A stretch of DNA of 64,000 bases from positions 62,849 through 126,848 of the forward strand of contig JAUIMC010000009.1 in assembly GCA_030433215.1 (NCBI GenBank), given 5' to 3'. The first letter of the stretch is position 1. Each line of letters opens with the position of its first letter. The notes beneath the pieces are model-generated. The model did not search any database and was not told where the DNA came from. It saw nothing but the letters and a program-made list of their open reading frames with translations. Below, piece by piece: positions 1 to 64,000 of this stretch. The stretch comes from Alphaproteobacteria bacterium. GTDB taxonomy: Bacteria > Pseudomonadota > Alphaproteobacteria > Caulobacterales > Parvularculaceae. The position numbers were made by a program, and so were the translations under genes.

Positions 1-500
1 TAGGCGTAGATCTCGTGATCGAGGCCGACGGCGATGCGCGTCAGGACATCCTTTTCCGTCGACCACTGATAGATCAGCTCGAATTTGTTGAAGAGCCCGT
101 TGACGCCTGAATAGACCTCGCCTTCCTCCCGGCGGGCCTCCACCGAAATCGCGATGGTTTCTCCGGTATCGCCTCCGAAGACGAAACTGACGAGCGTGTG
201 CGCCGCGCCGTCAAAGGCGGGGAAGGGCTCCACGAAAAACCAGATTTCTTCAAGGTCTTTGGCGTCGATCACCTTGTCGCGCCAGGCTTCTTTTGCTTCG
301 CCGCCGGCGCTGAATTCATAAGCGCGCATGTCATGGAGGCGCCAGCGATCTTCGCTGAGGCGCTCGAAAACGGGCGTGCGCGCAAGCCCAGGCTCCCAGT
401 TGCGGTCGTTGCGCGGCGTTCGCGCGACCACCATGAGCACGAGGGCCGCGAGGATCGCGGCGAGGGCGAGCGCGGCTTTCATCATGGTTGCCTTCGTCAT
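1..500 (-). CDS. DUF4105 / Lnb N-terminal-like membrane-anchored protein (partial, runs off left edge)
   Basis: Manual translation from ATG at 500: MTKATMMKAALALAAILAALVLMVVARTPRNDRNW...HTLVSFVF...ISVEARREEGEVYSGVNGLFNKFELIYQWSTEKD. N-terminal TM helix plus H-T-L-x-S-F and SVEARRE..GE.YS...GLF..FELIY motifs as recalled for DUF4105. Not in the ORF track because it is truncated. Confidence 0.7.
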   Translation of the reverse strand, partial: MTKATMMKAALALAAILAALVLMVVARTPRNDRNWEPGLARTPVFERLSEDRWRLHDMRAYEFSAGGEAKEAWRDKVIDAKDLEEIWFFVEPFPAFDGAAHTLVSFVFGGDTGETIAISVEARREEGEVYSGVNGLFNKFELIYQWSTEKDVLTRIAVGLDHEIYA

Positions 501-599
501 GGCCCATCATGGCGAACTTCGCCGATGCGCGCCAGCGCTTGATTATCCGCGCCGAAACATGCCCTCTAGCCGATACGCAAAACCGGAGGGCGCCGCGCC

Positions 600-1394
600 A
601 TGGAATCCTTGTTGTCGCTGGAAAATCTTTTCACCCTGATGATGCTCATCCTGCTGCAGGCGGTGCTGGGCTTCGACAACCTTCTCTATATTTCGATTGA
701 ATCGGGGCGTGTGACGCCGGAGCGCCAGAAATATGTGCGCTGGGTGGGGATCATCCTCGCGATCATCCTGCGCCTTATCCTGATGGTCGTCGTGCTCGGC
801 CTCATCAACAGGCTGACCCAGCCGCTCTTCGATGCGAATATAGACGGCGTTTTCGAGGCGTCTTTCACCTTTCATTCCCTGGTGTCGCTCGCGGGCGGCG
901 CCTTCATCATGTACACGGCGACGAAAGAGATCATGCATCTCCTGGCGGTCGAACATGTCGAAAACCTCGACAAGAAACATACGAAATCGGTGCCCATGGC
1001 GATTGCGACCATCGTCTTCGTGAATTTGATTTTCTCCTTCGACTCCCTGTTGTCGGCGATTGCGCTCACCCATGTGGTCTGGGTGATCGCCGCGGCGATC
1101 ATCATATCCGGCGTGATGATGATCGCGCTTGCCGATCAGGTGTCGGTGTTTTTGAAGAAGAACCGCATGTTCGAGGTGATCGGTCTGTTCATTCTCTTCA
1201 TTGTCGGCGTTTTGTTGATCACCGAAGGCGGGCATTTGGCGCATATGGCGCTGTTCGGCTTCGAGGTTGTCGCCATGTCGAAGGCGAGTTTCTACTTCGT
1301 GATTTTCGTGATGGTGCTCGTCTCCACCGTGCAGACGCGCTACCGCAACAAGCTTGAAAAGCTGCGCGCGCAAGAGCGCGGGCAGGCGACCTGA
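600..1394 (+). CDS. terC: TerC family integral membrane protein
   Basis: LLQAVLGFDNLLYISI and NLIFSFDSLLSAIAL motifs; multiple TM helices. Confidence 0.85.
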   Translation: MESLLSLENLFTLMMLILLQAVLGFDNLLYISIESGRVTPERQKYVRWVGIILAIILRLILMVVVLGLINRLTQPLFDANIDGVFEASFTFHSLVSLAGGAFIMYTATKEIMHLLAVEHVENLDKKHTKSVPMAIATIVFVNLIFSFDSLLSAIALTHVVWVIAAAIIISGVMMIALADQVSVFLKKNRMFEVIGLFILFIVGVLLITEGGHLAHMALFGFEVVAMSKASFYFVIFVMVLVSTVQTRYRNKLEKLRAQERGQAT

Positions 1395-1446
1395 CAGACG
1401 GCTTGGGCGGGAAAAGGAAAGAAAGGTCCGGCTGTTGCGGCCGGGC

Positions 1447-1719
1447 CTATTCCATAGGGCGGAAGATCAGGGTCATGACGACGCCGATGACGCCGATGAC
1501 GCCCCACAGCGGCAGGCCCATGATGGTGCCGATGGCCTGCGATACGCCGCCGGGGGAATTCTCCACAATGGCGCCGCCGTCGACGCCGAACAGCGCGAGC
1601 ACCATTTCCGTGGAGCGCATCACCGGCTCGCCCGCTTCCAGCGAGGAGACGCCGTCCGCGCCCAGCAATGCGATGGCGACCGCCACCAGAACCCATGCGA
1701 TAATACGAAACGCCGCCAT
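1447..1719 (-). CDS. Small hypothetical membrane protein (~90 aa)
   Basis: ORF from ATG 1719 (MAAFRIIAWVLVAVAIALLG...LPLWGVIGVIGVVMTLIFRPME); two hydrophobic segments; GC-rich host-like codon usage. Confidence 0.65.
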   Translation of the reverse strand: MAAFRIIAWVLVAVAIALLGADGVSSLEAGEPVMRSTEMVLALFGVDGGAIVENSPGGVSQAIGTIMGLPLWGVIGVIGVVMTLIFRPME

Positions 1720-1976
1720 GAAAAGGCCCCCTCGGGTGGTAAACGCAAGCTTAACAGGGGGGCACATTAGCCCGGCGGGCGGCCGCCTGCAAACCACTCG
1801 GTTAACGGGCGAAGGGGCTGAATTTTCGGCGCAATTTCTGGGGATTCGGCCTTGCGCGGGGCCCCGCCATGGCTATAGTCCGGCTCCTTCCGGGCAGGGC
1901 CATGTGGTCTGGGGCCGCCCCGCCGCAACAGCGGCAAGATAAGAAAGACTCGCCGTGCGCCGGCGTATCGGCGTGA

Positions 1977-2066
1977 GGACAGGTGGCCGAGTGGTCGAAG
2001 GCGCACGCCTGGAACGCGTGTAGGCGGGCAACCGTCTCGTGGGTTCGAATCCCACCCTGTCCGCCA
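1977..2066 (+). tRNA. tRNA-Ser (GGA)
   Basis: GGACAGGTGGCCGAGTGGTCGAAGGCGCACGCCTGGAACGCGTGTAGGCGGGCAACCGTCTCGTGGGTTCGAATCCCACCCTGTCCGCCA: acceptor stem, D arm, anticodon GGA, long variable arm, GGTTCGAATCC T arm, encoded CCA. Confidence 0.97.
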
Positions 2067-2251
2067 GTAATTCCGATCGAATTTCCCGTTCCGTTTACCG
2101 GTGCGCTGAAGCCGCCGAACTTCAAAGGCTTGCACGAGATTTGGCGCCGATAGCGGGAACGGGAGACGCGCCAAGGGCGCCGATTTCGCGCGTAACACAC
2201 CGGAAGTCTCTGGCGTCTTTTCAGCGGTTCAGGAAACCAGGCGGAGACCCT

Positions 2252-3793
2252 TCAGGCGCGGGGATCAAAGCCGAGCGTACGGCGCTGCGAACGCCAGTCT
2301 CCGTCCAGCGGCAGGTCGTTCAGTTTGCGCAGGGTGAGATGCGTTGGCTGGCGTCCGTCGAGGATGGCCTCAACGATGTCAGGGGCGAGGAAAGCAAGCC
2401 GCAGCGTTTTCCAGACATAGCGCTCTGAGTATCCTTCGGACTTTGCAAGCGCGATGACAGATGGATAGACGCCAGTTTCCAGCTTCGTGCGCCAGCTCGC
2501 TCCGAGCGCGACAGCTTTGATCAGCGGCTCGTTGCGCTGGTTTGTGCCGTCAGTCTGAATCAGGCGGTCAGCGGACTTGCTCGAGGTGAGGTCGGCCGGA
2601 ACGCGCAGCAGCGATGGACCGCCAGCACTGCTTTTCAACTGGATCTCAAGCTCGTCACGATGAATCGTGATCTTTTTGACGTGCTGCATAAGCGCAGTCG
2701 CATCGGCGTCCGAGGATGAAAGTTTCGCCTGCTCAAAGGCGGCGATCACGGCGCTATCTGCTCGTGAGGCGTTGACGCGGCTTACCGCGCCGACCGGTTT
2801 TTTCGAACCGCGCACCAGCGGCGTGCTGACATAGTAGCGATAGACAGTCTTGCCGCGTCGCGAATGACTTGGAACCATACGGTTCCCGGCGTCGTCATGG
2901 AGCAGGCCGGAGAGGAGGGCGTTCGACTTGCCGTTGGTTTTCGATCGCTTCAGTCGGCGCGCATCGTCAAGCATGTGCTGAACAGAGGTCCAGAGCGCCT
3001 CATCGACGATCGCCTCATGCTCGCCGTCATAAAGTGAGCCGCCCTGCCGGACTTTTCCGAGATAGACCGGGCTGCGCAGCAGCCGGTTAAGCGTCGTCCG
3101 GGTAAGCGCGCTGCCGCCCATCATTTTGCCGGTCTGCGTCTTCCATTTTTTCGCGGTGAGACCTTCAGTGCGAAGCCGGTCGACGAGCCGAGCCAAAGAC
3201 TTCTCTTCCAGCGCCAGTTTGAAGATGGTTCTGACGGTTGCCGCCTCAGCCTCATTGACAGCCAGCCGGCGGTTCATGATGTCGTAGCCCAGCGGCGGGT
3301 GGCCGCCCATCCACATGCCCCGGCGCTTTGAAGCCGCGACCTTGTCCCGAATGCGTTCGCCTGTCACTTCGCGTTCAAACTGAGCGAATGAGAGCAGGAC
3401 GTTCAAGGTGAGCCGCCCCATGGAGGTGGTCGTATTGAACTGCTGTGTCACCGATACGAATGACGCATCATATTCATCCAGCACCTCCACCAATCGTGCA
3501 AAGTCGGCGAGGGACCGTGTCAGCCGGTCGATCTTGTAGACAACGATCACTTTGATGCGCCCGGCCTCTATCAGTCTGATGAGATTCTTGAGCGCCGGAC
3601 GGTCCATATTGCCGCCTGAGAAGCCGCCATCATCGAAGCGGTCTTTGACGACGGTCCATCCTTCAGACGCCTGGCTTCTGATATAAGCCTCGCAGGACTC
3701 TCGCTGAGCGTCGAGCGAATTGAACTCCTGGTCGAGGCCTTCGTCAGTCGATTTGCGCGTGTAGATCGCACATGGGATGAGCTTGCCGGTCAT
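2252..3793 (-). CDS. Large serine recombinase (resolvase + recombinase domain + C-terminal extension)
   Basis: CAIYTRKSTDEG (catalytic Ser), DDGGFSGGNMDRPAL, VYKIDRLTRS, GRLTLNVLLSFAQFERE, GGHPPLGY, YLGKV; C-terminal LAFLAPDIVEAILDGRQP. Confidence 0.95.
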   Translation of the reverse strand: MTGKLIPCAIYTRKSTDEGLDQEFNSLDAQRESCEAYIRSQASEGWTVVKDRFDDGGFSGGNMDRPALKNLIRLIEAGRIKVIVVYKIDRLTRSLADFARLVEVLDEYDASFVSVTQQFNTTTSMGRLTLNVLLSFAQFEREVTGERIRDKVAASKRRGMWMGGHPPLGYDIMNRRLAVNEAEAATVRTIFKLALEEKSLARLVDRLRTEGLTAKKWKTQTGKMMGGSALTRTTLNRLLRSPVYLGKVRQGGSLYDGEHEAIVDEALWTSVQHMLDDARRLKRSKTNGKSNALLSGLLHDDAGNRMVPSHSRRGKTVYRYYVSTPLVRGSKKPVGAVSRVNASRADSAVIAAFEQAKLSSSDADATALMQHVKKITIHRDELEIQLKSSAGGPSLLRVPADLTSSKSADRLIQTDGTNQRNEPLIKAVALGASWRTKLETGVYPSVIALAKSEGYSERYVWKTLRLAFLAPDIVEAILDGRQPTHLTLRKLNDLPLDGDWRSQRRTLGFDPRA

Positions 3794-4227
3794 GGTGATT
3801 TTCGCCGGTTCTTAAGGCCGAAGAAACGCGGGCCTGACCAGTGCGCGCCGGTGATGGTACGGGCAATCTCGGACAGGCTTCCATAAACCGATCCCCGATA
3901 TGCGAAGCCCTCGTTCAGCACTTCGACCACATGGCGTTTGCCGCGCCATTCGCGGATCAGGCGCGTTCCGGGCGTCAAGGGCGCGGCGTCCAGTACCGGA
4001 GCGCTCTTATCGCCATCAAGCCGTAATGCAATCCGTTCCAGTTTGCGGCGGGCCGTTGCAGAAAGGCCGCCATATCGCGCCGCCTGAACATCAAACATCA
4101 ACGCGCCGCGAATAAGTTTGGCCGAAAAACCCGGCGGCGGATCTTTTTGATGTATGCGACGCCAATGTTCTCTAAGCATCTCCTTTGACATGCGCTCGAT
4201 ACGCGCCAGTTCATCATCGAGCGGCAC
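3790..4227 (-). CDS. DUF2924 domain protein
   Basis: PGTRLIREWRGKRHVVEV...GFAYRG..YGSLSEIARTITGAHWSGPRFFGL; 4-bp overlap with the recombinase start. Confidence 0.85.
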   Translation of the reverse strand: MPLDDELARIERMSKEMLREHWRRIHQKDPPPGFSAKLIRGALMFDVQAARYGGLSATARRKLERIALRLDGDKSAPVLDAAPLTPGTRLIREWRGKRHVVEVLNEGFAYRGSVYGSLSEIARTITGAHWSGPRFFGLKNRRKSP

Positions 4228-4417
4228 GACACAACCTCTGTCGGTGCGGCTGGCGGATTGTTTCGTAGGCGACGGCCGTGATGAGCATCGCCCGGTTCAT
4301 TTGCGGCGGGGACTCGTCAGTGAGCAGCCGGTAGCGCTCTTCAAGCTCCGGTCGGCTCATATAGTTGAGCCCGGCGATATCGCGCTCGGTAGCGCTGGAT
4401 ACAGCCGCGCCCCTCAT
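4214..4417 (-). CDS. Short DUF2924 N-terminal-like protein or truncated duplicate (67 aa)
   Basis: DIAGLNYMSRPELEERYRLLTDESPPQMNRAMLITAVAYE aligns with ELARIERMSKEMLREHWRRIHQKDPPPGFSAKLIRGALMFD of the next gene; overlaps both neighbours. Confidence 0.5.
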   Translation of the reverse strand: MRGAAVSSATERDIAGLNYMSRPELEERYRLLTDESPPQMNRAMLITAVAYETIRQPHRQRLCRAAR

Positions 4418-4758
4418 GACCGCCCCGGCAGGAAGTAACGGCGCTCGCCGCCTTCGGGCTTATCGCTTATCAGCGGCAGGCCGAGCTTCTTCCTGATCGT
4501 TCCGGACAGGAATCCGCGCACCGAGTGTTCCTGCCAGCCGGTCGCTGCGGCAAGTTCTGTAACGGTCGCGCCGTCTTTCTGGCGCAGCAGAGCAAGGATT
4601 GCGTCTTTCTTTGATCCGTTGGCGCCCTTGCCGGGATTCTGCTTCTTCGCAGCTGCTTTTACCGATGCGGATTTTGCTGGCTTGCCCGGCCTGGTCTTTT
4701 TCGCGGGGCAATCCGCTGTCTTCTTTCGAGCGATTTTCACTGATTTTTCACGCGCCAT
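4414..4758 (-). CDS. DUF3489 domain (winged-helix-like) protein
   Basis: Start ATG 4758 with AAGGAGG RBS; SKKDAILALLRQKDGATVTELAAATGWQEHSVRGFLSGTIRKKLGL. Confidence 0.85.
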   Translation of the reverse strand: MAREKSVKIARKKTADCPAKKTRPGKPAKSASVKAAAKKQNPGKGANGSKKDAILALLRQKDGATVTELAAATGWQEHSVRGFLSGTIRKKLGLPLISDKPEGGERRYFLPGRS

Positions 4759-4922
4759 ATGCGCCTCCTTTGTTGTTGCACGGCAACAAGCCCGGCGTCT
4801 GAGAACGGTCGGGCGGAGACGGGCGGTTCCAGCGCCGCAAGGACAGCAACGCTCTTTCTGGAGGCGAAGTCCAGTCAATTGTTCTCGATACGGAGCAAAT
4901 ATCGGAGTTACTGATATTAACT

Positions 4923-5550
4923 TTAGCGCCTGCGAGCCATTCCCCGCCGGCGGCCGGTGACAGGGTCTCGGTCCAGCGCCGAAAGCGCCCGTTTCGAGCC
5001 CGACCACTCCAGGAACTGGCTCAACGCGTCGACCTGGTCGTCATATTTGCTGTTCGGGAATGCGGATAATTCCCGCTTCAGGTCGGCCAAGAAAGGCGCG
5101 CCTTCCGGCAGGCGGTATTTTCCGGATTCAAGTTTCGCTAGTTGCGCCTCGAAACGGGTTTCTTTGTCGACCTTGGGTCGATAGGGGTGAAGCCGGCCTA
5201 ACTTTTCTGCGCGAAACTCGCGGATGAGGATTTTGCCCGTATTGTCGTCCTCCATAATCACTTTGCCCGCGCCAAACTGCTGGCGCATGGCGATGACCTT
5301 CGCCTTCAAAGGCCCATAATCAAGACGGGCGCGATAGACATCAATGAGATCCCAAACGCCTTCACGGAAGCCCCAGCTCATGCAAACGCTGTAGTCGCTG
5401 GTCTGCTCCGACGTCATGCCGGTGTCCCAGCTTTGCACGATGAACTGATAGCGGTCAGCATTCTGCGGCCGTTCATAGGTCGGGATTTGATCCCATTTTA
5501 CGCGGGCGCCATCGATCGGAGTCGGGTTTTGCAGATATTGCGCAGAGAAG
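4923..5550 (-). pseudogene. Phage terminase large subunit, C-terminal nuclease fragment (5' part lost at IS3 junction)
   Basis: FSAQYLQNPTP, IVQSWDT, DYSVCMSWG, MEDDNTG, FPNSKYDDQVDALSQF. Homology stops at the IS left inverted repeat (5551); no ATPase half is visible beyond the IS. Confidence 0.8.
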
Positions 5551-5616
5551 TGACCCGACCCCTTTGAACGCAGCCACGAACAAGGAAACAAATGGCTACA
5601 TTCAAGGAGATAGAGA

Positions 5617-5895
5617 ATGCCGGGCAAGCGATATCGGCCTGAAGAAATCATATCGAAGTTGCGAGAGGCAGAGATTTATCTCGCCGAAGGCGTCAGTGTC
5701 GGCGAGGTTATTCGCCGGCTGGGCGTTACGAAGATCACCTATTACAGGTGGCGCCGTGAATATGGCGGCATGAAAGTCGATCAGGCTAAGCGGTTGAAAG
5801 ACCTGGAGCGGGAGAACGCCCGGCTGAAACGCTTGCTGGCCGATGCGGAACTCGACAAGGCGATTTTAAAGGAAGCCGCCTCGGGAAACTTCTAA
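5617..5895 (+). CDS. IS3 transposase OrfA (HTH)
   Basis: KRYRPEEIISKLREAE...GVTKITYYRWRREYGGMKVDQAKRLKDLERENARLKRLLAD. Confidence 0.92.
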   Translation: MPGKRYRPEEIISKLREAEIYLAEGVSVGEVIRRLGVTKITYYRWRREYGGMKVDQAKRLKDLERENARLKRLLADAELDKAILKEAASGNF

Positions 5896-6791
5896 CGCCC
5901 TCGCGCCGACGCGCCTGCGTCGACCGCGCTGTTGAAAAGCTCGGCGTTTCCGAACGCCGGGCTTGCCGCATTCTCGGTCAGCACCGCTCCACGCAATGGC
6001 GCAAACCGAAAAAGCGCGATGACGAAGATGCACTGACCACAGCGATAATTGATCTTGCTGTCCGCTACGGGCGCTACGGCTACAAGCGGATCACGGCGCT
6101 TCTTCGTGCTGACGGCTGGCGTGTAAACCACAAGCGTGTCTTCCGGATATGGCGGCGCGAGGGCCTGAAAGTACCGCAGAAACAACCGAAACGAGGAAGA
6201 CTATGGCTGAATGACGGCTCGTGCATCCGGCTCCGGCCGCAATATCGAAACCATGTGTGGGCGTATGATTTTGTTCAGGATCGCACCCGTGACGGCCGCA
6301 AGTTCCGCATGCTCACCGTGATCGACGAGTTCACCCGCGAATGTCTGGCGATCAGGGGCGAACGTCGCCTCAACAGCCAGAACGTTCTTGAAGTGCTCGG
6401 CGAGCTGATGGTCAATCGCGGTGTTCCCGAGCACATCAGAAGCGACAATGGCGGCGAGTTCCGGGCCAAAGCCGTTCAGGAATGGCTGTCAAAGATCGGC
6501 GCGAAGACACTCTACATCGAACCGGGAAGTCCCTGGGAGAATGGTTACAACGAGTCATTCAATGGCCGGCTGCAGGACGAGTGCTTAAAGCCGGAGCTGT
6601 TCAATCATCTGATCGAGGCGAAAATCATCATCGAAAACTGGCGGCGCCATTACAACACCGTGCGCCCACACTCATCATTAGGATACAGACCACCGGCGCC
6701 GGAAGCCTTCCCGCCGGCCGATCCGGCCTCCGCTGTGTGGAGGCTCCGCACGGATCGGCCTTCCATCGGAGCCAATCTCATGGTTACATAA
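5883..6791 (+). CDS. IS3 transposase OrfB (DDE), expressed by -1 programmed frameshift
   Basis: Slippery heptamer G-GGA-AAC at 5883-5889. The -1 frame reads GKLLTPSRRRAC...GYKRITALLRADGWRVNHKRV...WAYDFV...IRSDNGGEF...PGSPWENGYNESFNG...YNTVRPHSSLGYRPP. Confidence 0.9.
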   Translation, partial: GKLLTPSRRRACVDRAVEKLGVSERRACRILGQHRSTQWRKPKKRDDEDALTTAIIDLAVRYGRYGYKRITALLRADGWRVNHKRVFRIWRREGLKVPQKQPKRGRLWLNDGSCIRLRPQYRNHVWAYDFVQDRTRDGRKFRMLTVIDEFTRECLAIRGERRLNSQNVLEVLGELMVNRGVPEHIRSDNGGEFRAKAVQEWLSKIGAKTLYIEPGSPWENGYNESFNGRLQDECLKPELFNHLIEAKIIIENWRRHYNTVRPHSSLGYRPPAPEAFPPADPASAVWRLRTDRPSIGANLMVT

Positions 6792-7088
6792 AAGGTGGCT
6801 GCGCTATCGGGGTTTCGTCACTTTGGCAGCAGCGCGTCGTCGGAGTATGTTTTATCAGTAAGTAATTACCGGAACACAATTTAAAAATTTGCAGTCGGAA
6901 TTTAACGCAGACCGCGATTCTCTTTTCTAAGCACTTCCCTTGCGGGCACGCTCTAGCATTCGGGCCGGAACGCTCAAAGAACGCCAATCAGACAACTATT
7001 GAGATTCATCTTAATATATGATGCCGTAGTTGGGATCTTCGAACTGAAGCTGCTAATCCCAGGGCTTAAATCACTAAGGTGATCTACA

Positions 7089-8189
7089 TTGGCATACCGC
7101 AAGAAGTTCCAGCTACTGTCGTCAATTGATGAATTTGATTGCTATCGAGAAATAGCGCTTCGAGGCGAGCCATCAGGAAGCTTTCGACCAGATGGACTGG
7201 GAAATATATATTCGAGCACTGATAAATCAGGATATCGTATCGAGCTTGCCGGCGCCCATGGAATTGGGGGTTGGGAATGGTTTCGAATAGACACCGGCAA
7301 TCTGGTTTGTTTTGTGGACGTCCAGTTTAATCAGGACATTGAGCAGCACATATCTGTGCAGGAACATGCGCATGTCCAGTTTTTCATAACCAGAGGCGCC
7401 GGCTTTGGCTGGAAGAATGAGCTGGCGTCACAAGGATATTCACGGGCAATATCTGTCTTTACAATGACATACCCTGCAAACAGCGAGATAACGCGCCGTG
7501 TCCCGGCAAGGGCGCGTAACTGTGGGGTGTCTTTACTATTCAAATTGTCTGCCCTGGAAAATATGTGTGGCGGTCCCTTTAACGAATCGATCAATACATT
7601 TTTGCAACTTCTTTCCAATAATGAACTCGTAATAACGCACCGATTTTACATGCCTGCGATTGCGACAGTATACGATCAATTTGTAGATTGTGCGTATACG
7701 GGACTTATGCGCGACGCGTATCGCAAGGCTAAGGCTGTAGAGCTGTCATGCTTGTTAATCGAAAGCATCTCGCGGGGGGATATTCAAAAAGAACGATTTG
7801 GTCAGACGAGTGAGAGCCGATTACGGGTCGAGCGGGCGCTGGAAATAATGACCGAGAATATCGATAAGAAGATAACAATGGAGCAGTTGGCGGAGCGGCT
7901 CGGCGTAACCTCCCGAACCCTGATGCGGGACGCCAATCAAGTTCTTGGAATTTCTCTATCTGAATTTCATCGAGAGCGGCGGTTGCAGGTGGCTTGCGAC
8001 CTGTTGGAAGCTGAAGATACGCCAATCACTGAGATCGCGTTTCGCACCGGTTTTCAAAGGGTCAGTAATTTCTCAGAGGCTTTTTCGGTTCGATTCGGCG
8101 TTACCCCCCGAATCTACCGAGCTTTGCACAAAGGGGTATTGCCAGAGATAGGTGTGACGAAGCGGCAACTGCGGAAAGCAAAAAAGTAG
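7089..8189 (+). CDS. AraC family transcriptional regulator (PchR/YbtA-like layout)
   Basis: YRKAKAVELSCLL linker; C-terminal double HTH ITMEQLAERLGVTSRTL...ITEIAFRTGFQRVSNFSEAFSVRFGVTP. Confidence 0.88.
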   Translation: MAYRKKFQLLSSIDEFDCYREIALRGEPSGSFRPDGLGNIYSSTDKSGYRIELAGAHGIGGWEWFRIDTGNLVCFVDVQFNQDIEQHISVQEHAHVQFFITRGAGFGWKNELASQGYSRAISVFTMTYPANSEITRRVPARARNCGVSLLFKLSALENMCGGPFNESINTFLQLLSNNELVITHRFYMPAIATVYDQFVDCAYTGLMRDAYRKAKAVELSCLLIESISRGDIQKERFGQTSESRLRVERALEIMTENIDKKITMEQLAERLGVTSRTLMRDANQVLGISLSEFHRERRLQVACDLLEAEDTPITEIAFRTGFQRVSNFSEAFSVRFGVTPRIYRALHKGVLPEIGVTKRQLRKAKK

Positions 8190-8233
8190 GCTGACGACAA
8201 TTCTGGACAGATGAAGTCGTGTTTTCGGAACTC

Positions 8234-8301
8234 GTGTCGTAATAAGTGGTAACCACCTGATTTATTTCGGCTTATGGAGACTAATTATGTGTCGCGATAA
8301 G
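8234..8301 (+). promoter_or_regulatory. Candidate tandem AraC-binding direct repeats upstream of TBDR
   Basis: GTGTCGTAATAAG (8234-8246) and GTGTCGCGATAAG (8289-8301): 11/13 identical, 55 bp apart. Confidence 0.35.
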
Positions 8302-8331
8302 CGACCTCATTAGTTTAAGCCGGAGGGGCAC

Positions 8332-10740
8332 ATGAACCGGAAAATAAACGCAACCTTCTTTGGATCTACCGCGATTGCGCTCCTGGGGATGGGCGTGCAA
8401 GCCGTTGCCGCCGACGAGGTAATTGTTACCGCAACGAAGAGGGCGCAATCCGAACGCGATGTGCCGCTCTCGATTGAGGCATTCTCTGGCCAGGAATTGA
8501 AAGATATCGGCGCCATTGACTTTGATGACTTCGCCGTCCGCGTCCCGGGGCTTGGTTTCGCCAATTCTGGCCCGGCGAGTTTGCGCGGTAGCTCAGGGGG
8601 AACTGGTCTTAGTATTAACATTCGTGGCTTAGGAGGCACGGGGGGCGCCGGCAGCACATCCACGGCATATTACCTCGATGAGACGCCTGTTCCCTCCCTA
8701 AACCTTAAATTGGTTGATGTTGAGCGCGTTGAGATTCTAAAGGGCCCGCAAGGAACACTGTATGGCGCTCGAGGATTTGGCGGCCTCGTCAAGATCGTTA
8801 CCAATCGACCGCGCATGAATGAGTTCTCTGGTGAAATCGCTGCCAAGATTTCCTTTACTGATGATGGCGGCGTCAATCATGAAGAGGAGCTGATCGTCAA
8901 CATCCCCATCGTTCAGGATACACTCAGTTTTCGCGCGGCAGGGTATTTCGTCCGAAATGAAGGATTTGTCGACCAAATCCCGGCCATCGACGCCTTGGGA
9001 AATGTTGATCAAAGCCTTGCGCAAGAAGACGTTGATGATGAGAAGACCGAAGGCGCGCGTGCGTCCTTACTATTTGAGCCAACTGAGAATTTCACAGCTG
9101 ACTTGAGTTTTATCTACGAGCACCAGGGATTGGATTCCCTAACAATTACCGACCAATTTCTGGCGGATAATTTTGATACATTGGGTACTCTGTCACCCAC
9201 AAAGGAACCGGTAGACAACGATATTTTCAACTACAATGCGACGCTTACTTTTAATGCCGCCGCGTTCGATGTTACATCCTCAACATCCCTATTTAAAGAA
9301 AAGGCATTTAATTCTGAAGATAGGGCGTTCTTAAGCAACTTCTTTGTTGGGCAATTTACCAACCCGCTGGTTGTTGCGTCATTCCTGCCCGCGCTAGAGG
9401 CGGCAAGTCTCATTCCGCCCGGCACCACGGTCGCATCCTCAACAAATACGACCTATTTTCCATTTGGGTCCTTTAATACGAGCGATATTGATACGGAGTC
9501 GTTCATCCAGGAGGTCCGGCTTGCCTCGACGCATGGCGGGCCTTTTCAATGGATGGTCGGCGGGTTTTATGAAGACACAAAGACTGACATAGTATTTTTT
9601 GGCGAAAGCCCTGGCGCAATTGCGGCGGGCACGGTTGCGCTCGATGCGCCGGGCATTGGTCTGATTCCATTCCCTGTGATATCGACCGATGTTGTCATCA
9701 ATAGAAGATCAGATAGATCGACGCGCGAATTGGCCGCATTTTCTGAGCTTAGCTATTCCTTTATGGATGATCTGACATTTACCGCAGGCCTCCGATATTT
9801 CGACACTGAAGTCTCCGCAGGGACTGAAGACTTGTCAGCGAGTGTTTTTGCCCCTGCTATCGGTCCGGCGACATTCAACCAAGCCTCGGAAGATGGCGTT
9901 ACCCCGAAATTTCTTTTAAGCTATCGGGCTTCAGATGACGCGCTGGTTTATGCGCAAGCTGTGAAGGGCTTCCGCATTGGCGGATTTACGGATGCCTCGG
10001 CCGGTACGCCGACTCCTACCTGTCAGAGTGACTTGGCGGGCTTGGGTATTACCGGCGACGGCATCGTAGAATTTGAATCAGACGATCTGTGGACGTATGA
10101 GTTAGGCGCCAAAACATCCTGGATAGATGGGAAGCTGACTATCGATGGCGTGGCCTTTTACAATGATTGGCAAAATCTACAACAAGCCATTTTGGTGCCA
10201 AGTTGCGGTATTAGCGTGACTCAAAATGCCGGGTCGGCGCGTAGTTTCGGTTTTGAAACCGAGCTTTCTGCTGAATTGGCGGAAGGGCTTATGTTCAGTG
10301 TTGCGTACGGCTATTTGGACTCCAAAATTACGGAAAGCGATATAGGCGGCCTGCCTGAGGGATCATCCTTTACATTAGCGCCAGATCATTCCATCGCGAC
10401 TTCGCTTTCTTACTCTGCCCCATTGCCCGGTAGTATGAGTGATTTCGATGGATTTGTACGCGTTGATTACACTTATCAAAGCGATACCACGTTTAATTTC
10501 TTGCAAAACTTCACCAGTCCGCAGCCTGCTTTCGACACTATAAATTTGCGTGCGGGTATTTTCAGAGAAGACTGGCAAGTCAGTGTTTTTGCAGAGAACG
10601 TGGCAAACGAGAGAGCTATTTTGGCTGATACCACGGCTCTGCAAGTGGGCGGCGCGTCCCGCGTTTTAGGAACGGAAAGCCGAAATGTACGTATTATGCG
10701 GCCACGTACAATTGGCGTTTCGCTGCGCGCTAGCTTCTAG
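8332..10740 (+). CDS. TonB-dependent receptor
   Basis: Signal peptide; DEVIVTATKR TonB box; VERVEILKGPQGTLYG plug motif; C-terminal PRTIGVSLRASF. Confidence 0.95.
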   Translation: MNRKINATFFGSTAIALLGMGVQAVAADEVIVTATKRAQSERDVPLSIEAFSGQELKDIGAIDFDDFAVRVPGLGFANSGPASLRGSSGGTGLSINIRGLGGTGGAGSTSTAYYLDETPVPSLNLKLVDVERVEILKGPQGTLYGARGFGGLVKIVTNRPRMNEFSGEIAAKISFTDDGGVNHEEELIVNIPIVQDTLSFRAAGYFVRNEGFVDQIPAIDALGNVDQSLAQEDVDDEKTEGARASLLFEPTENFTADLSFIYEHQGLDSLTITDQFLADNFDTLGTLSPTKEPVDNDIFNYNATLTFNAAAFDVTSSTSLFKEKAFNSEDRAFLSNFFVGQFTNPLVVASFLPALEAASLIPPGTTVASSTNTTYFPFGSFNTSDIDTESFIQEVRLASTHGGPFQWMVGGFYEDTKTDIVFFGESPGAIAAGTVALDAPGIGLIPFPVISTDVVINRRSDRSTRELAAFSELSYSFMDDLTFTAGLRYFDTEVSAGTEDLSASVFAPAIGPATFNQASEDGVTPKFLLSYRASDDALVYAQAVKGFRIGGFTDASAGTPTPTCQSDLAGLGITGDGIVEFESDDLWTYELGAKTSWIDGKLTIDGVAFYNDWQNLQQAILVPSCGISVTQNAGSARSFGFETELSAELAEGLMFSVAYGYLDSKITESDIGGLPEGSSFTLAPDHSIATSLSYSAPLPGSMSDFDGFVRVDYTYQSDTTFNFLQNFTSPQPAFDTINLRAGIFREDWQVSVFAENVANERAILADTTALQVGGASRVLGTESRNVRIMRPRTIGVSLRASF

Positions 10741-10754
10741 TTCGATCAAGTGGG

Positions 10755-10787
10755 AGGACCGCTTCTAATATGAAGCGGTCCTATTTT
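10755..10787 (+). terminator. Rho-independent terminator
   Basis: AGGACCGCTTC-TAATAT-GAAGCGGTCCT followed by ATTTT, just after the TBDR stop. Confidence 0.75.
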
Positions 10788-11167
10788 GTCTGGCCATTTG
10801 GTGGTCTGAGTTATTGAGCGGACCTGAGCGAATAGTGAGATTCGGCCAATTTAAATGTAGATCATTCCATCCTGACCGAAGGGCCCGCAGTTGCCATATG
10901 AGTGCGCATTCCAGGGGTGGTGCCTCGGCGAACGGGAATGATGCGGAGCAATCCGGTGAGAAAGCGAAAAGGGTCTTGAAAAGCAGTTGCGAGAATGTCT
11001 TGACATACGGTTCGCCGAAAAGCGCGTTTGGACAGTCAGACTTGACGGTCTTTTATAGATATCTCTCATGGATGCGGCCGCTAGAATTCTAGTTTGCTGA
11101 CTGACTTGCCAACTGCGTTAAATGCGAGCCCTACATTGGTGAATTAGACCGGGAAATAAAGTAAATT

Positions 11168-13330
11168 ATGTTGATAATTGATACTTTGCAGATCGCAGCG
11201 CTGGGCGTTTTTGTTCTCGTATGGTGGCTGCGGGCCTTGCCTCATCGTGATCTCTCTCTGGCTATCTCGGCGACGCTTATTATCGGAATTAGCGTGTTGG
11301 GCATTATGATTGACCGGTGGCAAGTCGGCGTCGGCGGCGCTGTCGGGGGCGTCGCAATTTTGACGCTGCTCATCAACAAAGTCCGCAGGGCTGAGAGAAA
11401 GTCTAACGTTCCTGTCTTGTCCGGTTCGTTATTTTCTTTACTGGCGGGATTGTCCATCTTGATGATTCATTGGTTTCCTGTTCGGGATTTGCCGGCGCCC
11501 ACGGGGGAGTATGCTGTGGGCGTGCTCGATTTCGAGCTAGTAGATAGCGAGCGAAAAGGCGTGCTTCTGGCGAGCGCGGAAGAGCCGCGTCGTTTGCTGG
11601 TGCGTGTTTGGTATCCGGCCGAGAACATCGACGGTATAAAGCCGCGACCTTATTATACTAAGGAGGAACGAGGCACGACAGCCGGCTGGCTCGGCGGTGC
11701 TTTGGGTATGCCGTTTATCTTTAAATACATGGCGTATGCGAAGACAAATTCATATGAGAATGCGCCGTTGCTCGCAGGCGCGGCTAGTTTGCCGACTATT
11801 ATTTATAGCCATGGCTACATGTCGTTCGCGGGACAAAATACGGTGCTGATGGAAGAGTTGGCCAGTTACGGCTATGTGGTTTATTCAGTACAGCATACCT
11901 ATGAATCAGCGGCGACGGTCTTTCCCAATGGCGATATTGTCAAACCTGATTCCAATATTTTGAACGAAATAATCGAAGACGCGACCAGCGAGGATATCGC
12001 CCAGTCGACCAAAGACGCCTTTGGCGGCGAAACTTTTGATATTAGACGGGCCGGGCAAGTCAGAATGCGTGAAAAAGCGATCGCCAAAGGCGGCCGCATA
12101 GTGACTCGTAGCGCTCCCATTTGGATCGCCGACAGGATTTTTGTGCACGATGCTTTAGAGAAAGGCGAGGCGCCCGCGGCGGTTGCGGATATTGTCGCCT
12201 CCAGCAATCTTCAGCATACCGGCGAACTCGGTATGTCGTTCGGCGGCTCCACGACCGGCGGTGTATGTCTTGTAGACAGGCGGTGTGTGGCCGCTGCTAA
12301 TCTCGACGGTGGTAACGTTCATGTTCCCATTGATGTGAATATGCCGGCGCCTTTTATGATGTTTTATTCAGATTATCAAAAAATCGCTGCGCAAGCCTCC
12401 GGCGACAAAAGTATCACCGGCCACGGATTCAATGATTTCTTTTATGAACGTCACGAAACGGCCGGCTTGCGCAAGGATGTTTACCGGTTGAAGGTCAATG
12501 GCGCGGCCCATTTGGGTGTCAGTGATTTTACGTGGTTTTTACGACGCCCTCTGCGGGATAGACTTTTCGGCACGGTTGACGACAGAGACATGCTCTCTAT
12601 TCAAAATGATTTTGTGTTAGGGTTTTTTGATAAGCATTTAAAGCACATAAAAAGCGATTTTCCGGATGCTCAGTTTGCCAAGCATAAAAAATGGGTTGTA
12701 CGCGATGGCCTCTCGGATTTACGCAAATGGTGGCTTGAGCTGCATCCGGAGGATGAGACTGTTCAAGTCGTGCTGGAAACTTCGTTAGGCGATATCGAGA
12801 TTGCGCTTTATCCAAAGCGCGCTCCGGCCGCTGTCGGAAATTTCCTGACTCATGTGGAAGCCAAGTATTTTGACGGCGCTACTTTCTATCCAGCGAACGA
12901 AACAGCGGTCGACCAGAATGGCGACATTGCGCAAAGCGGGCTGACCGGACTTTTCATCACGAAAAGCGCGGACGAATTGGCTTTATATGACGGGCTTTCG
13001 CCGCCGAAAGCCCCGGAGACGACAGTGCAGACCGGCATTCCTAATGAAAGAGGCGTTCTCTCATACGTCCGTGGCGCGCCCGGAAGGGCCGAAGCTTCAT
13101 TCTTCATCAACACGCATGGCGAAATAAATTCCGATACGACCGAGCCTTTAAGTGGGCTTGAATATGTAACATTTGGTCGCGTCTTAAGGGGCGTGCGTAT
13201 TCTGGGCAGTATGCGGCAAAGCCGCGCCGGTGGGCCGACCGACGCCGACAATCTAAAAAGTCAATTCCCGATCGAGCCAGTAAAAATAAAGCGCGCATAT
13301 CGTGTCGATAAATCAAGACGGGGATCATGA
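11168..13330 (+). CDS. Membrane-anchored PAF-acetylhydrolase-like alpha/beta hydrolase fused to a C-terminal cyclophilin-like domain
   Basis: N-terminal TM helices; RRLLVRVWYPA, SHGY...EELASYGYVV, GMSFGG (nucleophile), NLDG, GAAHLGVSD. From ~12755: VVLETSLGDIEIALYPKRAPAAVGNFL..VEAKYFDGATF, ERGVLSYVR, SFFIN, YVTFGRVLRG. Confidence 0.8.
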   Translation: MLIIDTLQIAALGVFVLVWWLRALPHRDLSLAISATLIIGISVLGIMIDRWQVGVGGAVGGVAILTLLINKVRRAERKSNVPVLSGSLFSLLAGLSILMIHWFPVRDLPAPTGEYAVGVLDFELVDSERKGVLLASAEEPRRLLVRVWYPAENIDGIKPRPYYTKEERGTTAGWLGGALGMPFIFKYMAYAKTNSYENAPLLAGAASLPTIIYSHGYMSFAGQNTVLMEELASYGYVVYSVQHTYESAATVFPNGDIVKPDSNILNEIIEDATSEDIAQSTKDAFGGETFDIRRAGQVRMREKAIAKGGRIVTRSAPIWIADRIFVHDALEKGEAPAAVADIVASSNLQHTGELGMSFGGSTTGGVCLVDRRCVAAANLDGGNVHVPIDVNMPAPFMMFYSDYQKIAAQASGDKSITGHGFNDFFYERHETAGLRKDVYRLKVNGAAHLGVSDFTWFLRRPLRDRLFGTVDDRDMLSIQNDFVLGFFDKHLKHIKSDFPDAQFAKHKKWVVRDGLSDLRKWWLELHPEDETVQVVLETSLGDIEIALYPKRAPAAVGNFLTHVEAKYFDGATFYPANETAVDQNGDIAQSGLTGLFITKSADELALYDGLSPPKAPETTVQTGIPNERGVLSYVRGAPGRAEASFFINTHGEINSDTTEPLSGLEYVTFGRVLRGVRILGSMRQSRAGGPTDADNLKSQFPIEPVKIKRAYRVDKSRRGS

Positions 13331-14637
13331 TCAATTCTGATCCGCCAGGTAGGCACTCCAACGACGCCTCTTTTTCTGCTGGTTATACGACCTACGCAAT
13401 CTCGCTTTTGTTCGTGATCAATATGGTCAACTACATGGACCGTATGGTTTTGTCCGTGTTGTTGCCGTCTATTAAGGCCGATCTTGGTTTGTCGGATAGC
13501 CAGCTTGGCTGGCTCACGGGGATGGCGTTTGCACTTTTTTACGGCACCGCAGGGATTCCGATTGCGCGCTTGGCTGATGTCTGGATCCGCAAGCACGTGA
13601 TTGCAATTTCAATGGTTGGCTGGAGCGCCATGACCATGTTGTCCGGCGCGACGAGCAACTTCGCCACTATTTTGCTGGCGCGTATAGGGGTGGGGCTAGG
13701 TGAGGCGGGATGCATTCCGCCGGGTCATTCTGTGATTTCTGATCTGACTCCGCAAGAGAAGCGCGCCGGAGCGCTCGCTGTTTTTACGGCCGGTTCGACC
13801 GTCGGTATGATCGTTGGGCTATCGCTTGGCGGGTGGCTTTCAGAGCAGGTCGGCTGGCGCTGGACTTTCGTTATTTTCGGTGCACCAGGTGTGTTGTTGG
13901 CAATCATGGTGATGCTCACAATGAGGGAGCCTCCACGAGGCCAATTTGATGGCGGTCCGTCGCAAACAAACCTTACGACAAGAGAAGTTGTCTTTGGTTT
14001 GTTTTCCAGACCATCATATTTGCATTTGATTGTAGGTTACGGGCTAATTACTTTTGTGACCTTTGGTTTTGCGCAATGGTTGCCAACTTATTATATGCGG
14101 ACTTTCGGCCTTTCTATGACGGCTATCGGCATGCTTACCGGTTTCGGTCTTGGTGCAGGAATGACCATTGGCACTCTTGTTGGCGGGGCGATTGCGAATC
14201 GTTTGATGCCCAAAGACATGCGCTGGGGATTGTGGATCGGCATGATCGGATTAGTCGTGTCGGTTCTACTGTTTTCTATCCTCGTGAATGCATACGATTA
14301 CCGCATCGCGTTTGCCGCGCATTTTCTGCAAGCCTCTATTATTGGCATGGCGAATGGTCCGATATTTGCGACGTTGCAGGCGGTTGCGCGCCCTGGCGAA
14401 CGGGCGACTGCCTCTGCTATCGCCGCCTTCGCGGCCAGCCTAATTGGGCTTGGCGGCGGGCCTTTAGTGGTCGGCTATCTCAGTGATTTCTTTGCGGGGG
14501 CAGGCGCCGAAAATCCCCTACGTAATGCGCTCGCGGTCGCTGGTGTTCTTCCGCTTTGGCCGATTATTCATCTGGTTTTTGCGAGCCGAACCCTGAAAGC
14601 CGATATCGCGAAGGTCGCTAGCGATTCATACAGGTAG
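13327..14637 (+). CDS. MFS transporter, Spinster-like
   Basis: VNYMDRMVLSVLLPSIKADLGLSDSQLGWL; ARIGVGLGEAG; ~12 TM helices. Confidence 0.9.
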   Translation: MINSDPPGRHSNDASFSAGYTTYAISLLFVINMVNYMDRMVLSVLLPSIKADLGLSDSQLGWLTGMAFALFYGTAGIPIARLADVWIRKHVIAISMVGWSAMTMLSGATSNFATILLARIGVGLGEAGCIPPGHSVISDLTPQEKRAGALAVFTAGSTVGMIVGLSLGGWLSEQVGWRWTFVIFGAPGVLLAIMVMLTMREPPRGQFDGGPSQTNLTTREVVFGLFSRPSYLHLIVGYGLITFVTFGFAQWLPTYYMRTFGLSMTAIGMLTGFGLGAGMTIGTLVGGAIANRLMPKDMRWGLWIGMIGLVVSVLLFSILVNAYDYRIAFAAHFLQASIIGMANGPIFATLQAVARPGERATASAIAAFAASLIGLGGGPLVVGYLSDFFAGAGAENPLRNALAVAGVLPLWPIIHLVFASRTLKADIAKVASDSYR

Positions 14638-14656
14638 AAGTATGGGAGAAGGTTGG

Positions 14657-15607
14657 ATGAAGCGTCGAGAGTTCATTACGAATGCGGCAGGGCTGAGTGC
14701 GATGTCGCTTTCTGTTCAAGCGGCGAAAGCGCAAGAGACCGTCAATGCGCCGGGCGGATTTCAATCCACTGGTCAGGCTTGGCCGGTGCGCGATACGGAC
14801 GCGTACACAGTTTACTCAAAATCTGTCGGCGACACCATGGCTGTCGGCGTTTGGCAGCCGCCAAAACGATTTCTCGATGCGCGCGAAAATCCTGAGGCGC
14901 CGTTAGACGTATTATATGTGCTAGACGCGTCATGGGCTTTTGGCGTTTCATCTACTGTTTGCATGCTTGCGCTTGCGGATTCAATTAGGCCAGGCTTTCC
15001 GCCGTTGATGCTCGTCGGCGTGGATTATGCCGTTGGAGATGTTAACGCCCGTTCACGCGACTACACGATGCCTAGTTCCATTCCACAGGACATGGCGAAG
15101 AAATTTGCTTCCTCGCCAAAGACCGCTATTGGCGGCGCGGAAAAGTTTCTGGCGTTTCTTGAAGGTGAGCTCGACCCATTTATTCGCTCAAATTACAATA
15201 CGACGAACAATCGGGCCGGCTTATTGGGTGACTCATTCGGCGGGACGTTTGCGTTCTATGCATTTTTGAACCAATCGAAACTCTTCGACCGTTACTGGAT
15301 CGGCAGCCCCGGAATTTTTCCAACGGAGTCTGATTATGCGGAGCAATTCGAGGTGCTTATCGCGAGCAAGCTCAGACATGATGCGAAAATGTTTTTAAGT
15401 TTGGGCTCCAAAGAGGCGAATGGCGGCGTCAATATTTATGAACAAACGGGGAGGTTTTATAACCAAATAGTTGGGTCGCTCAATAGGTTTCCGAATAAGC
15501 AACTGACGTGGGCGGCAAAGACCTATGCGGGACACACCCATACGAGCGTGGTAATCCCGGCGATGAGTGACGCACTCCTATATCTTTATGGGTCTTATCA
15601 GCCCTAA
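14657..15607 (+). CDS. Tat-exported alpha/beta hydrolase (IroE/BesA-like putative esterase)
   Basis: MKRREFITNAAGLSA twin-arginine signal; VLYVLDA, RSRDYT, GGAEKFLAFL..EL.PFI, GDSFGG nucleophile, GHTH. Confidence 0.82.
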   Translation: MKRREFITNAAGLSAMSLSVQAAKAQETVNAPGGFQSTGQAWPVRDTDAYTVYSKSVGDTMAVGVWQPPKRFLDARENPEAPLDVLYVLDASWAFGVSSTVCMLALADSIRPGFPPLMLVGVDYAVGDVNARSRDYTMPSSIPQDMAKKFASSPKTAIGGAEKFLAFLEGELDPFIRSNYNTTNNRAGLLGDSFGGTFAFYAFLNQSKLFDRYWIGSPGIFPTESDYAEQFEVLIASKLRHDAKMFLSLGSKEANGGVNIYEQTGRFYNQIVGSLNRFPNKQLTWAAKTYAGHTHTSVVIPAMSDALLYLYGSYQP

Positions 15608-15682
15608 TCGCGCTGCCGACGAAATTGGCCGCATCTTCAGGATTTTGGCGCGCATAATGCGGTAGACAGATAAAAGGGACGT

Positions 15683-16933
15683 ATGATGACTTCGACAAAT
15701 TGGATTTTACGTAATGCGAGATATTTCGACGGGTTTTCCGAAGGTCTTCATGAGAGCGTGGACATTGTTGTCGAGCGCGGCGTCATTCGCGATATTGAGA
15801 AGGGCGCTGCGAAGCCGGATGGCTTTGACGAGATTGATTTAGCGGGCCTGACCTTGCTGCCGGGGTTGATCGATAATCACACGCATGTATACGCGTCTGA
15901 GCTTAACCTCACCAGCAACATGCGCCGCCCCTGGACGTATCTTGCTCATCATGCGACGAGGGTTTTGAAGCAGGCTTTAAGCAACGGCTTCACCAGCATT
16001 CGCGATGTCGGCGGCGGGGACCACGGTCTCGCTCAGGCGATTGAAGCCGGCATAGTCGAAGGGCCGCGGCTGTTTTACGGCGGCCGCATTCTTTCTCAAT
16101 CGGGCGGTCATGCGGATTGGCGCCCGCCTTCCGAAAATGATCCGACGGTCCATATTTGCAATTGCGGCGCGATCGATCAGAAAATGTCGGTGCTCGCCGA
16201 CGGCAAGGAAGGCGTCATCAAGGCAGTGCGCGAAGAGCTGCGCCACGGAGCGAGCCATATCAAGATTTTGGCATCCGGCGGTGTCGCATCGCCTTCAGAC
16301 CCTGTGGACGACCTCCAATATTCAGATGAAGAAATCACAGCCATCGTCGATGAATGCAAAAGACGGCATGTTTATGTAGCGGCGCATTGTATTCCAGCCA
16401 AATCCATTGAACGGTCCGTACGGCTGGGCGTGCGGTCCATCGAACATGGCGCCCTGATCGACGAGGCGACCGCTGCCTATGTGGCGAAAAGCGATGCTTA
16501 TATCGTGCCCACGATGGCAGTTATTTATGCCTTCCACAAGGATGGGGGCGCGCTCGGCCTGCCCCCGGCGAGCGTGGTGAAAATCAATGAGACCTATGAC
16601 CGCGCTATGGCAAGCCTCGGCATAATGAAGAAAGCCGGTTGCCGGCTCGGCTTCGGGACTGATTTGCTGGGGCCTCAATATGAACGGCAGGGAACAGAGT
16701 TTATCTTGCGCAAAGATACATTCTCGCCAGTCGAAATATTGCGGCAGGCCACGAGCATGAATGCGGAGATCCTGCAGCAGGAAGGAAGACTCGGCTGCAT
16801 AAAGCCGGGCGCCCATGCGGATTTGATCGCCGTCAATGGCAATCCACTGGAGGATATTGAACTTCTTTCTCGCAATGGCGAGACGCTTTCCCTTATCATG
16901 AAGGGCGGGCGAGTGATGAAAAATGGTATATAA
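15683..16933 (+). CDS. Binuclear metal amidohydrolase (Xaa-Pro dipeptidase/ochratoxinase-like subfamily)
   Basis: LPGLIDNHTH, GFTSIRDVGG, SQSGGHAD, IKILASGGV, AAHC, SIEHG, FGTD. Confidence 0.85.
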   Translation: MMTSTNWILRNARYFDGFSEGLHESVDIVVERGVIRDIEKGAAKPDGFDEIDLAGLTLLPGLIDNHTHVYASELNLTSNMRRPWTYLAHHATRVLKQALSNGFTSIRDVGGGDHGLAQAIEAGIVEGPRLFYGGRILSQSGGHADWRPPSENDPTVHICNCGAIDQKMSVLADGKEGVIKAVREELRHGASHIKILASGGVASPSDPVDDLQYSDEEITAIVDECKRRHVYVAAHCIPAKSIERSVRLGVRSIEHGALIDEATAAYVAKSDAYIVPTMAVIYAFHKDGGALGLPPASVVKINETYDRAMASLGIMKKAGCRLGFGTDLLGPQYERQGTEFILRKDTFSPVEILRQATSMNAEILQQEGRLGCIKPGAHADLIAVNGNPLEDIELLSRNGETLSLIMKGGRVMKNGI

Positions 16934-16977
16934 AAGGCGCCACTAAGAGAGGCGATGATGAAGAGGAAGGCGCGCGG

Positions 16978-18357
16978 ATGAGTTTGGCGCAAGAGACGGC
17001 GGCGGCGCTTCAGAAGATTTTTAACGACCGTTTCACGACGTCGCGCGGAATATGCGCGGAGCATGGAACGGATATCTCGCATTTTGAACCGCAACCGCCG
17101 GATGCGGTGGTGTTTCCCGAAACGACCGAAGAAGTGCGGGCGGCGGTCAAAGCCTGTGCGGCGACGGGGACGCCGATCGTGCCCTATGGTGCGGGAACAT
17201 CCCTTGAGGGCAACATCCATGCGCTGAAGGGCGGTGTGACTTTCGATCTGTCGCGTATGGACAAGATCTTCTCGGTTAATCAGGAAGACCTGGATGTCGT
17301 CGTACAACCGGGCGTGAGGCGCGTACAGCTTAATGAATATCTGCGCGATACTGGACTATTCTTTCCAATTGACCCTGGCGCCGACGCCACTCTCGGCGGT
17401 ATGGCCTCAACCAGAGCCTCCGGCACCAATGCGGTGCGCTACGGCACCATGAAAGAAAATGTCTTAAGCCTGGAAGTTGTGACGCCTTCCGGGGAGATCG
17501 TTCGCACATCGAGGCGTGCACGAAAATCTTCGGCGGGCTATGATCTGACCAGACTTTATGTCGGTTCGGAAGGAACGCTGGGTGTGATTACAGAGGTCAC
17601 GCTCAAACTTTACGGCATTCCCGAGACAATTCTTTCAGCCGTTTGTGCGTTCGATACTTTCGAAGGCGCGATTCAGTCTGTAATCGAAACCATACAAATC
17701 GGCGTGCCGCTGGCGCGAATCGAGTTTCTCGATGAAGATACGATCAAGGCCGTCAACCATGTCTCAAAATTGAGCCTTGCGGAAAAGCCCACCCTGTTTC
17801 TGGAATTCCACGGAACGGCCCATGCCGTTGACGAACAGGTGAAGACGGCGAAAGAGATCATGACCGCAAATAGCGGTAAGAACTTCCAATGGGCCGAAAA
17901 GGCGGAGGAGCGTACTGCCTTATGGCAGGCCCGTCACGACGCCGCGCTGTCTATTTCGGCTTACGCGACCGGGACGCGCCAATGGTGGACCGATGTGTGC
18001 GTGCCGATTTCAAAACTGGCGGCGTGCATTGCGGAGACAAAAAAAGATATCCGCGCCACAGGCCTTTTCGCACCGATGCTTGGCCATGTCGGAGATGGAA
18101 ACTTTCATCTCGGCATATGCGCCAAGGACGGCGACGAAGAAGAGTTTAAGAAGGCCGACGCTTTGCACCATCGTCTTATCCAGCGGGCGGTTTCAATGGA
18201 CGGCACTTCTACGGGCGAACACGGGATAGGTCGTGGAAAAATAGAGTACCTTGAAGAGGAACTGGGCGCCGCCGTACCCATCATGCGCAGCGTCAAGCGA
18301 GCGCTCGACCCCGAGAACATCATGAATCCGGGAAAAATTCTGAAGCCTCTTCAGTAA
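16978..18357 (+). CDS. FAD-linked D-2-hydroxyacid dehydrogenase (D-lactate dehydrogenase/GlcD family)
   Basis: PYGAGTSLEG, FPIDPGADATLGGMASTRASGTNAVRYG, GYDLTRLYVGSEGTLG, GHVGDGNFH, TGEHGIGRGK, LDPENIMNPGK. Confidence 0.9.
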   Translation: MSLAQETAAALQKIFNDRFTTSRGICAEHGTDISHFEPQPPDAVVFPETTEEVRAAVKACAATGTPIVPYGAGTSLEGNIHALKGGVTFDLSRMDKIFSVNQEDLDVVVQPGVRRVQLNEYLRDTGLFFPIDPGADATLGGMASTRASGTNAVRYGTMKENVLSLEVVTPSGEIVRTSRRARKSSAGYDLTRLYVGSEGTLGVITEVTLKLYGIPETILSAVCAFDTFEGAIQSVIETIQIGVPLARIEFLDEDTIKAVNHVSKLSLAEKPTLFLEFHGTAHAVDEQVKTAKEIMTANSGKNFQWAEKAEERTALWQARHDAALSISAYATGTRQWWTDVCVPISKLAACIAETKKDIRATGLFAPMLGHVGDGNFHLGICAKDGDEEEFKKADALHHRLIQRAVSMDGTSTGEHGIGRGKIEYLEEELGAAVPIMRSVKRALDPENIMNPGKILKPLQ

Positions 18358-18490
18358 AACCACTATGCCGCTTATGATTTCAGAAAAAGCCGACCGTTAT
18401 GAATAGTGGCGTAAAAGGACTTTCACGCTTTGGGCTGAAGCCTCATCCTCACCGTGAATTTCTTCTGCATGAAGCTCACGCTCGTCCTTT

Positions 18491-18662
18491 TTTCCCTGTT
18501 CCGCGGAAATTGTTCCCTGTTACAGGCATTAAAATTCCCTGTTCCGGCGAGTAGGGAATTTCCGACTAACTGTCGGTAATTGCGTCGATAATTCCGGCGG
18601 AAAGACGGCGAGCGGCCGTAAAAGTCAAAAAATTCCCTGTAAAATCCCTGAAAGCAGGGAAT
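18491..18662. repeat. Cluster of TTCCCTG(TT) direct and inverted repeats; probable element end
   Basis: TTCCCTGTT at 18492, 18513 and 18535; TTCCCTGT at 18633; TCCCTG at 18645; inverted AGGGAATT at 18553 and CAGGGAAT at 18655. Confidence 0.7.
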
Positions 18663-18769
18663 GTGGCCCGAGACCCGTTCGATCGGGATCACATCCACCG
18701 CCATGATTTTTGTTCGAACCGCCGGTTCCGTCACTCCACTCCACAAAACCATGTTGCAGGCGAGTGCGG

Positions 18770-20599
18770 CTATTGCATATTTTCCACGGCCTGAATTGCG
18801 CTGTTCAATTCATCTGCACTCAAGACCCGCATGATGATACGCGAGGGGCGCGCCTGTTCATGAAAGATCTTCTGGTTTGCAATATTGATCTCGTCGCCTC
18901 TCGCGAGATCACCGCCCGTATTCAGGTTGCGATCGTACCAGGGAAAGTTGCTGCTCGATATCTCAACACGTATCTTGTGGCCTGCCTTGAATGTGTTCGC
19001 GGTTGCGGCCAAGTCTATGGTGTATTTATAGACCTCGCCAGGCTCGATAAGCTCAGGACGATCCACTGACTTCCGGTATCTCGCTCTGATGATGCCATCG
19101 GTTAAGTTCTTCGCATACCCATCCGGCGAAACATCAACCAGTTTCGCCGTGAAATCCGTGTCCGGCGCGGAGGATGACGCATAAAGCTCTACCGTTACGC
19201 CCCCCACAACAGTTACGTCTTCCTTGAGGGCTTGTGAGGTGTAGACCAGAACGTCCTCACGCATTTCCACATCACGTTGATCCCAGGGGCCCCAGGCGAG
19301 AATCTCCGGATACATTCCGGGTATCACGCAGCAAGTGCCGCCGCCCACCGTCGGCGTCGGGTCGTTAGGGTCATAAACAAAACTGTCATGGGGCTGGATC
19401 TCGGGCGCGACATCACTCAGGCGGCCGTCACCGTCGCGCGTGTTTGCATTTCCGCCGCTATGAAAATACCAGGATCTTTCGGCCGTATTTGGCGCCGGCC
19501 AATCTGCAAAATCCGCCCAGCGATCGGTTCCCATAACGAAGACACGAACGCGTGCGGGCTCTTCGGGCGCGGTCTTGCCTTTCAGGTGCTGATCAAACCA
19601 GGCCAGCATTTCCTGGCGGAGCGGGACGAGAGATGCGTCACCAAAATCTACATCCCCGACCTGGCGATTTGAGTTTACCGCATGCGTCCATGGTCCGATC
19701 AGCAGACGCTGATTGGACCGCGCAAGATCATTCCCGCCTTCCTTGCGCATGGAGGAATAGGCCTGGAGCGTCCCCCTGATAAATTCGTCATACCACCCGC
19801 CGAGGTGATAAACCGGGACCTCAACGTCACCCCAATGATCCTCCATGGAGAAGTCGGACCAGTAGCCATTCTTGGTCGGGTGAGAAACCCAGTCCCGATA
19901 GGCGTCGAGATCGCGACCGATTGCGTTATCCGCATCTATCACCGGCAGGTGCAGGAATGCGCTTTCCCAGTCATGAGCGGAAAGGACCTGATTCGTGCGC
20001 GCATCGGTCAGCGCCGCCCAAGGCAGGCGTCCCGCCAAATTGAAAGCGCCGCCGGTATGGGCGGGGCTATCATAATAGTCCGAAGGGGAAACCAGTATGA
20101 ACATCGCCTTGAGCGATTTTGGAGTTTCCCGGGCGGCCAGCCACTGGCTGAAGCCGGCATAGGAGCCGCCCATGGTTCCGATATTTCCGTCCGACCAGGA
20201 CTGTTTTGCGGCCCACTCGATTATCTTCGCGCCATCTTTGCCTTCGGTTTTGTACGGATAAAATGTGCCGGCAGAGTCATATCTGCCCCGCACATCGATC
20301 GAGATATAGACATAGCCGCTTTTCGCATAAACTGTCCCGTCGCTCAGCTGTTTTCCATAGGGAGTTCGGGAAATAATGACTGGAAATCTACCGTCACTGT
20401 CAGGGCGGAAAATATTCGCGGAAAGCCGGACATTTTTTGAAAGCAATATTGGCTGATCAAACTCTTTGATAACTTCATATGAATCATCGGCGAGAGCCGC
20501 GCATGATGCAAAACAAACGCAAACGCAAATGATCAGTCTGCTTACGAGGCGCAAGCCGATGGATGTCCGGTTTGCGCTGGTCGCTGTCGTGTATGTCAT
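18770..20599 (-). CDS. Secreted CocE/NonD family serine hydrolase (S15-like)
   Basis: Sec signal ending AALA-DD; RTPYGK, DVRGRYDSAG, GGSYAG nucleophile, GGWYD, LIGPWTH, YASSSAPDTDFTAKLVDV, ISSSNFP. Confidence 0.9.
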   Translation of the reverse strand: MTYTTATSANRTSIGLRLVSRLIICVCVCFASCAALADDSYEVIKEFDQPILLSKNVRLSANIFRPDSDGRFPVIISRTPYGKQLSDGTVYAKSGYVYISIDVRGRYDSAGTFYPYKTEGKDGAKIIEWAAKQSWSDGNIGTMGGSYAGFSQWLAARETPKSLKAMFILVSPSDYYDSPAHTGGAFNLAGRLPWAALTDARTNQVLSAHDWESAFLHLPVIDADNAIGRDLDAYRDWVSHPTKNGYWSDFSMEDHWGDVEVPVYHLGGWYDEFIRGTLQAYSSMRKEGGNDLARSNQRLLIGPWTHAVNSNRQVGDVDFGDASLVPLRQEMLAWFDQHLKGKTAPEEPARVRVFVMGTDRWADFADWPAPNTAERSWYFHSGGNANTRDGDGRLSDVAPEIQPHDSFVYDPNDPTPTVGGGTCCVIPGMYPEILAWGPWDQRDVEMREDVLVYTSQALKEDVTVVGGVTVELYASSSAPDTDFTAKLVDVSPDGYAKNLTDGIIRARYRKSVDRPELIEPGEVYKYTIDLAATANTFKAGHKIRVEISSSNFPWYDRNLNTGGDLARGDEINIANQKIFHEQARPSRIIMRVLSADELNSAIQAVENMQ

Positions 20600-21037
20600 C
20601 AGGTGCGTCGCCTTTTTCGATTGTCGAGGGTTGTCCGGCCAATAAAGGATTCTGGTTATGATATACAGGTCCGGCGATTGCACCGCCAATGAAATTGCTA
20701 TCTTGAGCTGTTTTCGTCAGCATGCGCATTAGATTATCGGCCAAAGTGCATACTCATTTGGGGATAGGCGGGCGCGCGTTTCGTCAAATATTGCTCAACA
20801 TCGCGCGCCTGTTTCGATGATGCAAAGCGCATGGTTCGTGGCGCTGGCGCAAAATATTTCGCATGCCGGACGAACGGTTAGAGACATTGCTGAAATCGAG
20901 GGGTTTCCAATTTCCCGGAAACTAAAATGTAGTATTTGGGCCTATGCGAAGGCGGCAAGGGGATGGGAAATGGCGTTTAGGGGCATGGATGTCGCTGAGT
21001 GGGCGTCTGCTTCTTACAGAGCCTTGCCGTAATGAAG

Positions 21038-22162
21038 TCACACGATGCGGTTATAGTTCCTTACAATCTTTATCAGCTTTTCATGATCTATTGCTCTCGC
21101 GACAAGGCCTTCAGGTTGGAGTGAGTGCGAGGTTTCCGCCGCCAGCATGGCGTTGATGATCGCCTCTTCTGTTGCGTCCCGTGCGGCGCGGTAAAAGGAA
21201 TCGAGATGCATCTCGTCGAGAGCCTTGACGTTTCGCAGCGTTGATTTCTGTGAGATGTCGACAGCGTCGTTGCCCGTCGAAAAGGCGAGGAAAATATCGC
21301 CGGAGCCATGGCCGCCGGTGGTTCCCGTCCGCGCCAGGCCCAAGGTCGCACGTCTGGCGATGCGATCGAGCTGGCTCGGAAGAAACGGCGCATCTGTCGC
21401 AATGACGACAATGATTGATCCGAATTCTTTTTCGCGAACCTGATCGAGTATTGTGTCCTCGGGGTAATGCTCGCCGACAGGCGCCCCGCACACGGTCAAA
21501 TCCCGCCGCGACCCGAAATTCGACTGTACCAGAGCGCCCAGGGTGAATGTTTCTGCTCCGATGTCGACTTTGCGCGAGGATGTGCCGGTCCCGCCCTTGA
21601 ATTCATAGGTGAGCATGCCATTGCCGCCGCCGACATTGCCTTCGGCAATCGGCCCGCCATGAGCGCCGTTAAGAGCGGCGAAGACATGTTTTTCTCCTAC
21701 GTGAAGCCCGTTGATGTCGCTTAAAAAGCCGTCATAGGTTTCGGCGACGACAGGCATGACAAACCGGGGCTTGCCTCTCGCAAAGTCCGGATGGTTTTCG
21801 AGCATCCATTTGAGGACGCCATGATGGACCATGCCGACCGAATGGGTGTTGGTGATGCAGATGGGGGAGCAAAAATAGCCAGCGTCCCTTATCCAGTGGC
21901 TGCCGGTCATCTCGCCATTGCCGTTAAAGGAATGAAGGCCCGCAAAGACATAAGAAAGGGGCGCGGCGCGTCCGCGGGGCAGGATAGCGGTGACTCCGGT
22001 CTGAACGCCTGAACCTTCGTCGCGGTCGTCTTTTTTGCGCGTTATTGTTGAGTAGCCGACCTCAACGCCAGGCACGTCCGTAATGGCGTTGTGGGCGCCG
22101 GTTTCTCCCGGAAATGGAAGCCCAAGGTCGCGGCCGCGGGGTTTTTTGGTCTTATCGTTCAT
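21038..22162 (-). CDS. dmpA: DmpA/P1 (S58) aminopeptidase
   Basis: RGRDLGLPF...NAITDVPGVEVG, NGNGEMTG, GNVGGG.GM, G|SIIVVIATDAP autocleavage site, SGDIFLAFST. Confidence 0.85.
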   Translation of the reverse strand: MNDKTKKPRGRDLGLPFPGETGAHNAITDVPGVEVGYSTITRKKDDRDEGSGVQTGVTAILPRGRAAPLSYVFAGLHSFNGNGEMTGSHWIRDAGYFCSPICITNTHSVGMVHHGVLKWMLENHPDFARGKPRFVMPVVAETYDGFLSDINGLHVGEKHVFAALNGAHGGPIAEGNVGGGNGMLTYEFKGGTGTSSRKVDIGAETFTLGALVQSNFGSRRDLTVCGAPVGEHYPEDTILDQVREKEFGSIIVVIATDAPFLPSQLDRIARRATLGLARTGTTGGHGSGDIFLAFSTGNDAVDISQKSTLRNVKALDEMHLDSFYRAARDATEEAIINAMLAAETSHSLQPEGLVARAIDHEKLIKIVRNYNRIV

Positions 22163-22198
22163 GGTGATCTTTCTTGTTTGCCATCATGCGCCGGCTGA

Positions 22199-23530
22199 TC
22201 ATCCTGCCTTATCAATTGCGCGCCTTACCTTCTCAAAAGTCATGGCGATATCGCCTGGCTTGGCGTTCAGGAAGGGCGAGAACTGCAGGATATCCCCGCC
22301 ATTGCGAATGACGAGTTCTTCCTCCCAGAAACATATCTTGTGAACATCGAGACCGCGCGCGCCGGGCGCGTTCGGCCGCGGCGCCAATTCAACCGCTCCC
22401 ATAAGCCCGAAATTACGAATATCGACCACGTTTGGGTGGTCGGCTAACTCGTGGATCATTTCTTCAAAGACAGGCTCAAGCGCGCGCGCCTCTTCGAATG
22501 TTCCCTCGTCATTATATGTTTCAAGAGCGGCAAGGCCTGCGGCGGCGGCGACCGGGTGTCCCGAATAGGTATAGCCGTGAAAGAACTCCGGCAGATGCGC
22601 TGGCCCCTGACAGATGGCGTCATATATCTCTTGTTTGACCAACACGGCGCCCATGGGGATCGCGCCATTGGTGAGGCCCTTGGCCGTCGTGATGATATCG
22701 GGTGTGACGCCGAAGCGTTCAGCCGCAAAGCTCGCGCCGACCCGCCCGAAGGCGGTGATGACTTCATCGAAGATAAGAAGAATGCCGTGCTGGTCGCAAA
22801 TCTCTCTTAAGCGTTTTAAATAACCAGCAGGCGGCGGGAGGATGCCGGTCGACCCCGCAACAGGCTCGACGATGACGGCGGCGATGGTTTCGCCGCCATG
22901 GCGTTTGCAAAGAGCGGCTAAATCATCGGCAAGATGAGCCCCCCATTGGGGTTCGCCCTTTGAATAGGCGTTATGCTCCAGATTGTGTGTGTGCGGCAGG
23001 TGGCTGACATTCGGCAACAGGCTCGATTGAAACGCAGCGCGATTGGCGGGAATGCCGCCTACGGAAAGCCCCCCGAAATTGACCCCGTGATAGCCGCGCT
23101 CCCGGCCGATGAAGCGCGTGCGGCGCTTTTCATCTTTTGCTTGATGATAGGCGAGCGCGATTTTAAGCGCCGTATCGGCGGCCTCTGATCCGGAATTAGC
23201 AAAAAAGACCGCGTCAAATCCTTCCGGCGCCAGAGCCGTCAATCGTTCAGCCAGCGCAAACGCCTTGTCATTGCCCATTTGGAAACTCATGGCGTGATCG
23301 AGGGTCATGCTTTGCCGCGCGATCGCTTCGGTGATCTTCGGGTGACAATGGCCAAGGCCCGTCGTCCACAATCCCGAAAAGCTGTCATAGACCCGCCGGC
23401 CGTCACTGGTGAAGTAGTAATGGCCTTCCGCGCCAGTGAGAATACGCGGCGCGCGCTTAAAATCACTGTTCGCCGTAAACGGCATCCAGTGTGCTTGAAG
23501 GCCGCCGGTGAAATGATCAAAACCGTCCAA
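22199..23530 (-). CDS. Class III PLP omega-amino acid:pyruvate aminotransferase
   Basis: HWMPFTAN, SGSEAADTALK, GYHGVNFGG, EPVAGSTG, LLIFDEVITAFGR, TTAKGLTNG, HGYTYSGHP. Confidence 0.92.
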   Translation of the reverse strand: MDGFDHFTGGLQAHWMPFTANSDFKRAPRILTGAEGHYYFTSDGRRVYDSFSGLWTTGLGHCHPKITEAIARQSMTLDHAMSFQMGNDKAFALAERLTALAPEGFDAVFFANSGSEAADTALKIALAYHQAKDEKRRTRFIGRERGYHGVNFGGLSVGGIPANRAAFQSSLLPNVSHLPHTHNLEHNAYSKGEPQWGAHLADDLAALCKRHGGETIAAVIVEPVAGSTGILPPPAGYLKRLREICDQHGILLIFDEVITAFGRVGASFAAERFGVTPDIITTAKGLTNGAIPMGAVLVKQEIYDAICQGPAHLPEFFHGYTYSGHPVAAAAGLAALETYNDEGTFEEARALEPVFEEMIHELADHPNVVDIRNFGLMGAVELAPRPNAPGARGLDVHKICFWEEELVIRNGGDILQFSPFLNAKPGDIAMTFEKVRRAIDKAG

Positions 23531-23711
23531 AAATCGATTTCCTTCTTTGTAATCATCTGGAAGCGTTGCATTTGCACGCTTTATAAAAATGACGCGGGGT
23601 TCAGTCTCTGACGCTGGCCCGATCCATTCCGCTCAGCAAGGACGTCCAAAGATCACCGTTGCATTGTTTAGAGTGCAAACAGATGAATAGGCGATTTTTA
23701 CGACCGCTCTT

Positions 23712-25142
23712 TTAAATGGATACGCTTGGCTTTCTATCCCGCCACGGCATGGCGTGTTCCAATTGGCCCGCCAGCTGGAACAGCGTGGCTTCGTCACCAT
23801 GCGGCGCCGCAAACTGCACGCCTACCGGCAATCCCGCTTCTGAATGATGTAGCGGCAGCGAGATGGCCGGTTGGCCGGTCACATTGAATATTGGCGTAAA
23901 GGCCGCATACTGACCTAGCATACGGTCAAGCCAAACAGACGCGGTCAAATCCGGGGCATTGGCGTCAAGTTCACCCAAGGGCAAAGCGGGCCGGGTGCAG
24001 ACCGGGCTGATGAACACGTCATAGTCCATAAAGAAGGCGCCAACCTTCCGGCAGATTGCAGCCAGCCCGTCAAGATTGCGCGTGAAGTCCAGCATGGTTA
24101 GCTGTTGCGCATGGGCCAGCATGGCCATGCTGCCCGTCTCTCTTGTGTCGGGCCCGCAACGAAGGCCAGTCGCTTTCTCTAATATCTCCATCGAATAAGG
24201 GTATCTGTAGCTCCATAAATCCAGAAACGCCTCCATGAAGGGTTCCCAGTCATAGGGCAGCGTAACCTCTTCGATGCCGTGCCCCATCTCTTCACACATT
24301 TTGGCTGAAGCCAGCACGCCGTTCACACAGTCCGGGTGCACAGGCGCGCCGGACGGACTTTGAGTGGTAAAGCCGATTTTCAACGGCCTGGGTGCAATCG
24401 ACACTTCCTCAAGGTATGGCCTTGCCGGAGGGGGAGGGGTGTAGATATCTCCGACCACCGAACCCTGGATGCAGTCCAGCATGACTGCAGTATCGCGCAC
24501 ACTGCGTGACACCACATGATTGACGTAGGGCAGGAAGACAATTTCCTGGGGGGAAGGAGTGCGCGAACGGGTTGGTTTCAGCCCCACAACGCCGCAACAC
24601 GCTGCGGGAACTCGAATAGACCCGGCGCCATCGGTGGCGTGGGCCAGCGGCGTCACGCCTGCAGCCACTGCGGCGGCGCCGCCGCCGCTTGATCCGCCGG
24701 GCATGGCGTCCGTATCCCAAGGATTGCGCGTCGGGCCATGTAATACGGACTCGGTGGTCGTGGCGTTACCTTGCTCGGGCGCGGTCGACTGGCCGACGAG
24801 AGTCACGCCAGCCTTGCGAAACCGTGTGGTGAGTTCGTCATCTTCGGTCGCGATACGCCCCACGCCAAGGCGGCTGCCCATATTCCAGGGCTGGCCCTTG
24901 ATAGCGGCGCCGCCTTCTTTCATGAGAAAAGGAACGCCATATAACGCACCGCATGTGCTTTCATCCAGGAGTGGCCCTTCTTCCGCAACCGGAATGTCAT
25001 GAGCCAGGAAATTCAAAATCGGGTTTGCCGCTGCAATCGCTTCTCGCGCCAGGGCGCTTAGTTCTTGCGCAGTGATATCTTTATTGCGAACAAGCTCAGC
25101 AAGACCGACGGCGTCATAACTAGCATACTCTTTCAGGTTCAC
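23712..25142 (-). CDS. Amidase-signature family amidase
   Basis: GVPFLMKE (Lys), PGGSSGG, ATDGAGSIRVPAACCG, PIFNVTGQPAISLP; GTG start with RBS. Confidence 0.92.
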   Translation of the reverse strand: MNLKEYASYDAVGLAELVRNKDITAQELSALAREAIAAANPILNFLAHDIPVAEEGPLLDESTCGALYGVPFLMKEGGAAIKGQPWNMGSRLGVGRIATEDDELTTRFRKAGVTLVGQSTAPEQGNATTTESVLHGPTRNPWDTDAMPGGSSGGGAAAVAAGVTPLAHATDGAGSIRVPAACCGVVGLKPTRSRTPSPQEIVFLPYVNHVVSRSVRDTAVMLDCIQGSVVGDIYTPPPPARPYLEEVSIAPRPLKIGFTTQSPSGAPVHPDCVNGVLASAKMCEEMGHGIEEVTLPYDWEPFMEAFLDLWSYRYPYSMEILEKATGLRCGPDTRETGSMAMLAHAQQLTMLDFTRNLDGLAAICRKVGAFFMDYDVFISPVCTRPALPLGELDANAPDLTASVWLDRMLGQYAAFTPIFNVTGQPAISLPLHHSEAGLPVGVQFAAPHGDEATLFQLAGQLEHAMPWRDRKPSVSI

Positions 25143-25699
25143 TCTATTTTTTCCTTCTGATTCGAAATTCTTGATGCACTGAGCATGTTGCTGAATTCAT
25201 CACTCAAAGGCGTGTGTTCAGCGATGTTCGCCGCCCTATCGATGGCGCGATCGACAATTTTGGGAGGCGCGAGCGAGGCTTCACGGATTTTAGTCCCGTC
25301 GCGGAGGTTAGCGCCGGCGCCGTTATGCCTTCTCCGGATGCTGACGGGGCGCTGATGGAGTGACCTGAACTCCCCAAAATTCGAATCCCTATCCTGTAAT
25401 AATCTGTATGCTGTGCAATAAATCACGTTGTAAAAGGCAGCTGTTCCCAGTCTCTTGCGCCGGCCTTACCCCCTTCAGAGAGATGTAAGGCGCGGCTTGA
25501 AACGGGAGGGCCATCCCGCCCCGTTTGGAGCGTTCAACAAAGCCCCGTCAGACGCTACGCTAGAGGCGGCTTTTGGTGTTAAGCAATCCGTTATTTTCGG
25601 ATTCGTAAGTTATTGATTTTATGAGGCTCTCGTATATTTTGTTTAGGATACTAAACACGCTTTACACCGGTTTGCCGCCGCCTTCTGAAAAGGAATTGC

Positions 25700-26269
25700 A
25701 TGATGCCCGTCTGGCAAAAAGACGACGATCTCGTCCGGCGCTTAAAGGACATTCGCGCCGCGCACGGCCTCTCCCAGCGCCAGCTTTCGCAGCGTTCAGG
25801 GGTTTCCAACGCCACGATTTCGCAAATTGAATCCGGCGCGATGAACCCGACTGTTGGCATGCTGAAGAAAGTGCTCTCCGGCGTGCCCATAAGCCTTGCA
25901 GAATTCTTCACCTATGAGAGCGGCGATGGAGCGGAAAAAGTTTTCTACAGCGCGAGCGAACTTATTGAGATTTCGAAAGGCGGGGTTTCCTATCGACAAG
26001 TCGGCGGCAACCTTAAAAACAAGGCGATTCAGCTGCTGAAGGAACGCTACGAGCCCGGCGCCGATACAGGTCGTCATGCGCTTTGTCATGAAGGCGAAGA
26101 ATGCGGGCTTGTCCTTTCTGGGCGCCTCACCGTTACCGTCGCCGGCAAGTCGCGGACGCTCAAAGCCGGCGACGCCTACTACTTCAAAAGCGACCAGCCC
26201 CACGCCTTCAAAAACGAAAGCCGCGAGGTTTGCGAGCTCATCACCGCCTGCACGCCGCCCAGTTTTTAA
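25700..26269 (+). CDS. XRE-HTH + cupin regulator (PuuR/PauR-like)
   Basis: LSQRQLSQRSGVSNATISQIE...SLAEFF; HEGEECGLVLSG, GDAYYF...PHAFKN; divergent from the amidase/aminotransferase genes. Confidence 0.88.
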   Translation: MMPVWQKDDDLVRRLKDIRAAHGLSQRQLSQRSGVSNATISQIESGAMNPTVGMLKKVLSGVPISLAEFFTYESGDGAEKVFYSASELIEISKGGVSYRQVGGNLKNKAIQLLKERYEPGADTGRHALCHEGEECGLVLSGRLTVTVAGKSRTLKAGDAYYFKSDQPHAFKNESREVCELITACTPPSF

Positions 26270-26289
26270 GACCGGTATAGCGTTTCCAC

Positions 26290-26500
26290 AGACCCAGCCA
26301 TTATTCTGAAAATCCTGGAGGATGCGATTGGCCGTTTGCCGGGCGCTGCCGATCGTTAGCGCCAGTTCTGACTGGGAAAGCGGCGTAGGCAAAGCAATCC
26401 CGCTCTCATGGAAACGCCGAACGTGTCAGCGGTCCCCCAGGATGAGGACCTGAATTTCCAGCATGGCAGCCAACAGGACCTGGCGTTCTACGCCGTGAGC
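26290..26500 (-). pseudogene. Crp/Fnr-family regulator remnant (HTH only)
   Basis: Minus strand reads *HVRRFHESGIALPTPLSQSELALTIGSARQTANRILQDFQNNGW (Crp-type HTH) directly after an in-frame stop; no intact effector domain. Confidence 0.45.
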
Positions 26501-27101
26501 TCCATGGCTACGAGTTTTTTGCGCTGCACATAGTCTCGCGGGTCCCGGAAGTCACCAGCGCCATATAGAAAGCTGCGATGTGGCGGATGAAGTCGCCGAC
26601 TTTTGGGACTTGCCGCATACAGGATGATTTTCGCTTGCGACCCCGGCGGCGCAAAAGCCTGGTTTCAATCGTTAACGGATTTGCTGCGCCTGCGCGCTGC
26701 ATGTTGCGTGAAACGGCGCGCAGAAAATTCAGCATGCGCGCCGTTATGTCGAGTGAACGCTTTTGCTTGTGACTAAACTTTGCCAACGCCTTTCGCAGAC
26801 GCGAAAGGATGAAAAATCCTTAAGCGCCGCGCGCGTCCGGGCTGTGGTTTAACAGTCACGGTCGGGCAGAAGTTTAGTATTTCCATTTCTGGCAACTCAA
26901 CTATCTAATTGGGGCAAGGCGGCTGAACTCCACTATCTATAGGCTTTTTCCCACTCCTTTGACGCATGAGTCCGCACCGCCGTTCGACGTTGGAATAGGC
27001 GACGCTAAATCCCGACAAGGCGTGAAAGGACGGGCGGATCAGCGAGGGTGACCGCCCCTAATAGACAAAAGAATCGGATCGATCCGGTTAGGGAGGAAAA
27101 C

Positions 27102-29621
27102 ATGAGACATATTCCGGGGACAGCATCATTGCGTCTTTCTCGCGCTTCTCTGCTGGGCGCGACGGCGCTTGGCGCTGCGGCGTTTTTCACGGCGCCGGCC
27201 ATGGCGCAGGATGACGATGTCGCCGACGGCGCGCAGGACGTCATCGTCGTCACCGCGCAGTTGCGCGAGCAAAGACTCGATGACATTCCGCTTTCGATTT
27301 CGGCGGTCAGCGGTGATCTGCTCGAAGCCCGCAGCCAGACAAGCCTGCCTGAAATCACGCACCAGTTGCCGAACCTGCTGCTGCAGCAGAACCCGTCAGG
27401 CAGCGGCAACTCCATGCGGGCCTTTATCCGCGGCGTCGGCCAGTCCGACCGCAGTCCGTCCGTCGAGCCCGGCGTCGGCATTTATATCGACGATGTTTAT
27501 TTCGGCACGGTCACGGCCTCGGCTTTCGACCTTATCGACCTCGACCGCATCGAGGTGCTGCGCGGCCCGCAAGGCACGCTGGCCGGCATGAACTCCCAGG
27601 GCGGCGCCATCAAGCTCTATTCGCGCAAGCCCGAAGGCGAGGGCGGCTTCGTCTCCATCACCGCCGGCACCATGGGCCGCCGCGACGTCACGGCGAGCGC
27701 GGACTTCACGGTTGTTGAAGATCTGGCCTTCGCCCGCATCACCGGCATCACCCGCAACAAGGACGGGCATGTCACGCTTTACAACTACGCCTGCCTCAAT
27801 CCGGACGATCCGGACGTCATCTCCGGCGCGATCCCGGGGCTGATTTCGAGCGGCGACTGCAAAAGCGGCGAGCTCGGCAATCAGGAAATGTACGCCGTGC
27901 GCGGCGCGCTTCGCCTGACGCCGGGCGACGGCCGGCTCGAAGTCAACATTATCGGCGATTACACCAAGGACGATTCCAACACCCAGGCTTCCGTCCTTAT
28001 CGCTTCGGGCGAGTCCGCTACCGTCGGCAATGAAAGCGGCTATCTTGATCGCTCAGGTTTCAGCATTCCTTATCAGGGCGTTGCTTATGACGACCGTTTC
28101 GTGCCTTACGGCCAGTTCCGCCGGTCGGATTCGGTGCTGAACGATCCTTATGCGTCCTATGCCAACTTCTACGATCCGGGCGTGACCTATGAAGCCATCA
28201 GCCCGCAGGTGGGCCCTCCGTCTTCTGTTATGGCAGGCGAGTCGAATGGCCCGTTCATCGCAATCAACGGCTCCCGGGTCGAGGCTTGGGGTATTTCCGG
28301 CACGATCGATTACGAACTCAGCGAGAATCTCGAGCTGAAATCGATCACCGGCTACCGTTCCTACACGTCCGAAAGCGGCAACGACAACGACAACTCGCCC
28401 GTCGTCTACATTCAGACGTCAGACTGGTATGAACACGAGCAGTTCAGTCAGGAAGTTCGCCTCAATGGCAGCCTGTTCGAAGACACAGTGTTCTTCACGG
28501 TGGGCGGCATCTACTATGACGCCAGCACGCGTCCGCTGTCGCGCATCCACACGCCGTTCTCCGGCTTCGGCCCGGCGGACCGGCCGACCTTCTCGTTCCT
28601 CAATGACGATACGTCGGACATGACGGTTTACGCCGGCTTCGCCAACGTGGCGTGGGACATCACCGATGCGCTCACCGTCGAAGGCGGCGTCCGCGTCACG
28701 GACGAGACCAAGGACTACACCTTCGGGCGTCTCAATCCGGACGGGCGCAGCGACTACCTGCCGCTCAGCAACCCGTTGAACCAGCTCACCGGCTTTACGG
28801 ACACCTATGCGGAGACGATCACCGACTATCGCGCGGTCGCTTCCTATAATTTCAGCCCTGATCTGATGGCGTATTTCCAGTTCGCCACGGGTCACAAAGC
28901 CGGCGGCATCTCGCCGCGTCCCTATAACGTGTTCCAGATCCGTCCTTTCGGGTCGGAAAAACTGCAGTCTTACGAAGTCGGCTTCAAAGCCGCTGCGCTT
29001 GACAGCAGGGTCCGCATCAACGCCGCGGCCTTTTATATGAACTATAAGGGCTATCAGGGCATTCCCGATTTCTGTATCGACGAGAATGGCGATCGGGTCG
29101 ACATGAACCCCCGCGGGCTTTGCGGCCAGTATCTGAACCTTGCCGACGCGACGGTGCAGGGTTTCGAACTGGAAGCCTTCCTTGAGCCGGTCGATAATCT
29201 GAACATCGACGCCATGCTCAGCTTGACCGATTTCGAATTCGGCGAGCCGACCTATGACACGACGTCTGTCGTCGAAGGCGCGGACCGTCCGGGCATCGGC
29301 GAGTGGAAGTGGAGCATCGGCGCTCAGTACATGTTCGATCTCGGCAATTCCGGCACGATCACGCCGCGCGTCGACGTGTCGTACATTCCGGAATATTGCG
29401 GCAACTTCGCCTGCGACCCGAATGCGTTCGTGGAGAGCTACACGCTCGCCAACGCCCGCATCACCTATCGCAGCGCGGACGAGAAATGGTCCGTGGCGCT
29501 TCAGGCCACGAACCTCACCGACGACTACTACTTCCTGAACAAGTTCACGAACGGGTTCTACGCCACCGGCCAGCCGGGCCGGCCGCGCGAATTCGCAGTG
29601 ACGGTTCGCCGCAACTTCTAA
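27102..29621 (+). CDS. TonB-dependent receptor
   Basis: AGGGAGG RBS before ATG 27102; signal peptide; DVIVVTAQLR TonB box; DRIEVLRGPQGTLAG; C-terminal GRPREFAVTVRRNF. Confidence 0.95.
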   Translation: MRHIPGTASLRLSRASLLGATALGAAAFFTAPAMAQDDDVADGAQDVIVVTAQLREQRLDDIPLSISAVSGDLLEARSQTSLPEITHQLPNLLLQQNPSGSGNSMRAFIRGVGQSDRSPSVEPGVGIYIDDVYFGTVTASAFDLIDLDRIEVLRGPQGTLAGMNSQGGAIKLYSRKPEGEGGFVSITAGTMGRRDVTASADFTVVEDLAFARITGITRNKDGHVTLYNYACLNPDDPDVISGAIPGLISSGDCKSGELGNQEMYAVRGALRLTPGDGRLEVNIIGDYTKDDSNTQASVLIASGESATVGNESGYLDRSGFSIPYQGVAYDDRFVPYGQFRRSDSVLNDPYASYANFYDPGVTYEAISPQVGPPSSVMAGESNGPFIAINGSRVEAWGISGTIDYELSENLELKSITGYRSYTSESGNDNDNSPVVYIQTSDWYEHEQFSQEVRLNGSLFEDTVFFTVGGIYYDASTRPLSRIHTPFSGFGPADRPTFSFLNDDTSDMTVYAGFANVAWDITDALTVEGGVRVTDETKDYTFGRLNPDGRSDYLPLSNPLNQLTGFTDTYAETITDYRAVASYNFSPDLMAYFQFATGHKAGGISPRPYNVFQIRPFGSEKLQSYEVGFKAAALDSRVRINAAAFYMNYKGYQGIPDFCIDENGDRVDMNPRGLCGQYLNLADATVQGFELEAFLEPVDNLNIDAMLSLTDFEFGEPTYDTTSVVEGADRPGIGEWKWSIGAQYMFDLGNSGTITPRVDVSYIPEYCGNFACDPNAFVESYTLANARITYRSADEKWSVALQATNLTDDYYFLNKFTNGFYATGQPGRPREFAVTVRRNF

Positions 29622-29640
29622 CTTGCGGAAAACGCACGCG

Positions 29641-29671
29641 GCGGGAGAGGTCTTGCACGACCTCATCCCGC
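29641..29671 (+). terminator. Intergenic hairpin (terminator or mRNA-stabilising stem)
   Basis: GCGGGA-GAGGTC-TTGCAC-GACCTC-A-TCCCGC after the TBDR stop; no strong U tract. Confidence 0.4.
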
Positions 29672-29780
29672 CGCGCCTTACTCGACCCACGATAATTTAA
29701 AGACTCCCGTCTGGCCGCATGCGGCAAACCCCGCGTTATCCATAAGTCGGCGGACAGGGCGCAGTTTCGGGAGAAGACGC

Positions 29781-30887
29781 ATGAAGATGGACCGTCGCAC
29801 CTTGCTGGGAGCGGCTTCCGCCAGCGCCGCTGCAGGCGTTCTTGGCGGGGCGGGTTCCGCCGCCGGGGCCGCGCCGAAGGACCAGATCCGCATCGGCGTC
29901 GAAGAAGCCTTCTCAACCCAGGAACACATGAAAGCGATGCGCGATTTTGTCGACGCGCATCCGGAAGTGACGCGCTTCGATTACAAATTGTGGCGCATGA
30001 TCACCTCGAACCTGAAGGCGGACACGCCGCGCAGGCTGCTCGACTTAGCCGATATGCGTCTGAAGGAAATGGACGAGTATGGCGTGACCATGCATGTCCT
30101 TTCGCTGACCTCGCCCGGCGTGCAGATGCTCGATCCGGATGTGGCGGTGGGCGTCGCGCAAAGCGCCAATGACGAACTCGCCGAAGTGATCGCCCGTCAC
30201 CCCACGCGCTTTGGCGGTCTTGCGACCATAGCCCCGCAGGAGCCGGAAAAGGCGGCGTCGGAGATCGAACGCGCCAAGACGAAGCTGAAGCTCAACGGCG
30301 TCGTCATCAATTCCCACACCAACAACGAATATCTCGATAATCAGAAATTCTGGCCGATCCTCGAGGCTGCCGAGGCGATGGACATGCCGATCTATATCCA
30401 TCCGCGCACGCCTTCGGACCAGATGCGCGCGCCCTTCGACGACTACAATATGGGCAGCGCCTTCTGGGGCTACGGCATGGAGACGTCGACCCATTTCGTG
30501 CGCCTGATGATGAGCGGCGCCTTTGACCGGTTCCCCAAGCTGACGACCGTCCTTGGCCATATGGGCGAGGCCGTGCATTTCTGGATCTGGCGTCTCGATT
30601 ATATGAGCGCGCCGGGCGTTGCGCGCGGGGAAACGCCGATCAAGCTTCTGCCCAGCGAATATCTGCGCCGCAATCTGCGCATCACCACCAGCGGACAGGA
30701 AAACCCGGCGGCGCTTCGTTACTCCATCGACGTCCTGGGCGCGTGGAACGTGATGTGGGCGATCGACTATCCCTATCAGGAAATGCCCTCCGCGGTGCGC
30801 TTCATGGACAATGCGCCGCTGACGCAGGAAGAGCGCGACGCGGTCTACTGGAAGAACGCCGCCCGCACTTTCAACATCGACCTTTAG
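29781..30887 (+). CDS. ligW: Tat-signal LigW-like non-oxidative aromatic acid decarboxylase (amidohydrolase_2)
   Basis: DRRTLLG Tat signal; IGVEEAF, LSLTSPGVQM, INSHTN, IYIHPR, FWGYGMETST, LGHMGEA..FWIWRLDY, NVMWAIDYPYQ, all matching 5-carboxyvanillate decarboxylase LigW as recalled. Confidence 0.82.
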   Translation: MKMDRRTLLGAASASAAAGVLGGAGSAAGAAPKDQIRIGVEEAFSTQEHMKAMRDFVDAHPEVTRFDYKLWRMITSNLKADTPRRLLDLADMRLKEMDEYGVTMHVLSLTSPGVQMLDPDVAVGVAQSANDELAEVIARHPTRFGGLATIAPQEPEKAASEIERAKTKLKLNGVVINSHTNNEYLDNQKFWPILEAAEAMDMPIYIHPRTPSDQMRAPFDDYNMGSAFWGYGMETSTHFVRLMMSGAFDRFPKLTTVLGHMGEAVHFWIWRLDYMSAPGVARGETPIKLLPSEYLRRNLRITTSGQENPAALRYSIDVLGAWNVMWAIDYPYQEMPSAVRFMDNAPLTQEERDAVYWKNAARTFNIDL

Positions 30888-30923
30888 AACCCGCGCCAGG
30901 CAGAGCGCAAAGGAGAAGCCGTC

Positions 30924-32051
30924 ATGCATCGCAGGAATCTTTTGGGACTAGCGGGCGCCGCCGGGGCCGCCGCCATGCTGCCGGGCGTGGCGCGGGCGCA
31001 AAGAAGCCTCGAGGAAGGTCTTCCCGTGCCGACGGGCAATTATCGCCGCATCGGCACGGAGGCGGCTTTTGCGACCCAGCCCCAGCTCGAAGCGTTTCGC
31101 GCCGTGCGCAAATATCTCGAAGACAGCCCGGAACTCGCCTTCGCCGGCATTCTCCTCGGCGACAACGCCTACGCCAAGGATATGACCCCGCGCCTTCTCA
31201 ATATCGGCGAAGGGCGGATCGCGGAAATGGATTCGGACGGCGTCGCGATGCAGGTCTTGTCGCTGACCTCGCCGGGGGTTCAGATTTTCAGCGCCGACAC
31301 GGCGACGGCCGTCGCGCGCGAAAGCAACGACATTCTCGCCGAGGCGATCCGCAAGAACCCGTCGCGCTTCGCCGGCCTCGCGGCCATTGCCCCGCACGCG
31401 CCGGAAGAGAGCGTCAAGGAGATGGAGCGGGCGGTCAACAAGCTCGGCCTGAACGGCTTCATCGTCAATTCGCACACCGACGGCGAATATCTCGACCAGG
31501 AAAAATTCTGGCCGATCCTCGAAGCCGCCGAAGCGCTCGACCGGCCGATTTACATTCATCCGCGCACCTTGCCGAAAGAGGCGCTCGGGCCCTTCAACGC
31601 CTATGGCCTGCAAGGCGCGTCCTGGGGGTTTGCGGTGGAGACGGGCACCCACGGCATGCGCCTTTTGTTCAGCGGCGCCTATGACCGCTTCCCGGGACTG
31701 AAAGTCGTCCTCGGCCATATGGGCGAGGGCATTCCTTACTGGGTCTACCGTTTCGATCACATGTATGAAAAAGCCAAAGCCAATTGGGGCACCGGCGGGC
31801 TCAAGGAAAAGCCGAGCCATTACCTCAAGCGCAATATGATGATCACCACCAGCGGCATGTTCTCCGAGCCCGTGCTGAAATACTGCATGGAAGTGATCGG
31901 CGCGGACAACATCATGTGGGCGGCGGATTATCCGTATCAGGCCAATCGCGAAGCGGGCGTTTTCCTCGACGCTGCGGATATTTCCGAAGACGAGAAAGTC
32001 AAGATTTACTCAGGCAACGCTGAGCGCGTCTTTCACCTTAGAAAAGGCTGA
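30924..32051 (+). CDS. Second Tat-signal LigW-like decarboxylase
   Basis: MHRRNLLG Tat signal; IGTEAAF, LSLTSPGVQ, VNSHTD, IYIHPR, LGHMGEG, IMWAADYPYQ; tandem paralogue of 29781-30887. Confidence 0.8.
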   Translation: MHRRNLLGLAGAAGAAAMLPGVARAQRSLEEGLPVPTGNYRRIGTEAAFATQPQLEAFRAVRKYLEDSPELAFAGILLGDNAYAKDMTPRLLNIGEGRIAEMDSDGVAMQVLSLTSPGVQIFSADTATAVARESNDILAEAIRKNPSRFAGLAAIAPHAPEESVKEMERAVNKLGLNGFIVNSHTDGEYLDQEKFWPILEAAEALDRPIYIHPRTLPKEALGPFNAYGLQGASWGFAVETGTHGMRLLFSGAYDRFPGLKVVLGHMGEGIPYWVYRFDHMYEKAKANWGTGGLKEKPSHYLKRNMMITTSGMFSEPVLKYCMEVIGADNIMWAADYPYQANREAGVFLDAADISEDEKVKIYSGNAERVFHLRKG

Positions 32052-32066
32052 GCGCGCTCCACCTAC

Positions 32067-32111
32067 GCCGCGGGTCCCTTCTACCTCCCTTCCCGGGACC
32101 CGCGGCTTTTT
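32067..32111 (+). terminator. Rho-independent terminator
   Basis: GCCGCGGGTCCC / GGGACCCGCGGC 12-bp stem followed by T5. Confidence 0.7.
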
Positions 32112-32123
32112 CCTGAAAGCATG

Positions 32124-32157
32124 AAAAAAGCCGGCGCTGTTAGCGCGCCGGCTTTTT
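32124..32157. terminator. Bidirectional terminator between convergent genes
   Basis: A6-GCCGGCGC..GCGCCGGC-T5. Confidence 0.75.
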
Positions 32158-32179
32158 GTGTTCGGTCTTTGTTGAAGCC

Positions 32180-33112
32180 TTATTGCGCGCCGGTCTCCCA
32201 GGGCGTCGGCATGTAATAAGGCAGCGAAGTCGCCACGCCTTCGGCGCGCACCACCGTATCGCCCTCGATCTTCACAAGCTCGGCCACAAGCCGGCTCATG
32301 GGATAGGGGCGTTGCAGCGTCGCCGTTTCGCCGCCCACCGTCGGGAAGGTCGCCTGCTCGGCGGGCAGGTCCTGCACGCTGATGGCGAGCACGAGGCCGC
32401 GGCTGCGGTCGACCACAGGAAAGCGCCGGTCGCGAATGCGGTTCACCGGGGCGAAGAGGCCCGCTTCGAAAGCGGACGCGCAATGCGGTTCCGGCGGCGT
32501 TACATCGAGCTCCGCCGAGGTGATCGCAACGCCGTTCTCCACCATCTCGCAGGACGGCGCGAAGTCGGCGAGGAGGGCGCCGTTATTGCGCTGCTTGGTG
32601 GCGAGATAGGCGTTGGCGAGGTCGACGAGACGCTCGCGCGAACGCCGGTCGCCCCGCGAGACGGTTTGCGTCATCTCTGGCGAGATTGCGAACTCGGTCG
32701 CCTCGCCGAACGGCATCGGCCAGCGCTCGCGCGCCGCGATGACTTCGATCTCTTCGATGTCGCCTCTGGGGGCTTTCAGCCGGACGGCGCCGAAGGACGC
32801 CTCGTCATGGTCCCAGATCGTGCCGAACCACACGACATTGCCGGTTTCGGTGTCGGCCATCGCAAAGGCTTTCTGACCGGTGTCTTCGCCGGCCGATCCC
32901 CACCAGCCGTCGCCGATCATCAAGGAGACGTTGTTTTCGGTGAACAGCACCGGATCGGCCCAGGGGAGGCGGCGAAATTCCTGGTCGCCGATGGCGTCCA
33001 GCGTTTCGTCAGCCAGTTTCAGAAGGCAGGACTCGTTGCAGCGCTGGGCGGCTGCGGGCGCGGCGACGACAAGCGCGGCGGCGCCGGCGAGGAGAGCAGT
33101 AAGTTTCCGCAT
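32180..33112 (-). CDS. Secreted uncharacterised CxxxCL-family protein, type beta (NTF2-like fold suspected)
   Basis: Start ATG 33112 overlapping the upstream TAA; signal MRKLTALLAGAAALVVAAPAAA; CNESCLL, LPWAD...TENNV, RIRDRRFPVVDRSRGLV, LPYYMPTPW. Confidence 0.8.
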   Translation of the reverse strand: MRKLTALLAGAAALVVAAPAAAQRCNESCLLKLADETLDAIGDQEFRRLPWADPVLFTENNVSLMIGDGWWGSAGEDTGQKAFAMADTETGNVVWFGTIWDHDEASFGAVRLKAPRGDIEEIEVIAARERWPMPFGEATEFAISPEMTQTVSRGDRRSRERLVDLANAYLATKQRNNGALLADFAPSCEMVENGVAITSAELDVTPPEPHCASAFEAGLFAPVNRIRDRRFPVVDRSRGLVLAISVQDLPAEQATFPTVGGETATLQRPYPMSRLVAELVKIEGDTVVRAEGVATSLPYYMPTPWETGAQ

Positions 33113-34086
33113 TATTTGTCTCCTTCCGCCCAGGGCGAATGCATCCCGTAGGGCACGTAATCGAAGATCGCCTCGATGGTGTAGATCTCGCCGTCGATGA
33201 TCTTGAAGGCTTCCATGATGGTCAGCGAGTTGGGCCATTTCAGCAGGGTCTTCATGGTGCGCCCGTCTGTCAGCTCATACTCGTCGAAGGTGTTGGCGTG
33301 ATCGAAGAAGTTCATGCCGACGACAATGCCGCGCTCTTCATCGATGATCGGGTAGCGCCGTTCGCGCAACTCCTTGTTGATGCGGTAAATGCCGAGCTTG
33401 AACTGGGCCTCGCAGCCCTCGGCGACCGACGCCGAGTTATTCGAGTTTTCGGTCGCGGCCGTTGTCGAGATGCCGTTTTCTAGGCGTGAACAATCTTCCT
33501 TGAAATCCGCGAAGACCTGGCCGTTGTTGAATTCGACAGTATTGAAATAGGAATCGGCGACGGCGCGCAGGCGCGGGCGCGGGCGGCGTTGCTCTTCGGT
33601 GAGGGCTTCGGTCCAGGCCGGGTGATGCGGCTCCTTGCCGGTGCCGTGGATCAGCGGCATGCCGGTGATGCGCGCGATCACTGTTTCGGCCTCGCTGATC
33701 TCGTGTTCCTTGTTCACATGAAGACGGATGGCGAGAAAGACCAGCTTGTCATGTTCATAGGCGTGGCCGAACCAGGCGACATTGCCGGTCAGCGTGTCGG
33801 AAGCGATCATGCCGTCATCCGGGGCGGCCGCGCTCACTGTCGCCCACAACCCCTTGCCGATCGGCATTTCGACGCTGTTTTCCGTGAACTTGATGTCTTC
33901 GGAAAAGTCAGCCTGCGACGGGTCCTTGGCGTTAAGCGCCGCAACATAGGATTTGGCGAAAGATTCAAGGCAGGCGCGGTCGCAATCGCCGCGAGGCAGC
34001 GCGCTTTCCTTTCCGTAAGATTGCGCCGCCGCAGGGGCGGCGGCGGCGAGGCCCAATGTGAGGGCCGCCAGCGCATGACGCAGCAT
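33112..34086 (-). CDS. Secreted uncharacterised CxxxCL-family protein, type alpha (possibly DUF8021; label unverified)
   Basis: Signal peptide; CDRACL, FTENSV, RLENG, CEAQFKLGIY, RERRYPIIDEERG, FFDH, WPNS, EAFKI, YVPYGMHSPW. Confidence 0.82.
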   Translation of the reverse strand: MLRHALAALTLGLAAAAPAAAQSYGKESALPRGDCDRACLESFAKSYVAALNAKDPSQADFSEDIKFTENSVEMPIGKGLWATVSAAAPDDGMIASDTLTGNVAWFGHAYEHDKLVFLAIRLHVNKEHEISEAETVIARITGMPLIHGTGKEPHHPAWTEALTEEQRRPRPRLRAVADSYFNTVEFNNGQVFADFKEDCSRLENGISTTAATENSNNSASVAEGCEAQFKLGIYRINKELRERRYPIIDEERGIVVGMNFFDHANTFDEYELTDGRTMKTLLKWPNSLTIMEAFKIIDGEIYTIEAIFDYVPYGMHSPWAEGDK

Positions 34087-34284
34087 TATAATCCTCCCGA
34101 TTATCAGCGCGTCAGGCTGGCAGCGCTTTGGCGCCGTGTCATTGCCTATAGTGAAGCGCCGGCTTTGCTCACATGGAATCGCGCCGCCGGGCGCGCATGC
34201 GCATGCAAAATGGGCGTTCGCTTACGGGATTGCGGGGCCCTTCGCGGCGCGCGATAGTTCGCATCTGCAATATCGGGATGTCTT

Positions 34285-34812
34285 ATGCGCAAAATCTTGA
34301 TGACGATGGTCTTCAGCATGCTGGCGATTTCCTGTGCGCCGGACGGTCAGGGAACGGCGCTCGAAGAGCGCGTGCGCCGGCTTGAGGACGAGAAAGAGAT
34401 CCGCGCGCTGCTGGTGCGCTATGGCGAATATCTCGATGCGAAGGATTACGCCGGCTACGCCTCGCTCTTCGCCAGCGACGGCGTGTCGACCACCGGCTTC
34501 GGCAGTGCAACAGGACCGGCGGCCATCGAGGTGCTATTGGAAGAGAATATGGGCGCGCCGCCGCCCGGCTATATCAATAAGGACCGGCTCCACCTGATGA
34601 CGACCATGATTGTCGATGTCTCGGGCGATGCTGCGACCGCGCAGTCGCGCTATACGGTTTTCGATAAATCCGAGGGAGGACGGCCTGTCCCTTTGCATGC
34701 CGGACGATATGCGGACGTGCTTGTGCGCGAAAACGGGGCGTGGAAACTGAAATCACGGACTTCGGCCGGCGTCATTCCCTACCGGGCGCCGCCGCAAGCC
34801 GGTAAAAACTGA
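34285..34812 (+). CDS. SnoaL_4/NTF2-like lipoprotein (short type)
   Basis: Lipobox LAISC; RLEDEKEIRALLVRYGEYLD, RLHLMTT, GRYADVLVRENGAWK. Confidence 0.85.
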   Translation: MRKILMTMVFSMLAISCAPDGQGTALEERVRRLEDEKEIRALLVRYGEYLDAKDYAGYASLFASDGVSTTGFGSATGPAAIEVLLEENMGAPPPGYINKDRLHLMTTMIVDVSGDAATAQSRYTVFDKSEGGRPVPLHAGRYADVLVRENGAWKLKSRTSAGVIPYRAPPQAGKN

Positions 34813-34910
34813 GAAAGGCCGGCCCTTGTGGCGCAAGTCTGGGGTTCTCTCACGGCAATGAACTGCACAGGGCGAGGACGGACAAACGAAGCTTGGGAAT
34901 ATCTGGAGAG

Positions 34911-35504
34911 ATGACGATGCGGACTGCATTTCTGGCTATCGCTTTCGCCCCGCTCATGGCGGCCGCCTTGCCGGCCTGTTCGGCGGGCAACGCTGCGAAT
35001 GAAGAACTCGCGCAGCGCGTCCAGGCGCTTGAAGACGAAAAAGAGGTCAAGCGGGTGCTGGTCGAATATGGCGAGTTCCTCGATGCGCGCGACTATCATG
35101 CCTATGCGTCGCTCTTCGCCAGCGACGGCGTCTGGAGCGGCGGCTTCGGCACCTATACGGGGCCGGCGGCGATCGAGGCCATGCTCGAAGAAAATATGGG
35201 TTCCCATGCGGATGATTACATCAACAAGGAAAATTTCCACCTGAACACGACCATGGTCGTCGATGTGGACGGCGACACGGCGAAAGCGCGCTCGCGTTAT
35301 CTGTTCTTCGTCGCCTCGCCGGAAAACCGGCCTGTGGTCGCGCTCGCAGGGCGCTATGAAGACGTTTTGGTCCGCGAGGACGGGGCCTGGAAAATCAAGA
35401 CCCGCAAATCCCATGGCGTGATCCCTTACCGGGACGGCAACAAGCCGCCCCCGGCCCAGCCCCCGGCGGACATCAGCGACGCCCTGGACCGGGACCAGGA
35501 CTGA
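34911..35504 (+). CDS. SnoaL_4/NTF2-like lipoprotein (short type), tandem paralogue
   Basis: Lipobox LPAC; ALEDEKEVKRVLVEYGEFLD, NFHLNTT, GRYEDVLVREDGAWK. Confidence 0.85.
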   Translation: MTMRTAFLAIAFAPLMAAALPACSAGNAANEELAQRVQALEDEKEVKRVLVEYGEFLDARDYHAYASLFASDGVWSGGFGTYTGPAAIEAMLEENMGSHADDYINKENFHLNTTMVVDVDGDTAKARSRYLFFVASPENRPVVALAGRYEDVLVREDGAWKIKTRKSHGVIPYRDGNKPPPAQPPADISDALDRDQD

Positions 35505-35663
35505 CCGGTCGGCCCGCAATAGTTTAGTTTCTAACGATCTCGCGGTTTAGCGGCAAAAAGGGCGATGAAAAGCGCCGGCGGCCGGGCCTTAGCCGATGTT
35601 CTCCATGGACAAAGCCTGCGGTTCGCAATCAATCGTGTTTAGCGAGACTATGGCGACTAGCGC

Positions 35664-35692
35664 CCCGCCAGTTTAGTTCGTAAACTGGCGGG
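35664..35692. repeat. Perfect 12-bp inverted repeat between convergent genes
   Basis: CCCGCCAGTTTA-GTTCG-TAAACTGGCGGG. Confidence 0.6.
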
Positions 35693-35761
35693 ATGGTTGA
35701 CCGGGCGATACGAAAAGACTCGGGCGTTAGGGGCTGGAAAGATATGGCGCTGGGCCATCCG

Positions 35762-36196
35762 CTAGAGGCCGGCGGGCAGGTCCGCCGTCACTTCACGCCG
35801 CTTGAAGCGCCAGCCCTCCGGCGTGGGGACGATAATGTCGCTATAGCTTCCGGCGATCGCGATCCGGAGCCCGGTGTCGCTCTCGCCCCCGTTTTCACGC
35901 TGTTCGATGAGCATCCAGCGCGACCAGGCGGTCGCGTCCCGGCCGCGCATGGTGATCGCGATGCTGCCGAAAATATGGACGCAAGGCGGCGTCGCCGCGA
36001 ATTCGCGCTCGACGAAAGCGGCCAGCGCCGCGCGTCCGGCGATGACCCCGTAGCGCTCGCCGCCGATCCATTCGCCGTCCGGCGCGAACAGAGCGGCCCA
36101 GCCGGGCGCGTCCTTCAGATCAAGCAGGCGGCCATATTCAGCCATCAGGCGCCGGATCGCTTCGGCATGCTCCGCATAGGGAATTTCCTCGGACAT
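35762..36196 (-). CDS. SnoaL_4/NTF2-like protein (short type, no signal peptide)
   Basis: EAIRRLMAEYGRLLD, CVHIFG, GSYSDIIVPTPEGWRF. Confidence 0.8.
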   Translation of the reverse strand: MSEEIPYAEHAEAIRRLMAEYGRLLDLKDAPGWAALFAPDGEWIGGERYGVIAGRAALAAFVEREFAATPPCVHIFGSIAITMRGRDATAWSRWMLIEQRENGGESDTGLRIAIAGSYSDIIVPTPEGWRFKRREVTADLPAGL

Positions 36197-36387
36197 GGCG
36201 TTTCCTTGTTTGCCGATTTTGGGCGCGACGGATCCCGCCTCGCGAGAGTTTTGCAGGCCGTGCGCGCCGTCGCAAGACTTTCTGCGGATAAAGCAGTCAG
36301 CATAGGAACCATTCTGGAGGCGCAGGCCGATCATGCGCCGCGCACACGAAACGAAGTCTCTTCCATCAGCAGCGACGGAGGGCCGGC

Positions 36388-37377
36388 ATGAGAAAATTCC
36401 TCAACAACCCCGCCGACGCCGTCGATGAAAGCCTGCGCGGTTTTGCGCGTTGCCATGCCGATCTCGTGGAGCTCGTGGAGCGGCCGCGTTACGTCAAACG
36501 TCAGCGCCTGACGCAAGGCAAGACGGCGATTATCTCCGGCGGCGGATCGGGTCATGACCCGCTTCACGCCGGGCTCGTAGGGCGCGGCATGCTCGACGCG
36601 GCTGTGCCGGGCGAAATTTTCTCCTCGCCGTCAGTAGAACAGATCCTGGCGGCGGCGGAAGCGGTCGGCGGCGAGGCGGGGCTTTTGTGCCTCATCAAGA
36701 ATTATTCCGGCGACATCATGAATTTCGAACTTGCGATGGAGATGTTCGACCGGCCCCATGCGAGCGTCATTATCGAAGACGATATCGGCGCGGCGGGCGG
36801 CGATGACACGGTTGGCCGGCGCGGCGTCGCCGGCACGGTCGTGGTCGAAAAGCTCGCCGGGGCCGCCGCTGAACGCGGCGAGGGGCTCGAGGCCTGCGCC
36901 GAGATCGCGCGCCGGGCTGCGGCGGCGACGCGCACTATCGGCGTGGCGCTCGGCGGCTGCCAGGTTCCGTCCGCGGACAAGGCCAACCTTGAGCTTGCGC
37001 CCGGCGAGATGGAAATCGGCATCGGCATTCATGGCGAGCCCGGGCGGCGGCGCGCGCCCATCGCGCCGGCGAATGAGATCGTCGAGGAGCTTATCGAGGC
37101 GCTCATCGCCGATTTTTCTCCGTCTCCTGACGATCCGCTGCTGCTGTTCGTCAACGGGCTCGGCGGAACCCCGCCCATGGAAACCTATATCATCTACGAT
37201 GCGGCGGCGCGCATGCTGGCGGCGCGGGGACTGACCGTCGCCCGCTCGCTCGTTGCGCCGCTGGTGACTTCGCTCGAAATGCCGGGGGCGTCGATTACGC
37301 TGACGAAGATGGAGGACGGGTTCCTCGATCTCTGGGACGATCCGGTGGTGACGCCGGGACTGAGATGGGGCGCATGA
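36388..37377 (+). CDS. dhaK: PEP-dependent dihydroxyacetone kinase subunit K
   Basis: SGGGSGHDPLHAG, GEIFSSP, KNYSGDIMNF, GRRGVAG, EIGIGIHGEPG, TSLEMPGASIT. Confidence 0.92.
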   Translation: MRKFLNNPADAVDESLRGFARCHADLVELVERPRYVKRQRLTQGKTAIISGGGSGHDPLHAGLVGRGMLDAAVPGEIFSSPSVEQILAAAEAVGGEAGLLCLIKNYSGDIMNFELAMEMFDRPHASVIIEDDIGAAGGDDTVGRRGVAGTVVVEKLAGAAAERGEGLEACAEIARRAAAATRTIGVALGGCQVPSADKANLELAPGEMEIGIGIHGEPGRRRAPIAPANEIVEELIEALIADFSPSPDDPLLLFVNGLGGTPPMETYIIYDAAARMLAARGLTVARSLVAPLVTSLEMPGASITLTKMEDGFLDLWDDPVVTPGLRWGA

Positions 37378-38027
37378 GCCTCGCGCAATCCCATAATCCC
37401 GCCGAGAATACCGGCGCCGCGCTCGAGCTGCTCGACGTGCTTTGCACTCTGTTGCTTGGCGCCGAAGACGAGCTCAACGGGCTCGACCGCGCTATCGGCG
37501 ACGGCGACCATGGCGGCAATCTCGCCCGCGCGTCGCGCAGCCTGTCAGAGCTTCGTCCCGAACTCGCTGAGCTTTCCATGGGCGAGGCCGTGACGCGCGC
37601 CGGCCGCGCGGTGGTGATGAGCGTCGGCGGCGCTTCGGGCCCGCTTTACGGAACCCTGCTGATGGAAATGGGCAAGGCGCTGCCTGACGAGCCGGGGCCT
37701 GGCGACTGGGCCGCGGCTTTTGCGGCGGGCGTCGACGGCGTCGCCCGGCGCGGCCGCTCCGCTGAGGGCGACAAGACCATGCTCGATGTGCTCGCGCCGG
37801 CGTCGCGCGCGCTTTCGGAAGAAGCGTCCGCAGATTTGCACGAAGCGCTCGCGGCGATGCGCGCGGCGGCGGAAGACGGCTTTGAAACATCGCGCGGCTT
37901 GCGCGCGAAACGCGGACGCGCCGCCTATGTGGGCGAGCGGTCCGTCGGACATGACGATCCCGGAGCGCGGTCGGCGCTGTTGTGCGTCGGTGCGGTTGCA
38001 GATTTTTTAGGGGAGAACAAGGGATGA
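37374..38027 (+). CDS. dhaL: Dihydroxyacetone kinase ADP-binding subunit L
   Basis: LDRAIGDGDHGGN, VGGASGPLYG, GDKTMLDV, RGRAAYVGERSVGHDDPGA; ATGA overlap with dhaK. Confidence 0.92.
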   Translation: MSLAQSHNPAENTGAALELLDVLCTLLLGAEDELNGLDRAIGDGDHGGNLARASRSLSELRPELAELSMGEAVTRAGRAVVMSVGGASGPLYGTLLMEMGKALPDEPGPGDWAAAFAAGVDGVARRGRSAEGDKTMLDVLAPASRALSEEASADLHEALAAMRAAAEDGFETSRGLRAKRGRAAYVGERSVGHDDPGARSALLCVGAVADFLGENKG

Positions 38028-38410
38028 GCGTGGCGCTTCTCATCGTTTCGCATTCCGCCGACGTCGCGCGCGGCACGGCGGATATGGCCCGGCAGATGGC
38101 CGGCGCCGATTTGTCCATCGCCTGGACCGGCGGCAATCCCGATGGCGGTCTCGGCACGAGCCTCGCCGCGATTACCGAACAGCTTGAAGCCGTCTGGCGG
38201 GAGGAAGGCGTCGCCATTCTGGTCGATGTCGGCGGCGCGGAGATGAATTCCGAAATGGCCATCGAACAGTTCGACAAGGCGAAAGCGAAGAAAATCCGGA
38301 TATGTCAGGCGCCGCTGGTGGAAGGCGCGATCATGGCGGCGGCGGAAGCGGCGTCCGGCGGCGGCCTCGACCAGGTGTGCCGCGCAGCAGAGGAATTTTC
38401 GCACGCGTGA
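38024..38410 (+). CDS. dhaM: DHA kinase phosphotransferase subunit (EIIA-Man-like)
   Basis: LLIVSHS (phospho-His), GG..DGGLGTS, LVDVGGA, APLVEGA. Confidence 0.9.
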   Translation: MSVALLIVSHSADVARGTADMARQMAGADLSIAWTGGNPDGGLGTSLAAITEQLEAVWREEGVAILVDVGGAEMNSEMAIEQFDKAKAKKIRICQAPLVEGAIMAAAEAASGGGLDQVCRAAEEFSHA

Positions 38411-38412
38411 CC

Positions 38413-38730
38413 ATGTCGAGTTCTCAGCCTTGCGATGCCGAATGGAGGCAAGCCACCCTGACCGTCGTCGGGGCGCATGGTCTTCATGCGCGTCCCGCGA
38501 TCCGGTTTTCCCGCGTCGCGAGGGGGTATTCCGCGCGCATTCAGATCTGCGTCGCGGACGATGCGCGCTGGGTTGACGCCAAGAGCGTGGCGAAGGTGAT
38601 GGGCCTTCAGGTCGAGTCGGGCAGGAAAATTCTATTGCGTGCGGCCGGGGACGACGCCGAGGCGGCGCTGGCGGGCCTGCGCCAACTGATCGAGACGGAC
38701 CTCGCCGGCGAAGGCGAAGATGGCGGATGA
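38413..38730 (+). CDS. ptsH: HPr phosphocarrier
   Basis: GLHARPA (phospho-His), VDAKS, LRAAGDDAEAAL. Confidence 0.9.
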   Translation: MSSSQPCDAEWRQATLTVVGAHGLHARPAIRFSRVARGYSARIQICVADDARWVDAKSVAKVMGLQVESGRKILLRAAGDDAEAALAGLRQLIETDLAGEGEDGG

Positions 38731-40274
38731 CTCGGCTCCCGGGAAAGGTCGCGTCGCAGGGCGTCGCCTCCGGAACGCTGCGGCGCGACGCTGTGGCCGC
38801 GCGGAGCGCAGGCAGGCCTGCTGACAGCGTGGCAGGCGCCGTTATCGAAGCGGCATGGCAGTTGCGCGCGCTGCAAGCCGCCGCGACTAGTCTGGGTTCG
38901 GACATTCTCGAATTTCAACTCGCCCTGCTTGAGGATGACGGGCTTGTCCTCGAAATGGTCCAGAAGGGCGCCGCGCATGGCGATGCCGCGCGCGCCATCG
39001 CCGAGGTTCTGGAAGAGCAGATCGCATCCTATCGCGCTGCGGCGGATGCGCGGTTTGCGGCGCGCGCGGCCGACCTTGAGGATCTCAAAAGCCGTCTTCT
39101 CGGCGCGCTGAAAGGCGCGGCGGCGCCGGCAAGGGCGCTCCCTGCGGGCACGATCCTCATTGCAGAAGAGATGACGCCGAGCCGCTTTCTTGAGCTCGAC
39201 CGCGCGAAAATCGCCGGAATCGTTGATCAGAAGGGCAGCGAGACGAGCCATGTCGCCTTGCTGGCGCGCGCGGAAGGCGTGCCTATGCTGGTCGCCGCCG
39301 GGCCTGTCGCGGCGGAATGGGAATCGCGTCCCGCCCTGCTCGATGCGGCGCACGGGGAGCTTGTCCTCGATCCCGATGCGGCGCTCATCCGCGATCGCGC
39401 CGGTCAGGCTTCTGCACAGGATGTTCCGTCATCGGAAGGCGAAGGACCGGCGGTTCTGTCCGATGGCGAAACGGTGCGGGTCAATCTCACCGTTAATGCG
39501 CTCGCGAGCCTAGACGAGGCACCGCCCGAATGGTTCGACGGCATCGGTCTCGTCAGGACCGAGCTCTTGATTACCGATGCGGAAGAAGTTCTGAACGCCG
39601 GGCGTCAGGCGAGCCTCTACCGGCCGCTGTTCGACTGGGCGCGGGAAAAGCCGGTGACCATCCGCCTGCTCGATGGCGGCGGCGACAAACAGGTGCCCGG
39701 CTATGCGCCGCCTCCGGGCGGCGGCGGTTTTCTCGGCGTGCGCGGCGCACGGCTTTTGATGCGGCGCGGCGATGTCCTGCGCGCGCAGCTCGCGGCGATC
39801 CTTGACGCCGCGGAAGGCCGGCCGGTGCGAATCATGGCGCCCATGATTACCTTGCCGGAGGAGATGCGGTTCTTCAGAACGGAGCTTGACCGCGCCATAG
39901 ACGCGTCCGGGGCGGACCGGGTGCAGGCGGCGCTGGGCATGATGGTGGAAACCCCCGCCGCGGCGCTCGACATCGATCGTTTCGATGCGGATTTCTTCGC
40001 TCTCGGCACGAATGATCTCGCGCAATATGTCCTGGCCGCCTCGCGCGACAGCGAGGCTTTGCCGCTTGGCGGGGAAATCCCGCCGGCGGTGCTTGAGCTT
40101 GTTCGGCGGGTCGTCGAACATGGCAGGAATAAAGGGCTTGCGGTGTCCGTTTGCGGCGATGTCGCGGCGTCTGAGGAAAGCCTTGGGCGGTTTCTCGCCT
40201 GCGGGGTGCGCTCTTTCAGCATCCCTTCGCGGTTTGCGCCCCGCTTCAAGCAGTATATCAGGACAGGGCTGTGA
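38727..40274 (+). CDS. ptsI: PTS Enzyme I (PEP-protein phosphotransferase)
   Basis: GSETSHVALLARA (phospho-His), GIGLVRTE, RLLDGGGDK, LGVRGARL, GMMVETP, GTNDLAQY, VCGD. Confidence 0.9.
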   Translation: MTRLPGKVASQGVASGTLRRDAVAARSAGRPADSVAGAVIEAAWQLRALQAAATSLGSDILEFQLALLEDDGLVLEMVQKGAAHGDAARAIAEVLEEQIASYRAAADARFAARAADLEDLKSRLLGALKGAAAPARALPAGTILIAEEMTPSRFLELDRAKIAGIVDQKGSETSHVALLARAEGVPMLVAAGPVAAEWESRPALLDAAHGELVLDPDAALIRDRAGQASAQDVPSSEGEGPAVLSDGETVRVNLTVNALASLDEAPPEWFDGIGLVRTELLITDAEEVLNAGRQASLYRPLFDWAREKPVTIRLLDGGGDKQVPGYAPPPGGGGFLGVRGARLLMRRGDVLRAQLAAILDAAEGRPVRIMAPMITLPEEMRFFRTELDRAIDASGADRVQAALGMMVETPAAALDIDRFDADFFALGTNDLAQYVLAASRDSEALPLGGEIPPAVLELVRRVVEHGRNKGLAVSVCGDVAASEESLGRFLACGVRSFSIPSRFAPRFKQYIRTGL

Positions 40275-40338
40275 CAATGAATAATCAACAAGGCGCGCAT
40301 GTGAAACGCGGTCGGGCCGGGAGACGAGGAGAGCCAGC

Positions 40339-40755
40339 TTGCAGGGCGAAGCAAAACAGGAGCTGATCCGGGCTTATAAACTGCTGCTCAGGGAAGCCTT
40401 GGAATCACGGCCTTCCGGCATTCGCTTGCGGATCGCCGACACGATCGGAAAGAACAAGAGCTTCATCTCCCAGATCACCAATCCCAAATACAAGACCCCG
40501 CTGCCCGAAAAATATGTCGAGCCGATTCTCGACGTCATCCACCTGACGCCGGCCGAGCGGGATCGTTTCCTTGACGTCTATCGCCGGGCGCATCCGCGCG
40601 CGCGCCCCCAGCCGCCGGAAAAGGCGGGGCCGGCGAGCACGCGCACCTTGCATATTGAGCTGCCTTCGCTCGGCTCCAAGGCGCTCGATCAGAAAGTCGA
40701 CGCGCTGATCACCGACCTGGCGCGCCAGCTCAACGAGCTGATCGAACAGCGCTGA
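40339..40755 (+). CDS. Uncharacterised XRE/HTH-like protein following the dha-PTS operon
   Basis: TTG start after GAGGAG; RPSGIRLRIADTIGKNKSFISQITNP resembles an XRE helix-turn-helix. Confidence 0.65.
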   Translation: MQGEAKQELIRAYKLLLREALESRPSGIRLRIADTIGKNKSFISQITNPKYKTPLPEKYVEPILDVIHLTPAERDRFLDVYRRAHPRARPQPPEKAGPASTRTLHIELPSLGSKALDQKVDALITDLARQLNELIEQR

Positions 40756-40884
40756 TTCCGCATTGCACCTAAACTTTTGGGCGCAAGGCCGGTTTACTTA
40801 AGCGTGGCCGGAAGATAAACTAAACTTACTAAACAATATAAAAGCGGCCAGCTTGAAAAAAGCAGGACCGCCGGGAGAGGAAAC

Positions 40885-41400
40885 GTGGCGAGTGAAGGTC
40901 CTGCCGGGAGCAGCGGGGCGGCGCTTTCGATTGAAGACCGCCTGCGCGCCCTCGAAGACGAACGCGAAATCCGTGAACTGATTATCCGCTATGCGCAGCA
41001 TCTCGACGCCCGCGACCATAAGGGGTATGCGGAACTTTTCGCCAGAGACGGGCGCTGGTCCGGCCGCATGGGCGACGCCGTCGGTCCTGAAGCGATTGAG
41101 AAAATGCTGGTCGAGGGCCTGGGGCCGACGCCGGAAGGTTTTCGCAACACCAAGAACTTTCATCTGATGAGCAATATCCTCATCGAGATCGACGGCGACA
41201 AGGCGAAAGCCGAATCGCGCCTGGTCTATTTCGCCCGCACGAAAGACGCGCGTCCCGGTCCCATGCTGGCTGGGCGCTATTTCGACGAGTTCGTGCGTGA
41301 AGACGGGCGGTGGCGCTTCAAGTTCAGACAGGTGCTCGGGGAAATCCCAACGCGCGAAGAAGCGCCGGTGCGCACGGCGGAGGAGGACGGACATGAGTGA
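40885..41400 (+). CDS. SnoaL_4/NTF2-like protein (short type, cytoplasmic)
   Basis: RLRALEDEREIRELIIRYAQHLD, NFHLMSN, GRYFDEFVREDGRWRF. Confidence 0.85.
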   Translation: MASEGPAGSSGAALSIEDRLRALEDEREIRELIIRYAQHLDARDHKGYAELFARDGRWSGRMGDAVGPEAIEKMLVEGLGPTPEGFRNTKNFHLMSNILIEIDGDKAKAESRLVYFARTKDARPGPMLAGRYFDEFVREDGRWRFKFRQVLGEIPTREEAPVRTAEEDGHE

Positions 41401-42049
41401 TCAGCGCCGCAAAGAGTTGCAGGAGCGGCTCGCCCGCCTGCAGGACGAAGCGCAAAGGCGGGAGGATTATCTCGCGATCATCCGCTGTCAGCGCGCCTAT
41501 GGCTTTTACATCGACAAGGGCTATTGGCGCGAGGCGTCCAATCTCTTCACGCAAGACGCCACCTATGAGCAGGGCGTCGACGGCGTTTACGAAGGGCGCG
41601 AGCGCATCCACGAATTGATCGTAAAGTTAAGCGGCGGCAATCCGGGGCCGGGCCTGCCTTTCGGCCAGCTTAACGAACATTTCCAGTTGCAGCCGGTGAT
41701 CACGATTGCGCAAGACGGCGCCAGCGCGCAAGGCCGCTGGCATGCGCTCTCCATGACCGGGCAATATGGCGAACACGCCGAATGGGGCGAGGGCGTTTAC
41801 GAAAACCGCTATCGCAAGGAAGACGGCGTCTGGAAAATTTCCGCCCTGCGGTTCTATCCCAATTTTGTCGCGCCCTATGAAGGCGGCTGGGCGTCGCTGA
41901 AACCCGTCGAGGGCGACTGGCGCAGTCCTGAGCTTGCGGACTTTCCGTCCGACAGGCCGCCGAGCGAAACCTACAAACCTTATCCCGACATCTTCACGCC
42001 GCCCTTTCATTACGTGCATCCGGTCACTGGCGAGGAGGTGAAGTCATGA
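41393..42049 (+). CDS. Long-type SnoaL_4/NTF2 protein, subtype A (cytoplasmic)
   Basis: AGGAGG RBS; YGFYIDKG, NEHFQLQP, YENRY..EDGVWKI, FVAPYEGGW, PPFHYVHPVTG. Confidence 0.85.
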   Translation: MSDQRRKELQERLARLQDEAQRREDYLAIIRCQRAYGFYIDKGYWREASNLFTQDATYEQGVDGVYEGRERIHELIVKLSGGNPGPGLPFGQLNEHFQLQPVITIAQDGASAQGRWHALSMTGQYGEHAEWGEGVYENRYRKEDGVWKISALRFYPNFVAPYEGGWASLKPVEGDWRSPELADFPSDRPPSETYKPYPDIFTPPFHYVHPVTGEEVKS

Positions 42050-43380
42050 GCGGGGAAGCAACGCTCGACGTCCTCGAAGCGCATCTCGAAGCGGCGGAAT
42101 TACGCCTGGCGCGGCTCGCCTCCCATGAAGCGGTGGAGCGCCTGCAACGCAGCTACGGTTATTATGTGGACAAGGGCTTATGGTCCGCGGCGGCCGATCT
42201 GTTCGCCGAGGACGGAACCTGGGAATGGGGACAGAGCGGCGTTTACAAAGGGCGCGAGCGCATCCGCGCGGCGCTGGCCCTGCGCGGTCCCGAAGGTCTC
42301 GCCCAGGGCGAGCTCAACACGCACTTCACCTGCCAGCCCATCGTCACGGTCGCCGAAGACAACATGACGGCGAAGGCGCGCTGGCGCGCCGACATGCAGC
42401 TTTGCAAGAACGGCAAGGGAAGCTGGGCTGAAGGCACCTTCGAAAACATGTACGTCAATGATGACGGCGTCTGGAAGATCGCGAGTCTGCATTTCTATGT
42501 CACGGTGGAATGCGACTACGATCTCGGCTGGGTCGTGGGCGACATGCCCATGGAAGGCCCGAGCGAGGAGCTTCCCCCCGACGAGCCGCCGACGGAAGTC
42601 TACCAATCGCTGCCCGAGGTGTATCTGCCGGCCTATCACTATCCCAATCCGGTGACCGGCGCGCAGCCGAAAAAGCCTGTGCTCCCTGATCTTCCCGCCG
42701 GCGATGATCTCGGCGCCGACATTTCCGCGCTCTCTGAACGCATCGAACGGCTTGAGGATACGCGCGCCTGCGAAAAGCTTCAGCGCGCCTATGGCTATTA
42801 TGTCGACAAGGCGATGTGGGACGATGTGGCCGATCTCTTCGTTGACGAGTCTACGCTGGAGATCGGCGGGCGCGGCGTCTTTCTCGGCAAGAAGCGGGTG
42901 CTCGAATATATGGGCATCGGCCTTGGCCCCACGGGGCCCCAGCGCGAACAGATCATCAATCACCAGCAGTTTCAGGGCATCGTCAGTGTCGCCGAAGACG
43001 GCAAGACGGCGCGCGGGCGCTGGCGCGCCTTCGTCATCGGCGGCAGCTCATGGGCGCCGGTGAACTGGGGCGATTGCCTTTACGAGAACCATTACAGGAA
43101 AATCGACGGCGTCTGGGTGATGGACAAACTTCATGCGCCCTTCACCATGTACACGCTCTATTCGGAAGGCTGGCATAAAACGACGACGCCCAATACGCGG
43201 CCCGAAAGCTTTCCGCCGCCGCCGGATCTGCCGCCGACGGTCATCTATCTGACCTATCCGAATTATTATTGCGAACCTTTCCACTATCCCAACCCGGTGA
43301 CGGGCAAGGACGCGCCGCCTCCCAATCCTGCGGCCGGCGGCGTCGCGAACATGGCCGACTTCGCAGACGATGAGCGCTGA
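42046..43380 (+). CDS. Tandem long-type SnoaL_4/NTF2 protein, subtypes B+C fused (cytoplasmic)
   Basis: Two repeats, each with YGYYVDK...H...Q...EN.Y...DGVW... and a HYPNPVTG tail. Confidence 0.87.
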   Translation: MSGEATLDVLEAHLEAAELRLARLASHEAVERLQRSYGYYVDKGLWSAAADLFAEDGTWEWGQSGVYKGRERIRAALALRGPEGLAQGELNTHFTCQPIVTVAEDNMTAKARWRADMQLCKNGKGSWAEGTFENMYVNDDGVWKIASLHFYVTVECDYDLGWVVGDMPMEGPSEELPPDEPPTEVYQSLPEVYLPAYHYPNPVTGAQPKKPVLPDLPAGDDLGADISALSERIERLEDTRACEKLQRAYGYYVDKAMWDDVADLFVDESTLEIGGRGVFLGKKRVLEYMGIGLGPTGPQREQIINHQQFQGIVSVAEDGKTARGRWRAFVIGGSSWAPVNWGDCLYENHYRKIDGVWVMDKLHAPFTMYTLYSEGWHKTTTPNTRPESFPPPPDLPPTVIYLTYPNYYCEPFHYPNPVTGKDAPPPNPAAGGVANMADFADDER

Positions 43381-44761
43381 CGCCACCCCCGCGCTGTCGT
43401 CGAAAACCCCGCCCGACTGGGCGGGCCATTCCGGCAATGTGGATGCGCTGATCGACACGCCGCGGCTCAGCCGTTTGCAGATCCAGCTCTTCGCGATCTG
43501 CGCCTTCGTTCTTTTCTGCGAGGGCTACGATCTTCAGGCGCTGGCGCTCGCCGTGCCGGATATTTCGAGCGAGTTCGGCATCGCGGCGAGCGATTTCAGC
43601 ATTGCGCTTTCGGCCAGTCTCTTCGGCATGGCGATCGGCGGCGCGGGGTTCGCGCCCATGGGCGACCGGGTGGGCAGGAAGCCCATGCTGATCCTGGCGA
43701 TGCTTCTCACCGGCGGGTCGACGCTGGCGGCGCTGATTTATCCGTCGGCCTGGTGGATCGCCCTGTGCCGCCTCGTCACCGGCATTGGCCTCGGCATCAC
43801 CACCGTCAACACCGCCGCCATCATGGGCGATTACGCGCCGGCCAAATGGCGCTTTTTCATCATGACCTTGCTCAACTGCTTCGTGCCGGGCGGCGCCTTT
43901 ACGGCGGCGTTCATCGCACCCGGGGTGATCGAGGAGATTTCCTGGCGGGGCATCTTCATCCTGGGCGGGGTCGTTCCCATCGGCGCCGCTGTTGTGGTCT
44001 GGCTCCTGGCGCCGGAATCCCTGAAATGGCTGGTCGCGGCCAAGCCGGGCGACAAGCGCATTGCGCGCATCGCCGGCGCTATTGCGCCGGGTCTCGATCC
44101 GGCGCGGCTGTTCCTGAAGAAAGGCGAAACGCAGGAACGCATCTCGGTGATCGGGTTGTTGTCGCGCGCCCATGCGGTCCGCACCCTCGTCATCTGGCTT
44201 GCCACGGCCAGCGGCGCCTTTTGTCTTTATCTCATGGTGAGCTGGCTGCCGACGATCTTGCGCGAGGCGCAATGGAGCACGGCCGATGCGCTGTTCGCCG
44301 CCGCGGCGGTGCAGCTCGGCGGCATCATCGGCAGTCTGATCATCGCCTGGGCCATCGACCGGAGGTTTCTGCTGGCGGGGCTTGTCGGCGGTTATGGTTG
44401 TTCCGCGCTCGCCCTCATGGGCATCGGTCTGTTGCCGGAAAGCGTGCTCGGCTGGAAAGTTCTTCTTTTCCTCACGGGCGCGGGCATTTCCGGCATTCAA
44501 GGCATCTGGATCTCCATCGCCGTGGTTCTTTATCCGCTTGAGCTGCGCGCCACGAGCGCGGGCTGGGTCGCGGCCATGAGCCGGATCGGCGCCGTCTCCG
44601 CGCCCATGGTCGGGGGCGCCGCGCTCGCCGCCAATGTCGAAGCCAGAAGCCTGTTGCTTGCGCTGGTTATCCCAATCGGCGCGTCCGTACTCGCGATCAT
44701 TTTCGCGCGCCGCCATTTCACCCCGCCGCCGCCGGTCCAGGAAGAGGGAGCGAAACCATGA
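43370..44761 (+). CDS. MFS aromatic acid:H+ symporter (AAHS; PcaK/BenK-like)
   Basis: FCEGYDLQAL, GDRVGRKP, YPLELRATSAGW...SRIGA; 12 TM helices. Confidence 0.85.
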   Translation: MSADATPALSSKTPPDWAGHSGNVDALIDTPRLSRLQIQLFAICAFVLFCEGYDLQALALAVPDISSEFGIAASDFSIALSASLFGMAIGGAGFAPMGDRVGRKPMLILAMLLTGGSTLAALIYPSAWWIALCRLVTGIGLGITTVNTAAIMGDYAPAKWRFFIMTLLNCFVPGGAFTAAFIAPGVIEEISWRGIFILGGVVPIGAAVVVWLLAPESLKWLVAAKPGDKRIARIAGAIAPGLDPARLFLKKGETQERISVIGLLSRAHAVRTLVIWLATASGAFCLYLMVSWLPTILREAQWSTADALFAAAAVQLGGIIGSLIIAWAIDRRFLLAGLVGGYGCSALALMGIGLLPESVLGWKVLLFLTGAGISGIQGIWISIAVVLYPLELRATSAGWVAAMSRIGAVSAPMVGGAALAANVEARSLLLALVIPIGASVLAIIFARRHFTPPPPVQEEGAKP

Positions 44762-45324
44762 CCGAAGCCGAACTCGAAAAACTCGCCGCCGATGTGCGCT
44801 ATCTCAAAGACCGGGCCGACATTCTCGACTGCATGAACCGCTATACGCGCGGCGCTGACCGGCTCGACATGGAATTGATGCTGAGCGCTTATCATGAGGA
44901 CGCCACCGACGATCGCGGCGCCTTTACGGGCGGGCCGCGCGAACGGGCGAAATGGCTGTTCAAGTTCCTGTCGAGCCTCGATCACGCCACCCATCACATC
45001 ACGAATTTCACCATCGATATCGACGGCGATATCGCCCATTGCGAAAGCTATGTGATTACGACGCTGATCCCCAAGGACTCGAAAGAAGCGACGCTCGGCA
45101 CGGCGCGCTATATCGACCGCATGGAGCGCCGCAACGGCGAATGGCGCATCGCTCATCGCGAGGCGGTGATGGATTTCCATATCACAGTGCCGACGTCGGA
45201 AATGCATCCGAATGTCATGACGGGCGCGCGCGACAAGACCGACCGGTCCTATGCGCGCCCGCTTACCCTGTCGCCGGAAGGCGAGGCGCGTATGCGCGCC
45301 GGCGTCAACACGCCGCGCGAGTAA
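44758..45324 (+). CDS. SnoaL_4/NTF2-like protein (short type, cytoplasmic)
   Basis: LKDRADILDCMNRYTRGADRLD, THHITN, RYIDRMERRNGEWRI. Confidence 0.85.
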   Translation: MTEAELEKLAADVRYLKDRADILDCMNRYTRGADRLDMELMLSAYHEDATDDRGAFTGGPRERAKWLFKFLSSLDHATHHITNFTIDIDGDIAHCESYVITTLIPKDSKEATLGTARYIDRMERRNGEWRIAHREAVMDFHITVPTSEMHPNVMTGARDKTDRSYARPLTLSPEGEARMRAGVNTPRE

Positions 45325-45339
45325 GAGGAGGAACGGCTC

Positions 45340-46221
45340 ATGCAGGTCAATGCAACAACGGCGAGCCTGGAGCGGGCGGCGCCGCGCTCGAAAAGGATCG
45401 AAGGCCTCGAGCCTTCTCGCCGGTCAAGCCTTGAACTCGGCGCCGCGCGGATCGAACGGGTGCGCGGGCTCGGCCGCCTCTATGAAGGCGCCGATGCTGA
45501 GTGCCGGCTTCTGTTTCAGACGGCCGGCGCCGCGGCGCTGACCTCGGACAGGGAGGCGGAGGCGTTTGACCTCGAGGCGGGTCACTGGGTGATCCAGCCC
45601 TTCTCCATGCTGAACATCGAACGCGGCCCCGGGTGCGAGCAATATGCGGTCGCATTCCCGGCCGGGATGCTCTCGCGCACGCTCATGGCCCATCTGCAAG
45701 GCGTTGCCGTTGCGCCTTTGCCCATCGGCGGCGCTGCGCAATTATGTCTGGAGCTCGGACGGTCCTGTCTTTCGCAGAACGAGCCGGTGAGCGCCGCCGT
45801 CGCCGAGACGCTGGGCGAGTCGCTGATTGAACTCGCCAAGCTCGCCATCATCGAACAGTCGGGCGTCAAGCGCGGCGAGACCATGCGCGAGACCGCGCGG
45901 GCGCGCATTCAGGGCTTCATTCACCGCAATTTGTCGGACCCCGATCTCACCATCGACCGGATCGCCAAGCGGATGCAGTGCACGAAACGCTATCTGCACA
46001 AGGTTTTCAGCAAGGAAGGCGAGACGCTGAACCAGTATATCTGGGCCAAGCGCCTCGATCTGTGCCGCGCGCGGCTGTCGCGCCCGGACCTTTCCGACAA
46101 GTCGATTACGGAAATCGCGTTTTCCTGCGGCTTCAGCAACGCTGCGCATTTCAGCCGCAGTTTCAGGGCCCGCTTTGGCGAGGCGCCGCGCGTCTATCGC
46201 CGCGCGGCCCTCGATAGCTAA
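45340..46221 (+). CDS. AraC family regulator (FeaR-like)
   Basis: NLSDPDLTIDRIAKRMQCTKRYLHKVF...SITEIAFSCGFSNAAHFSRSFRARFG. Confidence 0.9.
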   Translation: MQVNATTASLERAAPRSKRIEGLEPSRRSSLELGAARIERVRGLGRLYEGADAECRLLFQTAGAAALTSDREAEAFDLEAGHWVIQPFSMLNIERGPGCEQYAVAFPAGMLSRTLMAHLQGVAVAPLPIGGAAQLCLELGRSCLSQNEPVSAAVAETLGESLIELAKLAIIEQSGVKRGETMRETARARIQGFIHRNLSDPDLTIDRIAKRMQCTKRYLHKVFSKEGETLNQYIWAKRLDLCRARLSRPDLSDKSITEIAFSCGFSNAAHFSRSFRARFGEAPRVYRRAALDS

Positions 46222-46230
46222 CCCGTCCGC

Positions 46231-48057
46231 TTAGCGCGGCTGCATGCCGTAAGGCAGCTCAGAGGCGAAAGCCTCAATGCGTTCGATCTTGCCGCCGGAG
46301 AAGCGGAACAGCCCAACCACCTGCTGCGTGCGCGGATAGGGCAGGCTGCCTTTATAGGCCTCGCCCGACGCGTCGGTGAAGTCCTGTTCGCTCGCGGGGA
46401 AATCCTCAAACATCGACATGGCGACAAGGCCGCGCTGTTCGTCGACGGCGATCACGCGCGCATCGCGCACCGCCTTGACCGATTGCAGGCGCTTGCCCGT
46501 CAGCGGCGCGGCGCAGGGAGAAAGCTCCTGGCCGTTGACCGCCCACATGCAATCATCCGCGAAGTCGTCGGGCGCGGTTCCGTTCTGGGCGTTGATCGCT
46601 GCGTAAACGCGGTCGACAGCGGCCAGCATGTCCATGCGCGAGGTGCGTTCGCCTCGAGAGAGATTGGAAAATTCCGGCGCGGATTCCGGCGCCGCGAAGG
46701 GCGGTCCGTATTCCTTGCGCCGGATCACCGCTTCGACGCCGCCGATTTTGTCGCCGTCGGCGCTGACCGTGACGGCGGCCCAGGAGGGCTGGCCGTGGGC
46801 TTCGATGCGCCCGATCCACACGGCGCGGCCGAGTTCTTCGTCGGCGATGATCAAGGGATCGCCGCCGACGGCGGTGGTCGAGCCCCAGATGCCTTCGCCG
46901 ACTTGCAGGCCGACGCTGTTTTCCTCGTAACCAACCTCGTCGGCCCAGGGCAGGGTCTTCCATTCGCCGCGGTTCGGATAGGCGTTCATCACCCGCTCGG
47001 TAAGACGCGTCAGGCAGCGCGTATTGCACGCGTCCGGCGAGGAGACCGAGATCGGCGGCTTCGCCGCATCGCCGGCCCAGGGGTTGTGCATGAAATAGGG
47101 CACATAGGTGAACACCGCTTCGATCCGGCTGATCTTTGCATCCTTGATGCGGAACGCTTCGAGCAGCGTGATCGAGTTCGGCCATTTCAGCGCGGTTTTC
47201 ATCTCGCGCCCGTCGGTGAGGTTGTAGCGGTCGAACTCATTGGCGTGATCGAAGAAGCCGGTGGCGACGACGACGCCGCGCTCTTCGTCGATGAGCGGAT
47301 AGCGGCGTTCGCGAATGCGCTTGTTGATGCGGTAGATGCCGAGCTTGAACTGCGCTTCGCAGCCATCGACCAGGGTAAAGCCCTCGACGCCGTCGCGGGC
47401 GCGGGTCGTGGTGCTGATGCCGTTTTCAAGGCGGCCGCAATCCTCGTCGAAGGGCGCGAAGACCTGGCCGTCATTCAGTTCGACCGTGTCGAAATAGCTG
47501 TCGGCGATGGCGCGCATGCGCGCGCGCGGACGGCGCTCTTCCGGCGGCAGAACCTTGTTGAAGTCCGGGTCGTGCGTCATGTTTTCGGTGTCGCCGAACG
47601 GCGCGGGCAGCGCGGTCCGTCTGTGAACGACGCTTTCGGCCTCGTCGATCCGGCCGTCGGTAACGTGAATGCGCACCGCGAAGATCGCCGGCTCGCCATT
47701 CTCGATGACCGAACCGAACCAGGCCGCATTCTGGGTTTGCGTATCCGCGACTTCGAGGCCGACCGCGTCGACTTTCTCGACGGTGCCCCACAGGCCCTCG
47801 CCGAGCGGGATGACGACGTTGTTTTCGGTAAACTGGAAATCGTCGGCGGCGGGGACGGCCGAGGGCGCGCCAGCGCGCAAGGCGTCCATATATTGACCGA
47901 GCATGCCGAGGAGGCAGGCGCGGTCGCAGTCGAGTTCATAGACGGCGCTGTTCGCGCCTGGCGCCTGCGCGGCCGCGGGGGTGAGGGCAGGGGCGGCGGC
48001 GAAGATCGCGGCCCCCGACAAGGCGAGTTTCAGCTTATTCGTTTTGCTCTTGTGCAT
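46231..48057 (-). CDS. Secreted CxxxCL-family protein: fusion of types alpha and beta
   Basis: Signal peptide after ATG 48057. The N-half (CDRACL...FFDH...HNPW) is very similar to 33112-34086; the C-half (CNTRCL...LPWAD...LPYGMQP) is similar to 32180-33112. Confidence 0.85.
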   Translation of the reverse strand: MHKSKTNKLKLALSGAAIFAAAPALTPAAAQAPGANSAVYELDCDRACLLGMLGQYMDALRAGAPSAVPAADDFQFTENNVVIPLGEGLWGTVEKVDAVGLEVADTQTQNAAWFGSVIENGEPAIFAVRIHVTDGRIDEAESVVHRRTALPAPFGDTENMTHDPDFNKVLPPEERRPRARMRAIADSYFDTVELNDGQVFAPFDEDCGRLENGISTTTRARDGVEGFTLVDGCEAQFKLGIYRINKRIRERRYPLIDEERGVVVATGFFDHANEFDRYNLTDGREMKTALKWPNSITLLEAFRIKDAKISRIEAVFTYVPYFMHNPWAGDAAKPPISVSSPDACNTRCLTRLTERVMNAYPNRGEWKTLPWADEVGYEENSVGLQVGEGIWGSTTAVGGDPLIIADEELGRAVWIGRIEAHGQPSWAAVTVSADGDKIGGVEAVIRRKEYGPPFAAPESAPEFSNLSRGERTSRMDMLAAVDRVYAAINAQNGTAPDDFADDCMWAVNGQELSPCAAPLTGKRLQSVKAVRDARVIAVDEQRGLVAMSMFEDFPASEQDFTDASGEAYKGSLPYPRTQQVVGLFRFSGGKIERIEAFASELPYGMQPR

Positions 48058-50278
48058 TGTTGTCTTCTTCTCCCTGTATGCCGCCTTTTGCAGCGTCGTC
48101 GTGCCAGTCTTCATTGGCGCGCGCGATGAGATAGGCGTGAATGGCTTGGGCTTCGTCTTCGGTCAGGATGTTGTCGAAGCTGGCCATGCCCTTTTCCGTG
48201 CGCGTGCCGCGCAAGACGATGTCGAGGAACTCGTCATGGGTTTCCTTCGACATATAGCGAAGGTCCTTCATGCCGCCGCGCGCGTTCTTGCCGTGACAGG
48301 TGGAACAGGTTTCGGCGAAAAGCCGCGCGCCTTCCTCGACGACGGCTTCCGGCGCCCTTAGCATCGGCGGGCGCGGCAGGTCGGAGCGCGCCGGCATGGG
48401 CGGCAGTTCGGCGTCGCCGCCGAGCTTGAACACGAGAAGCCGCGCCGTCGAATAGTGAAAGCCGCCGGGGATCTTGTTCAGCGCCGACACGGGCGAGCCG
48501 CCCCAGCCGACATTAACCGCCACATATTGTTCGCCGTCGACCATATAGGTGATGGGGCCGGCGATGGCGACATTCTGCACCGGCATCTTCCAGACAAGAT
48601 CGCCATTGTCGGCGCGATAGGCGGCGAAGTCTTTTTCGACCGAGCCCTGGAAGAGGAGGTTGCCGGCGGTGGCGAGGACGCCGCCGGAGCCCGGATAAGG
48701 ATGCATGACGCGGAACGCCTCTTCCTGTTTCACCGGGTCCCAGGCGAGAAGATAGCCTTTTTCCTTTTCATCGGCTTCGGCCTGAAGCTCGCGCCGCTTG
48801 TCCATATTATGGATGTAGTCGAAGCCGGAATTGACGCGCCAATGGCGCGGGTTGAATTCCTCGGGCGGCAGCTTGGCGTAGACGAACCATTGCTCCTGCG
48901 CCGAAAGATAGATGAGCCCGGTGTCCGGGTGGTAAGCCATGGGGTGCCATGTATGCGCGGCGAGCGCGCTCGGCGTCATCAGCTTGGGCTCTTGAGTAAG
49001 CCGCGCGGTCGGCGTTTCGACCGGACGGCCCGTCTCCATGTCGATGTGGGTCGCCCAGGTGTTCGGCACATAGGTTTCCGCACTGATCAATTCGCCGGTG
49101 GCGCGGTCGATCACATAGAAGAAACCATTCTTCGGCGCCTGCATGATGACTTCGCGGGTTTCGCCTTCGATCTCGAGATCGGCGATCATCATCGGCTGGG
49201 TGCAGGTGAAGTCCCATTCCTCGCCGGGCGCCATTTGATAGTGCCAGCGATATTCGCCGCTGTCGGCGTCGACCGCCACGATGGAACAGAGGAAGAGGTT
49301 GTCGCCGCCGCCGGGGGAGCGGAATTCCTGCACATGCGGCGAGCCGTTGCCGGTTCCGATATAGACGAGATTGAGGTCGGGATCGTAGACGATCGAATCC
49401 CAGGCGGTGCCGCCGCCGCCCAGCGTCCACCATTCGCCGTTCCAGGTTTCGGCGGCCATCTCCATGACCGAGTCGGAGGCTTCGCCGTCTGGGCCGTCGG
49501 CGGGATTGCCCGGCACGATGTAGAACTTCCAGAGTTTCTCGCCGGTCTCCGCGTCGAAAGCCGCCACGAAGCCGCGCACGCCGTAATCGGCGCCGCCATT
49601 GCCGATCACCACCTTGCCGTCGAAGACGCGCGTCGGTCCGGTGATGGAATAGGGTTCGGTGTTCTCGAAGGTCTTGGTGGTCCAGATTTCTTCGCCGGTC
49701 TTGGCGTCGATGGCGATCAGCCGTCCGTCGAGGGCGCCGATATAGAGCTTGCCTTCCCATGCGGAAATGCCGCGCGTCGAAGGTCCGCAGCAGGCGAGCC
49801 GCGCCCATTCGCGCGAGACTTCCGGATCGTAGGTCCACAGCTTTTCGCCGGTCGCGGCGTCGTAGGCCGTGACGACATTGAAGATCGAGGCGTTGTAGAG
49901 AACGCCGTCGATCACCAGGGGCGTCGCCTGCACGCCGCGCAGCGTGTCGAGATCGTCATACCAGGCGAGACCGAGCTGATCGGCGTTTTCATGGTTAATC
50001 TCGTCGAGCGGGCTGAAGCGTTGTTCCTTCCAGCCGCGCCCGTAAGACATCCAGTCGCCGACATTTTCCGGGGCGTCGATATTGCGCATGGTTTCGCTTG
50101 TGACGTCCGCAGGCCGCGCCGCCGCGGAGGACGATGATCCTTCGGGGTCGGGCTCGGAGGCGCCCGGCGCGGACGCATCGTTTCCGCAGGCTGCGAGCAG
50201 GCAAAGGAAAGCCAGCGCGATGGCGCGGCGGCTTTCGGCGGCGAAATCGGAAAAAGAAAACAGGGTGAATTTCATCAT
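48035..50278 (-). CDS. Lipoprotein quinohemoprotein (PQQ + heme c) alcohol dehydrogenase, type II
   Basis: Lipobox LLAAC; WMSYGR, QRFSPL, ACCG vicinal cysteines, GTGNGSP, WDFTCTQ, APKNGFFY, CSTCH heme site. Confidence 0.92.
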   Translation of the reverse strand: MMKFTLFSFSDFAAESRRAIALAFLCLLAACGNDASAPGASEPDPEGSSSSAAARPADVTSETMRNIDAPENVGDWMSYGRGWKEQRFSPLDEINHENADQLGLAWYDDLDTLRGVQATPLVIDGVLYNASIFNVVTAYDAATGEKLWTYDPEVSREWARLACCGPSTRGISAWEGKLYIGALDGRLIAIDAKTGEEIWTTKTFENTEPYSITGPTRVFDGKVVIGNGGADYGVRGFVAAFDAETGEKLWKFYIVPGNPADGPDGEASDSVMEMAAETWNGEWWTLGGGGTAWDSIVYDPDLNLVYIGTGNGSPHVQEFRSPGGGDNLFLCSIVAVDADSGEYRWHYQMAPGEEWDFTCTQPMMIADLEIEGETREVIMQAPKNGFFYVIDRATGELISAETYVPNTWATHIDMETGRPVETPTARLTQEPKLMTPSALAAHTWHPMAYHPDTGLIYLSAQEQWFVYAKLPPEEFNPRHWRVNSGFDYIHNMDKRRELQAEADEKEKGYLLAWDPVKQEEAFRVMHPYPGSGGVLATAGNLLFQGSVEKDFAAYRADNGDLVWKMPVQNVAIAGPITYMVDGEQYVAVNVGWGGSPVSALNKIPGGFHYSTARLLVFKLGGDAELPPMPARSDLPRPPMLRAPEAVVEEGARLFAETCSTCHGKNARGGMKDLRYMSKETHDEFLDIVLRGTRTEKGMASFDNILTEDEAQAIHAYLIARANEDWHDDAAKGGIQGEEDNNAQEQNE

Positions 50279-50420
50279 GGGTCTTGTGCTGGGTTGAGGA
50301 AGAATTTGTGCAGTGCACCAATGCGGCGCCGGCAAGCTTGCCAAGCAAGGCGGTCTCATTTCATAATCTAATAATCTAATAAAAAAGCTGAGTGGGCGTA
50401 GACCGACTTGGAGGAGAGGA

Positions 50421-51383
50421 TTGCCGGAACTGGAAAAAGGCTGGGGTGAGTTGCCCAACCTGTTGGTCGATTTAAGCGAAGTAGAACAGGGAAAACGCGC
50501 GCTCTCGTGGGACAGCGCCGTGCGCACCGCTTTTCCGAGTCTTTCTGTGGAGCTGTCGGACCCCACGGAATCCTGCGGCACCATCAACTGCACCAAAATG
50601 GGCGCCGGCGAATTCTTCGAAATCGATTCGGCCCCGGTCGACGTCACCCATCACGCCGGCGCGGCGAAAGAAAAAAGCCCGCCGCATCTGTCTTTGATGA
50701 TCCAGTCCAAAGGCTCCATCTGCGTCAGCCAGGCCGGCCAGAGCTCCATCCTGCGCGAAGGCGATCTGTGCGTTATCGACGAAGCGCGCAGCTTCCGGAT
50801 GATCGGCGAAGGCAGCAGCAAGATCCTGTTTCTGCGCATGTCCCGCGCGGCGGCGCTCAGCCGCTATCCCACGCTTGAAAAACCCTTTGCGAGCGTCTTT
50901 CCGGGCGAAGAGCCGGGCACCCGGCTTCTGGCCGACACGCTTTTGAGTTTCGCCGCCGCGGCGGGGAGCCTCAGGGAGTTGCAGCGCAGCGCCATGATGA
51001 ATGCGGTCATACAGATGCTCGGCATGGCGGAGCCGTTTTCGCGTCTGTCGCCGGCGCCTGACTGGCGCGTCCGGCGCGCGCTCGATTACATCGAACTCAA
51101 CCTTTCGGTCCCGGGTCTCACCGCCGAAGCCGTGGCGCAGGACCAGCGGATCAGCCGCCGGCGCCTGGATCAGCTGATGCAGGAAGCGCTCGGCCATTCG
51201 ATCGCCAGCCATTTGTGGAGCCGCCGGCTTGAACAGGCCGCGGCGGATCTGCGCGACGGGCATCGCGCCGACCAGTCGATCGCCCAGATCGCTTTCGCCA
51301 ACGGGTTTGAAGACGCGGCGCATTTCACGCGCGCTTTCAAAAGGCGGTTTTCCCTCACCCCCGGGCAGTGGCGTCTTAACTGA
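50421..51383 (+). CDS. AraC family regulator (FeaR-like)
   Basis: LREGDLCVIDEARSF; RALDYIELNLSVPGLT...SIAQIAFANGFEDAAHFTRAFKRRF; divergent from the PQQ dehydrogenase. Confidence 0.88.
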   Translation: MPELEKGWGELPNLLVDLSEVEQGKRALSWDSAVRTAFPSLSVELSDPTESCGTINCTKMGAGEFFEIDSAPVDVTHHAGAAKEKSPPHLSLMIQSKGSICVSQAGQSSILREGDLCVIDEARSFRMIGEGSSKILFLRMSRAAALSRYPTLEKPFASVFPGEEPGTRLLADTLLSFAAAAGSLRELQRSAMMNAVIQMLGMAEPFSRLSPAPDWRVRRALDYIELNLSVPGLTAEAVAQDQRISRRRLDQLMQEALGHSIASHLWSRRLEQAAADLRDGHRADQSIAQIAFANGFEDAAHFTRAFKRRFSLTPGQWRLN

Positions 51384-51522
51384 GACAGCCCGCCTGATCA
51401 CCACCGGCGCCTGCACGGTCAAGCCACGATTCCAGATAGGGCTAGCGGTGGGATTCTCCCCGGTGGTTAAGTCGTTTATCAAGTAGCTAAACCGGGACAA
51501 CCGGTCCACAGGGAGGATATCG

Positions 51523-52506
51523 ATGCTGCAAGCGAACGCAGCGGGCATTCGCGCCGTCCGGCTTTGCGCGGCGATAACCGGCGCCGTCCTGCTTGCCGCC
51601 TGCGCGCCATCTTCAAGCGATGAAGCCGCAGCGCCGCAGGACATCCTGATCGACGGCGCCCGCGTGTTCCCTGAAAGCGTGACCTCTGACAGCGACGGCG
51701 CCGTTTATGCCGGGAGCCTTGGCGGCGTGATCTACCGGGCCGAACCCGGCGCCGGCGTCGCCGAGCCCTGGATCGAACCGACGGAAGAGAACGGCCTCCT
51801 GGCGCTTTTCGGCGTGCTCGCCGATGAAACGCACGGCGTCTTATGGGTCTGTTCCAACCCGAATCCCTTCGCGGGCGGCGACGGGCCGAAGGTCTCGAGC
51901 CTTCTCGCCTTCGATCTTGAAAGCGGCGAGTTTGAGGCGCGCTATCCCTTCCCGGAAGGCCCGGCGGCCTGCAATGACATCGCCGTCGCCTCCAATGACG
52001 TCGTCTTTGTCACCGAAACAGCGGGCGGGCGGATCTTCCGCCTTGCGCCGGGCGCCACCGATCTCGCCCTTTTCGCCGAAGGCGAGAATCTTATCGGCGT
52101 CGACGGCATCGCATTCTCCGACGACGGAACAATGTACATCAACAATGTGCGCGCGCATCTCGTGCAGCGGGTCGAACGCGACGCCAATGGCGCCTATGCG
52201 GGCCTCACTGATCTGGCGCTATCCGAACCGGTGAACGGGCCTGACGGGTTGCGCCCGGTCGGCGGCGACAGCTTCCTTCAGGCGGAAGGCGCCGGTGGGC
52301 GCGTTGCGCTGATCGAAGTCGACGGCGACAGCGCAACAGTAACGCCGCTGCGCACAGGCCTTGCCTCTTCGCCCGGCGTTACGCGCGCCGGCGATGTCGG
52401 CTACGCCACCGAAGGCAAGATCCAATATCTGATTGACCCTGAATTTCAGGGTCAGGACCCCGGAGAATTTTACCTCCGGGCTTTCACCCTACCGGAGGGA
52501 CTATGA
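51523..52506 (+). CDS. SMP-30/gluconolactonase-like six-bladed propeller lipoprotein
   Basis: Lipobox LLAAC; FPES, ACNDIA, GVDGIA and GPDGL at the metal-ligand positions. Confidence 0.75.
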   Translation: MLQANAAGIRAVRLCAAITGAVLLAACAPSSSDEAAAPQDILIDGARVFPESVTSDSDGAVYAGSLGGVIYRAEPGAGVAEPWIEPTEENGLLALFGVLADETHGVLWVCSNPNPFAGGDGPKVSSLLAFDLESGEFEARYPFPEGPAACNDIAVASNDVVFVTETAGGRIFRLAPGATDLALFAEGENLIGVDGIAFSDDGTMYINNVRAHLVQRVERDANGAYAGLTDLALSEPVNGPDGLRPVGGDSFLQAEGAGGRVALIEVDGDSATVTPLRTGLASSPGVTRAGDVGYATEGKIQYLIDPEFQGQDPGEFYLRAFTLPEGL

Positions 52507-53216
52507 AGCGCATCATGCCCATGGCCGTGCTTTTGGCCGTCATGACCGCGTCCGCGCCGGCGCCGGTTTTGGCGCAAGGCGATCTGGACGCCGAAATCGA
52601 AACGCTGACCGAGCGCGTCGAGAAACTCGAAGGCATTCGCGCCGTCAAGAAACTCCAGCGCGCCTTCGGCTTTTATGTGGACCGCGGGCTCTGGGGCGAG
52701 GCGGCTGATCTCTTTGCCGCGGACGGCGCGATCGAGATCGGTCTCGACGGCGTTTATGTGGGCAATGAGCGCATCCGTGAATATCTGAAACGCCTGCATG
52801 GCGGCCAGGAAGGGCTGATCTACGGCCAGCTCAATGAATGGGTGACTTTGCAGCCGGCAATTTCCGTCGCCGAGGACGGCATGAGCGCAACCGCGCGCTG
52901 GCGCGATCTTGGCATGCTCGGTCAGTATAAGGAGCATGCCGAATGGCGCGACGGCATTTACGAGAACAGCTACGTCAAGGAAGACGGGGTCTGGAAGATC
53001 AAGTCGCTCCATCTCTACATCAATTTCGTGGCGCCCTATGAAAAGGGCTGGGCGCGGCTGAAGCCCGGCGAGGGGCTGACGCGCAGCGAGGCGTCGAAGA
53101 AGTTCAGGCCAGACCGCGGCCCCACGGTGACTTACGCGCCGTTTCCGGCCGTGCAGATTCCTCCCTTTCAGGCGCCCCATCCGGTCACGGGCGAAACCGT
53201 CGAAGGAGATCTGTGA
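52503..53216 (+). CDS. Secreted long-type SnoaL_4/NTF2 protein, subtype A
   Basis: Sec signal; FGFYVDRG, NEWVTLQP, FVAPYEKGW, PPFQAPHPVTG. Confidence 0.85.
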   Translation: MKRIMPMAVLLAVMTASAPAPVLAQGDLDAEIETLTERVEKLEGIRAVKKLQRAFGFYVDRGLWGEAADLFAADGAIEIGLDGVYVGNERIREYLKRLHGGQEGLIYGQLNEWVTLQPAISVAEDGMSATARWRDLGMLGQYKEHAEWRDGIYENSYVKEDGVWKIKSLHLYINFVAPYEKGWARLKPGEGLTRSEASKKFRPDRGPTVTYAPFPAVQIPPFQAPHPVTGETVEGDL

Positions 53217-53953
53217 TGCGTTCAGGCAAAACATTCATCCGGATTTGCTGCGCCGCTGCGGCGGGGGTCATGCCGGTGCTGGCGGCGGCGCCCGTCATGG
53301 CGCAATCGCTGGAAGCGCGCGTCGCCGATTATCGCGAGCGGGTCTCCCGGCTTGAAGATCAGGCGGCGATAGAAAACCTCCAGGCCACCTACGGCTATTA
53401 TTTCGACAAGGGCCTGTGGACAGAAGTTGCGAACCTCTTCGCCGACGATGCGAGTTTCGAATACGGCCAGCGCGGCGTTTATATCGGCAAGGACCGCATT
53501 CGCCGCGCGCTCTTGCTCTTCGGTCCTGAAGGGCTCGGCGAGGGCTATCTCAACAATCACACGCAATTGCAGAACGTCACCATCGTCGCCGATGACGGTC
53601 AGTCCGCCACGGCGCGCTGGCAGGGACCGGTGCAGCTCTCCGAACCCGGCGCCAGCGGCATCTGGGGCCTTGGCGTCTATGAGAACGAATATGTCAAAGA
53701 CGGCGGCGTCTGGAAGATCGCCAAGCTGCATTTCTACGTGACCGGCTGGACCGATTACGACAAGGGCTGGATGAAGTCGCTCATTCCCATGGAGGGCCAG
53801 AGCGCGGTGTACCCGCCCGATCAGCCGCCGACGGAAGTCTATCGCGCCTTGCCCGCGGCGTATCTGCCGCCCTTCAGTTTCAATCATCCGGTGACGGGAA
53901 AATCCCTGAAAGATCTGCCGATGGCCGGCGACGACATCGTGGGGCGCGAATGA
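53213..53953 (+). CDS. Secreted long-type SnoaL_4/NTF2 protein, subtype B
   Basis: Sec signal; YGYYFDKG, GPEGL, NNHTQLQ, DYDKGW...PMEG, PPTEVY, NHPVTG. Confidence 0.85.
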   Translation: MMRSGKTFIRICCAAAAGVMPVLAAAPVMAQSLEARVADYRERVSRLEDQAAIENLQATYGYYFDKGLWTEVANLFADDASFEYGQRGVYIGKDRIRRALLLFGPEGLGEGYLNNHTQLQNVTIVADDGQSATARWQGPVQLSEPGASGIWGLGVYENEYVKDGGVWKIAKLHFYVTGWTDYDKGWMKSLIPMEGQSAVYPPDQPPTEVYRALPAAYLPPFSFNHPVTGKSLKDLPMAGDDIVGRE

Positions 53954-54753
53954 TCATGAAAAAAATCTTGAAAACCATATCGCTCTCCGCCTTTTCCGCC
54001 GCGCTTCTGGCGGCCGCGCCTGCCTCGGCGCAAACGGCGGCGGAAAAACTCGACGCCCTCGACAAGCGCATCACGCGGCTTGAGGATATGAACCAGATCG
54101 AGCGGGTGCAGCGCACCTACGGTTATTTCGTCGACAAAAGTCAGTGGACGCCGCTTTCGAAACTCTTCTCGGAAGATGCGACGCTGGAAATCGGCGGCAA
54201 GGGCATCTTCCTCGGCCAGGACCGCGTGCTCGAATATATGCAAACCGCGTTCGGACCGGACGGCACCAAGCCGGGCGTCCTCGCCAACCACATGCAGTTC
54301 CAGCCCATCGTCGACATCTCGCCGGACGGCAAGACCGGCTGGGCGCGCAGCCGCGCCTATGTGATGAGCAATGGCGGCTGGGGTCTGCCGCTTTACGAAA
54401 ACGCCTATGAAAAAGGCGAAGACGGCAAATGGCGGATCTCCCGCCTCACCGGCCCCTTCACCATGTATGCGGGCTGGGAAGGCTGGGGCAAGACGGCGCT
54501 CAACAACACCTGGCCGGACAAGTTCGATCCGCCGCCCGATCTGCCGCCTTCCGTCATCTATCTGACCTATCCGGCCTATTACATCGTGCCCTTCCACTAT
54601 CCCAACCCGGTGACCGGCGAGGCGTTGATTCCCGACCGGGACGAAGTCGGCGCCTATCATCGCCCGCCCGGCACGCCGGAGCAGGAAAAGGCGCTCGCGA
54701 CCGGCCAGATGGAAGACGGCACGCAACCGATTGCAGAGCCGCCGAAGGACTGA
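53950..54753 (+). CDS. Secreted long-type SnoaL_4/NTF2 protein, subtype C
   Basis: Sec signal; YGYFVDK, TLEIGGKG, RVLEYM, NHMQFQ, PFTMY, PPPDLPPSVIYLTYP, PFHYPNPVTG. Confidence 0.85.
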   Translation: MIMKKILKTISLSAFSAALLAAAPASAQTAAEKLDALDKRITRLEDMNQIERVQRTYGYFVDKSQWTPLSKLFSEDATLEIGGKGIFLGQDRVLEYMQTAFGPDGTKPGVLANHMQFQPIVDISPDGKTGWARSRAYVMSNGGWGLPLYENAYEKGEDGKWRISRLTGPFTMYAGWEGWGKTALNNTWPDKFDPPPDLPPSVIYLTYPAYYIVPFHYPNPVTGEALIPDRDEVGAYHRPPGTPEQEKALATGQMEDGTQPIAEPPKD

Positions 54754-54757
54754 CCCG

Positions 54758-56896
54758 ATGTTGCCTGTCATGCGTTCCGCCATGCTCGCGCTCGCCGCGT
54801 TTGCGCTCGCCGCTTGCGGCGAGAAAACGGAAGATACGGCCGATAGCCAGCCCTCCGCCGCTGGCGGTCAGGGCGCTGGCGGCGAGATCAGCGCCGGGCG
54901 GCTTGCCGGCGCGGCGAACGAGCCTGAAGTCTGGCTGAGCGACGGGCGCACCTATTCGGCGCAGCGTTACAGCCCGCTGACGGAGGTCACGGCCGAGAAT
55001 ATCGAGGAGCTCGGTCTCGCCTGGTTCGACGATTACGACACCTATCGCGGCATCGAGGCGACGCCGCTCTACGCCGACGGCGTACTCTACAATATCCTCG
55101 CCTGGAACATCACCATCGCCTATGACGCGGCGACCGGCGAACGGCTGTGGACCTTCGACCCGGAAGTGCCCCGCGAAATGGGCCGTTACGCCTGCTGCGA
55201 GCCGGTCTCGCGCGGACTTGCCTTGTGGAACGACAAGGTCGTCATCGCGACGCTCGACGGGCGCCTGATCGGGCTCGACGCAAAGACCGGCGAAGAAGTC
55301 TGGAGCACGCAGACCTTCAGCAATGAATATCCCTACACGATCACCGGCGCGCCGCGCGTCTTCGACGGCAAGGTTGTCGTCAGCCAGTCGGGCGGCGATA
55401 TGGGCGTGCGCGGCTTTGTTATCGCGCTCGACGCGGACACCGGCGAAAAACTCTGGAAGTTTTACCTGACGCCCGGCAATCCGGCGGACGGTCCCGACGG
55501 CGAAGCCTCCGATCCGATCATGGAGATGATCCGGGAAACCTGGAGCGGGGAATACTGGAAGCTCGGCGGCGGCGCCAATGCCTGGGACTCCATCGCCTAC
55601 GATCCCGAGCTCGATCTCGTTTATGTGGGCACAGGCAACGGCTCGCCCTTGTCCTGGCATTACCGCAGCGAGCGTAAAGGCGACAATCTCTTTGTCTGCT
55701 CCATCGTGGCGCTCAACGGCGATGACGGCAGCTATGCGTGGCATTATCAGATGGTCCCCGAAGAAGACTGGGACTACACCTGCACCAGCTCCATCGTCAG
55801 CGCGGAGCTGACCATCGGCGGCGAAGAGCGAAAAGTTCTGATGCAGGCGCCGAAAAACGGTTTCTACTATGTCATCGACCGCGCGACGGGCGAGCTGATT
55901 TCCGCGGAAACCTATGTGAAGGTGAATTGGGCCGAGGGGATCGATCCCGAAACGGGCCGTCCCATCATCAATCCGGACATGCACTACGACACCGATCCGG
56001 TGCTGGTCTATCCGGGCCCGGGCGGGGCGCATAACTGGTTCCCCATGGCCTATAGTCCGCGTACGCAGCTTGCGTATTTTCCGGCCTATCAGTCGGGCCG
56101 GGTCTATGCGCTCGATCCCGATTACGAGCCGAAGCCGTTTCGTTCGAACAGCGGCTGGGGCGGGTATTCCGGCGACATCCTCGAAAAGCGCATGGCGCTT
56201 CAGGCCCAGGGCGACGCCGACGAACAAGCCTGGCTGACCGCCTATGATCCGGTGAAGCAGGAAATCGCCTGGCAGGTTGAAATGCCCCGTCACGGCAATG
56301 GCGGCGTCATGGTCACGGGGTCTGACCTCGTCTTTGAAGGCACCACGCGTCAGACCTTCGCCGCTTTCGATGCGGAGACGGGCGAGGAGCTGTGGTCCTA
56401 TCCGGTGCAAAGCTCGCCGGTGGCAGGGCCCATCAGTTACATGCATGACGGCGAGCAATATGTGGCGATCAACGCCGGCTGGGGCGGCGGCGCCGCGCAG
56501 ATCGAGCGTATGTCCGGGATCGACCGTCCCCGCGCCGCCGCGCGCTTGCTGGTGTTCAAGCTCGGCGGCGAAAAGGAATTGCCGCCCCTGAAAGCGCAGG
56601 AGCCTGTGCCCGCGCCGCCGCGCCTCGCCGCGTCGGAAGCGGAAGTGAAAAGAGGCGCGCAGCTTTACGCCGAAACCTGCGCGGTCTGCCACGGCCAGCG
56701 CGCCATGGGCGGCGTTTCCGACCTGCGCCACATGACGCAGGAAACGCACGCCAAGTTCAACGAGATCGTGCTCGGCGGGCTTTATGTGGACAAGGGCATG
56801 GCGAGCTTCGCCGACATTCTGAACGAAGACCAGGCTGAAGACATTCACGCCTATCTGATTGCGCGGGCCAATGAGGATTGGGGCGCGGAAAACTGA
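54758..56896 (+). CDS. Second lipoprotein quinohemoprotein (PQQ + heme c) dehydrogenase, type II
   Basis: Lipobox LAAC; QRYSPL, ACCE, GTGNGSP, WDYTCT, APKNGFYY, CAVCH. Confidence 0.92.
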   Translation: MLPVMRSAMLALAAFALAACGEKTEDTADSQPSAAGGQGAGGEISAGRLAGAANEPEVWLSDGRTYSAQRYSPLTEVTAENIEELGLAWFDDYDTYRGIEATPLYADGVLYNILAWNITIAYDAATGERLWTFDPEVPREMGRYACCEPVSRGLALWNDKVVIATLDGRLIGLDAKTGEEVWSTQTFSNEYPYTITGAPRVFDGKVVVSQSGGDMGVRGFVIALDADTGEKLWKFYLTPGNPADGPDGEASDPIMEMIRETWSGEYWKLGGGANAWDSIAYDPELDLVYVGTGNGSPLSWHYRSERKGDNLFVCSIVALNGDDGSYAWHYQMVPEEDWDYTCTSSIVSAELTIGGEERKVLMQAPKNGFYYVIDRATGELISAETYVKVNWAEGIDPETGRPIINPDMHYDTDPVLVYPGPGGAHNWFPMAYSPRTQLAYFPAYQSGRVYALDPDYEPKPFRSNSGWGGYSGDILEKRMALQAQGDADEQAWLTAYDPVKQEIAWQVEMPRHGNGGVMVTGSDLVFEGTTRQTFAAFDAETGEELWSYPVQSSPVAGPISYMHDGEQYVAINAGWGGGAAQIERMSGIDRPRAAARLLVFKLGGEKELPPLKAQEPVPAPPRLAASEAEVKRGAQLYAETCAVCHGQRAMGGVSDLRHMTQETHAKFNEIVLGGLYVDKGMASFADILNEDQAEDIHAYLIARANEDWGAEN

Positions 56897-56942
56897 CTGC
56901 GCGGCGGACGGCCGGCGCCGTCGCCGTGAAGGAGCGACTTGC

Positions 56943-57455
56943 ATGAAACGGCTGATGTTTCCGCTGGCTGTGCTCGCCCTTGTTGCAACGGGGCTCGCCG
57001 CGCCGGCGCGCGCGCAGGAAGCGTCGCCCGCCATGCAGGAATTGCGCGACCGCACCGCCATTCATCAATTGCTGCTCGACTATGGCCGCACGCTCGACGA
57101 GCGCGAATTTGAAGCGTTCGGGAATCTTTTCACCGAAGACGGCGAATACGGTCCCGCGGGCTCCATGACGAAAGGCCCGACGGCGATCGCCGACCAGATG
57201 AGCGCTGTCTTCGACGCCAACGCCATGGGCTTTCGCGAACCCAATTTTCACGTGTTCTTCAATGAAAGCATCAGCCTTGACGGCGACCGCGCGGAAGCGA
57301 CGAGCATGTCGTTCTATGTCGTGCCGGGCGAGGACGATCTGCCGAAGATCGCGATGATGGCGGCATACAAGGACGATCTTGTCCGGGTCGGCGGTGAATG
57401 GAAGTTCCAGCGCCGTGAAGTGCGCGGGCTGTCGCGTCCGCCGGCGCGTCAATGA
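56943..57455 (+). CDS. Secreted SnoaL_4/NTF2-like protein (short type)
   Basis: GGAG RBS; Sec signal ending ARA; ELRDRTAIHQLLLDYGRTLD, NFHVFF, YKDDLVRVGGEWKF. Confidence 0.85.
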   Translation: MKRLMFPLAVLALVATGLAAPARAQEASPAMQELRDRTAIHQLLLDYGRTLDEREFEAFGNLFTEDGEYGPAGSMTKGPTAIADQMSAVFDANAMGFREPNFHVFFNESISLDGDRAEATSMSFYVVPGEDDLPKIAMMAAYKDDLVRVGGEWKFQRREVRGLSRPPARQ

Positions 57456-57522
57456 TCTGCATCAAAAACGGGAACGATGGTTGTTTTATTTTTTTGAACG
57501 GTTGAACGGTCGGGAGCGCGCC

Positions 57523-58488
57523 ATGGGGCGGAGCGGTATTTTAAGGGCAGGGCTTTTTGCGGCGGCGGCGTTGTGCGCGCCGACTGGCCATGCGCTGGAG
57601 CCCGGCGTCAGAATCATCAGCGCGCCGCCTGAAATCGAATACCCGGAAGGCGTGACGGTCGACGATCAAGGCTGGATCTATGTGTCGAGCGCGGTCGACA
57701 GCGCGGTCGCCAGAATGAACGCGCAAGGCGAAGCGGTTGAGATTCTTTCGGAAGGCGGCGTCTTGTTGCCGCCCGAGGAGCAGTTGTTTCCGGGGCTCCT
57801 CGGCAAGAAGATCGACGAGCATGGGCGCTTGTGGATCATGGGTGGGCGCAGCGGCAAGATTTTCGTTCTCGACAAAGACACTGGCGAGCTCGTCGCCGAG
57901 CACGCCGTGCCGAGCGAGAATAACGCGCTCAATGACGCCGCTATTCTCGACGACGCGGTTTACGTCACCGACACGGCGCAGCCCATTCTCTGGCGGCTTT
58001 CCAAGGACGGCGAGAAGATCGGCGCCCCGGAAGCCTGGCTCAGTTTTGACGGAACGCCGCTCCAATATGCGCCGGGCCGTAATCTGAACGGCATCGCCGC
58101 CGATGCGGACGGCAAATATCTCATCGTCATCCAGATGGACAAAGGTCTTCTCTTCCGGATCGATCTTGCGAGCAAGGACGTCACGCCCATCGATGTCGGC
58201 GGCGAGCCTGTGAGCAATGGCGACGGCCTCGTTCTTGTGGGGCAAACGCTCTATCTCGTGCGGCAGGCGGAAACGGAAGTCGTCACGCTTCGCCTGGCGC
58301 CCGATTTCACGTCGGCGGAAGTGATTTCAAGATTCAGCGATCCGGCCCTGACCTGGCCGGCGACCGCGGCCATCGCCGGCGGCGAATTGCTGGTGATGGA
58401 CACTCAGTTCAACCGCCGCGCGACCGGCGATCCGGTCAAACCTTTTTCCATCGTGGCCATTCCCCTCGAACTGCTCGGCGCGGAATGA
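57523..58488 (+). CDS. Secreted SMP-30/gluconolactonase-like propeller
   Basis: Signal peptide; YPEG, LNDAA, LNGIA, GDGL (E/N/N/D metal-ligand pattern). Confidence 0.78.
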   Translation: MGRSGILRAGLFAAAALCAPTGHALEPGVRIISAPPEIEYPEGVTVDDQGWIYVSSAVDSAVARMNAQGEAVEILSEGGVLLPPEEQLFPGLLGKKIDEHGRLWIMGGRSGKIFVLDKDTGELVAEHAVPSENNALNDAAILDDAVYVTDTAQPILWRLSKDGEKIGAPEAWLSFDGTPLQYAPGRNLNGIAADADGKYLIVIQMDKGLLFRIDLASKDVTPIDVGGEPVSNGDGLVLVGQTLYLVRQAETEVVTLRLAPDFTSAEVISRFSDPALTWPATAAIAGGELLVMDTQFNRRATGDPVKPFSIVAIPLELLGAE

Positions 58489-58545
58489 CGCGGACTAATT
58501 TTCAAACGCCCGGCGGCGAAACGAAAAAGAAGAAAGGATAAAATC

Positions 58546-60018
58546 ATGGCGCATTTTCCAGATAATCCGGGTTTCACCGGCGCTATGCGTCCTCTCCGGT
58601 TGCAGGGCGACCTTGTGGACATCGAGCTCGAAGGAGACATTCCCTCGGAGATCGACGGCGCCTTTCATCGCGTGCACCCCGACAGCCAGTTCACGCCCCG
58701 CTATGAAGACGATCAGTTCTTCAATGGCGACGGCATGGTTTCGATGTTCCGCGTCCATGACGGCAAGGTCGATTTCAAACAGCGTTACGCCCAGACGGAT
58801 AAGTGGAAGCTGGAGAACAAGGCCGGCAAGTCCCTGTTCGGCGCCTATCGCAATCATTTGACGGACGATCCGTCGGTGGAAGGCGAGATCCGCGGCACCG
58901 CCAATACTAATGTGCTGGTTCATGCCGGCAAGCTCTTCGCCATGAAGGAGGACAGCCCGCCGCTCCTCATGGACCCCAATACGCTGGAGACTTTCGGCTA
59001 TACGGATTTCGGCGGCAAGCTCGACAGCAAGACCTTCTGCGCGCATCCCAAGATCGACCCGGCGACGGGCAATATGTGTGCGTTCTCCTACATGTCCAAA
59101 GGGCCGATGACGCTCGACATGTCCTATATGGAGATTTCTCCGGAAGGCGAGCTGCTCTTCGAAGTGCCGTTCAAGAATAAATATGTCTGCATGATGCATG
59201 ATTTCGGCGTCACCGAAGACTACGCCGTCTTCAATGTCATGCCGTGCATCAGCAATATGGAGCGGCTTGAAAAGAACATGCCCTATTTCGGCTTCGATCA
59301 TTCGATGCCGGTCTGGCTTGGGGTTCTTCCGCGCAAGGCGGGCGCGACCGAGGCCGACATGCGCTGGTTCAAGGCGCCGGGCAACTGCTTCACCGGCCAT
59401 GTCATGAACGCTTTCAATGACGGCACGAAAATCCATTTCGATCTGGCCATCGCCGCGAAGAACTCCTTCCCGTTCTTCCCGGACGTCACCGGCGCGCCGT
59501 TCGATCCTATCGGCGGCATGAGCTATCTGACGCGCTGGACCGTGGACATGGCCTCGAACGCCGACACGTTCGAAAAGGTCGAGAAGATGACGGATCAGGC
59601 GGACGAATTCCCGCGCATCGACGACCGCTACGCCACGCGCCCGCATCGCCATGGCTGGATGCTGGTTTTCGATACGTCCAAACCCTATGATGGGCCGGGG
59701 GGCGCCTTCATGGCGATCACCAACAGCCTGTCGCACAAGGATCTCGCCACCGGCAAGGAAAAGACCTGGTGGGCCGGGTCCGAATGCGCTCTGCAGGAGC
59801 CGTGCTTCATTCCGAAATCGCCGGACGCGCCGGAAGGCGAGGGCTATATCGTGGCGCTCGTCGACAATCACGTCACGAATTATTCGGATCTGGCGTTCTT
59901 CGACGCGCAGCATGTGGATGAAGGCCCCATCGCCCGCGCGAAGCTGCCCTTGCGTATTCGCCAGGGCCTGCATGGCAACTGGTCGACGGCCAAACAGCTT
60001 GCGCAAGCCAATGCATAG
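58546..60018 (+). CDS. lsdA: Lignostilbene alpha,beta-dioxygenase (carotenoid oxygenase family)
   Basis: MAHFP..PGF.G..RPLR; F59, Y101 and K134 at the same numbers as recalled for LsdA; four Fe-His motifs (FCAHP, MMHDF, GHVMN, GLHGNW); no signal peptide. Confidence 0.93.
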
Positions 60019-60024
60019 GCGTTG

Positions 60025-60064
60025 AGCGGCGGTCGCCTTTTCTTTTAAGGGCGACGGCCGCGCT
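60025..60064 (+). terminator. Imperfect hairpin after lsdA
   Basis: GCGGC-GGTCGCCTT / AAGGGCGAC-GGCCGC. Confidence 0.4.
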
Positions 60065-60391
60065 TATGCCTTGTCCGGGAAAGGCCTCTTTCTGGAGCGT
60101 GGCCGCGGAGACTGTTTCCATGCCGCCGAAGAGGCCATCTGACGTATTCGTGATGACGCCGCGGCGTCATGTCCGTCATGGCGGCGCGCTGCCGGACGCG
60201 CTTTAACGCGCATTTTTTCAGTCTGCGCAAAGCCGGACGCCATTTAAGCGGTCAGGGCCGGTTTTCAGCCCAAACCCCCCGATTTTTTGTGTTTCCCGCG
60301 CGGGTATGAGAAAATCATAAACCTGATCGTAAATCCGATATGCCTGAATGGTTAACCGGGACGCTGTGGCAGACGACGGGAAAGCAGCCTG

Positions 60392-61507
60392 ATGGGCGCG
60401 CGCGGAATAGAGTTGAAACATAAGAGCCGTTTTTTACCGGCGGCGGCTCTCTTTTTGCTATCGGCGGCCTGCGGGCAGGAAGACAATACTGCGCGCGACC
60501 AGTCCGAGGCGGCCGGCATCATTCCCCATCAGGTGACCTATGACCGGGAGCGTACCCGGATCGAGGCGGTGGGAACGGCGCGCGCGCGCGCTTCGGCGCT
60601 AATCTATCCGGAAACCGGCGGCGAGGTCGCGGAGGTTCTCTTCAGGGCGGGCGACTTCGTTGAAAAAGGCGATCCGCTGCTGAAACTCGATTCCCGTGAG
60701 GAAGAGCTTGCCGTGCGCCTGGCGCGCGTTGCGGTGACGGACGCCGAACAATTGCTCGCGCGCTATCGGCGCATTGAGGATACGGGCGCCGTTTCCGACA
60801 GCCAGATCGACGAGGCGAGGACGGCGCTCGATGCGGCGCAGATCGAACTCGAGCAGGCCGAGCTGGCGCTGTCGCAGCGTACGGTCGTCGCGCCGTTCCA
60901 GGGCTATGTGGGCCTCAGCGATATCGATCCCGGCGCGCGCATCACCTCGACAACGCAAATCACCCAGCTCGATGACCGCCGGATTCTGTTCGTTGATTTC
61001 GATGCGCCGGAACAGGTCTTCGGGCGTATCGCAACGGGCGATATGGTCGCGGCGGCGCCTTTCGCCGGCGAGGAAACGAGCGTCGAAGCGAAGGTCGCGG
61101 GCATCGACAGCCGCGTCGATCCCACAAGCCGCAGCTTCGTCATCCGCACCGAAATCGACAATGGCGACGACGCCTTGCGGCCGGGCATGAGCTTCCGCGT
61201 CAATTTCGACATTGCCGGCAATGCGCTTCCCTCCGTGCCGGAAGCTTCGATTATCTGGGGCAGCGAAGGCGCTTATGTCTGGAAAGTCGAAGACGGCGTT
61301 GCGCGCCGGGTTTCCGTTTCGATTGTCGCGCGGCGCGAAGGCCTTGTCCTGGTGGACGCGGATCTGCCGGAAAACAGCATCATCGTCGCGGAAGGCGTTC
61401 AGAAGGTGCGTGAAGGCGCCGCCGTCCGCTTCGTCAACGGCGCCTTGTTGGACGAGGCGGAAAACGGTGGCGGCGACGGGCCTGTGGGCGCCGAAGGATC
61501 GCGATAG
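60392..61507 (+). CDS. RND efflux periplasmic adaptor (MFP)
   Basis: Lipobox-like LLSAAC; PETGGEV, GDFVEKGDPLLKLD, VAPFQGYVG, LRPGMS, GVQKVREG. Confidence 0.9.
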   Translation: MGARGIELKHKSRFLPAAALFLLSAACGQEDNTARDQSEAAGIIPHQVTYDRERTRIEAVGTARARASALIYPETGGEVAEVLFRAGDFVEKGDPLLKLDSREEELAVRLARVAVTDAEQLLARYRRIEDTGAVSDSQIDEARTALDAAQIELEQAELALSQRTVVAPFQGYVGLSDIDPGARITSTTQITQLDDRRILFVDFDAPEQVFGRIATGDMVAAAPFAGEETSVEAKVAGIDSRVDPTSRSFVIRTEIDNGDDALRPGMSFRVNFDIAGNALPSVPEASIIWGSEGAYVWKVEDGVARRVSVSIVARREGLVLVDADLPENSIIVAEGVQKVREGAAVRFVNGALLDEAENGGGDGPVGAEGSR

Positions 61508-61509
61508 GC

Positions 61510-64000
61510 ATGGATGCGCGCAACGACATTGCGGCGCTCTCGGTCAAGCGCCCGCTGCTTGTCACAGTCCTCAATCTGCTGATCGTGCTTGCGGGGCTGG
61601 CGGCGCTGTTCGGGGTTGAAATCCGCGAATTGCCCGATGTGGACCGGCCCGTGGTGTCGGTGAGCGCCAGTCTTCCCGGCGCGGCGCCGGAAACCATGGA
61701 CGCTGAGGTGACGAGCGTTCTCGAAGGCGCGGCGGCGCGGGTCTCGGGCGTGCGCGAGATCCGCTCTTCAAGCGAGGAAAACAATTCGCGCATCCATGTG
61801 GAATTCAATCCGGGCGTCAATCTCGATATTGCGGCGGCGGATGTGCGCGAAGCGATCAGCCAGGTCACGCGCGATTTGCCGGACCGGGTCGAGCAGCTGG
61901 CCATCCGCAAGTCGGACGAAGACGCCGACCCGATCATCGACCTTGCGGTGAAAAGCAGCGTCTATGACGAGGAGTCGCTGACGCGCATTATCGATCAGGA
62001 CATTTTGCCTGAATTGCTGGCCGTCGAGGGCGTCGCCAGCGTCGAGCCCTTCGGCGCGCGCGAGCGCCAGCTTCATGTCGTGGTCGATCCTTTAAGGCTG
62101 AGCCGTTTCAACCTGACGGTGAGCGATGTCGCCGGCGCCCTGCAAGGCGCGCCTTTCGACGTGCCCGTGGGCAGTTTCCGGTCGGAGGATCAGGAACTCA
62201 TCGTTCGCGCCGAAGCGACCGCCGCGACGCCGGAACGCGTCGAAGAAGTGATCATTGCCGGCGACATCAGCATCGGCGATGTTGCGGACGCTTATTTCGC
62301 GCCGGCGGATGCGAGCAGCTTTGTCCGGCTCGACGATGAGCCGATCATCGGTCTCGGCGTTGTCCGCCAGGCCCAGTCGAACACCATCAATATCTCCAAC
62401 GCCGTGACCCGCCGGGTCGAGCGGTTGAACGAACGCCTGGAAGGTCTCGAGATTGTTGTCACGTCGGACGATGCGGTCTTTATCCGCGATTCCGTCAGCG
62501 AGGTGCTGATCACGCTTTGCTTTACGATCCTGATCGTCGTCGCGACGATCTGGCTGTTTTTCGGATCATGGAAAGCGACGCTGGCGCCGGGCGTCGCCAT
62601 TCCGGTCTCCCTCATCGGAACCGTGGCCGGCATCTGGATGCTCGGCTTTTCCATCAATCTCTTGACGCTGCTTGCGCTTGTCCTTGCGACAGGCCTCATC
62701 GTCGACGACGCCATCGTGGTGCTCGAAAACATTCAGCGCAAGCAGTCTCAGGGCGTTCGCTCCAAGGCCGCCGCAGTGCTTGGCTCGCGGCAGGTCCTGT
62801 TCGCGGTGATTGCCACGACGGCGGTTCTGGTCTCGGTCTTCGTGCCGATCTCCCTGCTGCCGTCGACGGCGGGGCGGCTTTTCCGGGAATTCGGCTTCGT
62901 CCTGGCGCTGTCGGTCATTCTTTCTTCGTTCGTGGCCTTGTCGCTGACCCCGGCCATCGCGGCGCGGCTCGATCTCAAACCCGCATCCTCCGACCGCAAC
63001 CGCGTTGAAAAAATCGGCGGCCGGATTCAGTCAACCTATGACAGGCTTTTGAGCGCCGCTCTCGACAAGCCGTTCATCGCCGGCGGCGTCTCGCTGCTCG
63101 TGGGCGCTATTGCGGTCTGGACCTATCTGACCTTGCCGCAGGAACTGGTGCCGGAAGAAGACCGCGGCGCCGTTTATGTTTTCGCCACCGGACCTGACGG
63201 GGTGGGGCTCGACTACATGGAGCGCCAAGCGGACCAGATAGAAGCCGTGTTGCAGCCTCTTGTCGACAGCGGCGAAGTGGAATCGATCTATACGATTGTC
63301 GGCCGATACGATCCGAACCGGGTCGGAGTCACCGCCAAGCTCGTCCCCTGGAGCGAGCGCGACAGAAGCCAGCAGGACATCATCGCCGCCCTGCAGCCGC
63401 AGATGTCGGAAATTCCGGGCTCTCGCGTCAGCGTCTTCGGGCGCGGCAGTCTCGATATCGGCGGCGGGCGCAGCGGCCTTGAAGTCGCGCTCACCGGCGC
63501 GACCTATGACCGGATTTACGAAAACGCGCGGGCGCTTTCCGACGCCATCGAGACGCGCTCGGATATTCTCTCCAATCCGGAGATTTCCTATCAGCCGACG
63601 CAGCCGCAACTTTCCGTGCAGATCGACCGGCGCCGGGCCGCCGATCTCGGCGTGCCCCTGAATGAGCTGTCGACGACCTTGCGCGCCATGGTCGGCGGCG
63701 ACGAGATTGTCGACCTTAATGTCGGCGATCAGGCGATCCCGATCTTCCTGAAATCGCGCTCCCGGGCGATCACCAGTCCCGCAGACCTGCAAAATCTCTT
63801 TGTGCGCAATGAAGACGGAGATCTCATCCCGCTGTCGAGCCTGACCAGGATCGTCGAGGAGGGCGTCGCTGCGGAGCTCGACCGCACCGAACAGCGCCGC
63901 GCCATCGAGGTGGAAGCCGACATCGCGCAGGGAACGGCGCTGGCCGATGCTGTCGCCGAAATCCAGCGGCTTGGCCGCGCGGTCATGACCGACGATGTGG
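61510..64000 (+). CDS. RND efflux permease, AcrB/MdtB family (partial, runs off right edge)
   Basis: Manual translation from ATG 61510: MDARNDIAALSVKRPLLVTVLNLLIVLAG...RELPDVDRP...GAAPETM; later GFSINLLTLLALVLATGLIVDDAIVVLENI. Confidence 0.92.
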   Translation, partial: MDARNDIAALSVKRPLLVTVLNLLIVLAGLAALFGVEIRELPDVDRPVVSVSASLPGAAPETMDAEVTSVLEGAAARVSGVREIRSSSEENNSRIHVEFNPGVNLDIAAADVREAISQVTRDLPDRVEQLAIRKSDEDADPIIDLAVKSSVYDEESLTRIIDQDILPELLAVEGVASVEPFGARERQLHVVVDPLRLSRFNLTVSDVAGALQGAPFDVPVGSFRSEDQELIVRAEATAATPERVEEVIIAGDISIGDVADAYFAPADASSFVRLDDEPIIGLGVVRQAQSNTINISNAVTRRVERLNERLEGLEIVVTSDDAVFIRDSVSEVLITLCFTILIVVATIWLFFGSWKATLAPGVAIPVSLIGTVAGIWMLGFSINLLTLLALVLATGLIVDDAIVVLENIQRKQSQGVRSKAAAVLGSRQVLFAVIATTAVLVSVFVPISLLPSTAGRLFREFGFVLALSVILSSFVALSLTPAIAARLDLKPASSDRNRVEKIGGRIQSTYDRLLSAALDKPFIAGGVSLLVGAIAVWTYLTLPQELVPEEDRGAVYVFATGPDGVGLDYMERQADQIEAVLQPLVDSGEVESIYTIVGRYDPNRVGVTAKLVPWSERDRSQQDIIAALQPQMSEIPGSRVSVFGRGSLDIGGGRSGLEVALTGATYDRIYENARALSDAIETRSDILSNPEISYQPTQPQLSVQIDRRRAADLGVPLNELSTTLRAMVGGDEIVDLNVGDQAIPIFLKSRSRAITSPADLQNLFVRNEDGDLIPLSSLTRIVEEGVAAELDRTEQRRAIEVEADIAQGTALADAVAEIQRLGRAVMTDDV

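Follow-up and report, generated by a model that had tools for sequence, protein, structure and literature searches.

Two parallel sets of LdpA-related domains in a SnoaL_4-rich gene cluster of a Parvularculaceae genome

Gene content of the locus

The window analyzed here, a stretch of 64,000 nucleotides from an alphaproteobacterial genome of the Parvularculaceae (contig JAUIMC010000009.1), contains twelve SnoaL_4 domains in 11 genes between positions 34285 and 57455, as found with Pfam (PF13577, cut-off 24 bits) and in agreement with the count of the first-pass annotation. A six-frame scan of the 3.75-Mb genome revealed that 12 of its 25 SnoaL_4 matches fall within this 23-kb stretch, which represents 0.6% of the genome length. 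By our own arithmetic, about 0.15 matches per stretch would be expected under an even spread (Poisson p ~1e-19), but this figure shows only that the clustering is not random, since tandem duplicates are not independent events. All twelve fall into the enzyme-type group of SnoaL_4 domains. In the alignment the motif Asp is present in all 12, preceded at a distance of five residues by Tyr in 11 domains and by Phe in L4, and 11 of the 12 share the downstream His, L4 again being the exception, with Trp in its place. A segment resembling x-R/L-L-E-D is seen in about nine of the 12 domains; modeling of a fused relative puts it within an N-terminal helix of 33-39 residues. The earlier description of the domains, i.e. 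Y/F-x4-D in all of them, the His in 11 and the xRLED segment in most, is thereby borne out.

The six short-type proteins form four lineages, and all six possess the residues Tyr-Asp-His-Tyr. S1 (34285..34812, plus strand, 175 aa, Pfam 94.9 bits) and S2 (34911..35504, alternative start 34893, plus strand, 107.8 bits) are exported, exhibit 61% identity to each other in the alignment, and carry the lipobox-like sequences LAISC and LPAC, respectively. S3 (35762..36196, minus strand, 144 aa, 87.3 bits), the twelfth domain, is cytoplasmic and has syntenic minus-strand counterparts in the related loci L004 and L030. S4 (40885..41400, plus strand, 99.3 bits) is also cytoplasmic and is translationally coupled to the long-type gene alpha, whose start it overlaps by 8 nt, with AGGAGG upstream; a short SnoaL_4 gene immediately precedes the long set in L001, L004, L005, L007, L029 and L030 as well. 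S5 (44758..45324, plus strand, 188 aa, 73.8 bits) is a cytoplasmic protein with a C-terminal extension, and syntenic genes for similar proteins of 185-188 aa follow the MFS gene in L001, L004 and L030. S6 (56943..57455, plus strand, 90.3 bits) has a Sec-type leader and is 32% identical to S4, and likewise to S3. Across 50 sequences of the short-type family Tyr36, Asp41, His93 and Tyr132 are invariant, a set that corresponds to the catalytic one of LdpA. Among solved structures the short type is best matched (E 7e-12) by 3EF8 from N. aromaticivorans, annotated as "putative scytalone dehydratase"; it is an uncharacterized structural-genomics entry and offers no clue to function.

By inspection, S1, S2, S6 and the long-type L4, L5 and L6 have hydrophobic N-terminal leaders ending in A-x-A, which are absent from the cytoplasmic paralogs S3, S4, S5, L1 and L2-L3. 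This distribution gives either side of the membrane three short and three long domains. The first-pass annotation had listed two lipoproteins, one secreted and three cytoplasmic short proteins: the division into three exported and three cytoplasmic forms stands, while lipidation of S1 and S2 is plausible from their lipobox Cys but not conserved, as only one of four orthologs retains the Cys. The leader itself is conserved in S2 orthologs.

Several other gene groups are interspersed with the SnoaL_4 genes. A PEP-dependent dihydroxyacetone kinase relay (dhaK, dhaL, EIIA-man, HPr and Enzyme I; 36388..40274, plus strand; Pfam Dak1, Dak2, EIIA-man, PTS-HPr and PEP-utilizers) is embedded in the island and occupies the same position in L004 and L030. 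The stilbene-forming pathway considered below leaves this relay unaccounted for, which counts against it. The cytoplasmic long set is followed by an MFS transporter of the aromatic acid/H+ symporter type (43370..44761, plus strand; TIGR00895, E 4e-70, below the cut-off), a gene kept at this place in L001, L004, L029 and L030. The gene row from L4 to S6 includes a type II quinohemoprotein (PQQ and cytochrome c) alcohol dehydrogenase (54731..56896, plus strand; PDB 1KV9, E 4.5e-195; TIGR03075 above the cut-off), and the last gene of the exported row encodes a lignostilbene alpha,beta-dioxygenase devoid of a signal peptide (58546..60018, plus strand; equivalog NF053778 of NCBIfam, 866 bits versus a cut-off of 800). 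The latter stands in a co-oriented row with gaps of 47-68 nt, an adjacency observed for this genome. LigW-like decarboxylases and a TonB receptor are encoded upstream.

Two exported proteins labeled DUF8021 (32180..34086, minus strand; PF26061) were each modeled as a tandem NTF2-like fold (AF2 pLDDT 84, pTM 0.83), and their listed Foldseek matches at E <= 0.001 are all NTF2-like (Lsd19, MonB, LEH, KSI, NsrQ and others). A fused double DUF8021 protein, recognized by sequence paralogy (46231..48057, minus strand), lies downstream of its neighbor, a second quinohemoprotein dehydrogenase (48035-50647, minus strand). Syntenic DUF8021 and PQQ genes are found in L004, L030 and L006.

The long-type domains and their relation to LdpA

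The six long-type domains can be divided into three classes, alpha, beta and gamma, each present twice, once in a cytoplasmic and once in an exported set. The cytoplasmic set comprises an alpha gene, L1 (41393..42049, plus strand, 218 aa, Pfam 96.3 bits), which keeps Tyr36, Asp41 and His96, and a fused beta-gamma gene, L2-L3 (42046..43380, plus strand, 444 aa, 176 bits in 2 stretches), with two SnoaL_4 domains and the gamma center Tyr249, Asp254, His306 and Tyr346. The exported set comprises three coupled genes with Sec-type leaders: L4 (alpha, 52503..53216, plus strand, 237 aa, 90.3 bits), with a degenerate center (Phe for Tyr, Trp for His), L5 (beta, 53216..53953, plus strand, 245 aa, 95 bits) and L6 (gamma, 53950..54753, plus strand, 267 aa, 72.9 bits), with the full Tyr/Asp/His/Tyr set. 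L1 is 52% identical to L4, the N-terminal half of L2-L3 is 53% identical to L5 and its C-terminal half 54% identical to L6, i.e. 52-54% within a class across the sets, versus 36-42% between classes. Start and stop codons overlap between L1 and L2-L3 (ATGA), L4 and L5 (TGATG), and L5 and L6 (ATGA).

The long type is a true homolog of LdpA by sequence (E 1e-27, 37-43% identity; for L4, E 1.2e-27 against LdpA in the PDB) and by fold (TM 0.72-0.77 over 218-240 columns). It shares with LdpA a long SnoaL_4/NTF2 cone whose C-terminal arm is extended, a cofactor-free character, the three-body assembly that we propose here, equivalents of Tyr35, Asp40, His97 and Tyr147 kept in gamma, and a lignostilbene dioxygenase gene nearby. 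The Tyr/Asp/His/Tyr residues are catalytic in LdpA, where their mutation abolishes or lowers activity, and related sets occur in scytalone dehydratase, BaiE and LinA (PMC9942872), which fits the comparison with the Asp-His dyad of these enzymes made earlier. All three resemble the long type in the His-Asp dyad, the Tyr oxyanion hole, cofactor-free eliminations and trimeric organization (PMC9942872), and match it in fold at TM 0.72-0.80, BaiE also, weakly, in sequence (E 1.8e-4); they differ in being short single-domain homotrimers of about 20-27% identity with unrelated substrates.

In the alignment, none of the six long domains has motif II of LdpA (Glu143-Tyr165-Gln170), which has been described as unique to that enzyme, and they also lack two insertions that mark the LdpA clade. 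Elsewhere in the genome there are four single-domain paralogs, three of which have the full motif II while the fourth has His for Gln; true LdpA-type paralogs among the genes outside the island are 63% and about 51% identical. None of the six long domains is, on sequence grounds, an ortholog of LdpA nor, probably, of PcfL. PcfL (Saro_0796) is a phenylcoumaran DC-C gamma-formaldehyde lyase, which releases formaldehyde from its substrate to yield a stilbene (PMC11323797). Encoded by one gene, it has 44% identity to LdpA and 8 of 11 LdpA active-site residues in common, and as an LdpA homolog that uses a different dimer it shows diversification of the long type with respect to substrate. NTF2 homologs from N. 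aromaticivorans and SYK-6 with at most 40% identity to LdpA were inactive on DGPD (PMC9942872), which makes a beta-1 substrate unlikely for the long sets.

Fusions, conservation and synteny of alpha, beta and gamma

Among more than 2,500 homologs, alpha, beta and gamma occur elsewhere as split genes, as alpha-beta or beta-gamma proteins, and in many cases as alpha-beta-gamma fusions of 650-750 aa, some of them with leaders. An exhaustive profile search retrieved 497 clusters at E <= 1e-30, comprising triple, alpha-beta, beta-gamma and single forms. A fused relative of 667 residues (P0002, 79% identical) was modeled as a compact single body (pLDDT 95, pTM 0.94), and its domains, each including the C-terminal arm, match the LdpA structures 8ABT/U/V/W at TM 0.72-0.77 in Foldseek. 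LdpA itself is a trimer joined through the C-terminal arm (PMC9942872). The fusions in all combinations, the coupled genes and the compact model, the last being a single chain of a relative, suggest that the six long domains constitute two alpha/beta/gamma sets whose members would behave as subunits of a pseudo-trimer; here three different domains would stand in place of the identical chains of the LdpA homotrimer, and, unlike LdpA, an exported version exists.

Across 92 fusion sequences, which average about 50% identity, Tyr/His/Tyr of gamma are invariant and its Asp is found in at least 90%. In the consensus of beta, Tyr takes the position of the His, and the His of alpha is only the majority residue. 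Since gamma alone keeps the full catalytic set family-wide, a pseudo-trimer with one conserved active site is suggested, in which the role of alpha and beta would most likely lie mainly in structure or substrate binding. Besides gamma, however, four of the other five long domains of this genome still carry the Asp-His dyad; cytoplasmic alpha and both betas retain Tyr/Asp/His, so that activity here may not be confined to a single site.

A precedent for several differentiated NTF2 domains acting as one unit is provided by Lsd19 and MonBI-MonBII, the best fold matches of the DUF8021 proteins of the island. Unlike the long sets, these have two domains, belong to the limonene-epoxide-hydrolase-like subfamily and work in polyether biosynthesis, not in catabolism.

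The whole island recurs in the sphingomonad loci L004 and L030 and part of it in L029, and the S4-like, triple-fusion, MFS and S5-like genes are found together in L001. In the gammaproteobacterial L006 and L003 an exported triple fusion adjoins DUF8021 and a PQQ-cytochrome c gene. More distant homologs have varied contexts, e.g. tannase and esterases (L005, L007) or an aldolase and a metallo-beta-lactamase-fold protein (G100). Among relatives the long set is rare: 5 of 101 genomes of the family have a match, and only 2 have multi-domain forms.

Possible function of the two sets

We favor, with moderate confidence, the interpretation that the locus is the core of a conserved sphingomonad catabolic island, made up largely of cofactor-free NTF2-fold enzymes in two parallel sets, each containing an alpha/beta/gamma complex. 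Either side of the inner membrane would then have its own trio of differing short SnoaL_4 enzymes, together with a single LdpA-like complex in which alpha, beta and gamma replace the three identical chains. In the putative active site, two Tyr would bind a substrate oxygen, phenolate or enolate, and the Asp-polarized His would act as the base in a cofactor-free elimination, with loss of formaldehyde, water or aryloxide. As the Glu-Tyr-Gln acid triad is missing, the reaction or the substrate should differ from that of LdpA; a candidate would be a substrate that needs no acid-assisted loss of the benzylic OH, e.g. one previously oxidized by the periplasmic quinohemoprotein dehydrogenase. The likely substrates would be phenolic dimers or oligomers from plants or lignin, imported via the upstream TonB receptor, and the products probably include at least one stilbene, to be cleaved by the co-transcribed lignostilbene dioxygenase.

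The same architecture might instead act on substrates other than lignin dimers, such as polyols, glycerol-containing plant esters, terpenoid or steroid-like alcohols, or polyether-type compounds, with oxidation by the quinohemoprotein dehydrogenases followed by dehydration or cleavage as in BaiE or scytalone dehydratase, and with the dioxygenase serving a separate role. This alternative is unlikely, with several points in its favor: the island has kept the dihydroxyacetone kinase relay within it, type II quinohemoprotein dehydrogenases oxidize a broad range of alcohols, BaiE is a significant sequence match, DUF8021 resembles the epoxide-opening tandem NTF2 enzymes Lsd19, MonB and LEH, and the contexts of distant homologs vary. 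However, LdpA is by a wide margin the closest solved and characterized relative, the dioxygenase is tightly spaced in its co-oriented row, the MFS protein belongs to the aromatic-acid type, and upstream genes encode LigW-like decarboxylases and a TonB receptor.

The first-pass annotation had envisaged twelve parallel lyases, i.e. twelve (or eleven) independent homo-oligomers, each specific to a linkage or stereoisomer of a lignin-dimer pool. With the Asp-His dyad in 11 of the 12 domains of this genome, four divergent short-type lineages, dozens of NTF2 homologs in sphingomonads (62 in SYK-6; PMC12997858) and single gamma-like genes standing alone in some relatives, the proposal has some appeal, but we consider it improbable: the long domains form two sets, as indicated by the fixed alpha-beta-gamma order, the fusions, the coupled start and stop codons and the compact model, and catalytic conservation is asymmetric, with the full set kept family-wide by gamma alone and exported alpha lacking both Tyr and His. 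It is more doubtful still that the long complex is not an enzyme but a ligand binder, carrier or scaffold, delivering e.g. hydrophobic phenolics to the dehydrogenase or transporter: numerous NTF2-fold proteins bind ligands, two domains out of three have a degenerate catalytic center across the family and the complex recurs beside the dehydrogenase, but the cytoplasmic copy has no dehydrogenase partner, and the gamma residues that persist through such divergent sequences are those on which LdpA activity depends (PMC9942872).

SnoaL_4 domains and the short-type proteins

Following a listing of the ORFs, which were then scanned with Pfam, we found twelve SnoaL_4 (PF13577) domains in 11 genes, as the first-pass annotation had claimed, each of the 12 domains scoring 73-108 bits (gathering score: 24 bits). 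The count is also borne out when all 3.75 Mb of the genome are searched in six frames: of the 25 SnoaL_4 domains detected, 12 lie inside this 23-kb stretch, where an even spread would put ~0.15 such domains. The short-type proteins are S1 (34285-34812), S2 (34911-35504), S3 (35762-36196, minus strand), S4 (40885-41400), S5 (44758-45324) and S6 (56943-57455), and the long-type domains are L1 (41393-42049), L2 and L3, which share one gene (42046-43380), L4 (52503-53216), L5 (53216-53953) and L6 (53950-54753). The sequence features ascribed to these domains were recovered in our alignment A1: the Asp of the Y/F-x4-D motif occurs in all twelve, preceded five positions earlier by Tyr in 11 and by Phe in L4; L4 also has Trp at the position of the downstream His, which the other 11 domains keep; and most of the domains carry the "xRLED" segment, which in the structure model of a fused relative is part of a 33-39-residue N-terminal helix. 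The proposed spread over compartments was confirmed, with one reservation. Hydrophobic leaders ending in Ala-x-Ala are present in S1, S2, S6, L4, L5 and L6 and absent from the cytoplasmic paralogues, but the lipoprotein nature of S1 and S2 is plausible only, and we rejected it as a conserved trait, because the lipobox-like Cys is retained in just one of four orthologues.

An assignment to the beta subunits of ring-hydroxylating dioxygenases was rejected, since the matches to PF00866 (14-24 bits) stay under the cut-off of 27 and the window ORFs scanned include no Rieske or alpha-subunit gene. Polyketide cyclases were dismissed because PKS genes are absent, and the Pfam scan gave no match to the scytalone dehydratase, BaiE or LinA families at E <= 0.01.

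By sequence, the short proteins S1-S6 look like separate enzymes. The best match of S4 is 3EF8, an uncharacterised structure from N. aromaticivorans, and LdpA was matched weakly. Identity is 61% between S1 and S2, 45% between S4 and S1, ~32% for S6 against either S4 or S3, and ~23-26% for S5 against the other short proteins, with no significant BLAST match between S3 and S5; this pattern divides the six into four lineages. Tyr36, Asp41, His93, Tyr132, Asp134 and Arg148 (S4 numbering) are invariant in 50 short-type sequences, the six from the window included, and all homologues of this type are without a functional name.

Three classes of long-type domains and their relationship to LdpA

Comparison of the two sets of long-type domains, one cytoplasmic and one exported, reveals a regular pairing: L1 is 52% identical to L4, the N-terminal half of the 444-aa protein is 53% identical to L5, and its C-terminal half is 54% identical to L6, compared with 36-42% between domains that do not pair. 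The long domains thus form three classes, alpha, beta and gamma, and the window has each class in one form that bears an export leader and in one that lacks it. An overlap of 8 nt links S4 to cytoplasmic alpha, an ATGA overlap connects alpha to beta-gamma and also exported beta to gamma, and a TGATG overlap joins exported alpha to beta; the S4-alpha, alpha/beta-gamma and exported alpha/beta/gamma genes are translationally coupled. A word-index search with the beta-gamma protein retrieved >2,500 homologues, none with a functional name, and collinear alpha-beta-gamma fusions, some of them with leaders, account for many of those with 650-750 aa. A close homologue (80% identical) is carried by a cultured strain, Sphingobium nicotianae H33. 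A profile run exhaustively against 1.84 billion cluster representatives found 497 clusters (50% identity) at E <= 1e-30, the best 150 of which include triple, alpha-beta and beta-gamma forms as well as single alpha, beta or gamma proteins. Such fission and fusion in all combinations at a fixed order is as expected of obligate partners.

The AlphaFold2 model of one fused relative (P0002, 667 residues, 79% identical, 92-row alignment) has a pLDDT of 95 and a pTM of 0.94, values at which the predicted mutual arrangement of the three cones can be regarded as confidently fixed. Its top structural matches are chains of LdpA, one of the characterised gamma-formaldehyde lyases of lignin dimers: in Foldseek the long-type cone together with its C-terminal arm aligns to 8ABT-8ABW over 218-240 columns (TM 0.72-0.77). 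The PPF/YHYPNPVTG tail is conserved in all six long domains of the window. In LdpA the arm wraps around an adjacent protomer and holds together a homotrimer (PMC9942872) that is formed from a single gene, whereas the window set consists, by sequence, of three paralogous classes, coupled or fused. The simplest reading is that alpha, beta and gamma make up a pseudo-trimer, presumably with threefold geometry. To our knowledge, LdpA and PcfL are the only characterised long-type NTF2 lyases, both of them single-gene homotrimers, and full-text literature searches turned up no report of an LdpA-like protein that is heteromeric or triple. It appears that a sister family has turned the LdpA-type homotrimer into a three-gene or fused pseudo-trimer with one site conserved. 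Alpha, beta and gamma would be best expressed jointly, since lone subunits could be inactive or insoluble.

Of the relatives with known activity, LdpA is the nearest: its structures match L4 at E 1e-27, BaiE is matched by L4 weakly (phmmer, E 1.8e-4), and similarity to BaiE, scytalone dehydratase and LinA is otherwise at the level of the fold. Motif I of LdpA is the His97-Asp40 dyad, accompanied by an oxyanion hole of Tyr35 and Tyr147, and motif II, described as "exclusive to LdpA", is Glu143-Tyr165-Gln170 (NaLdpA numbering), which protonates the departing benzylic OH; NTF2 homologues with <=40% identity were inactive on DGPD (PMC9942872). Motif I and the oxyanion Tyr residues are complete in both gamma domains, in cytoplasmic alpha and in exported beta (A1, A4); in cytoplasmic beta Tyr147 is replaced by Phe, and in exported alpha (L4) Tyr35 is replaced by Phe and His97 by Trp, so that the Asp-His dyad is kept in five of the six long domains of this genome. 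In the cytoplasmic set the gamma residues are Tyr249, Asp254, His306 and Tyr346 of the 444-aa protein, and the His is His96 in alpha and His93 in beta. Motif II is missing from all six (A4): position 143 is occupied by Gly, Arg or Ala, position 165 by Phe, Leu, Ala or Gly, and position 170 by Val, Glu, Trp or Tyr.

Four single-domain paralogues of the LdpA/PcfL type are encoded on other contigs of this genome (C31:37439-37948, C24:77811-78314, C30:6699-7184 and C14:76799-77299); they are 63%, 51%, 51% and 51% identical to NaLdpA and keep Glu143 and Tyr165 in all four cases and Gln170 in three. In alignment A4 these paralogues and the six window domains fall into two clades, and two insertions present in the LdpA clade are absent from the window clade. 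The six long domains are thus LdpA homologues that fail a defining feature of LdpA. The C31 paralogue adjoins an SDR gene, as expected of a beta-1 locus (LdpA plus LdpB/C-like). On contig C30, the LdpA-type gene is divergent from a gene for a lone 218-aa protein of the alpha/beta/gamma clade (586-1242 of locus L027, minus strand), best aligned to the gamma part of the profile; three further genomes of this genus also have lone gamma-like genes.

The three classes differ in the conservation of the catalytic residues, which was read from the lists of invariant and >=90% positions and the consensus lines of 92 fusions (mean column identity ~51%). Gamma has the counterparts of Tyr35, His97 and Tyr147 without exception and that of Asp40 at >=90%; in alpha, Tyr and Asp reach >=90% and His is merely the majority residue; and the beta consensus has Tyr at the position of His. 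With the set conserved to this degree in gamma only, this asymmetry indicates that, family-wide, one site is under strict constraint, that of gamma. For members of the clade from the same genus that have a single domain, the gamma section of the profile gives the best alignment, which fits gamma as the ancestral catalytic form.

Genomic neighborhood and the DUF8021 proteins

The order of genes in the island comprises two DUF8021 genes, S1 and S2, S3 on the minus strand, the genes dhaK, dhaL, EIIA, HPr and EI, and a 140-aa ORF, followed by S4, alpha and beta-gamma, an MFS gene, S5, an AraC gene, and DUF8021 genes, after which comes a PQQ-cytochrome c gene. This order is repeated in two metagenomic sphingomonad contigs (L004 and L030, 81-84% identity) and in part in a Sphingomonas MAG (L029). 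The small ORF of the window (40339-40755, plus strand, 138 aa) shows a faint HTH_19 match and has counterparts of 140-143 aa at the same place in L004, L030 and probably L029. The first quinohemoprotein dehydrogenase ORF (48035-50647, minus strand) has a 5' end ~150 codons too long, overlapping the divergent AraC gene (50421-51383, plus strand); its true start is probably near 50200. Two gene rows are putatively under AraC control.

The exported row consists of a lipoprotein-like SGL propeller, alpha, beta, gamma, a type II quinohemoprotein dehydrogenase (1KV9, E 5e-195), S6, a second propeller and a leaderless lignostilbene dioxygenase at the row end (866 bits against the NCBIfam equivalog cut-off of 800), whose adjacency is an observation from this genome. 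The two SGL/strictosidine-synthase-like propellers (51523-52506 and 57523-58488, both on the plus strand) bracket the row, the first with a lipobox-like LLAAC and the second with a cleavable-looking leader. A TonB receptor and two LigW-like amidohydrolases are encoded upstream of the row; an RND pump is encoded downstream.

Analysis of more distant loci reveals recurrent associations of the triple fusion. One locus (L001) has a core of an S4-like gene, the triple fusion, an MFS gene and an S5-like gene, and two others (L005 and L007) combine the triple fusion with a short SnoaL_4 gene, tannase, DUF3237, esterase, MFS and TonB receptor genes, with an SDR gene nearby in L005 and not in L007. DUF8021 recurs beside the triple NTF2 protein and a PQQ dehydrogenase in distant genomes: in a gammaproteobacterial locus (L006) an exported triple fusion is directly followed by DUF8021 and quinohemoprotein dehydrogenase genes, and in L003 the three families occur within 8 kb. 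Among 101 genomes of the family the long set was matched in five, all from one genus, with multi-domain forms only in the present genome and a same-genus relative (G100:C7:538000-557999). The latter encodes two alpha-beta-gamma fusions of 679 and 703 aa, 8 kb apart, surrounded by TonB receptor, AraC, amidohydrolase_2, SDR, MFS, metallo-beta-lactamase-fold and HpcH/HpaI aldolase genes.

The DUF8021 proteins of the window, i.e. two exported proteins of 310-324 aa (32180-34086, minus strand) and a fused double form (46231-48057, minus strand), were identified from the precomputed PF26061 label, which is found on a window protein and on 120 homologues. Pairs of Cys are conserved in them, and many of their Arg, Glu and Asp positions are invariant. 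The model of the 324-aa protein (pLDDT 84, pTM 0.83) shows two helix-plus-curved-sheet, NTF2-like cones in tandem. Foldseek gave 22 matches at E <= 0.001, each of them with an NTF2-like fold, the best being the tandem epoxide-opening enzymes Lsd19 and MonBI-MonBII. The TM values are 0.26-0.36 for the whole chain and 0.44-0.67 against single-domain targets, the whole-chain values being low; the NTF2-like fold class is therefore supported, but the relation is remote. If this predicted fold is accepted, the region would hold about twenty NTF2-superfamily domains, not twelve.

Proposed chemistry

The two-set NTF2 architecture is real, structured and experimentally tractable, and the chemistry that we infer for it centres on gamma. 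This domain would hold the phenolate or enolate oxygen of the substrate between its two Tyr residues, and its Asp-polarised His would act as the base for a cofactor-free elimination. As the acid triad of LdpA is absent, the substrate should not need acid-assisted loss of the benzylic OH; it may carry a group that leaves more readily, as the phenylcoumaran acted on by PcfL does, or a carbonyl introduced by the neighbouring dehydrogenase may allow retro-aldol loss of formaldehyde or E1cB dehydration. LdpA and PcfL release formaldehyde and a stilbene; for the long set of the window the one pointer to such products is the adjoining lignostilbene dioxygenase gene, whose co-orientation speaks for a 4-hydroxystilbene as one product at least.

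The island also contains a full PEP-dependent dihydroxyacetone kinase relay (DhaK, DhaL, EIIA-man, HPr and Enzyme I; 36388-40274, plus strand), found at the same island position in L004 and L030. A link of the kinase to formaldehyde assimilation was rejected, since the window ORFs scanned include neither a transketolase-type dihydroxyacetone synthase nor a gene for formaldehyde detoxification. The triose kinase relay is not accounted for by a stilbene-forming pathway, and its position outside the elimination scheme is the main reason for keeping an alternative in which the substrate is not derived from lignin or a three-carbon fragment is released.

The bacterial lignin-dimer pathways known to us are cytoplasmic and NAD- or glutathione-dependent. 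Judging from its leaders, the alpha/beta/gamma family is also present in an exported form, beside quinohemoprotein dehydrogenases, and full-text literature searches yielded no account of a pairing between SnoaL proteins and such enzymes. A quinohemoprotein dehydrogenase of SYK-6 reportedly oxidises DCA. A broader reading, which we regard as rather improbable, is that the exported module is a periplasmic route that cuts lignin oligomers or dimers without NAD or glutathione. Its parts would be the type II quinohemoprotein dehydrogenase, the pseudo-trimer, the tandem-NTF2 DUF8021 proteins, and the short SnoaL_4 proteins, either as lipoproteins or in secreted form. A PQQ-driven oxidation at C-alpha, or the formation of a quinone methide, could come first, for instance, and beta-aryl ethers could then undergo cofactor-free elimination and hydrolysis of the enol ether. 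The mirrored cytoplasmic set would then complete the breakdown, and the dihydroxyacetone kinase would salvage the three-carbon side-chain fragment. If true, periplasmic cofactor-free steps would change the current view of the place and the stage at which bacteria attack lignin fragments and would offer simple cofactor-free catalysts for lignin valorisation. Finally, an as yet unassigned "dimeric" enzyme catalysing C-gamma elimination from erythro-DGPD was purified in 1991 from strain TMY1009 (mentioned in PMC9942872), and it might be a member of the alpha/beta/gamma family.

Follow-up and report, generated by a model that had tools for sequence, protein, structure and literature searches.

The locus described here raises the question of why a triose kinase driven by phosphoenolpyruvate (PEP) should be encoded among genes for the catabolism of lignin-derived aromatics. 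It lies in a window of 64,000 nucleotides, the whole stretch of DNA analyzed, from a member of the Parvularculaceae. The initial annotation had described a self-contained dhaKLM-HPr-EI phosphorelay between SnoaL genes, serving either salvage of a C3 fragment or assimilation of formaldehyde.

The genes for DhaK, DhaL, DhaM, HPr and EI form one translationally coupled operon on the forward strand (positions 36388-40274, Table 1). Its junctions are 4-nt ATGA/GTGA overlaps; the dhaL start overlaps the dhaK stop (ATGA), and the alternative GTG start of HPr overlaps the dhaM stop. The chain is complete, with strong family matches for all five products and all catalytic residues intact. DhaK scores 382 bits against the NCBIfam equivalog TIGR02363, slightly short of the 406 cut-off, and far lower against the DhaQ model TIGR02362. 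Alignment to E. coli DhaK structures shows that the equivalents of His56, Asp109 and His218 (E. coli numbering) are all kept, and the GGGSGH, NYSGD and GIHGEPG motifs are near-identical in the E. coli protein. DhaL exceeds the cut-off of TIGR02365 (181 versus 138 bits) and retains the Mg/ADP motif D-x4-D-x-D-H as LDRAIGDGDHG. The phospho-histidine of DhaM lies in VSHS, as aligned to L. lactis DhaM (PDB 3CT6), and the His15 motif of HPr, GLHARPA, is intact. EI falls short of the TIGR01417 cut-off (270 versus 342 bits) and keeps the equivalents of E. coli EI His189 (TSH) and Cys502. From these sequence features we propose that the operon specifies a functional PEP-dependent triose kinase. In this relay the phosphoryl group would pass from PEP to histidines of EI, HPr and DhaM in turn, then to ADP on DhaL and finally to the triose. 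The acceptor would be dihydroxyacetone (DHA) or D-glyceraldehyde, bound as a hemiaminal to the DhaK histidine, and the product DHAP or GAP.

Table 1 Features of the window, in window positions.
Feature	Position	Strand	Remarks
TonB-dependent receptor	27048-29621	+	Plug and beta-barrel domains; conserved module partner
DUF8021 paralogue 1, secreted	32180-33238 (longest ORF; likely start near 33115)	-	PF26061 on orthologues
DUF8021 paralogue 2, secreted	33112-34086	-	PF26061 on orthologues
SnoaL_4-like gene	35762-36178 (longest ORF to 36334)	-	Divergent from dhaK; orthologues 134-139 aa
dhaK	36388-37377	+	DHA-binding subunit; Dak1 E 1.5e-113
dhaL	37374-38027 (longest ORF from 37365)	+	ADP-binding subunit; Dak2 E 3.8e-46
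dhaM	38024-38410	+	EIIA-Man-like domain only; TIGR02364 133.6 bits, above cut-off 98
HPr	38413-38730 (alternative GTG start 38407)	+	PTS-HPr E 7e-22
EI	38727-40274	+	515 aa; PEP-utilisers_N, mobile and C, all three EI domains
orf138	40339-40755	+	138 aa; conserved small XRE-like helix-turn-helix protein; candidate regulator
Candidate promoter-operator	40792-40834	+	GTTTAC, ~20-nt gap, then TAAACTAAACTTACTAAAC
SnoaL_4 A	40885-41400	+	First gene of SnoaL_4 triplet (40885-43380)
SnoaL_4 B	41393-42049	+	Second gene of triplet
SnoaL_CC, fused double-domain	42046-43380	+	Third gene of triplet
MFS, aromatic-acid/H+ symporter type	43370-44761	+	TIGR00895 E 4e-70, PcaK/MhpT-like, below cut-off
SnoaL_4, 188 aa	44758-45324	+	Translationally coupled to MFS
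AraC-family regulator, FeaR-like	45340-46221	+	
Fused double DUF8021 protein	46231-48114	-	
PQQ quinohaemoprotein alcohol dehydrogenases, two	48035-50647 and 54731-56896		Same cluster

The E. coli enzyme is the same three-subunit kinase, with the same DhaK catalytic residues and DhaL Mg-ADP motif, and likewise receives the phosphate of PEP via EI and HPr. However, in E. coli a single DhaM protein joins EIIA-, HPr- and EI-like domains and relies on the general EI and HPr, whereas the present DhaM consists of the EIIA domain alone and the operon supplies a full HPr and EI. The E. coli regulator is the AAA+ enhancer-binding protein DhaR rather than a 138-aa XRE-like protein, and its dha genes neighbor glycerol genes instead of aromatic-catabolic ones. 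The L. lactis system is similar in its single-domain EIIA-Man-type DhaM (PDB 3CT6/3CR3) and short, 330-aa DhaK (PDB 3CT4), but it has DhaQ and DhaS, while the locus described here lacks both a DhaQ paralogue and a TetR-type DhaS. The initial annotation was right that the relay has its own HPr and EI, but this does not make it special: of 80 unrelated control loci, 39 have EI next to dhaK. Many dha operons carry an EI gene of their own, and it is the cluster context that is unusual.

The annotated range began at dhaK and held the five genes, but it extended to 40755, beyond the end of EI, because it included a sixth gene that went unmentioned. The product of this gene, orf138, has no Pfam or NCBIfam match, and 48 of 48 homologs are annotated as hypothetical. 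It follows EI immediately in all complete clusters, and dhaM where EI is missing. In an AF2 model (pLDDT 79) the N-terminal ~85 residues resemble C.Esp1396I, ClgR and XRE helix-turn-helix proteins (Foldseek probability 0.99, with a weak E of about 0.1); no ligand-binding domain is seen in this comparison. The ORF following EI in an ABC-transporter-linked dha operon is a homolog of orf138 (42% identity, E 1e-32). Orf138 is a candidate regulator of this dha operon family.

Both SnoaL genes flanking the operon, on opposite strands, are real. An AF2 model of DUF8021 (pLDDT 82, pTM 0.83) consists of two tandem NTF2-like domains, with Lsd19, MonBI/II, LEH and KSI as top Foldseek matches. The second domain of SnoaL_CC matches the LdpA structures 8ABV, 8ABT and 8ABU (PMC9942872) with an E-value of 1e-22. 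The cluster also holds an LsdA equivalog, scoring above the cut-off, and LigW-type amidohydrolases. Together with the LdpA-like NTF2 protein these correspond to the LdpA/PcfL, LsdA and LigW enzymes of the sphingomonad beta-1/beta-5 lignin-dimer pathways. The described pathways have no triose and no triose kinase, and a 2026 review of dimer pathways does not mention DHA or glyceraldehyde (PMC12997858), whereas here a dha operon lies in the cluster. As the initial annotation stated, the ORFs scanned between 27 and 62 kb include neither EIIB/C nor an Fe- or Zn-type glycerol dehydrogenase, but with two PQQ alcohol dehydrogenases present, an alcohol- or polyol-oxidizing step is not missing from the neighborhood. 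The cluster adjoins a low-GC island.

DhaK is absent in 60 of 60 relatives of the host, and its closest homologs, 61-86% identical, belong to a single clade. A quick IQ-TREE analysis places 44 sequences, among them all eight DhaKs in a SnoaL context, apart from the other 72 at 99% SH-aLRT support. The predicted co-occurrence with SnoaL clusters is borne out: all 11 orthologous clusters examined hold the dha operon among the same partners (TonB receptor, 60-85% identical among orthologues, DUF8021, SnoaL_4 and aromatic-acid MFS), compared to none of the 80 control DhaK loci with any such neighbor. The association outlasts gene rearrangement, splitting of the operon (L099) and loss of HPr and EI (L096), and the MFS and 188-aa SnoaL_4 pair is a core partner retained even by the minimal cluster, L098. 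Of 401 Sphingomonadaceae genomes, four have clade-type DhaK (72-81% identity), and exactly these four have orthologous SnoaL_CC (80-83%), with 4-6 kb between the two genes. Three of these four own a second, distant DhaK, which suggests a dedicated role for the clade enzyme, and since a glycerol kinase (GlpK) is encoded elsewhere in the host genome, the host does not depend on the dha operon for ordinary use of glycerol. Six genus relatives and G096 have DUF8021 and SnoaL_4 clusters that lack DhaK, so most such clusters function without a triose kinase. Proteobacterial outgroup DhaKs (55-57% identity) lie next to sugar-type ABC transporters. Their uncharacterized operons at L108, L143 and L144 are the sister group in the DhaK tree and share the gene set, including dedicated HPr and EI, the orf138 homolog (42% identity) and a promoter CTAAAC repeat, but they have a sugar/polyol-type ABC importer where the present clade has the TonB receptor, DUF8021, SnoaL_4 and MFS.

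The candidate promoter-operator downstream of orf138 is conserved across eight orthologous clusters. It is the only exact match to the motif in the window, and one of seven sites with at most one mismatch in the 3.75-Mb genome. The CTAAAC direct repeat lies upstream of orf138-carrying dha operons at L098, L099, L108, L143 and L144, and before SnoaL/DUF8021/MFS/TBDR operons in the window (40816-40834), at L098 (20646) and at L099 (14799, 18014 and 20647). A further SnoaL/DUF8021 locus, which lies on contig C24 and is devoid of dha genes, has the repeat as well. Loci of these kinds hold about 16 sites over roughly 300 kb, compared to 2 over 1.33 Mb in the control loci. The motif common to these operons suggests a shared regulator, and argues against the independent regulation of dha that the initial annotation had considered; together with the synteny and co-occurrence it supports a functional tie of the operon to the aromatic cluster. 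Orf138 may bind the motif, as their co-occurrence hints. In clusters of the window type the motif follows orf138 and precedes the SnoaL operon, and is not upstream of dhaK, so that co-regulation of dha itself is direct in L098 and L099 only. The dha operon is probably co-regulated with the aromatic module.

We give about an even chance to the reading that the working triose kinase belongs integrally to this NTF2-rich lignin-aromatic module, being inherited and probably regulated together with it, and captures a released C3 unit. The persistence of the dha operon in this type of cluster across many bacteria, together with the shared motif, suggests that the pathway releases a three-carbon sugar via not-yet-described chemistry. 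Handling of the substrate in the periplasm would fall to the TonB receptor and the secreted DUF8021 proteins, and the PcaK-like MFS would take up an aromatic acid. Cytoplasmic SnoaL_4 enzymes, in some clusters with an alcohol dehydrogenase step, would then free a C3 ketose or aldose, which DhaKLM would pass to glycolysis. The triose could also be sensed via DhaK/DhaL and orf138, giving expression feedback at the CTAAAC operator. We infer the substrate and the releasing step; a unit from aryl-ether fragments fits better than formaldehyde, and a glyceraldehyde- or glycerol-2-aryl ether would be the likeliest source. On paper, acid-base isomerization of the aryl ether would give a hemiketal and then DHA and a phenol. 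Glyceraldehyde-2-aryl ethers are lignin fragments, formed as co-product of the DGPD-yielding spirodienone (beta-1) opening (bioRxiv 10.1101/2023.01.24.525472) and by laccase alkyl-phenyl cleavage (PMC8157907).

The LdpA-like SnoaL triplet just downstream would also fit assimilation of formaldehyde, which LdpA and PcfL are known to liberate (PMC9942872, PMC12997858). DHA would arise from formaldehyde and xylulose-5-phosphate through the housekeeping transketolase, and DhaKLM would convert it to DHAP, a bacterial xylulose-monophosphate-like shunt resembling the pathway of methylotrophic yeasts, where a DHA kinase likewise lies downstream of formaldehyde-producing metabolism. In methanol-engineered E. 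coli, a DHA synthase and native DhaKLM carry methanol carbon and dhaLM is induced (bioRxiv 10.1101/2020.04.15.042333), but this precedent depended on yeast Das. The yeasts themselves use a DHA synthase and an ATP-dependent two-domain kinase, whereas no DHA synthase paralogue is found here, with exactly one transketolase per genome in five cluster-bearing genomes. A glutathione-dependent formaldehyde dehydrogenase, scoring above cut-off, is present in the host, L098 (dha, MFS, SnoaL_4, DUF8021, TBDR) lacks any LdpA-like triplet less than 10 kb away, and many genomes with the triplet have no DhaK. The transketolase count, the dehydrogenase and L098 weaken this explanation, which we consider unlikely. 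E. coli DhaK and DhaL regulate DhaR, and by analogy the operon might be mainly a sensor, in which DhaK/DhaL and orf138 turn on the aromatic operons via the CTAAAC operator while the kinase itself carries little carbon. The operator fronts SnoaL/DUF8021 operons even at the C24 locus without dha, and orf138, having no ligand-binding domain, probably needs a protein partner. However, selection has preserved the entire phosphorelay, every catalytic residue included, and the dedicated EI and HPr are more than a sensor alone would need. A predominantly sensory role is thus rather improbable, and it overlaps with triose capture in still requiring a DHA-like molecule from the pathway.

A different substrate for the clade DhaK, such as glycolaldehyde, erythrulose or a Hibbert-type aryl hydroxyacetone, appears quite improbable in view of the three motifs shared almost unchanged with E. 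coli DhaK, despite the slightly low equivalog score and two clade-fixed differences, N200-L201 (100% in the clade; T-F in other DhaKs) and V73 (C in others). Finally, block horizontal transfer alone, with no functional link, could hold genes together for some time. The operon would then be a passenger used for general DHA or glycerol scavenging, as the ABC-imported substrates of the outgroup operons and a cluster that is missing in its entirety from the host genus and borders the low-GC island might indicate. This is very unlikely, given an association that persists down to 61% DhaK identity despite gene-order shuffling, operon splitting and loss of HPr/EI, perfect co-occurrence with SnoaL_CC in the Sphingomonadaceae, the shared CTAAAC motif, and the other DhaK or GlpK already held by three carriers and the host, respectively.

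The initial annotation had described a complete dhaKLM-HPr-EI chain, and this description is confirmed: all five genes are present, joined by ATGA or GTGA overlaps, and alignment to solved structures places the catalytic residues of DhaK, DhaL, DhaM, HPr and EI intact. The range that had been assigned to the chain, 36388–40755, holds for the relay genes, but its end takes in orf138, an ORF separate from EI. DhaK matches Dak1 (E = 1.5e-113) and, in alignment to 4LRX and 1OI2, keeps the equivalents of E. coli His56, Asp109 and His218, i.e. the hemiaminal His and the catalytic His/Asp. DhaL (Dak2) scores 181 bits for TIGR02365 (cut-off 138); its LDRAIGDGDHG stretch aligns with E. coli DhaL and contains the Asp-x4-Asp-x-Asp-His motif for the cofactor Mg-ADP. 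DhaM scores 133.6 bits for TIGR02364 (cut-off 98) and the phosphorylatable His in VSHS aligns with that of L. lactis DhaM, while HPr has His15 in GLHARPA and 66 bits for TIGR01003 (cut-off 48). In EI the N-terminal, mobile-His and PEP-binding domains are all found, with His189 and Cys502. DhaK narrowly misses the TIGR02363 equivalog cut-off (382 against 406.25 bits) and EI reaches 270 of the 342 bits set for TIGR01417; these scores below the NCBIfam cut-offs imply a divergent branch. Judged by sequence, DhaKLM is thus a predicted PTS-dependent dihydroxyacetone kinase (EC 2.7.1.121) in all respects except the DhaK equivalog score. The host genome holds a single set of DhaK, DhaL, DhaM and HPr, and another of its contigs (C24) encodes a separate 795-aa EI paralogue, which shares 35% identity, is extended at its N-terminus and is probably PtsP.

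Gene map of the dha cluster and its surroundings in the window
Feature	Position	Strand	Remark
TonB-dependent receptor (TBDR)	27048–29621		
Two Amidohydro_2 genes	29781–32051		
Two secreted DUF8021 paralogues	32180–34086	−	no Pfam match themselves; orthologues with precomputed PF26061
Two SnoaL_4 genes	34285–35504		second gene 34893–35504, + strand
SnoaL-like gene	35762–36178/36334	−	divergent from dhaK
dhaK	36388–37377	+	
dhaL	37365/37374–38027	+	
dhaM	38024–38410	+	EIIA-Man only
HPr	38407/38413–38730	+	
EI	38727–40274	+	
orf138	40339–40755	+	unannotated 138-aa ORF
SnoaL_4 A, B and fused double-domain CC	40885–43380		
MFS transporter	43370–44761		aromatic-acid/H+ symporter type
SnoaL_4	44758–45324		188 aa
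AraC regulator	45340–46221		FeaR-like
Fused DUF8021	46231–48114	−	
Two PQQ quinohaemoprotein dehydrogenases and three more SnoaL_4 genes			further downstream
LsdA equivalog	58546–60018		866 bits, cut-off 800

Neither a glycerol dehydrogenase, whose absence had been noted initially, nor a DhaR-type AAA+ regulator is seen among the ORFs scanned at 27–62 kb. The arrangement differs from the enterobacterial dha regulon, in which both adjoin DhaKLM; the window has the XRE-like orf138 as a candidate regulator instead. A scan for terminator and promoter consensus sequences from 35.5 to 46.4 kb gave no signal beyond chance, nor any terminator between genes. The presence of dedicated carriers, noted earlier for this relay, turns out to be common. 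In 80 control DhaK loci among the matches listed, which come from other phyla and are about 50% identical to the window DhaK, DhaL lies within 10 kb in 75, DhaM in 64 and EI in 39. TBDR, DUF8021, SnoaL_4 or MFS neighbours occur at none of these 80 loci. The kinase chain itself is of a known kind. The novelty lies in its constant association with a single subtype of lignin-type NTF2 cluster, in the orf138 family and in a shared motif. Our literature search found no prior description of DHA kinase in connection with lignin or sphingomonads, nor of DUF8021, and a paper on DHA in Haloferax contains nothing on linked ptsI or ptsH.

The partnership was examined in 401 genomes drawn evenly from Sphingomonadaceae, the family of Sphingobium nicotianae. 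A clade-type DhaK (72–81% identity) is found in four of them, and an orthologue of the double-SnoaL gene (80–83% identity) in exactly the same four, 4–6 kb from DhaK and on the same strand. The co-occurrence of dha genes and SnoaL clusters suggested for checking is thereby borne out, limited to one cluster subtype. The full regions of three carriers show the gene order of the window minus the amidohydrolase pair. A distant DhaK (40–45% identity) occurs alone in 36 other genomes of the sample. Three of the four carriers (G101, G349 and G401) also have a second, distant DhaK (40–42% identity) elsewhere in the genome, which suggests that the cluster DhaK is an extra, dedicated kinase. Conversely, six relatives from the host genus and one further genome (G096) have SnoaL_4 triplets and DUF8021 genes (~40–57% identity) without DhaK, so the kinase is tied to one cluster subtype and not to NTF2 clusters generally. 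We conclude that the dha operon is probably a functional part of the aromatic cluster.

DhaK homologues from a large protein search form a tight group at 73–86% identity and a looser one at 61–65%, and the partner genes of the window are found on every contig examined (homologues P0002, from two samples, P0014, P0026, P0028, which is S. nicotianae, P0033, P0039 and P0047). The most widespread distant relative is P0033, on at least 24 contigs. The contigs share a TBDR, two to three DUF8021 genes or one fused, SnoaL_4, an MFS of the aromatic-acid type and, behind EI, a homologue of orf138, in variable order. In one homologous cluster (L099) the operon is split, with dhaKLM-HPr apart and EI-orf143-SnoaL_4-DUF8021-MFS-TBDR on the opposite strand. 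The minimal set, in cluster L098 (from P0033), consists of the dha genes with MFS, SnoaL_4, two DUF8021 and TBDR; an FAD_binding_4 oxidase with a cytochrome c subunit (cresol-dehydrogenase/PinVW type) and an enoyl-CoA hydratase adjoin that module (L098 1–1628). In S. nicotianae (L096, GCA_018603885.1) the orf138 homologue directly follows dhaK-dhaL-dhaM; the cluster lacks HPr and EI, and the only EI in the genome is of PtsP type. This implies either that the dedicated carriers are dispensable or that the nitrogen PTS feeds the kinase. Proteobacterial DhaKs at 55–57% identity lie in operons for sugar-type ABC transporters. In a quick maximum-likelihood tree (IQ-TREE) all eight SnoaL-context DhaKs fall within a group of 44 sequences, split from the other 72 by a branch with 99% SH-aLRT. 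Relative to other DhaKs, the substitutions fixed in the clade are C to V at 73, T to S at 82, TS to GG at 189–190, T-F to N-L at 200–201 (100% of the clade) and A to P at 299.

The product of orf138 matches no Pfam or NCBIfam family and shares 42% identity (E = 1e-32) with the ORF after EI in an ABC-linked outgroup operon (L108). In its predicted model (pLDDT 79), five helices at the N-terminus form a bundle resembling that of XRE and C-protein HTH regulators, followed by a disordered linker and then a helix at the C-terminus. For the similarity of the N-terminal ~85 aa to C.Esp1396I, ClgR and XRE proteins, Foldseek gives a probability of 0.99, but E is ~0.1 and the target TM 0.6–0.68. Alignment of the spacer between orf138 and SnoaL_A in eight clusters reveals a conserved GTTTAC, a gap of ~20 nt and TAAACTAAAC-N3-CTAAAC, located at 40792–40834 in the window. 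We searched for the repeat as CTAAAC-N2-4-CTAAAC with at most one mismatch. It lies 42–56 nt upstream of dhaK in L098, and also upstream of the TBDR-DUF8021-SnoaL_4-MFS operon there. Of five intergenic sites in L099, two precede dhaK, while EI, DUF8021 and TBDR are preceded by one each. The repeat directly follows a TTGACA-N17-GATATT element in the ABC-linked dha promoters of L108 and L143, and it precedes the dha operon of L144; all five loci have an orf138 homologue. The background is two occurrences in 1.33 Mb of control loci. Window-type clusters have no CTAAAC repeat directly upstream of dhaK. Three of the seven matches in the 3.75-Mb host genome are the window site and two in a divergent promoter on C24 that separates a fused DUF8021 from two SnoaL_4 genes. 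Our inference is that the cognate regulator is orf138, acting at the CTAAAC motif, a candidate operator, and that the aromatic operons of this clade are wired into the dha regulon. Proteobacterial dha operons would then have in the orf138 proteins a candidate regulator family, so far unannotated, together with a candidate operator.

The C24 locus itself (217.5–221 kb; L142 9532–12897), with both CTAAAC sites in the common promoter region, has no dha genes, and an FAD-dependent aromatic hydroxylase-type gene and a catalase-peroxidase adjoin it. Looser TAAAC/GTTTA pairs, which are weak, occur upstream of the TBDR (26847–26876) and of the operon at 51523 (51474–51492), which comprises strictosidine-synthase-like, SnoaL and PQQ genes. 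All five clusters of such pentamer pairs beyond 26 kb are intergenic. A near-perfect palindrome at 35666–35690, GCCAGTTTAGTTCGTAAACTGGCG, lies between the convergent SnoaL_4 genes at 34893–35504 (+) and 35762–36178 (−) and contains the GTTTA/TAAAC pentamers of the candidate operator; it may terminate transcription in both directions or offer a further binding site.

Residues 221–422 of SnoaL_CC match the LdpA structures 8ABV, 8ABT and 8ABU (E = 1e-22 to 1e-20), and by similarity to these NTF2 gamma-formaldehyde lyases the protein is classed as LdpA-like. PDB sequence searches with the 188-aa SnoaL_4, the SnoaL_4 divergent from dhaK and DUF8021 returned uncharacterised NTF2 proteins or nothing, DUF8021 having no sequence relatives in the PDB. 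Two tandem NTF2-like domains are predicted for the DUF8021 proteins, an architecture like that of the two-domain polyether epoxide hydrolase Lsd19, and these secreted proteins are placed by prediction in the epoxide-hydrolase/isomerase fold class. At the core, dha is accompanied by an importer for aromatic acids, by the small SnoaL_4 coupled to it, and by secreted double-NTF2 proteins. Dehydrogenases often adjoin: L099 and L107 have a Zn-ADH next to dhaK, and PQQ enzymes are found in the window and in L100. Since GlpK is present in the host genome, ordinary glycerol use would not need the dha operon. We give roughly even weight for and against the operon phosphorylating a triose freed from an aromatic C3 unit.

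Lignin does yield glyceraldehyde-2-aryl ethers as fragments (bioRxiv 10.1101/2023.01.24.525472; PMC8157907), and they arise alongside the beta-1 diarylpropane that the LdpA/LsdA pathways consume (bioRxiv 10.1101/2023.01.24.525472). In principle, such an ether could enolise and be reprotonated at C1, giving a DHA hemiketal from which the phenol would be expelled. NTF2 enzymes perform such acid-base steps. In a more specific and rather unlikely scheme, the NTF2-type SnoaL_4 and DUF8021 proteins would split glyceraldehyde- or glycerol-2-aryl ethers, or a related arylglycerol unit, from lignin into phenol and DHA by a cofactor-free, glutathione-independent route. DhaKLM would capture the DHA, which may also be the inducer, via DhaK/DhaL and the XRE-like orf138 acting on CTAAAC operators.

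Alternatively, formaldehyde from an LdpA-type lyase would be converted to DHA and on to DHAP. The LdpA-like SnoaL_CC agrees with this, as LdpA releases formaldehyde (PMC9942872), but the xylulose-monophosphate pathway is expected to have a specialised transketolase paralogue as DHA synthase, and none was found in five cluster-bearing genomes: the host and each of four other carriers have one Transketolase_N match. The synthetic E. coli precedent required yeast DHA synthase (bioRxiv 10.1101/2020.04.15.042333). Moreover, the host has a glutathione-dependent formaldehyde dehydrogenase, and no LdpA-like triplet is near the minimal cluster L098. We consider the formaldehyde route improbable. Slightly lower still is the chance that DhaK and DhaL are chiefly a sensor, and lower again the chance that the kinase of this divergent branch acts on a substrate other than DHA. 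Least probable is that the dha operon is a mere passenger of the genes with which it co-occurs.

Described bacterial pathways for lignin dimers turn side-chain carbons into formaldehyde, CO2 or C2/C3 acids, and none yields a triose (PMC12997858). That a triose kinase stays tied, from family to family, to a single class of NTF2-rich aromatic cluster predicts a reaction still to be discovered, in which a lignin fragment would release a C3 sugar. Were aryl ethers indeed split to phenol and DHA, the chemistry of the ether cleavage would be new, and bacterial lignin catabolism would have its first branch to yield a triose; returning side-chain carbon straight to glycolysis as DHAP would help lignin valorisation. 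The 188-aa SnoaL_4 coupled to the PcaK-like transporter and the secreted double-NTF2 DUF8021 proteins are cloneable candidates.

The higher GC content of the dha genes (0.67 against 0.62) was considered as a sign of separate insertion and rejected, as the same excess is seen in all homologous clusters: the dha genes lie 2–5 GC points above their flanks whatever the background, so the excess is compositional. None of 36 genomes from the host's genus and 24 from its order has DhaK. The host genus likewise lacks the dha/SnoaL cluster, and the block directly upstream of it (~6000–26000), with a GC content of 50–56% compared to about 62% elsewhere, fits an integrated island.

Follow-up and report, generated by a model that had tools for sequence, protein, structure and literature searches.

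The 64,000-nucleotide stretch of Parvularculaceae DNA analysed here (the window) encodes three types of long NTF2-fold domain, A, B and C, in two sets, one cytoplasmic and one exported. We propose that the three paralogues form 1:1:1 pseudo-threefold assemblies in two compartments, with C as the catalytic subunit; taken as a whole, this is the best explanation of the observations and probably the correct one. Sequence comparison and modelling lend strong support to the idea of a heterotrimer: gene fusions, a conserved gene order, congruent clades and confident single-chain models all bear out the earlier note on this DNA, which had proposed a hetero-assembly of three specialised subunits in both compartments. 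Its remark that no example had been described agrees with a literature search, which found no published description of an A-B-C assembly. The three-paralogue assembly appears to be widespread and is uncharacterised.

Two sets of A, B and C genes

All five A, B and C open reading frames are present, on the forward strand, and each of their domains matches Pfam SnoaL_4 (PF13577; E-values of 1e-20 to 1e-52). The cytoplasmic set comprises A1 (41393..42049, 218 aa), whose ATG is preceded by the ribosome-binding site GGAGGAGG, and a B1-C1 fusion (42046..43380, 444 aa) with two SnoaL_4 stretches, B at roughly 42046-42660 and C at roughly 42661-43380. The exported set keeps the same order in three separate genes, A2 (52503..53216, 237 aa), B2 (53213..53953, 246 aa) and C2 (53950..54753, 267 aa). 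The translational coupling read from this arrangement is reflected in start/stop overlaps, ATGA joining A1 to B1-C1, the upstream SGL-like gene to A2, and B2 to C2, and GTGATG joining A2 to B2. Signal peptides were called by eye: the N-termini of A2, B2 and C2 carry Sec-type signals (a basic N-end, a hydrophobic core, and A-x-A followed by Q), and no signal peptide was seen in A1 or B1-C1. The second set had been termed secreted; export stands, but its location is most likely periplasmic, because both neighbouring PQQ dehydrogenases have lipoprotein signals ending in LAAC.

With the 444-aa protein split into B1 (residues 1-205) and C1 (residues 206-444), identity within a type across the two sets is 52% for A1-A2, 53% for B1-B2 and 52-53% for C1-C2, and identity between types is 32-46%. 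The type-specific motifs said to pair across the sets are present in the translated sequences of both copies: NFVAPYE.GWA.LKP in A1 and A2; GPEGL, DYD.GW, PMEG and PPTEVY in B1 and B2; and TLEIGG.G, RVLEYM, PFTMY and PPPDLPP.VIYLTYP in C1 and C2. The Trp-for-His replacement reported for the secreted A is also found (NEWVTLQ in A2 versus NEHFQLQ in A1), in the alignment column that holds the catalytic His97 in NaLdpA.

Gene order, fusions and phylogeny

Loci from Erythrobacteraceae, Sphingobium, Novosphingobium, Steroidobacteraceae and other Gammaproteobacteria show that the A-B-C order is conserved in other genomes: it is found in 69 of the 70 that could be tested, and the single exception looks like an ORF-calling artefact. 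The 120 best database relatives of B1-C1 include 88 proteins with A-B-C in a single chain, some with a signal peptide and some lacking one, together with 26 B-C fusions (62-89% identity). An A-B fusion followed by a separate C is present in loci L007/L083, L014, L037, L039 and L063. Since A-B-C, A-B + C, A + B-C and A + B + C are all seen, every state of fission and fusion occurs, in one order.

In a maximum-likelihood tree each type is monophyletic (support 94/80 for A, 100/93 for B and 100/96 for C), the sub-clades of the three types match, and the A-B-C clade is split from LdpA-like single-gene enzymes at 100/100. Because each type is monophyletic, the pairing of A, B and C lies far beyond chance. 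A1 groups with domain 1 of the fused A-B-C proteins (100/100 with that of the relative P0002). The two sets had been described as a duplication; there are indeed two versions, but they are two old sub-lineages in the tree rather than products of a recent duplication in the source genome, and each sub-lineage has orthologues in other genomes, those of C2 falling into more than 100 clusters at 73-86% identity. A stand-alone C-like paralogue on contig C30 of the same genome shows that the wider clade includes members that do without A and B.

Active-site residues

Tyr35, Asp40, His97 and Tyr147 are essential in LdpA (PMC9942872). The C domain of 94 fused proteins retains Tyr35, His97 and Tyr147 in every case and Asp40 in 92, and each of the four is present in 79/79 split C orthologues. 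Position 97 of the fused A domains is His in 53, Arg in 39 and Trp in 2, and that of the B domains is Tyr in 58, His in 20 and Glu in 10; His97 is missing from A in 41/94 and from B in 74/94. Judged by these alignments, C is the universally intact site, and in many lineages the sites of A and B have degenerated.

Within the window, five of the six domains keep the His-Asp dyad. All four residues are retained in A1, C1 and C2; B2 keeps Asp40, His97 and Tyr147, and in B1 His97 is kept and residue 147 is Phe. Orthologues of the A2 type carry Phe35 (72 of 72 aligned) and Trp97 (71 of 72), and those of B2 carry His97 (77 of 77). The replacement of the catalytic Tyr and His by Phe35 and Trp97 suggests that A2 is probably non-catalytic, and C2 is the probable catalytic subunit. 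The idea that one subunit might be non-catalytic is thus upheld by the fixed Trp97 of the A2 orthologues, but has to be widened, B as well as A being degenerate in many lineages.

The Glu143-Tyr165-Gln170 motif of LdpA is absent from all six window domains, which have Gly143 and, in C, also Tyr170. Glu58 is invariant and clade-specific, and LdpA-like proteins lack it. The absence of the LdpA motif indicates that A-B-C is not an LdpA isoenzyme, and LdpA's own reaction was rejected as a candidate on this ground. With the acid Glu143 of LdpA missing, a lyase acting on lignin dimers, as raised in the earlier note, is a tentative candidate.

Predicted structures

AlphaFold2 models of the fused A-B-C relative P0002 (79% identity to B1-C1; pLDDT 94.7, pTM 0.94, arms included) and of B1-C1 alone (pLDDT 92.8, pTM 0.92) predict that each folds as one rigid body. 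The arms of the P0002 model are devoid of secondary structure. In the B1-C1 model the B arm has a pLDDT of 89-98, and the C arm has 71-94, versus 92-97 in the full A-B-C model; lower confidence in the absence of A is the pattern expected if the arm of C needs A. Covariation (MI with APC, effective N 67) runs in the predicted direction for all three arms, with small margins and no significance test. The ring geometry and arm direction proposed below are derived from the pTM and pLDDT patterns of single-chain models, and a fused chain could in principle trimerise layer by layer. Foldseek gave LdpA structures (8abt, 8abu) as best matches, with TM 0.72-0.76 across 215-225 columns, the arm among them; for the B1-C1 model the best solved match was again LdpA (TM 0.72-0.75).

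Genomic context

A1 is preceded by a gene for a short cytoplasmic SnoaL_4 protein (40885..41400, + strand; 171 aa, Pfam SnoaL_4 2e-28), a possible fourth partner ('D' type), which overlaps it by 8 bp and is translationally coupled to it; a gene of this type lies immediately 5' of A in 8 other loci. Downstream of B1-C1, an MFS transporter (43370..44761, + strand; MFS_1 1e-43), overlapping its two neighbours by 11 bp and 4 bp, is the probable importer for the cytoplasmic set. The operon ends with another short SnoaL_4 protein (44758..45324, + strand; 188 aa, Pfam SnoaL_4), whose counterpart lies 3' of B1~C1 in L025, L031 and L036, and is followed by an AraC-family regulator (45340..46221, + strand; HTH_18 and HTH_AraC).

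Genes for PQQ quinohemoprotein alcohol dehydrogenases lie on both sides of the periplasmic trio. The first (48035..50278, - strand; Pfam PQQ 9e-75, Cytochrome_CBB3, lipobox LLAAC), with a probable start at 50278, encodes a lipoprotein in which a PQQ propeller is followed by a C-terminal cytochrome c. The lipoprotein encoded by the second (54758..56896, + strand; Pfam PQQ 5e-78, cytochrome c, lipobox LAAC) has its probable ATG 5 bp past the C2 stop. It is the conserved partner downstream of the trio: a PQQ gene follows C in 48 of the 73 loci with room for one. The trio itself is preceded by an AraC-family regulator (50421..51383, + strand; Pfam), whose position is kept in many loci, and by the SGL-like gene, which encodes an exported SMP-30/strictosidine-synthase-like beta-propeller (51523..52506, + strand; Pfam SSL_N and SGL) and lies immediately 5' of A in 31/70 loci. 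Beyond the second dehydrogenase is an exported short SnoaL_4 protein (56943..57455, + strand; 170 aa, Pfam SnoaL_4), the periplasmic counterpart of the 40885..41400 protein, with which it shares 32% identity; such a gene likewise lies 3' of the PQQ gene in L013, L024, L027 and L030. An exported two-repeat protein (46231..48057, - strand; about 608 aa from the ATG at 48057) had no match in the Pfam search. Its counterpart in L007/L083 bears PF26061 (DUF8021), and genes of this type recur with the periplasmic module and are also found in L034, L035, L041 and L056.

Genes for a TonB-dependent receptor, an MFS transporter and two LigW-like decarboxylases lie in the same island, as does an RPE65/lignostilbene-dioxygenase-like gene. 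The neighbours of the fused relatives vary, and include short-chain dehydrogenases, esterases, tannase and DUF3237 genes. The only characterised relatives are LdpA and PcfL, which form stilbenes from lignin dimers and thereby feed lignostilbene-type dioxygenases (PMC9942872, PMC11323797). The substrates are probably plant or lignin-derived phenolic dimers, and A-B-C may be functionally coupled to the PQQ enzymes.

Proposed assembly and mechanism

A, B and C are paralogues that share the long NTF2 fold of the LdpA type and diverged long ago; all three have a helix at the N-terminus, a cone-shaped barrel and a proline-rich C-terminal arm of 60-70 residues. We infer that they associate physically at 1:1:1 in a ring of pseudo-threefold symmetry, which would correspond to the LdpA homotrimer but be heteromeric. 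In this ring the arms probably clasp the next domain, A to B, B to C and C to A. The cytoplasmic version would consist of two chains, A1 and B1-C1, produced from an operon with an MFS importer; A2, B2 and C2 would be exported unfolded via Sec and the ring built in the periplasm. Residue conservation points to C as the catalytic subunit, with His97-Asp40 as a putative base dyad and Tyr35/Tyr147 as a phenolate-binding pair. B keeps its dyad in some lineages, both window copies among them, and A is degenerate; A2 would be a fixed Phe35/Trp97 pseudo-enzyme that forms a wall, either structural or substrate-binding. The reaction is most likely acid/base catalysis without a cofactor, in which a 4-hydroxyphenyl compound passes through a quinone methide and undergoes elimination, ring opening or dehydration; it would differ from LdpA's own reaction because Gly143, the invariant Glu58 and, in C, Tyr170 stand in place of the LdpA motif. 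In the periplasm, the complex would act with the lipoprotein PQQ quinohemoprotein dehydrogenases on compounds imported by the TonB-dependent receptor.

Alternative explanations

A, B and C could instead be independent homotrimeric isoenzymes like LdpA, each with its own substrate or stereoisomer and merely co-transcribed, in parallel with the LigD/L/N/O or LigE/F/P sets. Stereospecific paralogue sets are frequent in lignin pathways (PMC12997858), the characterised relatives LdpA (PMC9942872), LinA, BaiE and scytalone dehydratase are all homotrimers, and the dyad in five of six window domains and the C-like paralogue on C30 are consistent with such enzymes. Fusions in every combination and in one order are, however, not expected of independent enzymes, and the 1:1:1 co-occurrence in 69 of 70 loci, the tight conservation of A2-type proteins that lack Tyr35 and His97, the loss of His97 from so many fused A and B domains and the prediction of a single chain as one rigid body (pTM 0.94) also argue against this explanation, which we consider very unlikely. 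A hetero(pseudo)trimer that is not an enzyme but binds or carries hydrophobic phenolics for PQQ dehydrogenases, transporters or dioxygenases is unlikely as well. NTF2 folds often serve as binders, the A and B sites are degenerate, the Glu143 motif of LdpA is absent, and the tightly linked PQQ dehydrogenases might be the true catalysts; against this stands the conservation of Tyr35/Asp40/His97/Tyr147 in C across the 94 fused (Asp40 in 92) and 79 split proteins, which is typical of catalytic residues and concerns residues essential in LdpA (PMC9942872).

The least probable of the three rivals, and one compatible with the main A-B-C explanation, is a functional unit larger than A-B-C, which either adds a short SnoaL_4 protein (40885-41400 or 56943-57455) or docks on the PQQ quinohemoprotein or SGL-like propeller. 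The coupling of the short SnoaL_4 gene to A1, the existence of a related cytoplasmic and exported pair, its recurrence 5' of A (8 other loci) and 3' of PQQ (4 loci), and the overlap of the SGL-like gene with the A2 start all favour it; yet many A-B-C loci lack the short SnoaL_4 gene, many the SGL-like gene and many the PQQ gene, and none of the three is fused to A-B-C among the 120 relatives.

Relation to known NTF2-fold proteins

The nearest known system is LdpA of SYK-6 (PDB 8ABT-8ABW) with its homologue PcfL, a phenylcoumaran gamma-formaldehyde lyase. The likeness extends to the SnoaL_4/NTF2 barrel with its long N-terminal helix and extended C-terminal arm, to sequence (E-values of 1e-20 to 5e-28), to the His97-Asp40 dyad and Tyr35/Tyr147 pair kept in C, to threefold assembly by arm exchange, as predicted for A-B-C, and to a sphingomonad aromatic-catabolic setting beside lignostilbene-dioxygenase-like genes. 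LdpA, however, is a one-gene homotrimer with three identical sites, whereas A-B-C would be a ring of three paralogues in which only C is universally intact; Glu143-Tyr165-Gln170 of LdpA contrasts with Gly143 and the invariant Glu58; and A-B-C has exported periplasmic versions linked to PQQ dehydrogenases, not to NAD-dependent enzymes. Scytalone dehydratase, LinA and BaiE share the trimeric cone-shaped NTF2 fold and His-Asp dyad (BaiE also a Tyr), but are short homo-oligomers that lack the clasping arm, have three equal sites and act on unrelated substrates; their sequence and fold matches to the A-B-C domains are weaker. The polyether epoxide hydrolases Lsd19 (two fused domains, 4RZM) and MonBI-MonBII (9KW6), which are NTF2-like and tandem or heteromeric, provide a precedent for fused or separate paralogous NTF2 domains that divide labour in one assembly; unlike A-B-C they belong to the short SnoaL type, form two-domain dimers, have other chemistry and are catalytic in both domains, and their overall fold similarity to the A-B-C models is poor (TM 0.32-0.36). 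The beta subunits of Rieske ring-hydroxylating dioxygenases (beta3 in alpha3beta3) are identical to one another, sit on separate catalytic alpha subunits and lack a C-terminal clasping arm, but form a purely structural, non-catalytic NTF2-fold ring, a role analogous to that proposed for A, and for B in many lineages.

Two sets of A, B and C domains

The five NTF2 open reading frames named in the earlier note were all found where it had placed them: A1 (41393-42049, 218 aa) and the B1-C1 fusion (42046-43380, 444 aa) in a cytoplasmic set, and A2 (52503-53216), B2 (53213-53953) and C2 (53950-54753) in a set described as secreted. Each of the six domains matches the Pfam profile SnoaL_4 (PF13577) at 73-97 bits (gathering cut-off 24), and the B1-C1 protein matches it over two stretches for 176 bits. 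No NCBIfam family scored above cut-off for these five proteins, and databases label members of the family merely as "nuclear transport factor 2 family protein" or "hypothetical". When the 444-aa protein was cut at residue 205 into B1 and C1, domains of the same type proved 52% (A1-A2), 53% (B1-B2) and 52-53% (C1-C2) identical, and pairs of different type 32-46%. The type-specific motifs quoted in the earlier note can be read in the translations of both sets, and the translational coupling that it reported for the trio is borne out by overlapping start and stop codons at A2/B2 (GTGATG) and B2/C2 (ATGA). ATGA overlaps also join A1 to B1-C1, and the SGL-like propeller gene (51523-52506, plus strand) to A2.

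Judged by eye, Sec-type signal peptides are present on A2, B2 and C2 and absent from A1 and B1-C1. Export of the second set is thereby upheld, and its destination can be refined: because both PQQ quinohemoprotein dehydrogenases adjoining the trio carry lipoprotein signals ending in LAAC, the "secreted" set is most likely periplasmic.

Fusions and gene order

B1-C1 was used as a protein-database query, and the best 120 relatives were classified domain by domain. Single A-B-C polypeptides of 600-760 aa account for 88 of these, and a crude hydrophobicity test assigned an N-terminal signal peptide to 75 of them and none to the other 13. B-C fusions that, like the one in the window, lack a signal peptide make up another 26, and six are divergent three-domain proteins. 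Fusion of A to B with a separate C is found at other loci (L007/L083, L014, L037, L039 and L063), and the arrangements A+B+C, AB+C, A+BC and ABC all occur, nearly always in the same order. Fission and fusion in such combinations are a classic signature of proteins acting as one physical unit, and the A-B-C proteins bear this signature. Rare exceptions to the order are the database proteins P0062 and P0077, two of the six divergent relatives, which read A-C-B by domain-tree placement, and P0091, whose domain types are ambiguous.

Orthologues of C2 form more than 100 database clusters at 73-86% identity, and a scan of one genome per species returned 511 stretches encoding relatives, of which the best 80 loci were examined. 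These come from Erythrobacteraceae (Erythrobacter, Croceibacterium, Altererythrobacter, Aurantiacibacter, Alteraurantiacibacter and Caenibius), Novosphingobium, Sphingobium, Steroidobacteraceae and other Gammaproteobacteria. Upstream DNA was sufficient at 70 loci, and 69 of these carry A, B and C in order on one strand; the sole exception looks like an ORF-calling artefact. Together with the 88 A-B-C and 26 B-C fusions, this synteny extends to other genomes the order that the earlier note had seen twice in the window. As in the window, the cytoplasmic A1 plus B1-C1 set adjoins the periplasmic trio at three loci (L025, L031 and L036).

The split between A1 and B1-C1 could in principle reflect an error of assembly, or a frameshift, within a fused gene. 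That reading was rejected because 26 orthologous B-C fusions have a separate A (for example at L031) and because A1 and B1-C1 meet in a clean ATGA overlap where a ribosome-binding site is present. A family-level genome search with C2 matched 8 of 151 sampled genomes, all of the window's genus, and gave no close C2 orthologue; the idea that the split trio is unique was dropped in view of over 100 orthologue clusters in the protein database and 80 loci in the contig scan.

Phylogeny of the domains

In a careful maximum-likelihood tree of 64 domains, the A-B-C clade separates at 100/100 from LdpA and from four LdpA-like single genes present in the genome that carries the window. Within it A (94/80), B (100/93) and C (100/96) are recovered as clades with matching internal structure, and each of the six window domains nests in the clade predicted by its gene position; a quick tree of 148 domains agrees with this picture. 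The monophyly and matching structure of the three clades indicate that the triplication is old and that A, B and C have diverged together since. A1, B1 and C1 fall among fused A-B-C and B-C proteins, and A2, B2 and C2 with split exported trios in a clade supported at 100/100, the nearest member being that of Erythrobacter westpacificensis. By this placement the two sets of the window are not the product of a recent duplication.

Outside the window, a stand-alone paralogue of 218 aa (C30a; contig C30, 5784-6455, minus strand) is sister to the C clade (98/89) and carries the A-B-C clade signature Glu58, Gly143, His97 and Tyr170. One-domain open frames of this kind, 42-44% identical to C2, are present in five genomes of the genus, and C30a may be close in form to the homomeric ancestor. 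Its gene and an LdpA-like gene (C30, 6558-7382) stand back to back. Contigs C14, C24, C30 and C31 carry the four LdpA-like single genes, all of which encode Glu143; the C31 gene, which groups with NaLdpA, may be the true LdpA orthologue.

Active sites

LdpA is a cofactor-free gamma-formaldehyde lyase that converts the lignin beta-1 dimer erythro-DGPD to lignostilbene with loss of formaldehyde; its activity requires Tyr35, Asp40, His97, Glu143 and Tyr147, of which His97-Asp40 (motif I) is an acid/base dyad shown to be essential by mutagenesis (PMC9942872). The only other characterised LdpA homologue, PcfL, acts on a beta-5 dimer (PMC11323797).

When the domains were aligned on NaLdpA numbering, the LdpA dyad and the Tyr35/Tyr147 phenolate oxyanion hole were found to be kept invariantly in C-type domains except for Asp40, which is present in 92 of the 94 C domains of fused proteins. 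His97, Tyr35 and Tyr147 occur in 94/94 of these, and all four residues in each of 79 split orthologues. Position 97 of A in fused proteins is His (53), Arg (39) or Trp (2), and that of B is Tyr (58), His (20) or Glu (10); the other catalytic positions of both are variable. The split exported B domains have His97 (77/77) and Asp40 (76/76), and the split exported A domains have Trp97 (71/72) and Phe35 (72/72). Within the window the dyad is thus present in A1, B1, C1, B2 and C2 and missing from A2, which has Trp97. C never departs from the tyrosine pair; Phe replaces Tyr35 in A2 and Tyr147 in B1. The Trp-for-His replacement that the earlier note had observed in the secreted A is therefore a fixed feature, and its conservation suggests that the A2 type is a conserved subunit that is probably non-catalytic.

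In contrast to motif I, motif II of LdpA and PcfL, consisting of the essential acid Glu143 with Tyr165 and Gln170, is absent from the A-B-C family. The six window domains have Gly, Ala or Arg at position 143, where nearly all members of the family have Gly, and in C positions 165 and 170 are occupied by Ala/Gly and Tyr. Glu143 is kept by all five LdpA-like sequences compared (NaLdpA and the four single genes), and these lack Glu58, which is invariant in A, B and C. Since the dyad and tyrosines are kept and Glu143 is lost, the family shares with LdpA the base dyad and phenolate-binding tyrosines and not the leaving-group acid. A reading of the family as an LdpA isoenzyme or stereo-variant was rejected because Glu143, Tyr165 and Gln170 are missing. 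We define the family here by the order A-B-C, Glu58 in all three domains, Gly143, and Tyr35/Asp40/His97/Tyr147 in C, a signature that both window sets fit.

Structural models and the proposed assembly

The best PDB sequence matches are the LdpA entries 8ABT, 8ABU, 8ABV and 8ABW (E values 1e-20 to 5e-28), which align over the full length with the C-terminal tail; the HMMER alignment to 8abt and 8abv extends to the HP.VTG motif that ends the arm. The long form of LdpA and PcfL, an NTF2 barrel with an extended C-terminal arm, which in those enzymes clasps a neighbour, is thus common to the window domains. P0002, a fused A-B-C relative, is 79% identical to B1-C1, and its first domain is 73% identical to A1. 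Its AlphaFold2 model, built on a 94-sequence alignment, has a mean pLDDT of 94.7 and a pTM of 0.94 over 667 residues, and the arms, which are without secondary structure, fall within that confidence; such values are not expected of three independent beads. B1-C1 was modelled at pLDDT 92.8 and pTM 0.92. For both models the best solved Foldseek match is to LdpA chains, with a TM-score of 0.72-0.76 normalised to LdpA and 215-225 aligned columns of 232-244 LdpA residues, whereas tandem Lsd19 and the MonBI-MonBII pair match weakly. The PDB contained no three-domain NTF2 structure.

In the B1-C1 model the B arm has pLDDT 89-98, whereas the C arm reads 79, 71, 92, 79, 94, 87 and 79, against 92-97 when A is present. 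This drop in the absence of A fits a cycle A -> B -> C -> A in which each arm would clasp the next domain. Covariation between arms and cores (mutual information with APC; 161 concatenated A-B-C sets, effective N 67) fitted the order A -> B -> C -> A, with small margins and no significance test. LdpA and PcfL are homotrimers of one gene product, whereas A, B and C are three distinct paralogue clades fused in all combinations, and the sequences and models predict a heterotrimer or pseudo-trimer rather than a one-gene homotrimer.

We tentatively propose that a homotrimer with three sites became, through gene triplication, an asymmetric NTF2 machine, an obligate heterotrimer or single-chain pseudo-trimer in which C would be the conserved catalytic subunit, B variable and A dead. 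The exported form would provide the cofactor-free bond-breaking step of a hitherto unrecognised route by which plant phenolic or lignin-derived dimers or oligomers would be processed in the periplasm, with PQQ quinohemoprotein dehydrogenases standing in for the NAD-dependent dehydrogenases of known cytoplasmic pathways. We consider this full scheme possible, short of probable. A reading of A, B and C as three independent homotrimeric isoenzymes is hard to reconcile with fusions in a fixed order, strict co-occurrence at 1:1:1, conservation of a dead A subunit and models that fold as a single body. A purely ligand-binding assembly is unlikely, since the catalytic set is invariant in C. A larger complex that includes a short SnoaL_4 protein or a PQQ enzyme is possible and would be compatible with the asymmetric trimer.

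To our knowledge, the characterised trimeric NTF2 enzymes (LdpA, LinA, BaiE and scytalone dehydratase) are all homotrimers. The earlier note knew of no described heterotrimer, and our literature search likewise found none for trimeric NTF2 enzymes; searches on heterotrimeric, tandem or three-domain NTF2/SnoaL enzymes and on NTF2 with quinohemoprotein gave no description of the A-B-C family, and a 2026 review of lignin-dimer pathways mentions LdpA and PcfL only. The LdpA-like fold and dyad are known; the predicted quaternary and domain organisation appears to be new, the second catalytic motif differs, and the exported set is most likely deployed in the periplasm. The family would be the first heteromeric or pseudo-trimeric enzyme among the trimeric NTF2 enzymes, and would offer a clean natural case of a symmetric homomer becoming an obligate heteromer, with a conserved active subunit set against degenerate partners, and of repeated gene fission and fusion. 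Single-gene screening, as is usual for lignin-dimer enzymes, would probably yield protein that is insoluble or lacks activity; joint expression of the three genes, or of a natural fusion, would be needed.

Gene neighbourhood

The cytoplasmic operon, translationally coupled throughout, comprises a short SnoaL_4 gene, A1, B1-C1, an MFS transporter and another short SnoaL_4 gene, and is followed by a gene for an AraC regulator. The periplasmic module begins on the minus strand with a DUF8021-like exported protein and PQQ dehydrogenase 1 (48035-50278), and continues with an AraC regulator, the SGL-like propeller, A2, B2, C2, PQQ dehydrogenase 2 (54758-56896, plus strand), an exported short SnoaL_4 protein, a second propeller and an RPE65/lignostilbene-dioxygenase-like gene (58546-60018). 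Upstream are a TonB-dependent receptor, two LigW-like amidohydrolases, further SnoaL_4 genes and a dhaKLM set. Elsewhere, a PQQ quinohemoprotein gene lies 3' of C at 48 of the 73 loci with downstream room, and 5' of A there is an SGL-like propeller gene at 31 of 70 loci and a short SnoaL_4 gene at eight. Neighbours of the fused relatives include PQQ or flavocytochrome dehydrogenases, short-chain dehydrogenases, esterases, tannase, DUF3237 and MFS genes.

These neighbourhoods suggest that the family serves the catabolism of plant phenolics, probably of dimers that would end as stilbenes. The PQQ enzymes could act ahead of the NTF2 step by oxidising the substrate, or after it on an aldehyde or formaldehyde product. 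The conserved association of the exported form with PQQ dehydrogenases, a TonB-dependent receptor and exported decarboxylase-like proteins suggests that phenolic dimers are processed in the periplasm. Its carriers are common Erythrobacteraceae, Sphingomonadaceae and Steroidobacteraceae of marine and soil habitats. We know of no such periplasmic route in current pathway maps.

Other genes of the island

The island at 27-60 kb encodes twelve SnoaL_4 domains in total. The short cytoplasmic SnoaL_4 gene (40885-41400), which overlaps the start of A1 by 8 bp, and its exported counterpart (56943-57455) encode proteins 32% identical; this type lies directly 5' of A at eight other loci and 3' of the PQQ gene at four, and may be a fourth partner. 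Further short SnoaL_4 genes (34285-34812 and 34893-35504, plus strand; 35762-36334, minus strand) sit between exported DUF8021-like genes and the dhaKLM genes. The latter form a dihydroxyacetone kinase set (36388-40274; Dak1, DhaL, EIIA-like DhaM and an Enzyme I-like protein) inside the aromatic island, and a putative link to C1 or C3 lyase products is conceivable.

The exported protein at 46231-48057 (minus strand, about 608 aa) consists of two similar halves and had no match in the local Pfam copy; its relative at L007/L083 is marked DUF8021. A DUF8021-like gene accompanies PQQ dehydrogenase 1 and the A-B-C trio at L034, L035, L041, L056 and L083. The signal peptides of PQQ dehydrogenases 1 and 2 end in LLAAC and LAAC, and both proteins appear to be lipoproteins; the longer starts given by the ORF finder are probably unused. 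Finally, G+C content at about 6000-26000 is 50-56%, against 60-67% elsewhere in the window, which suggests foreign DNA.
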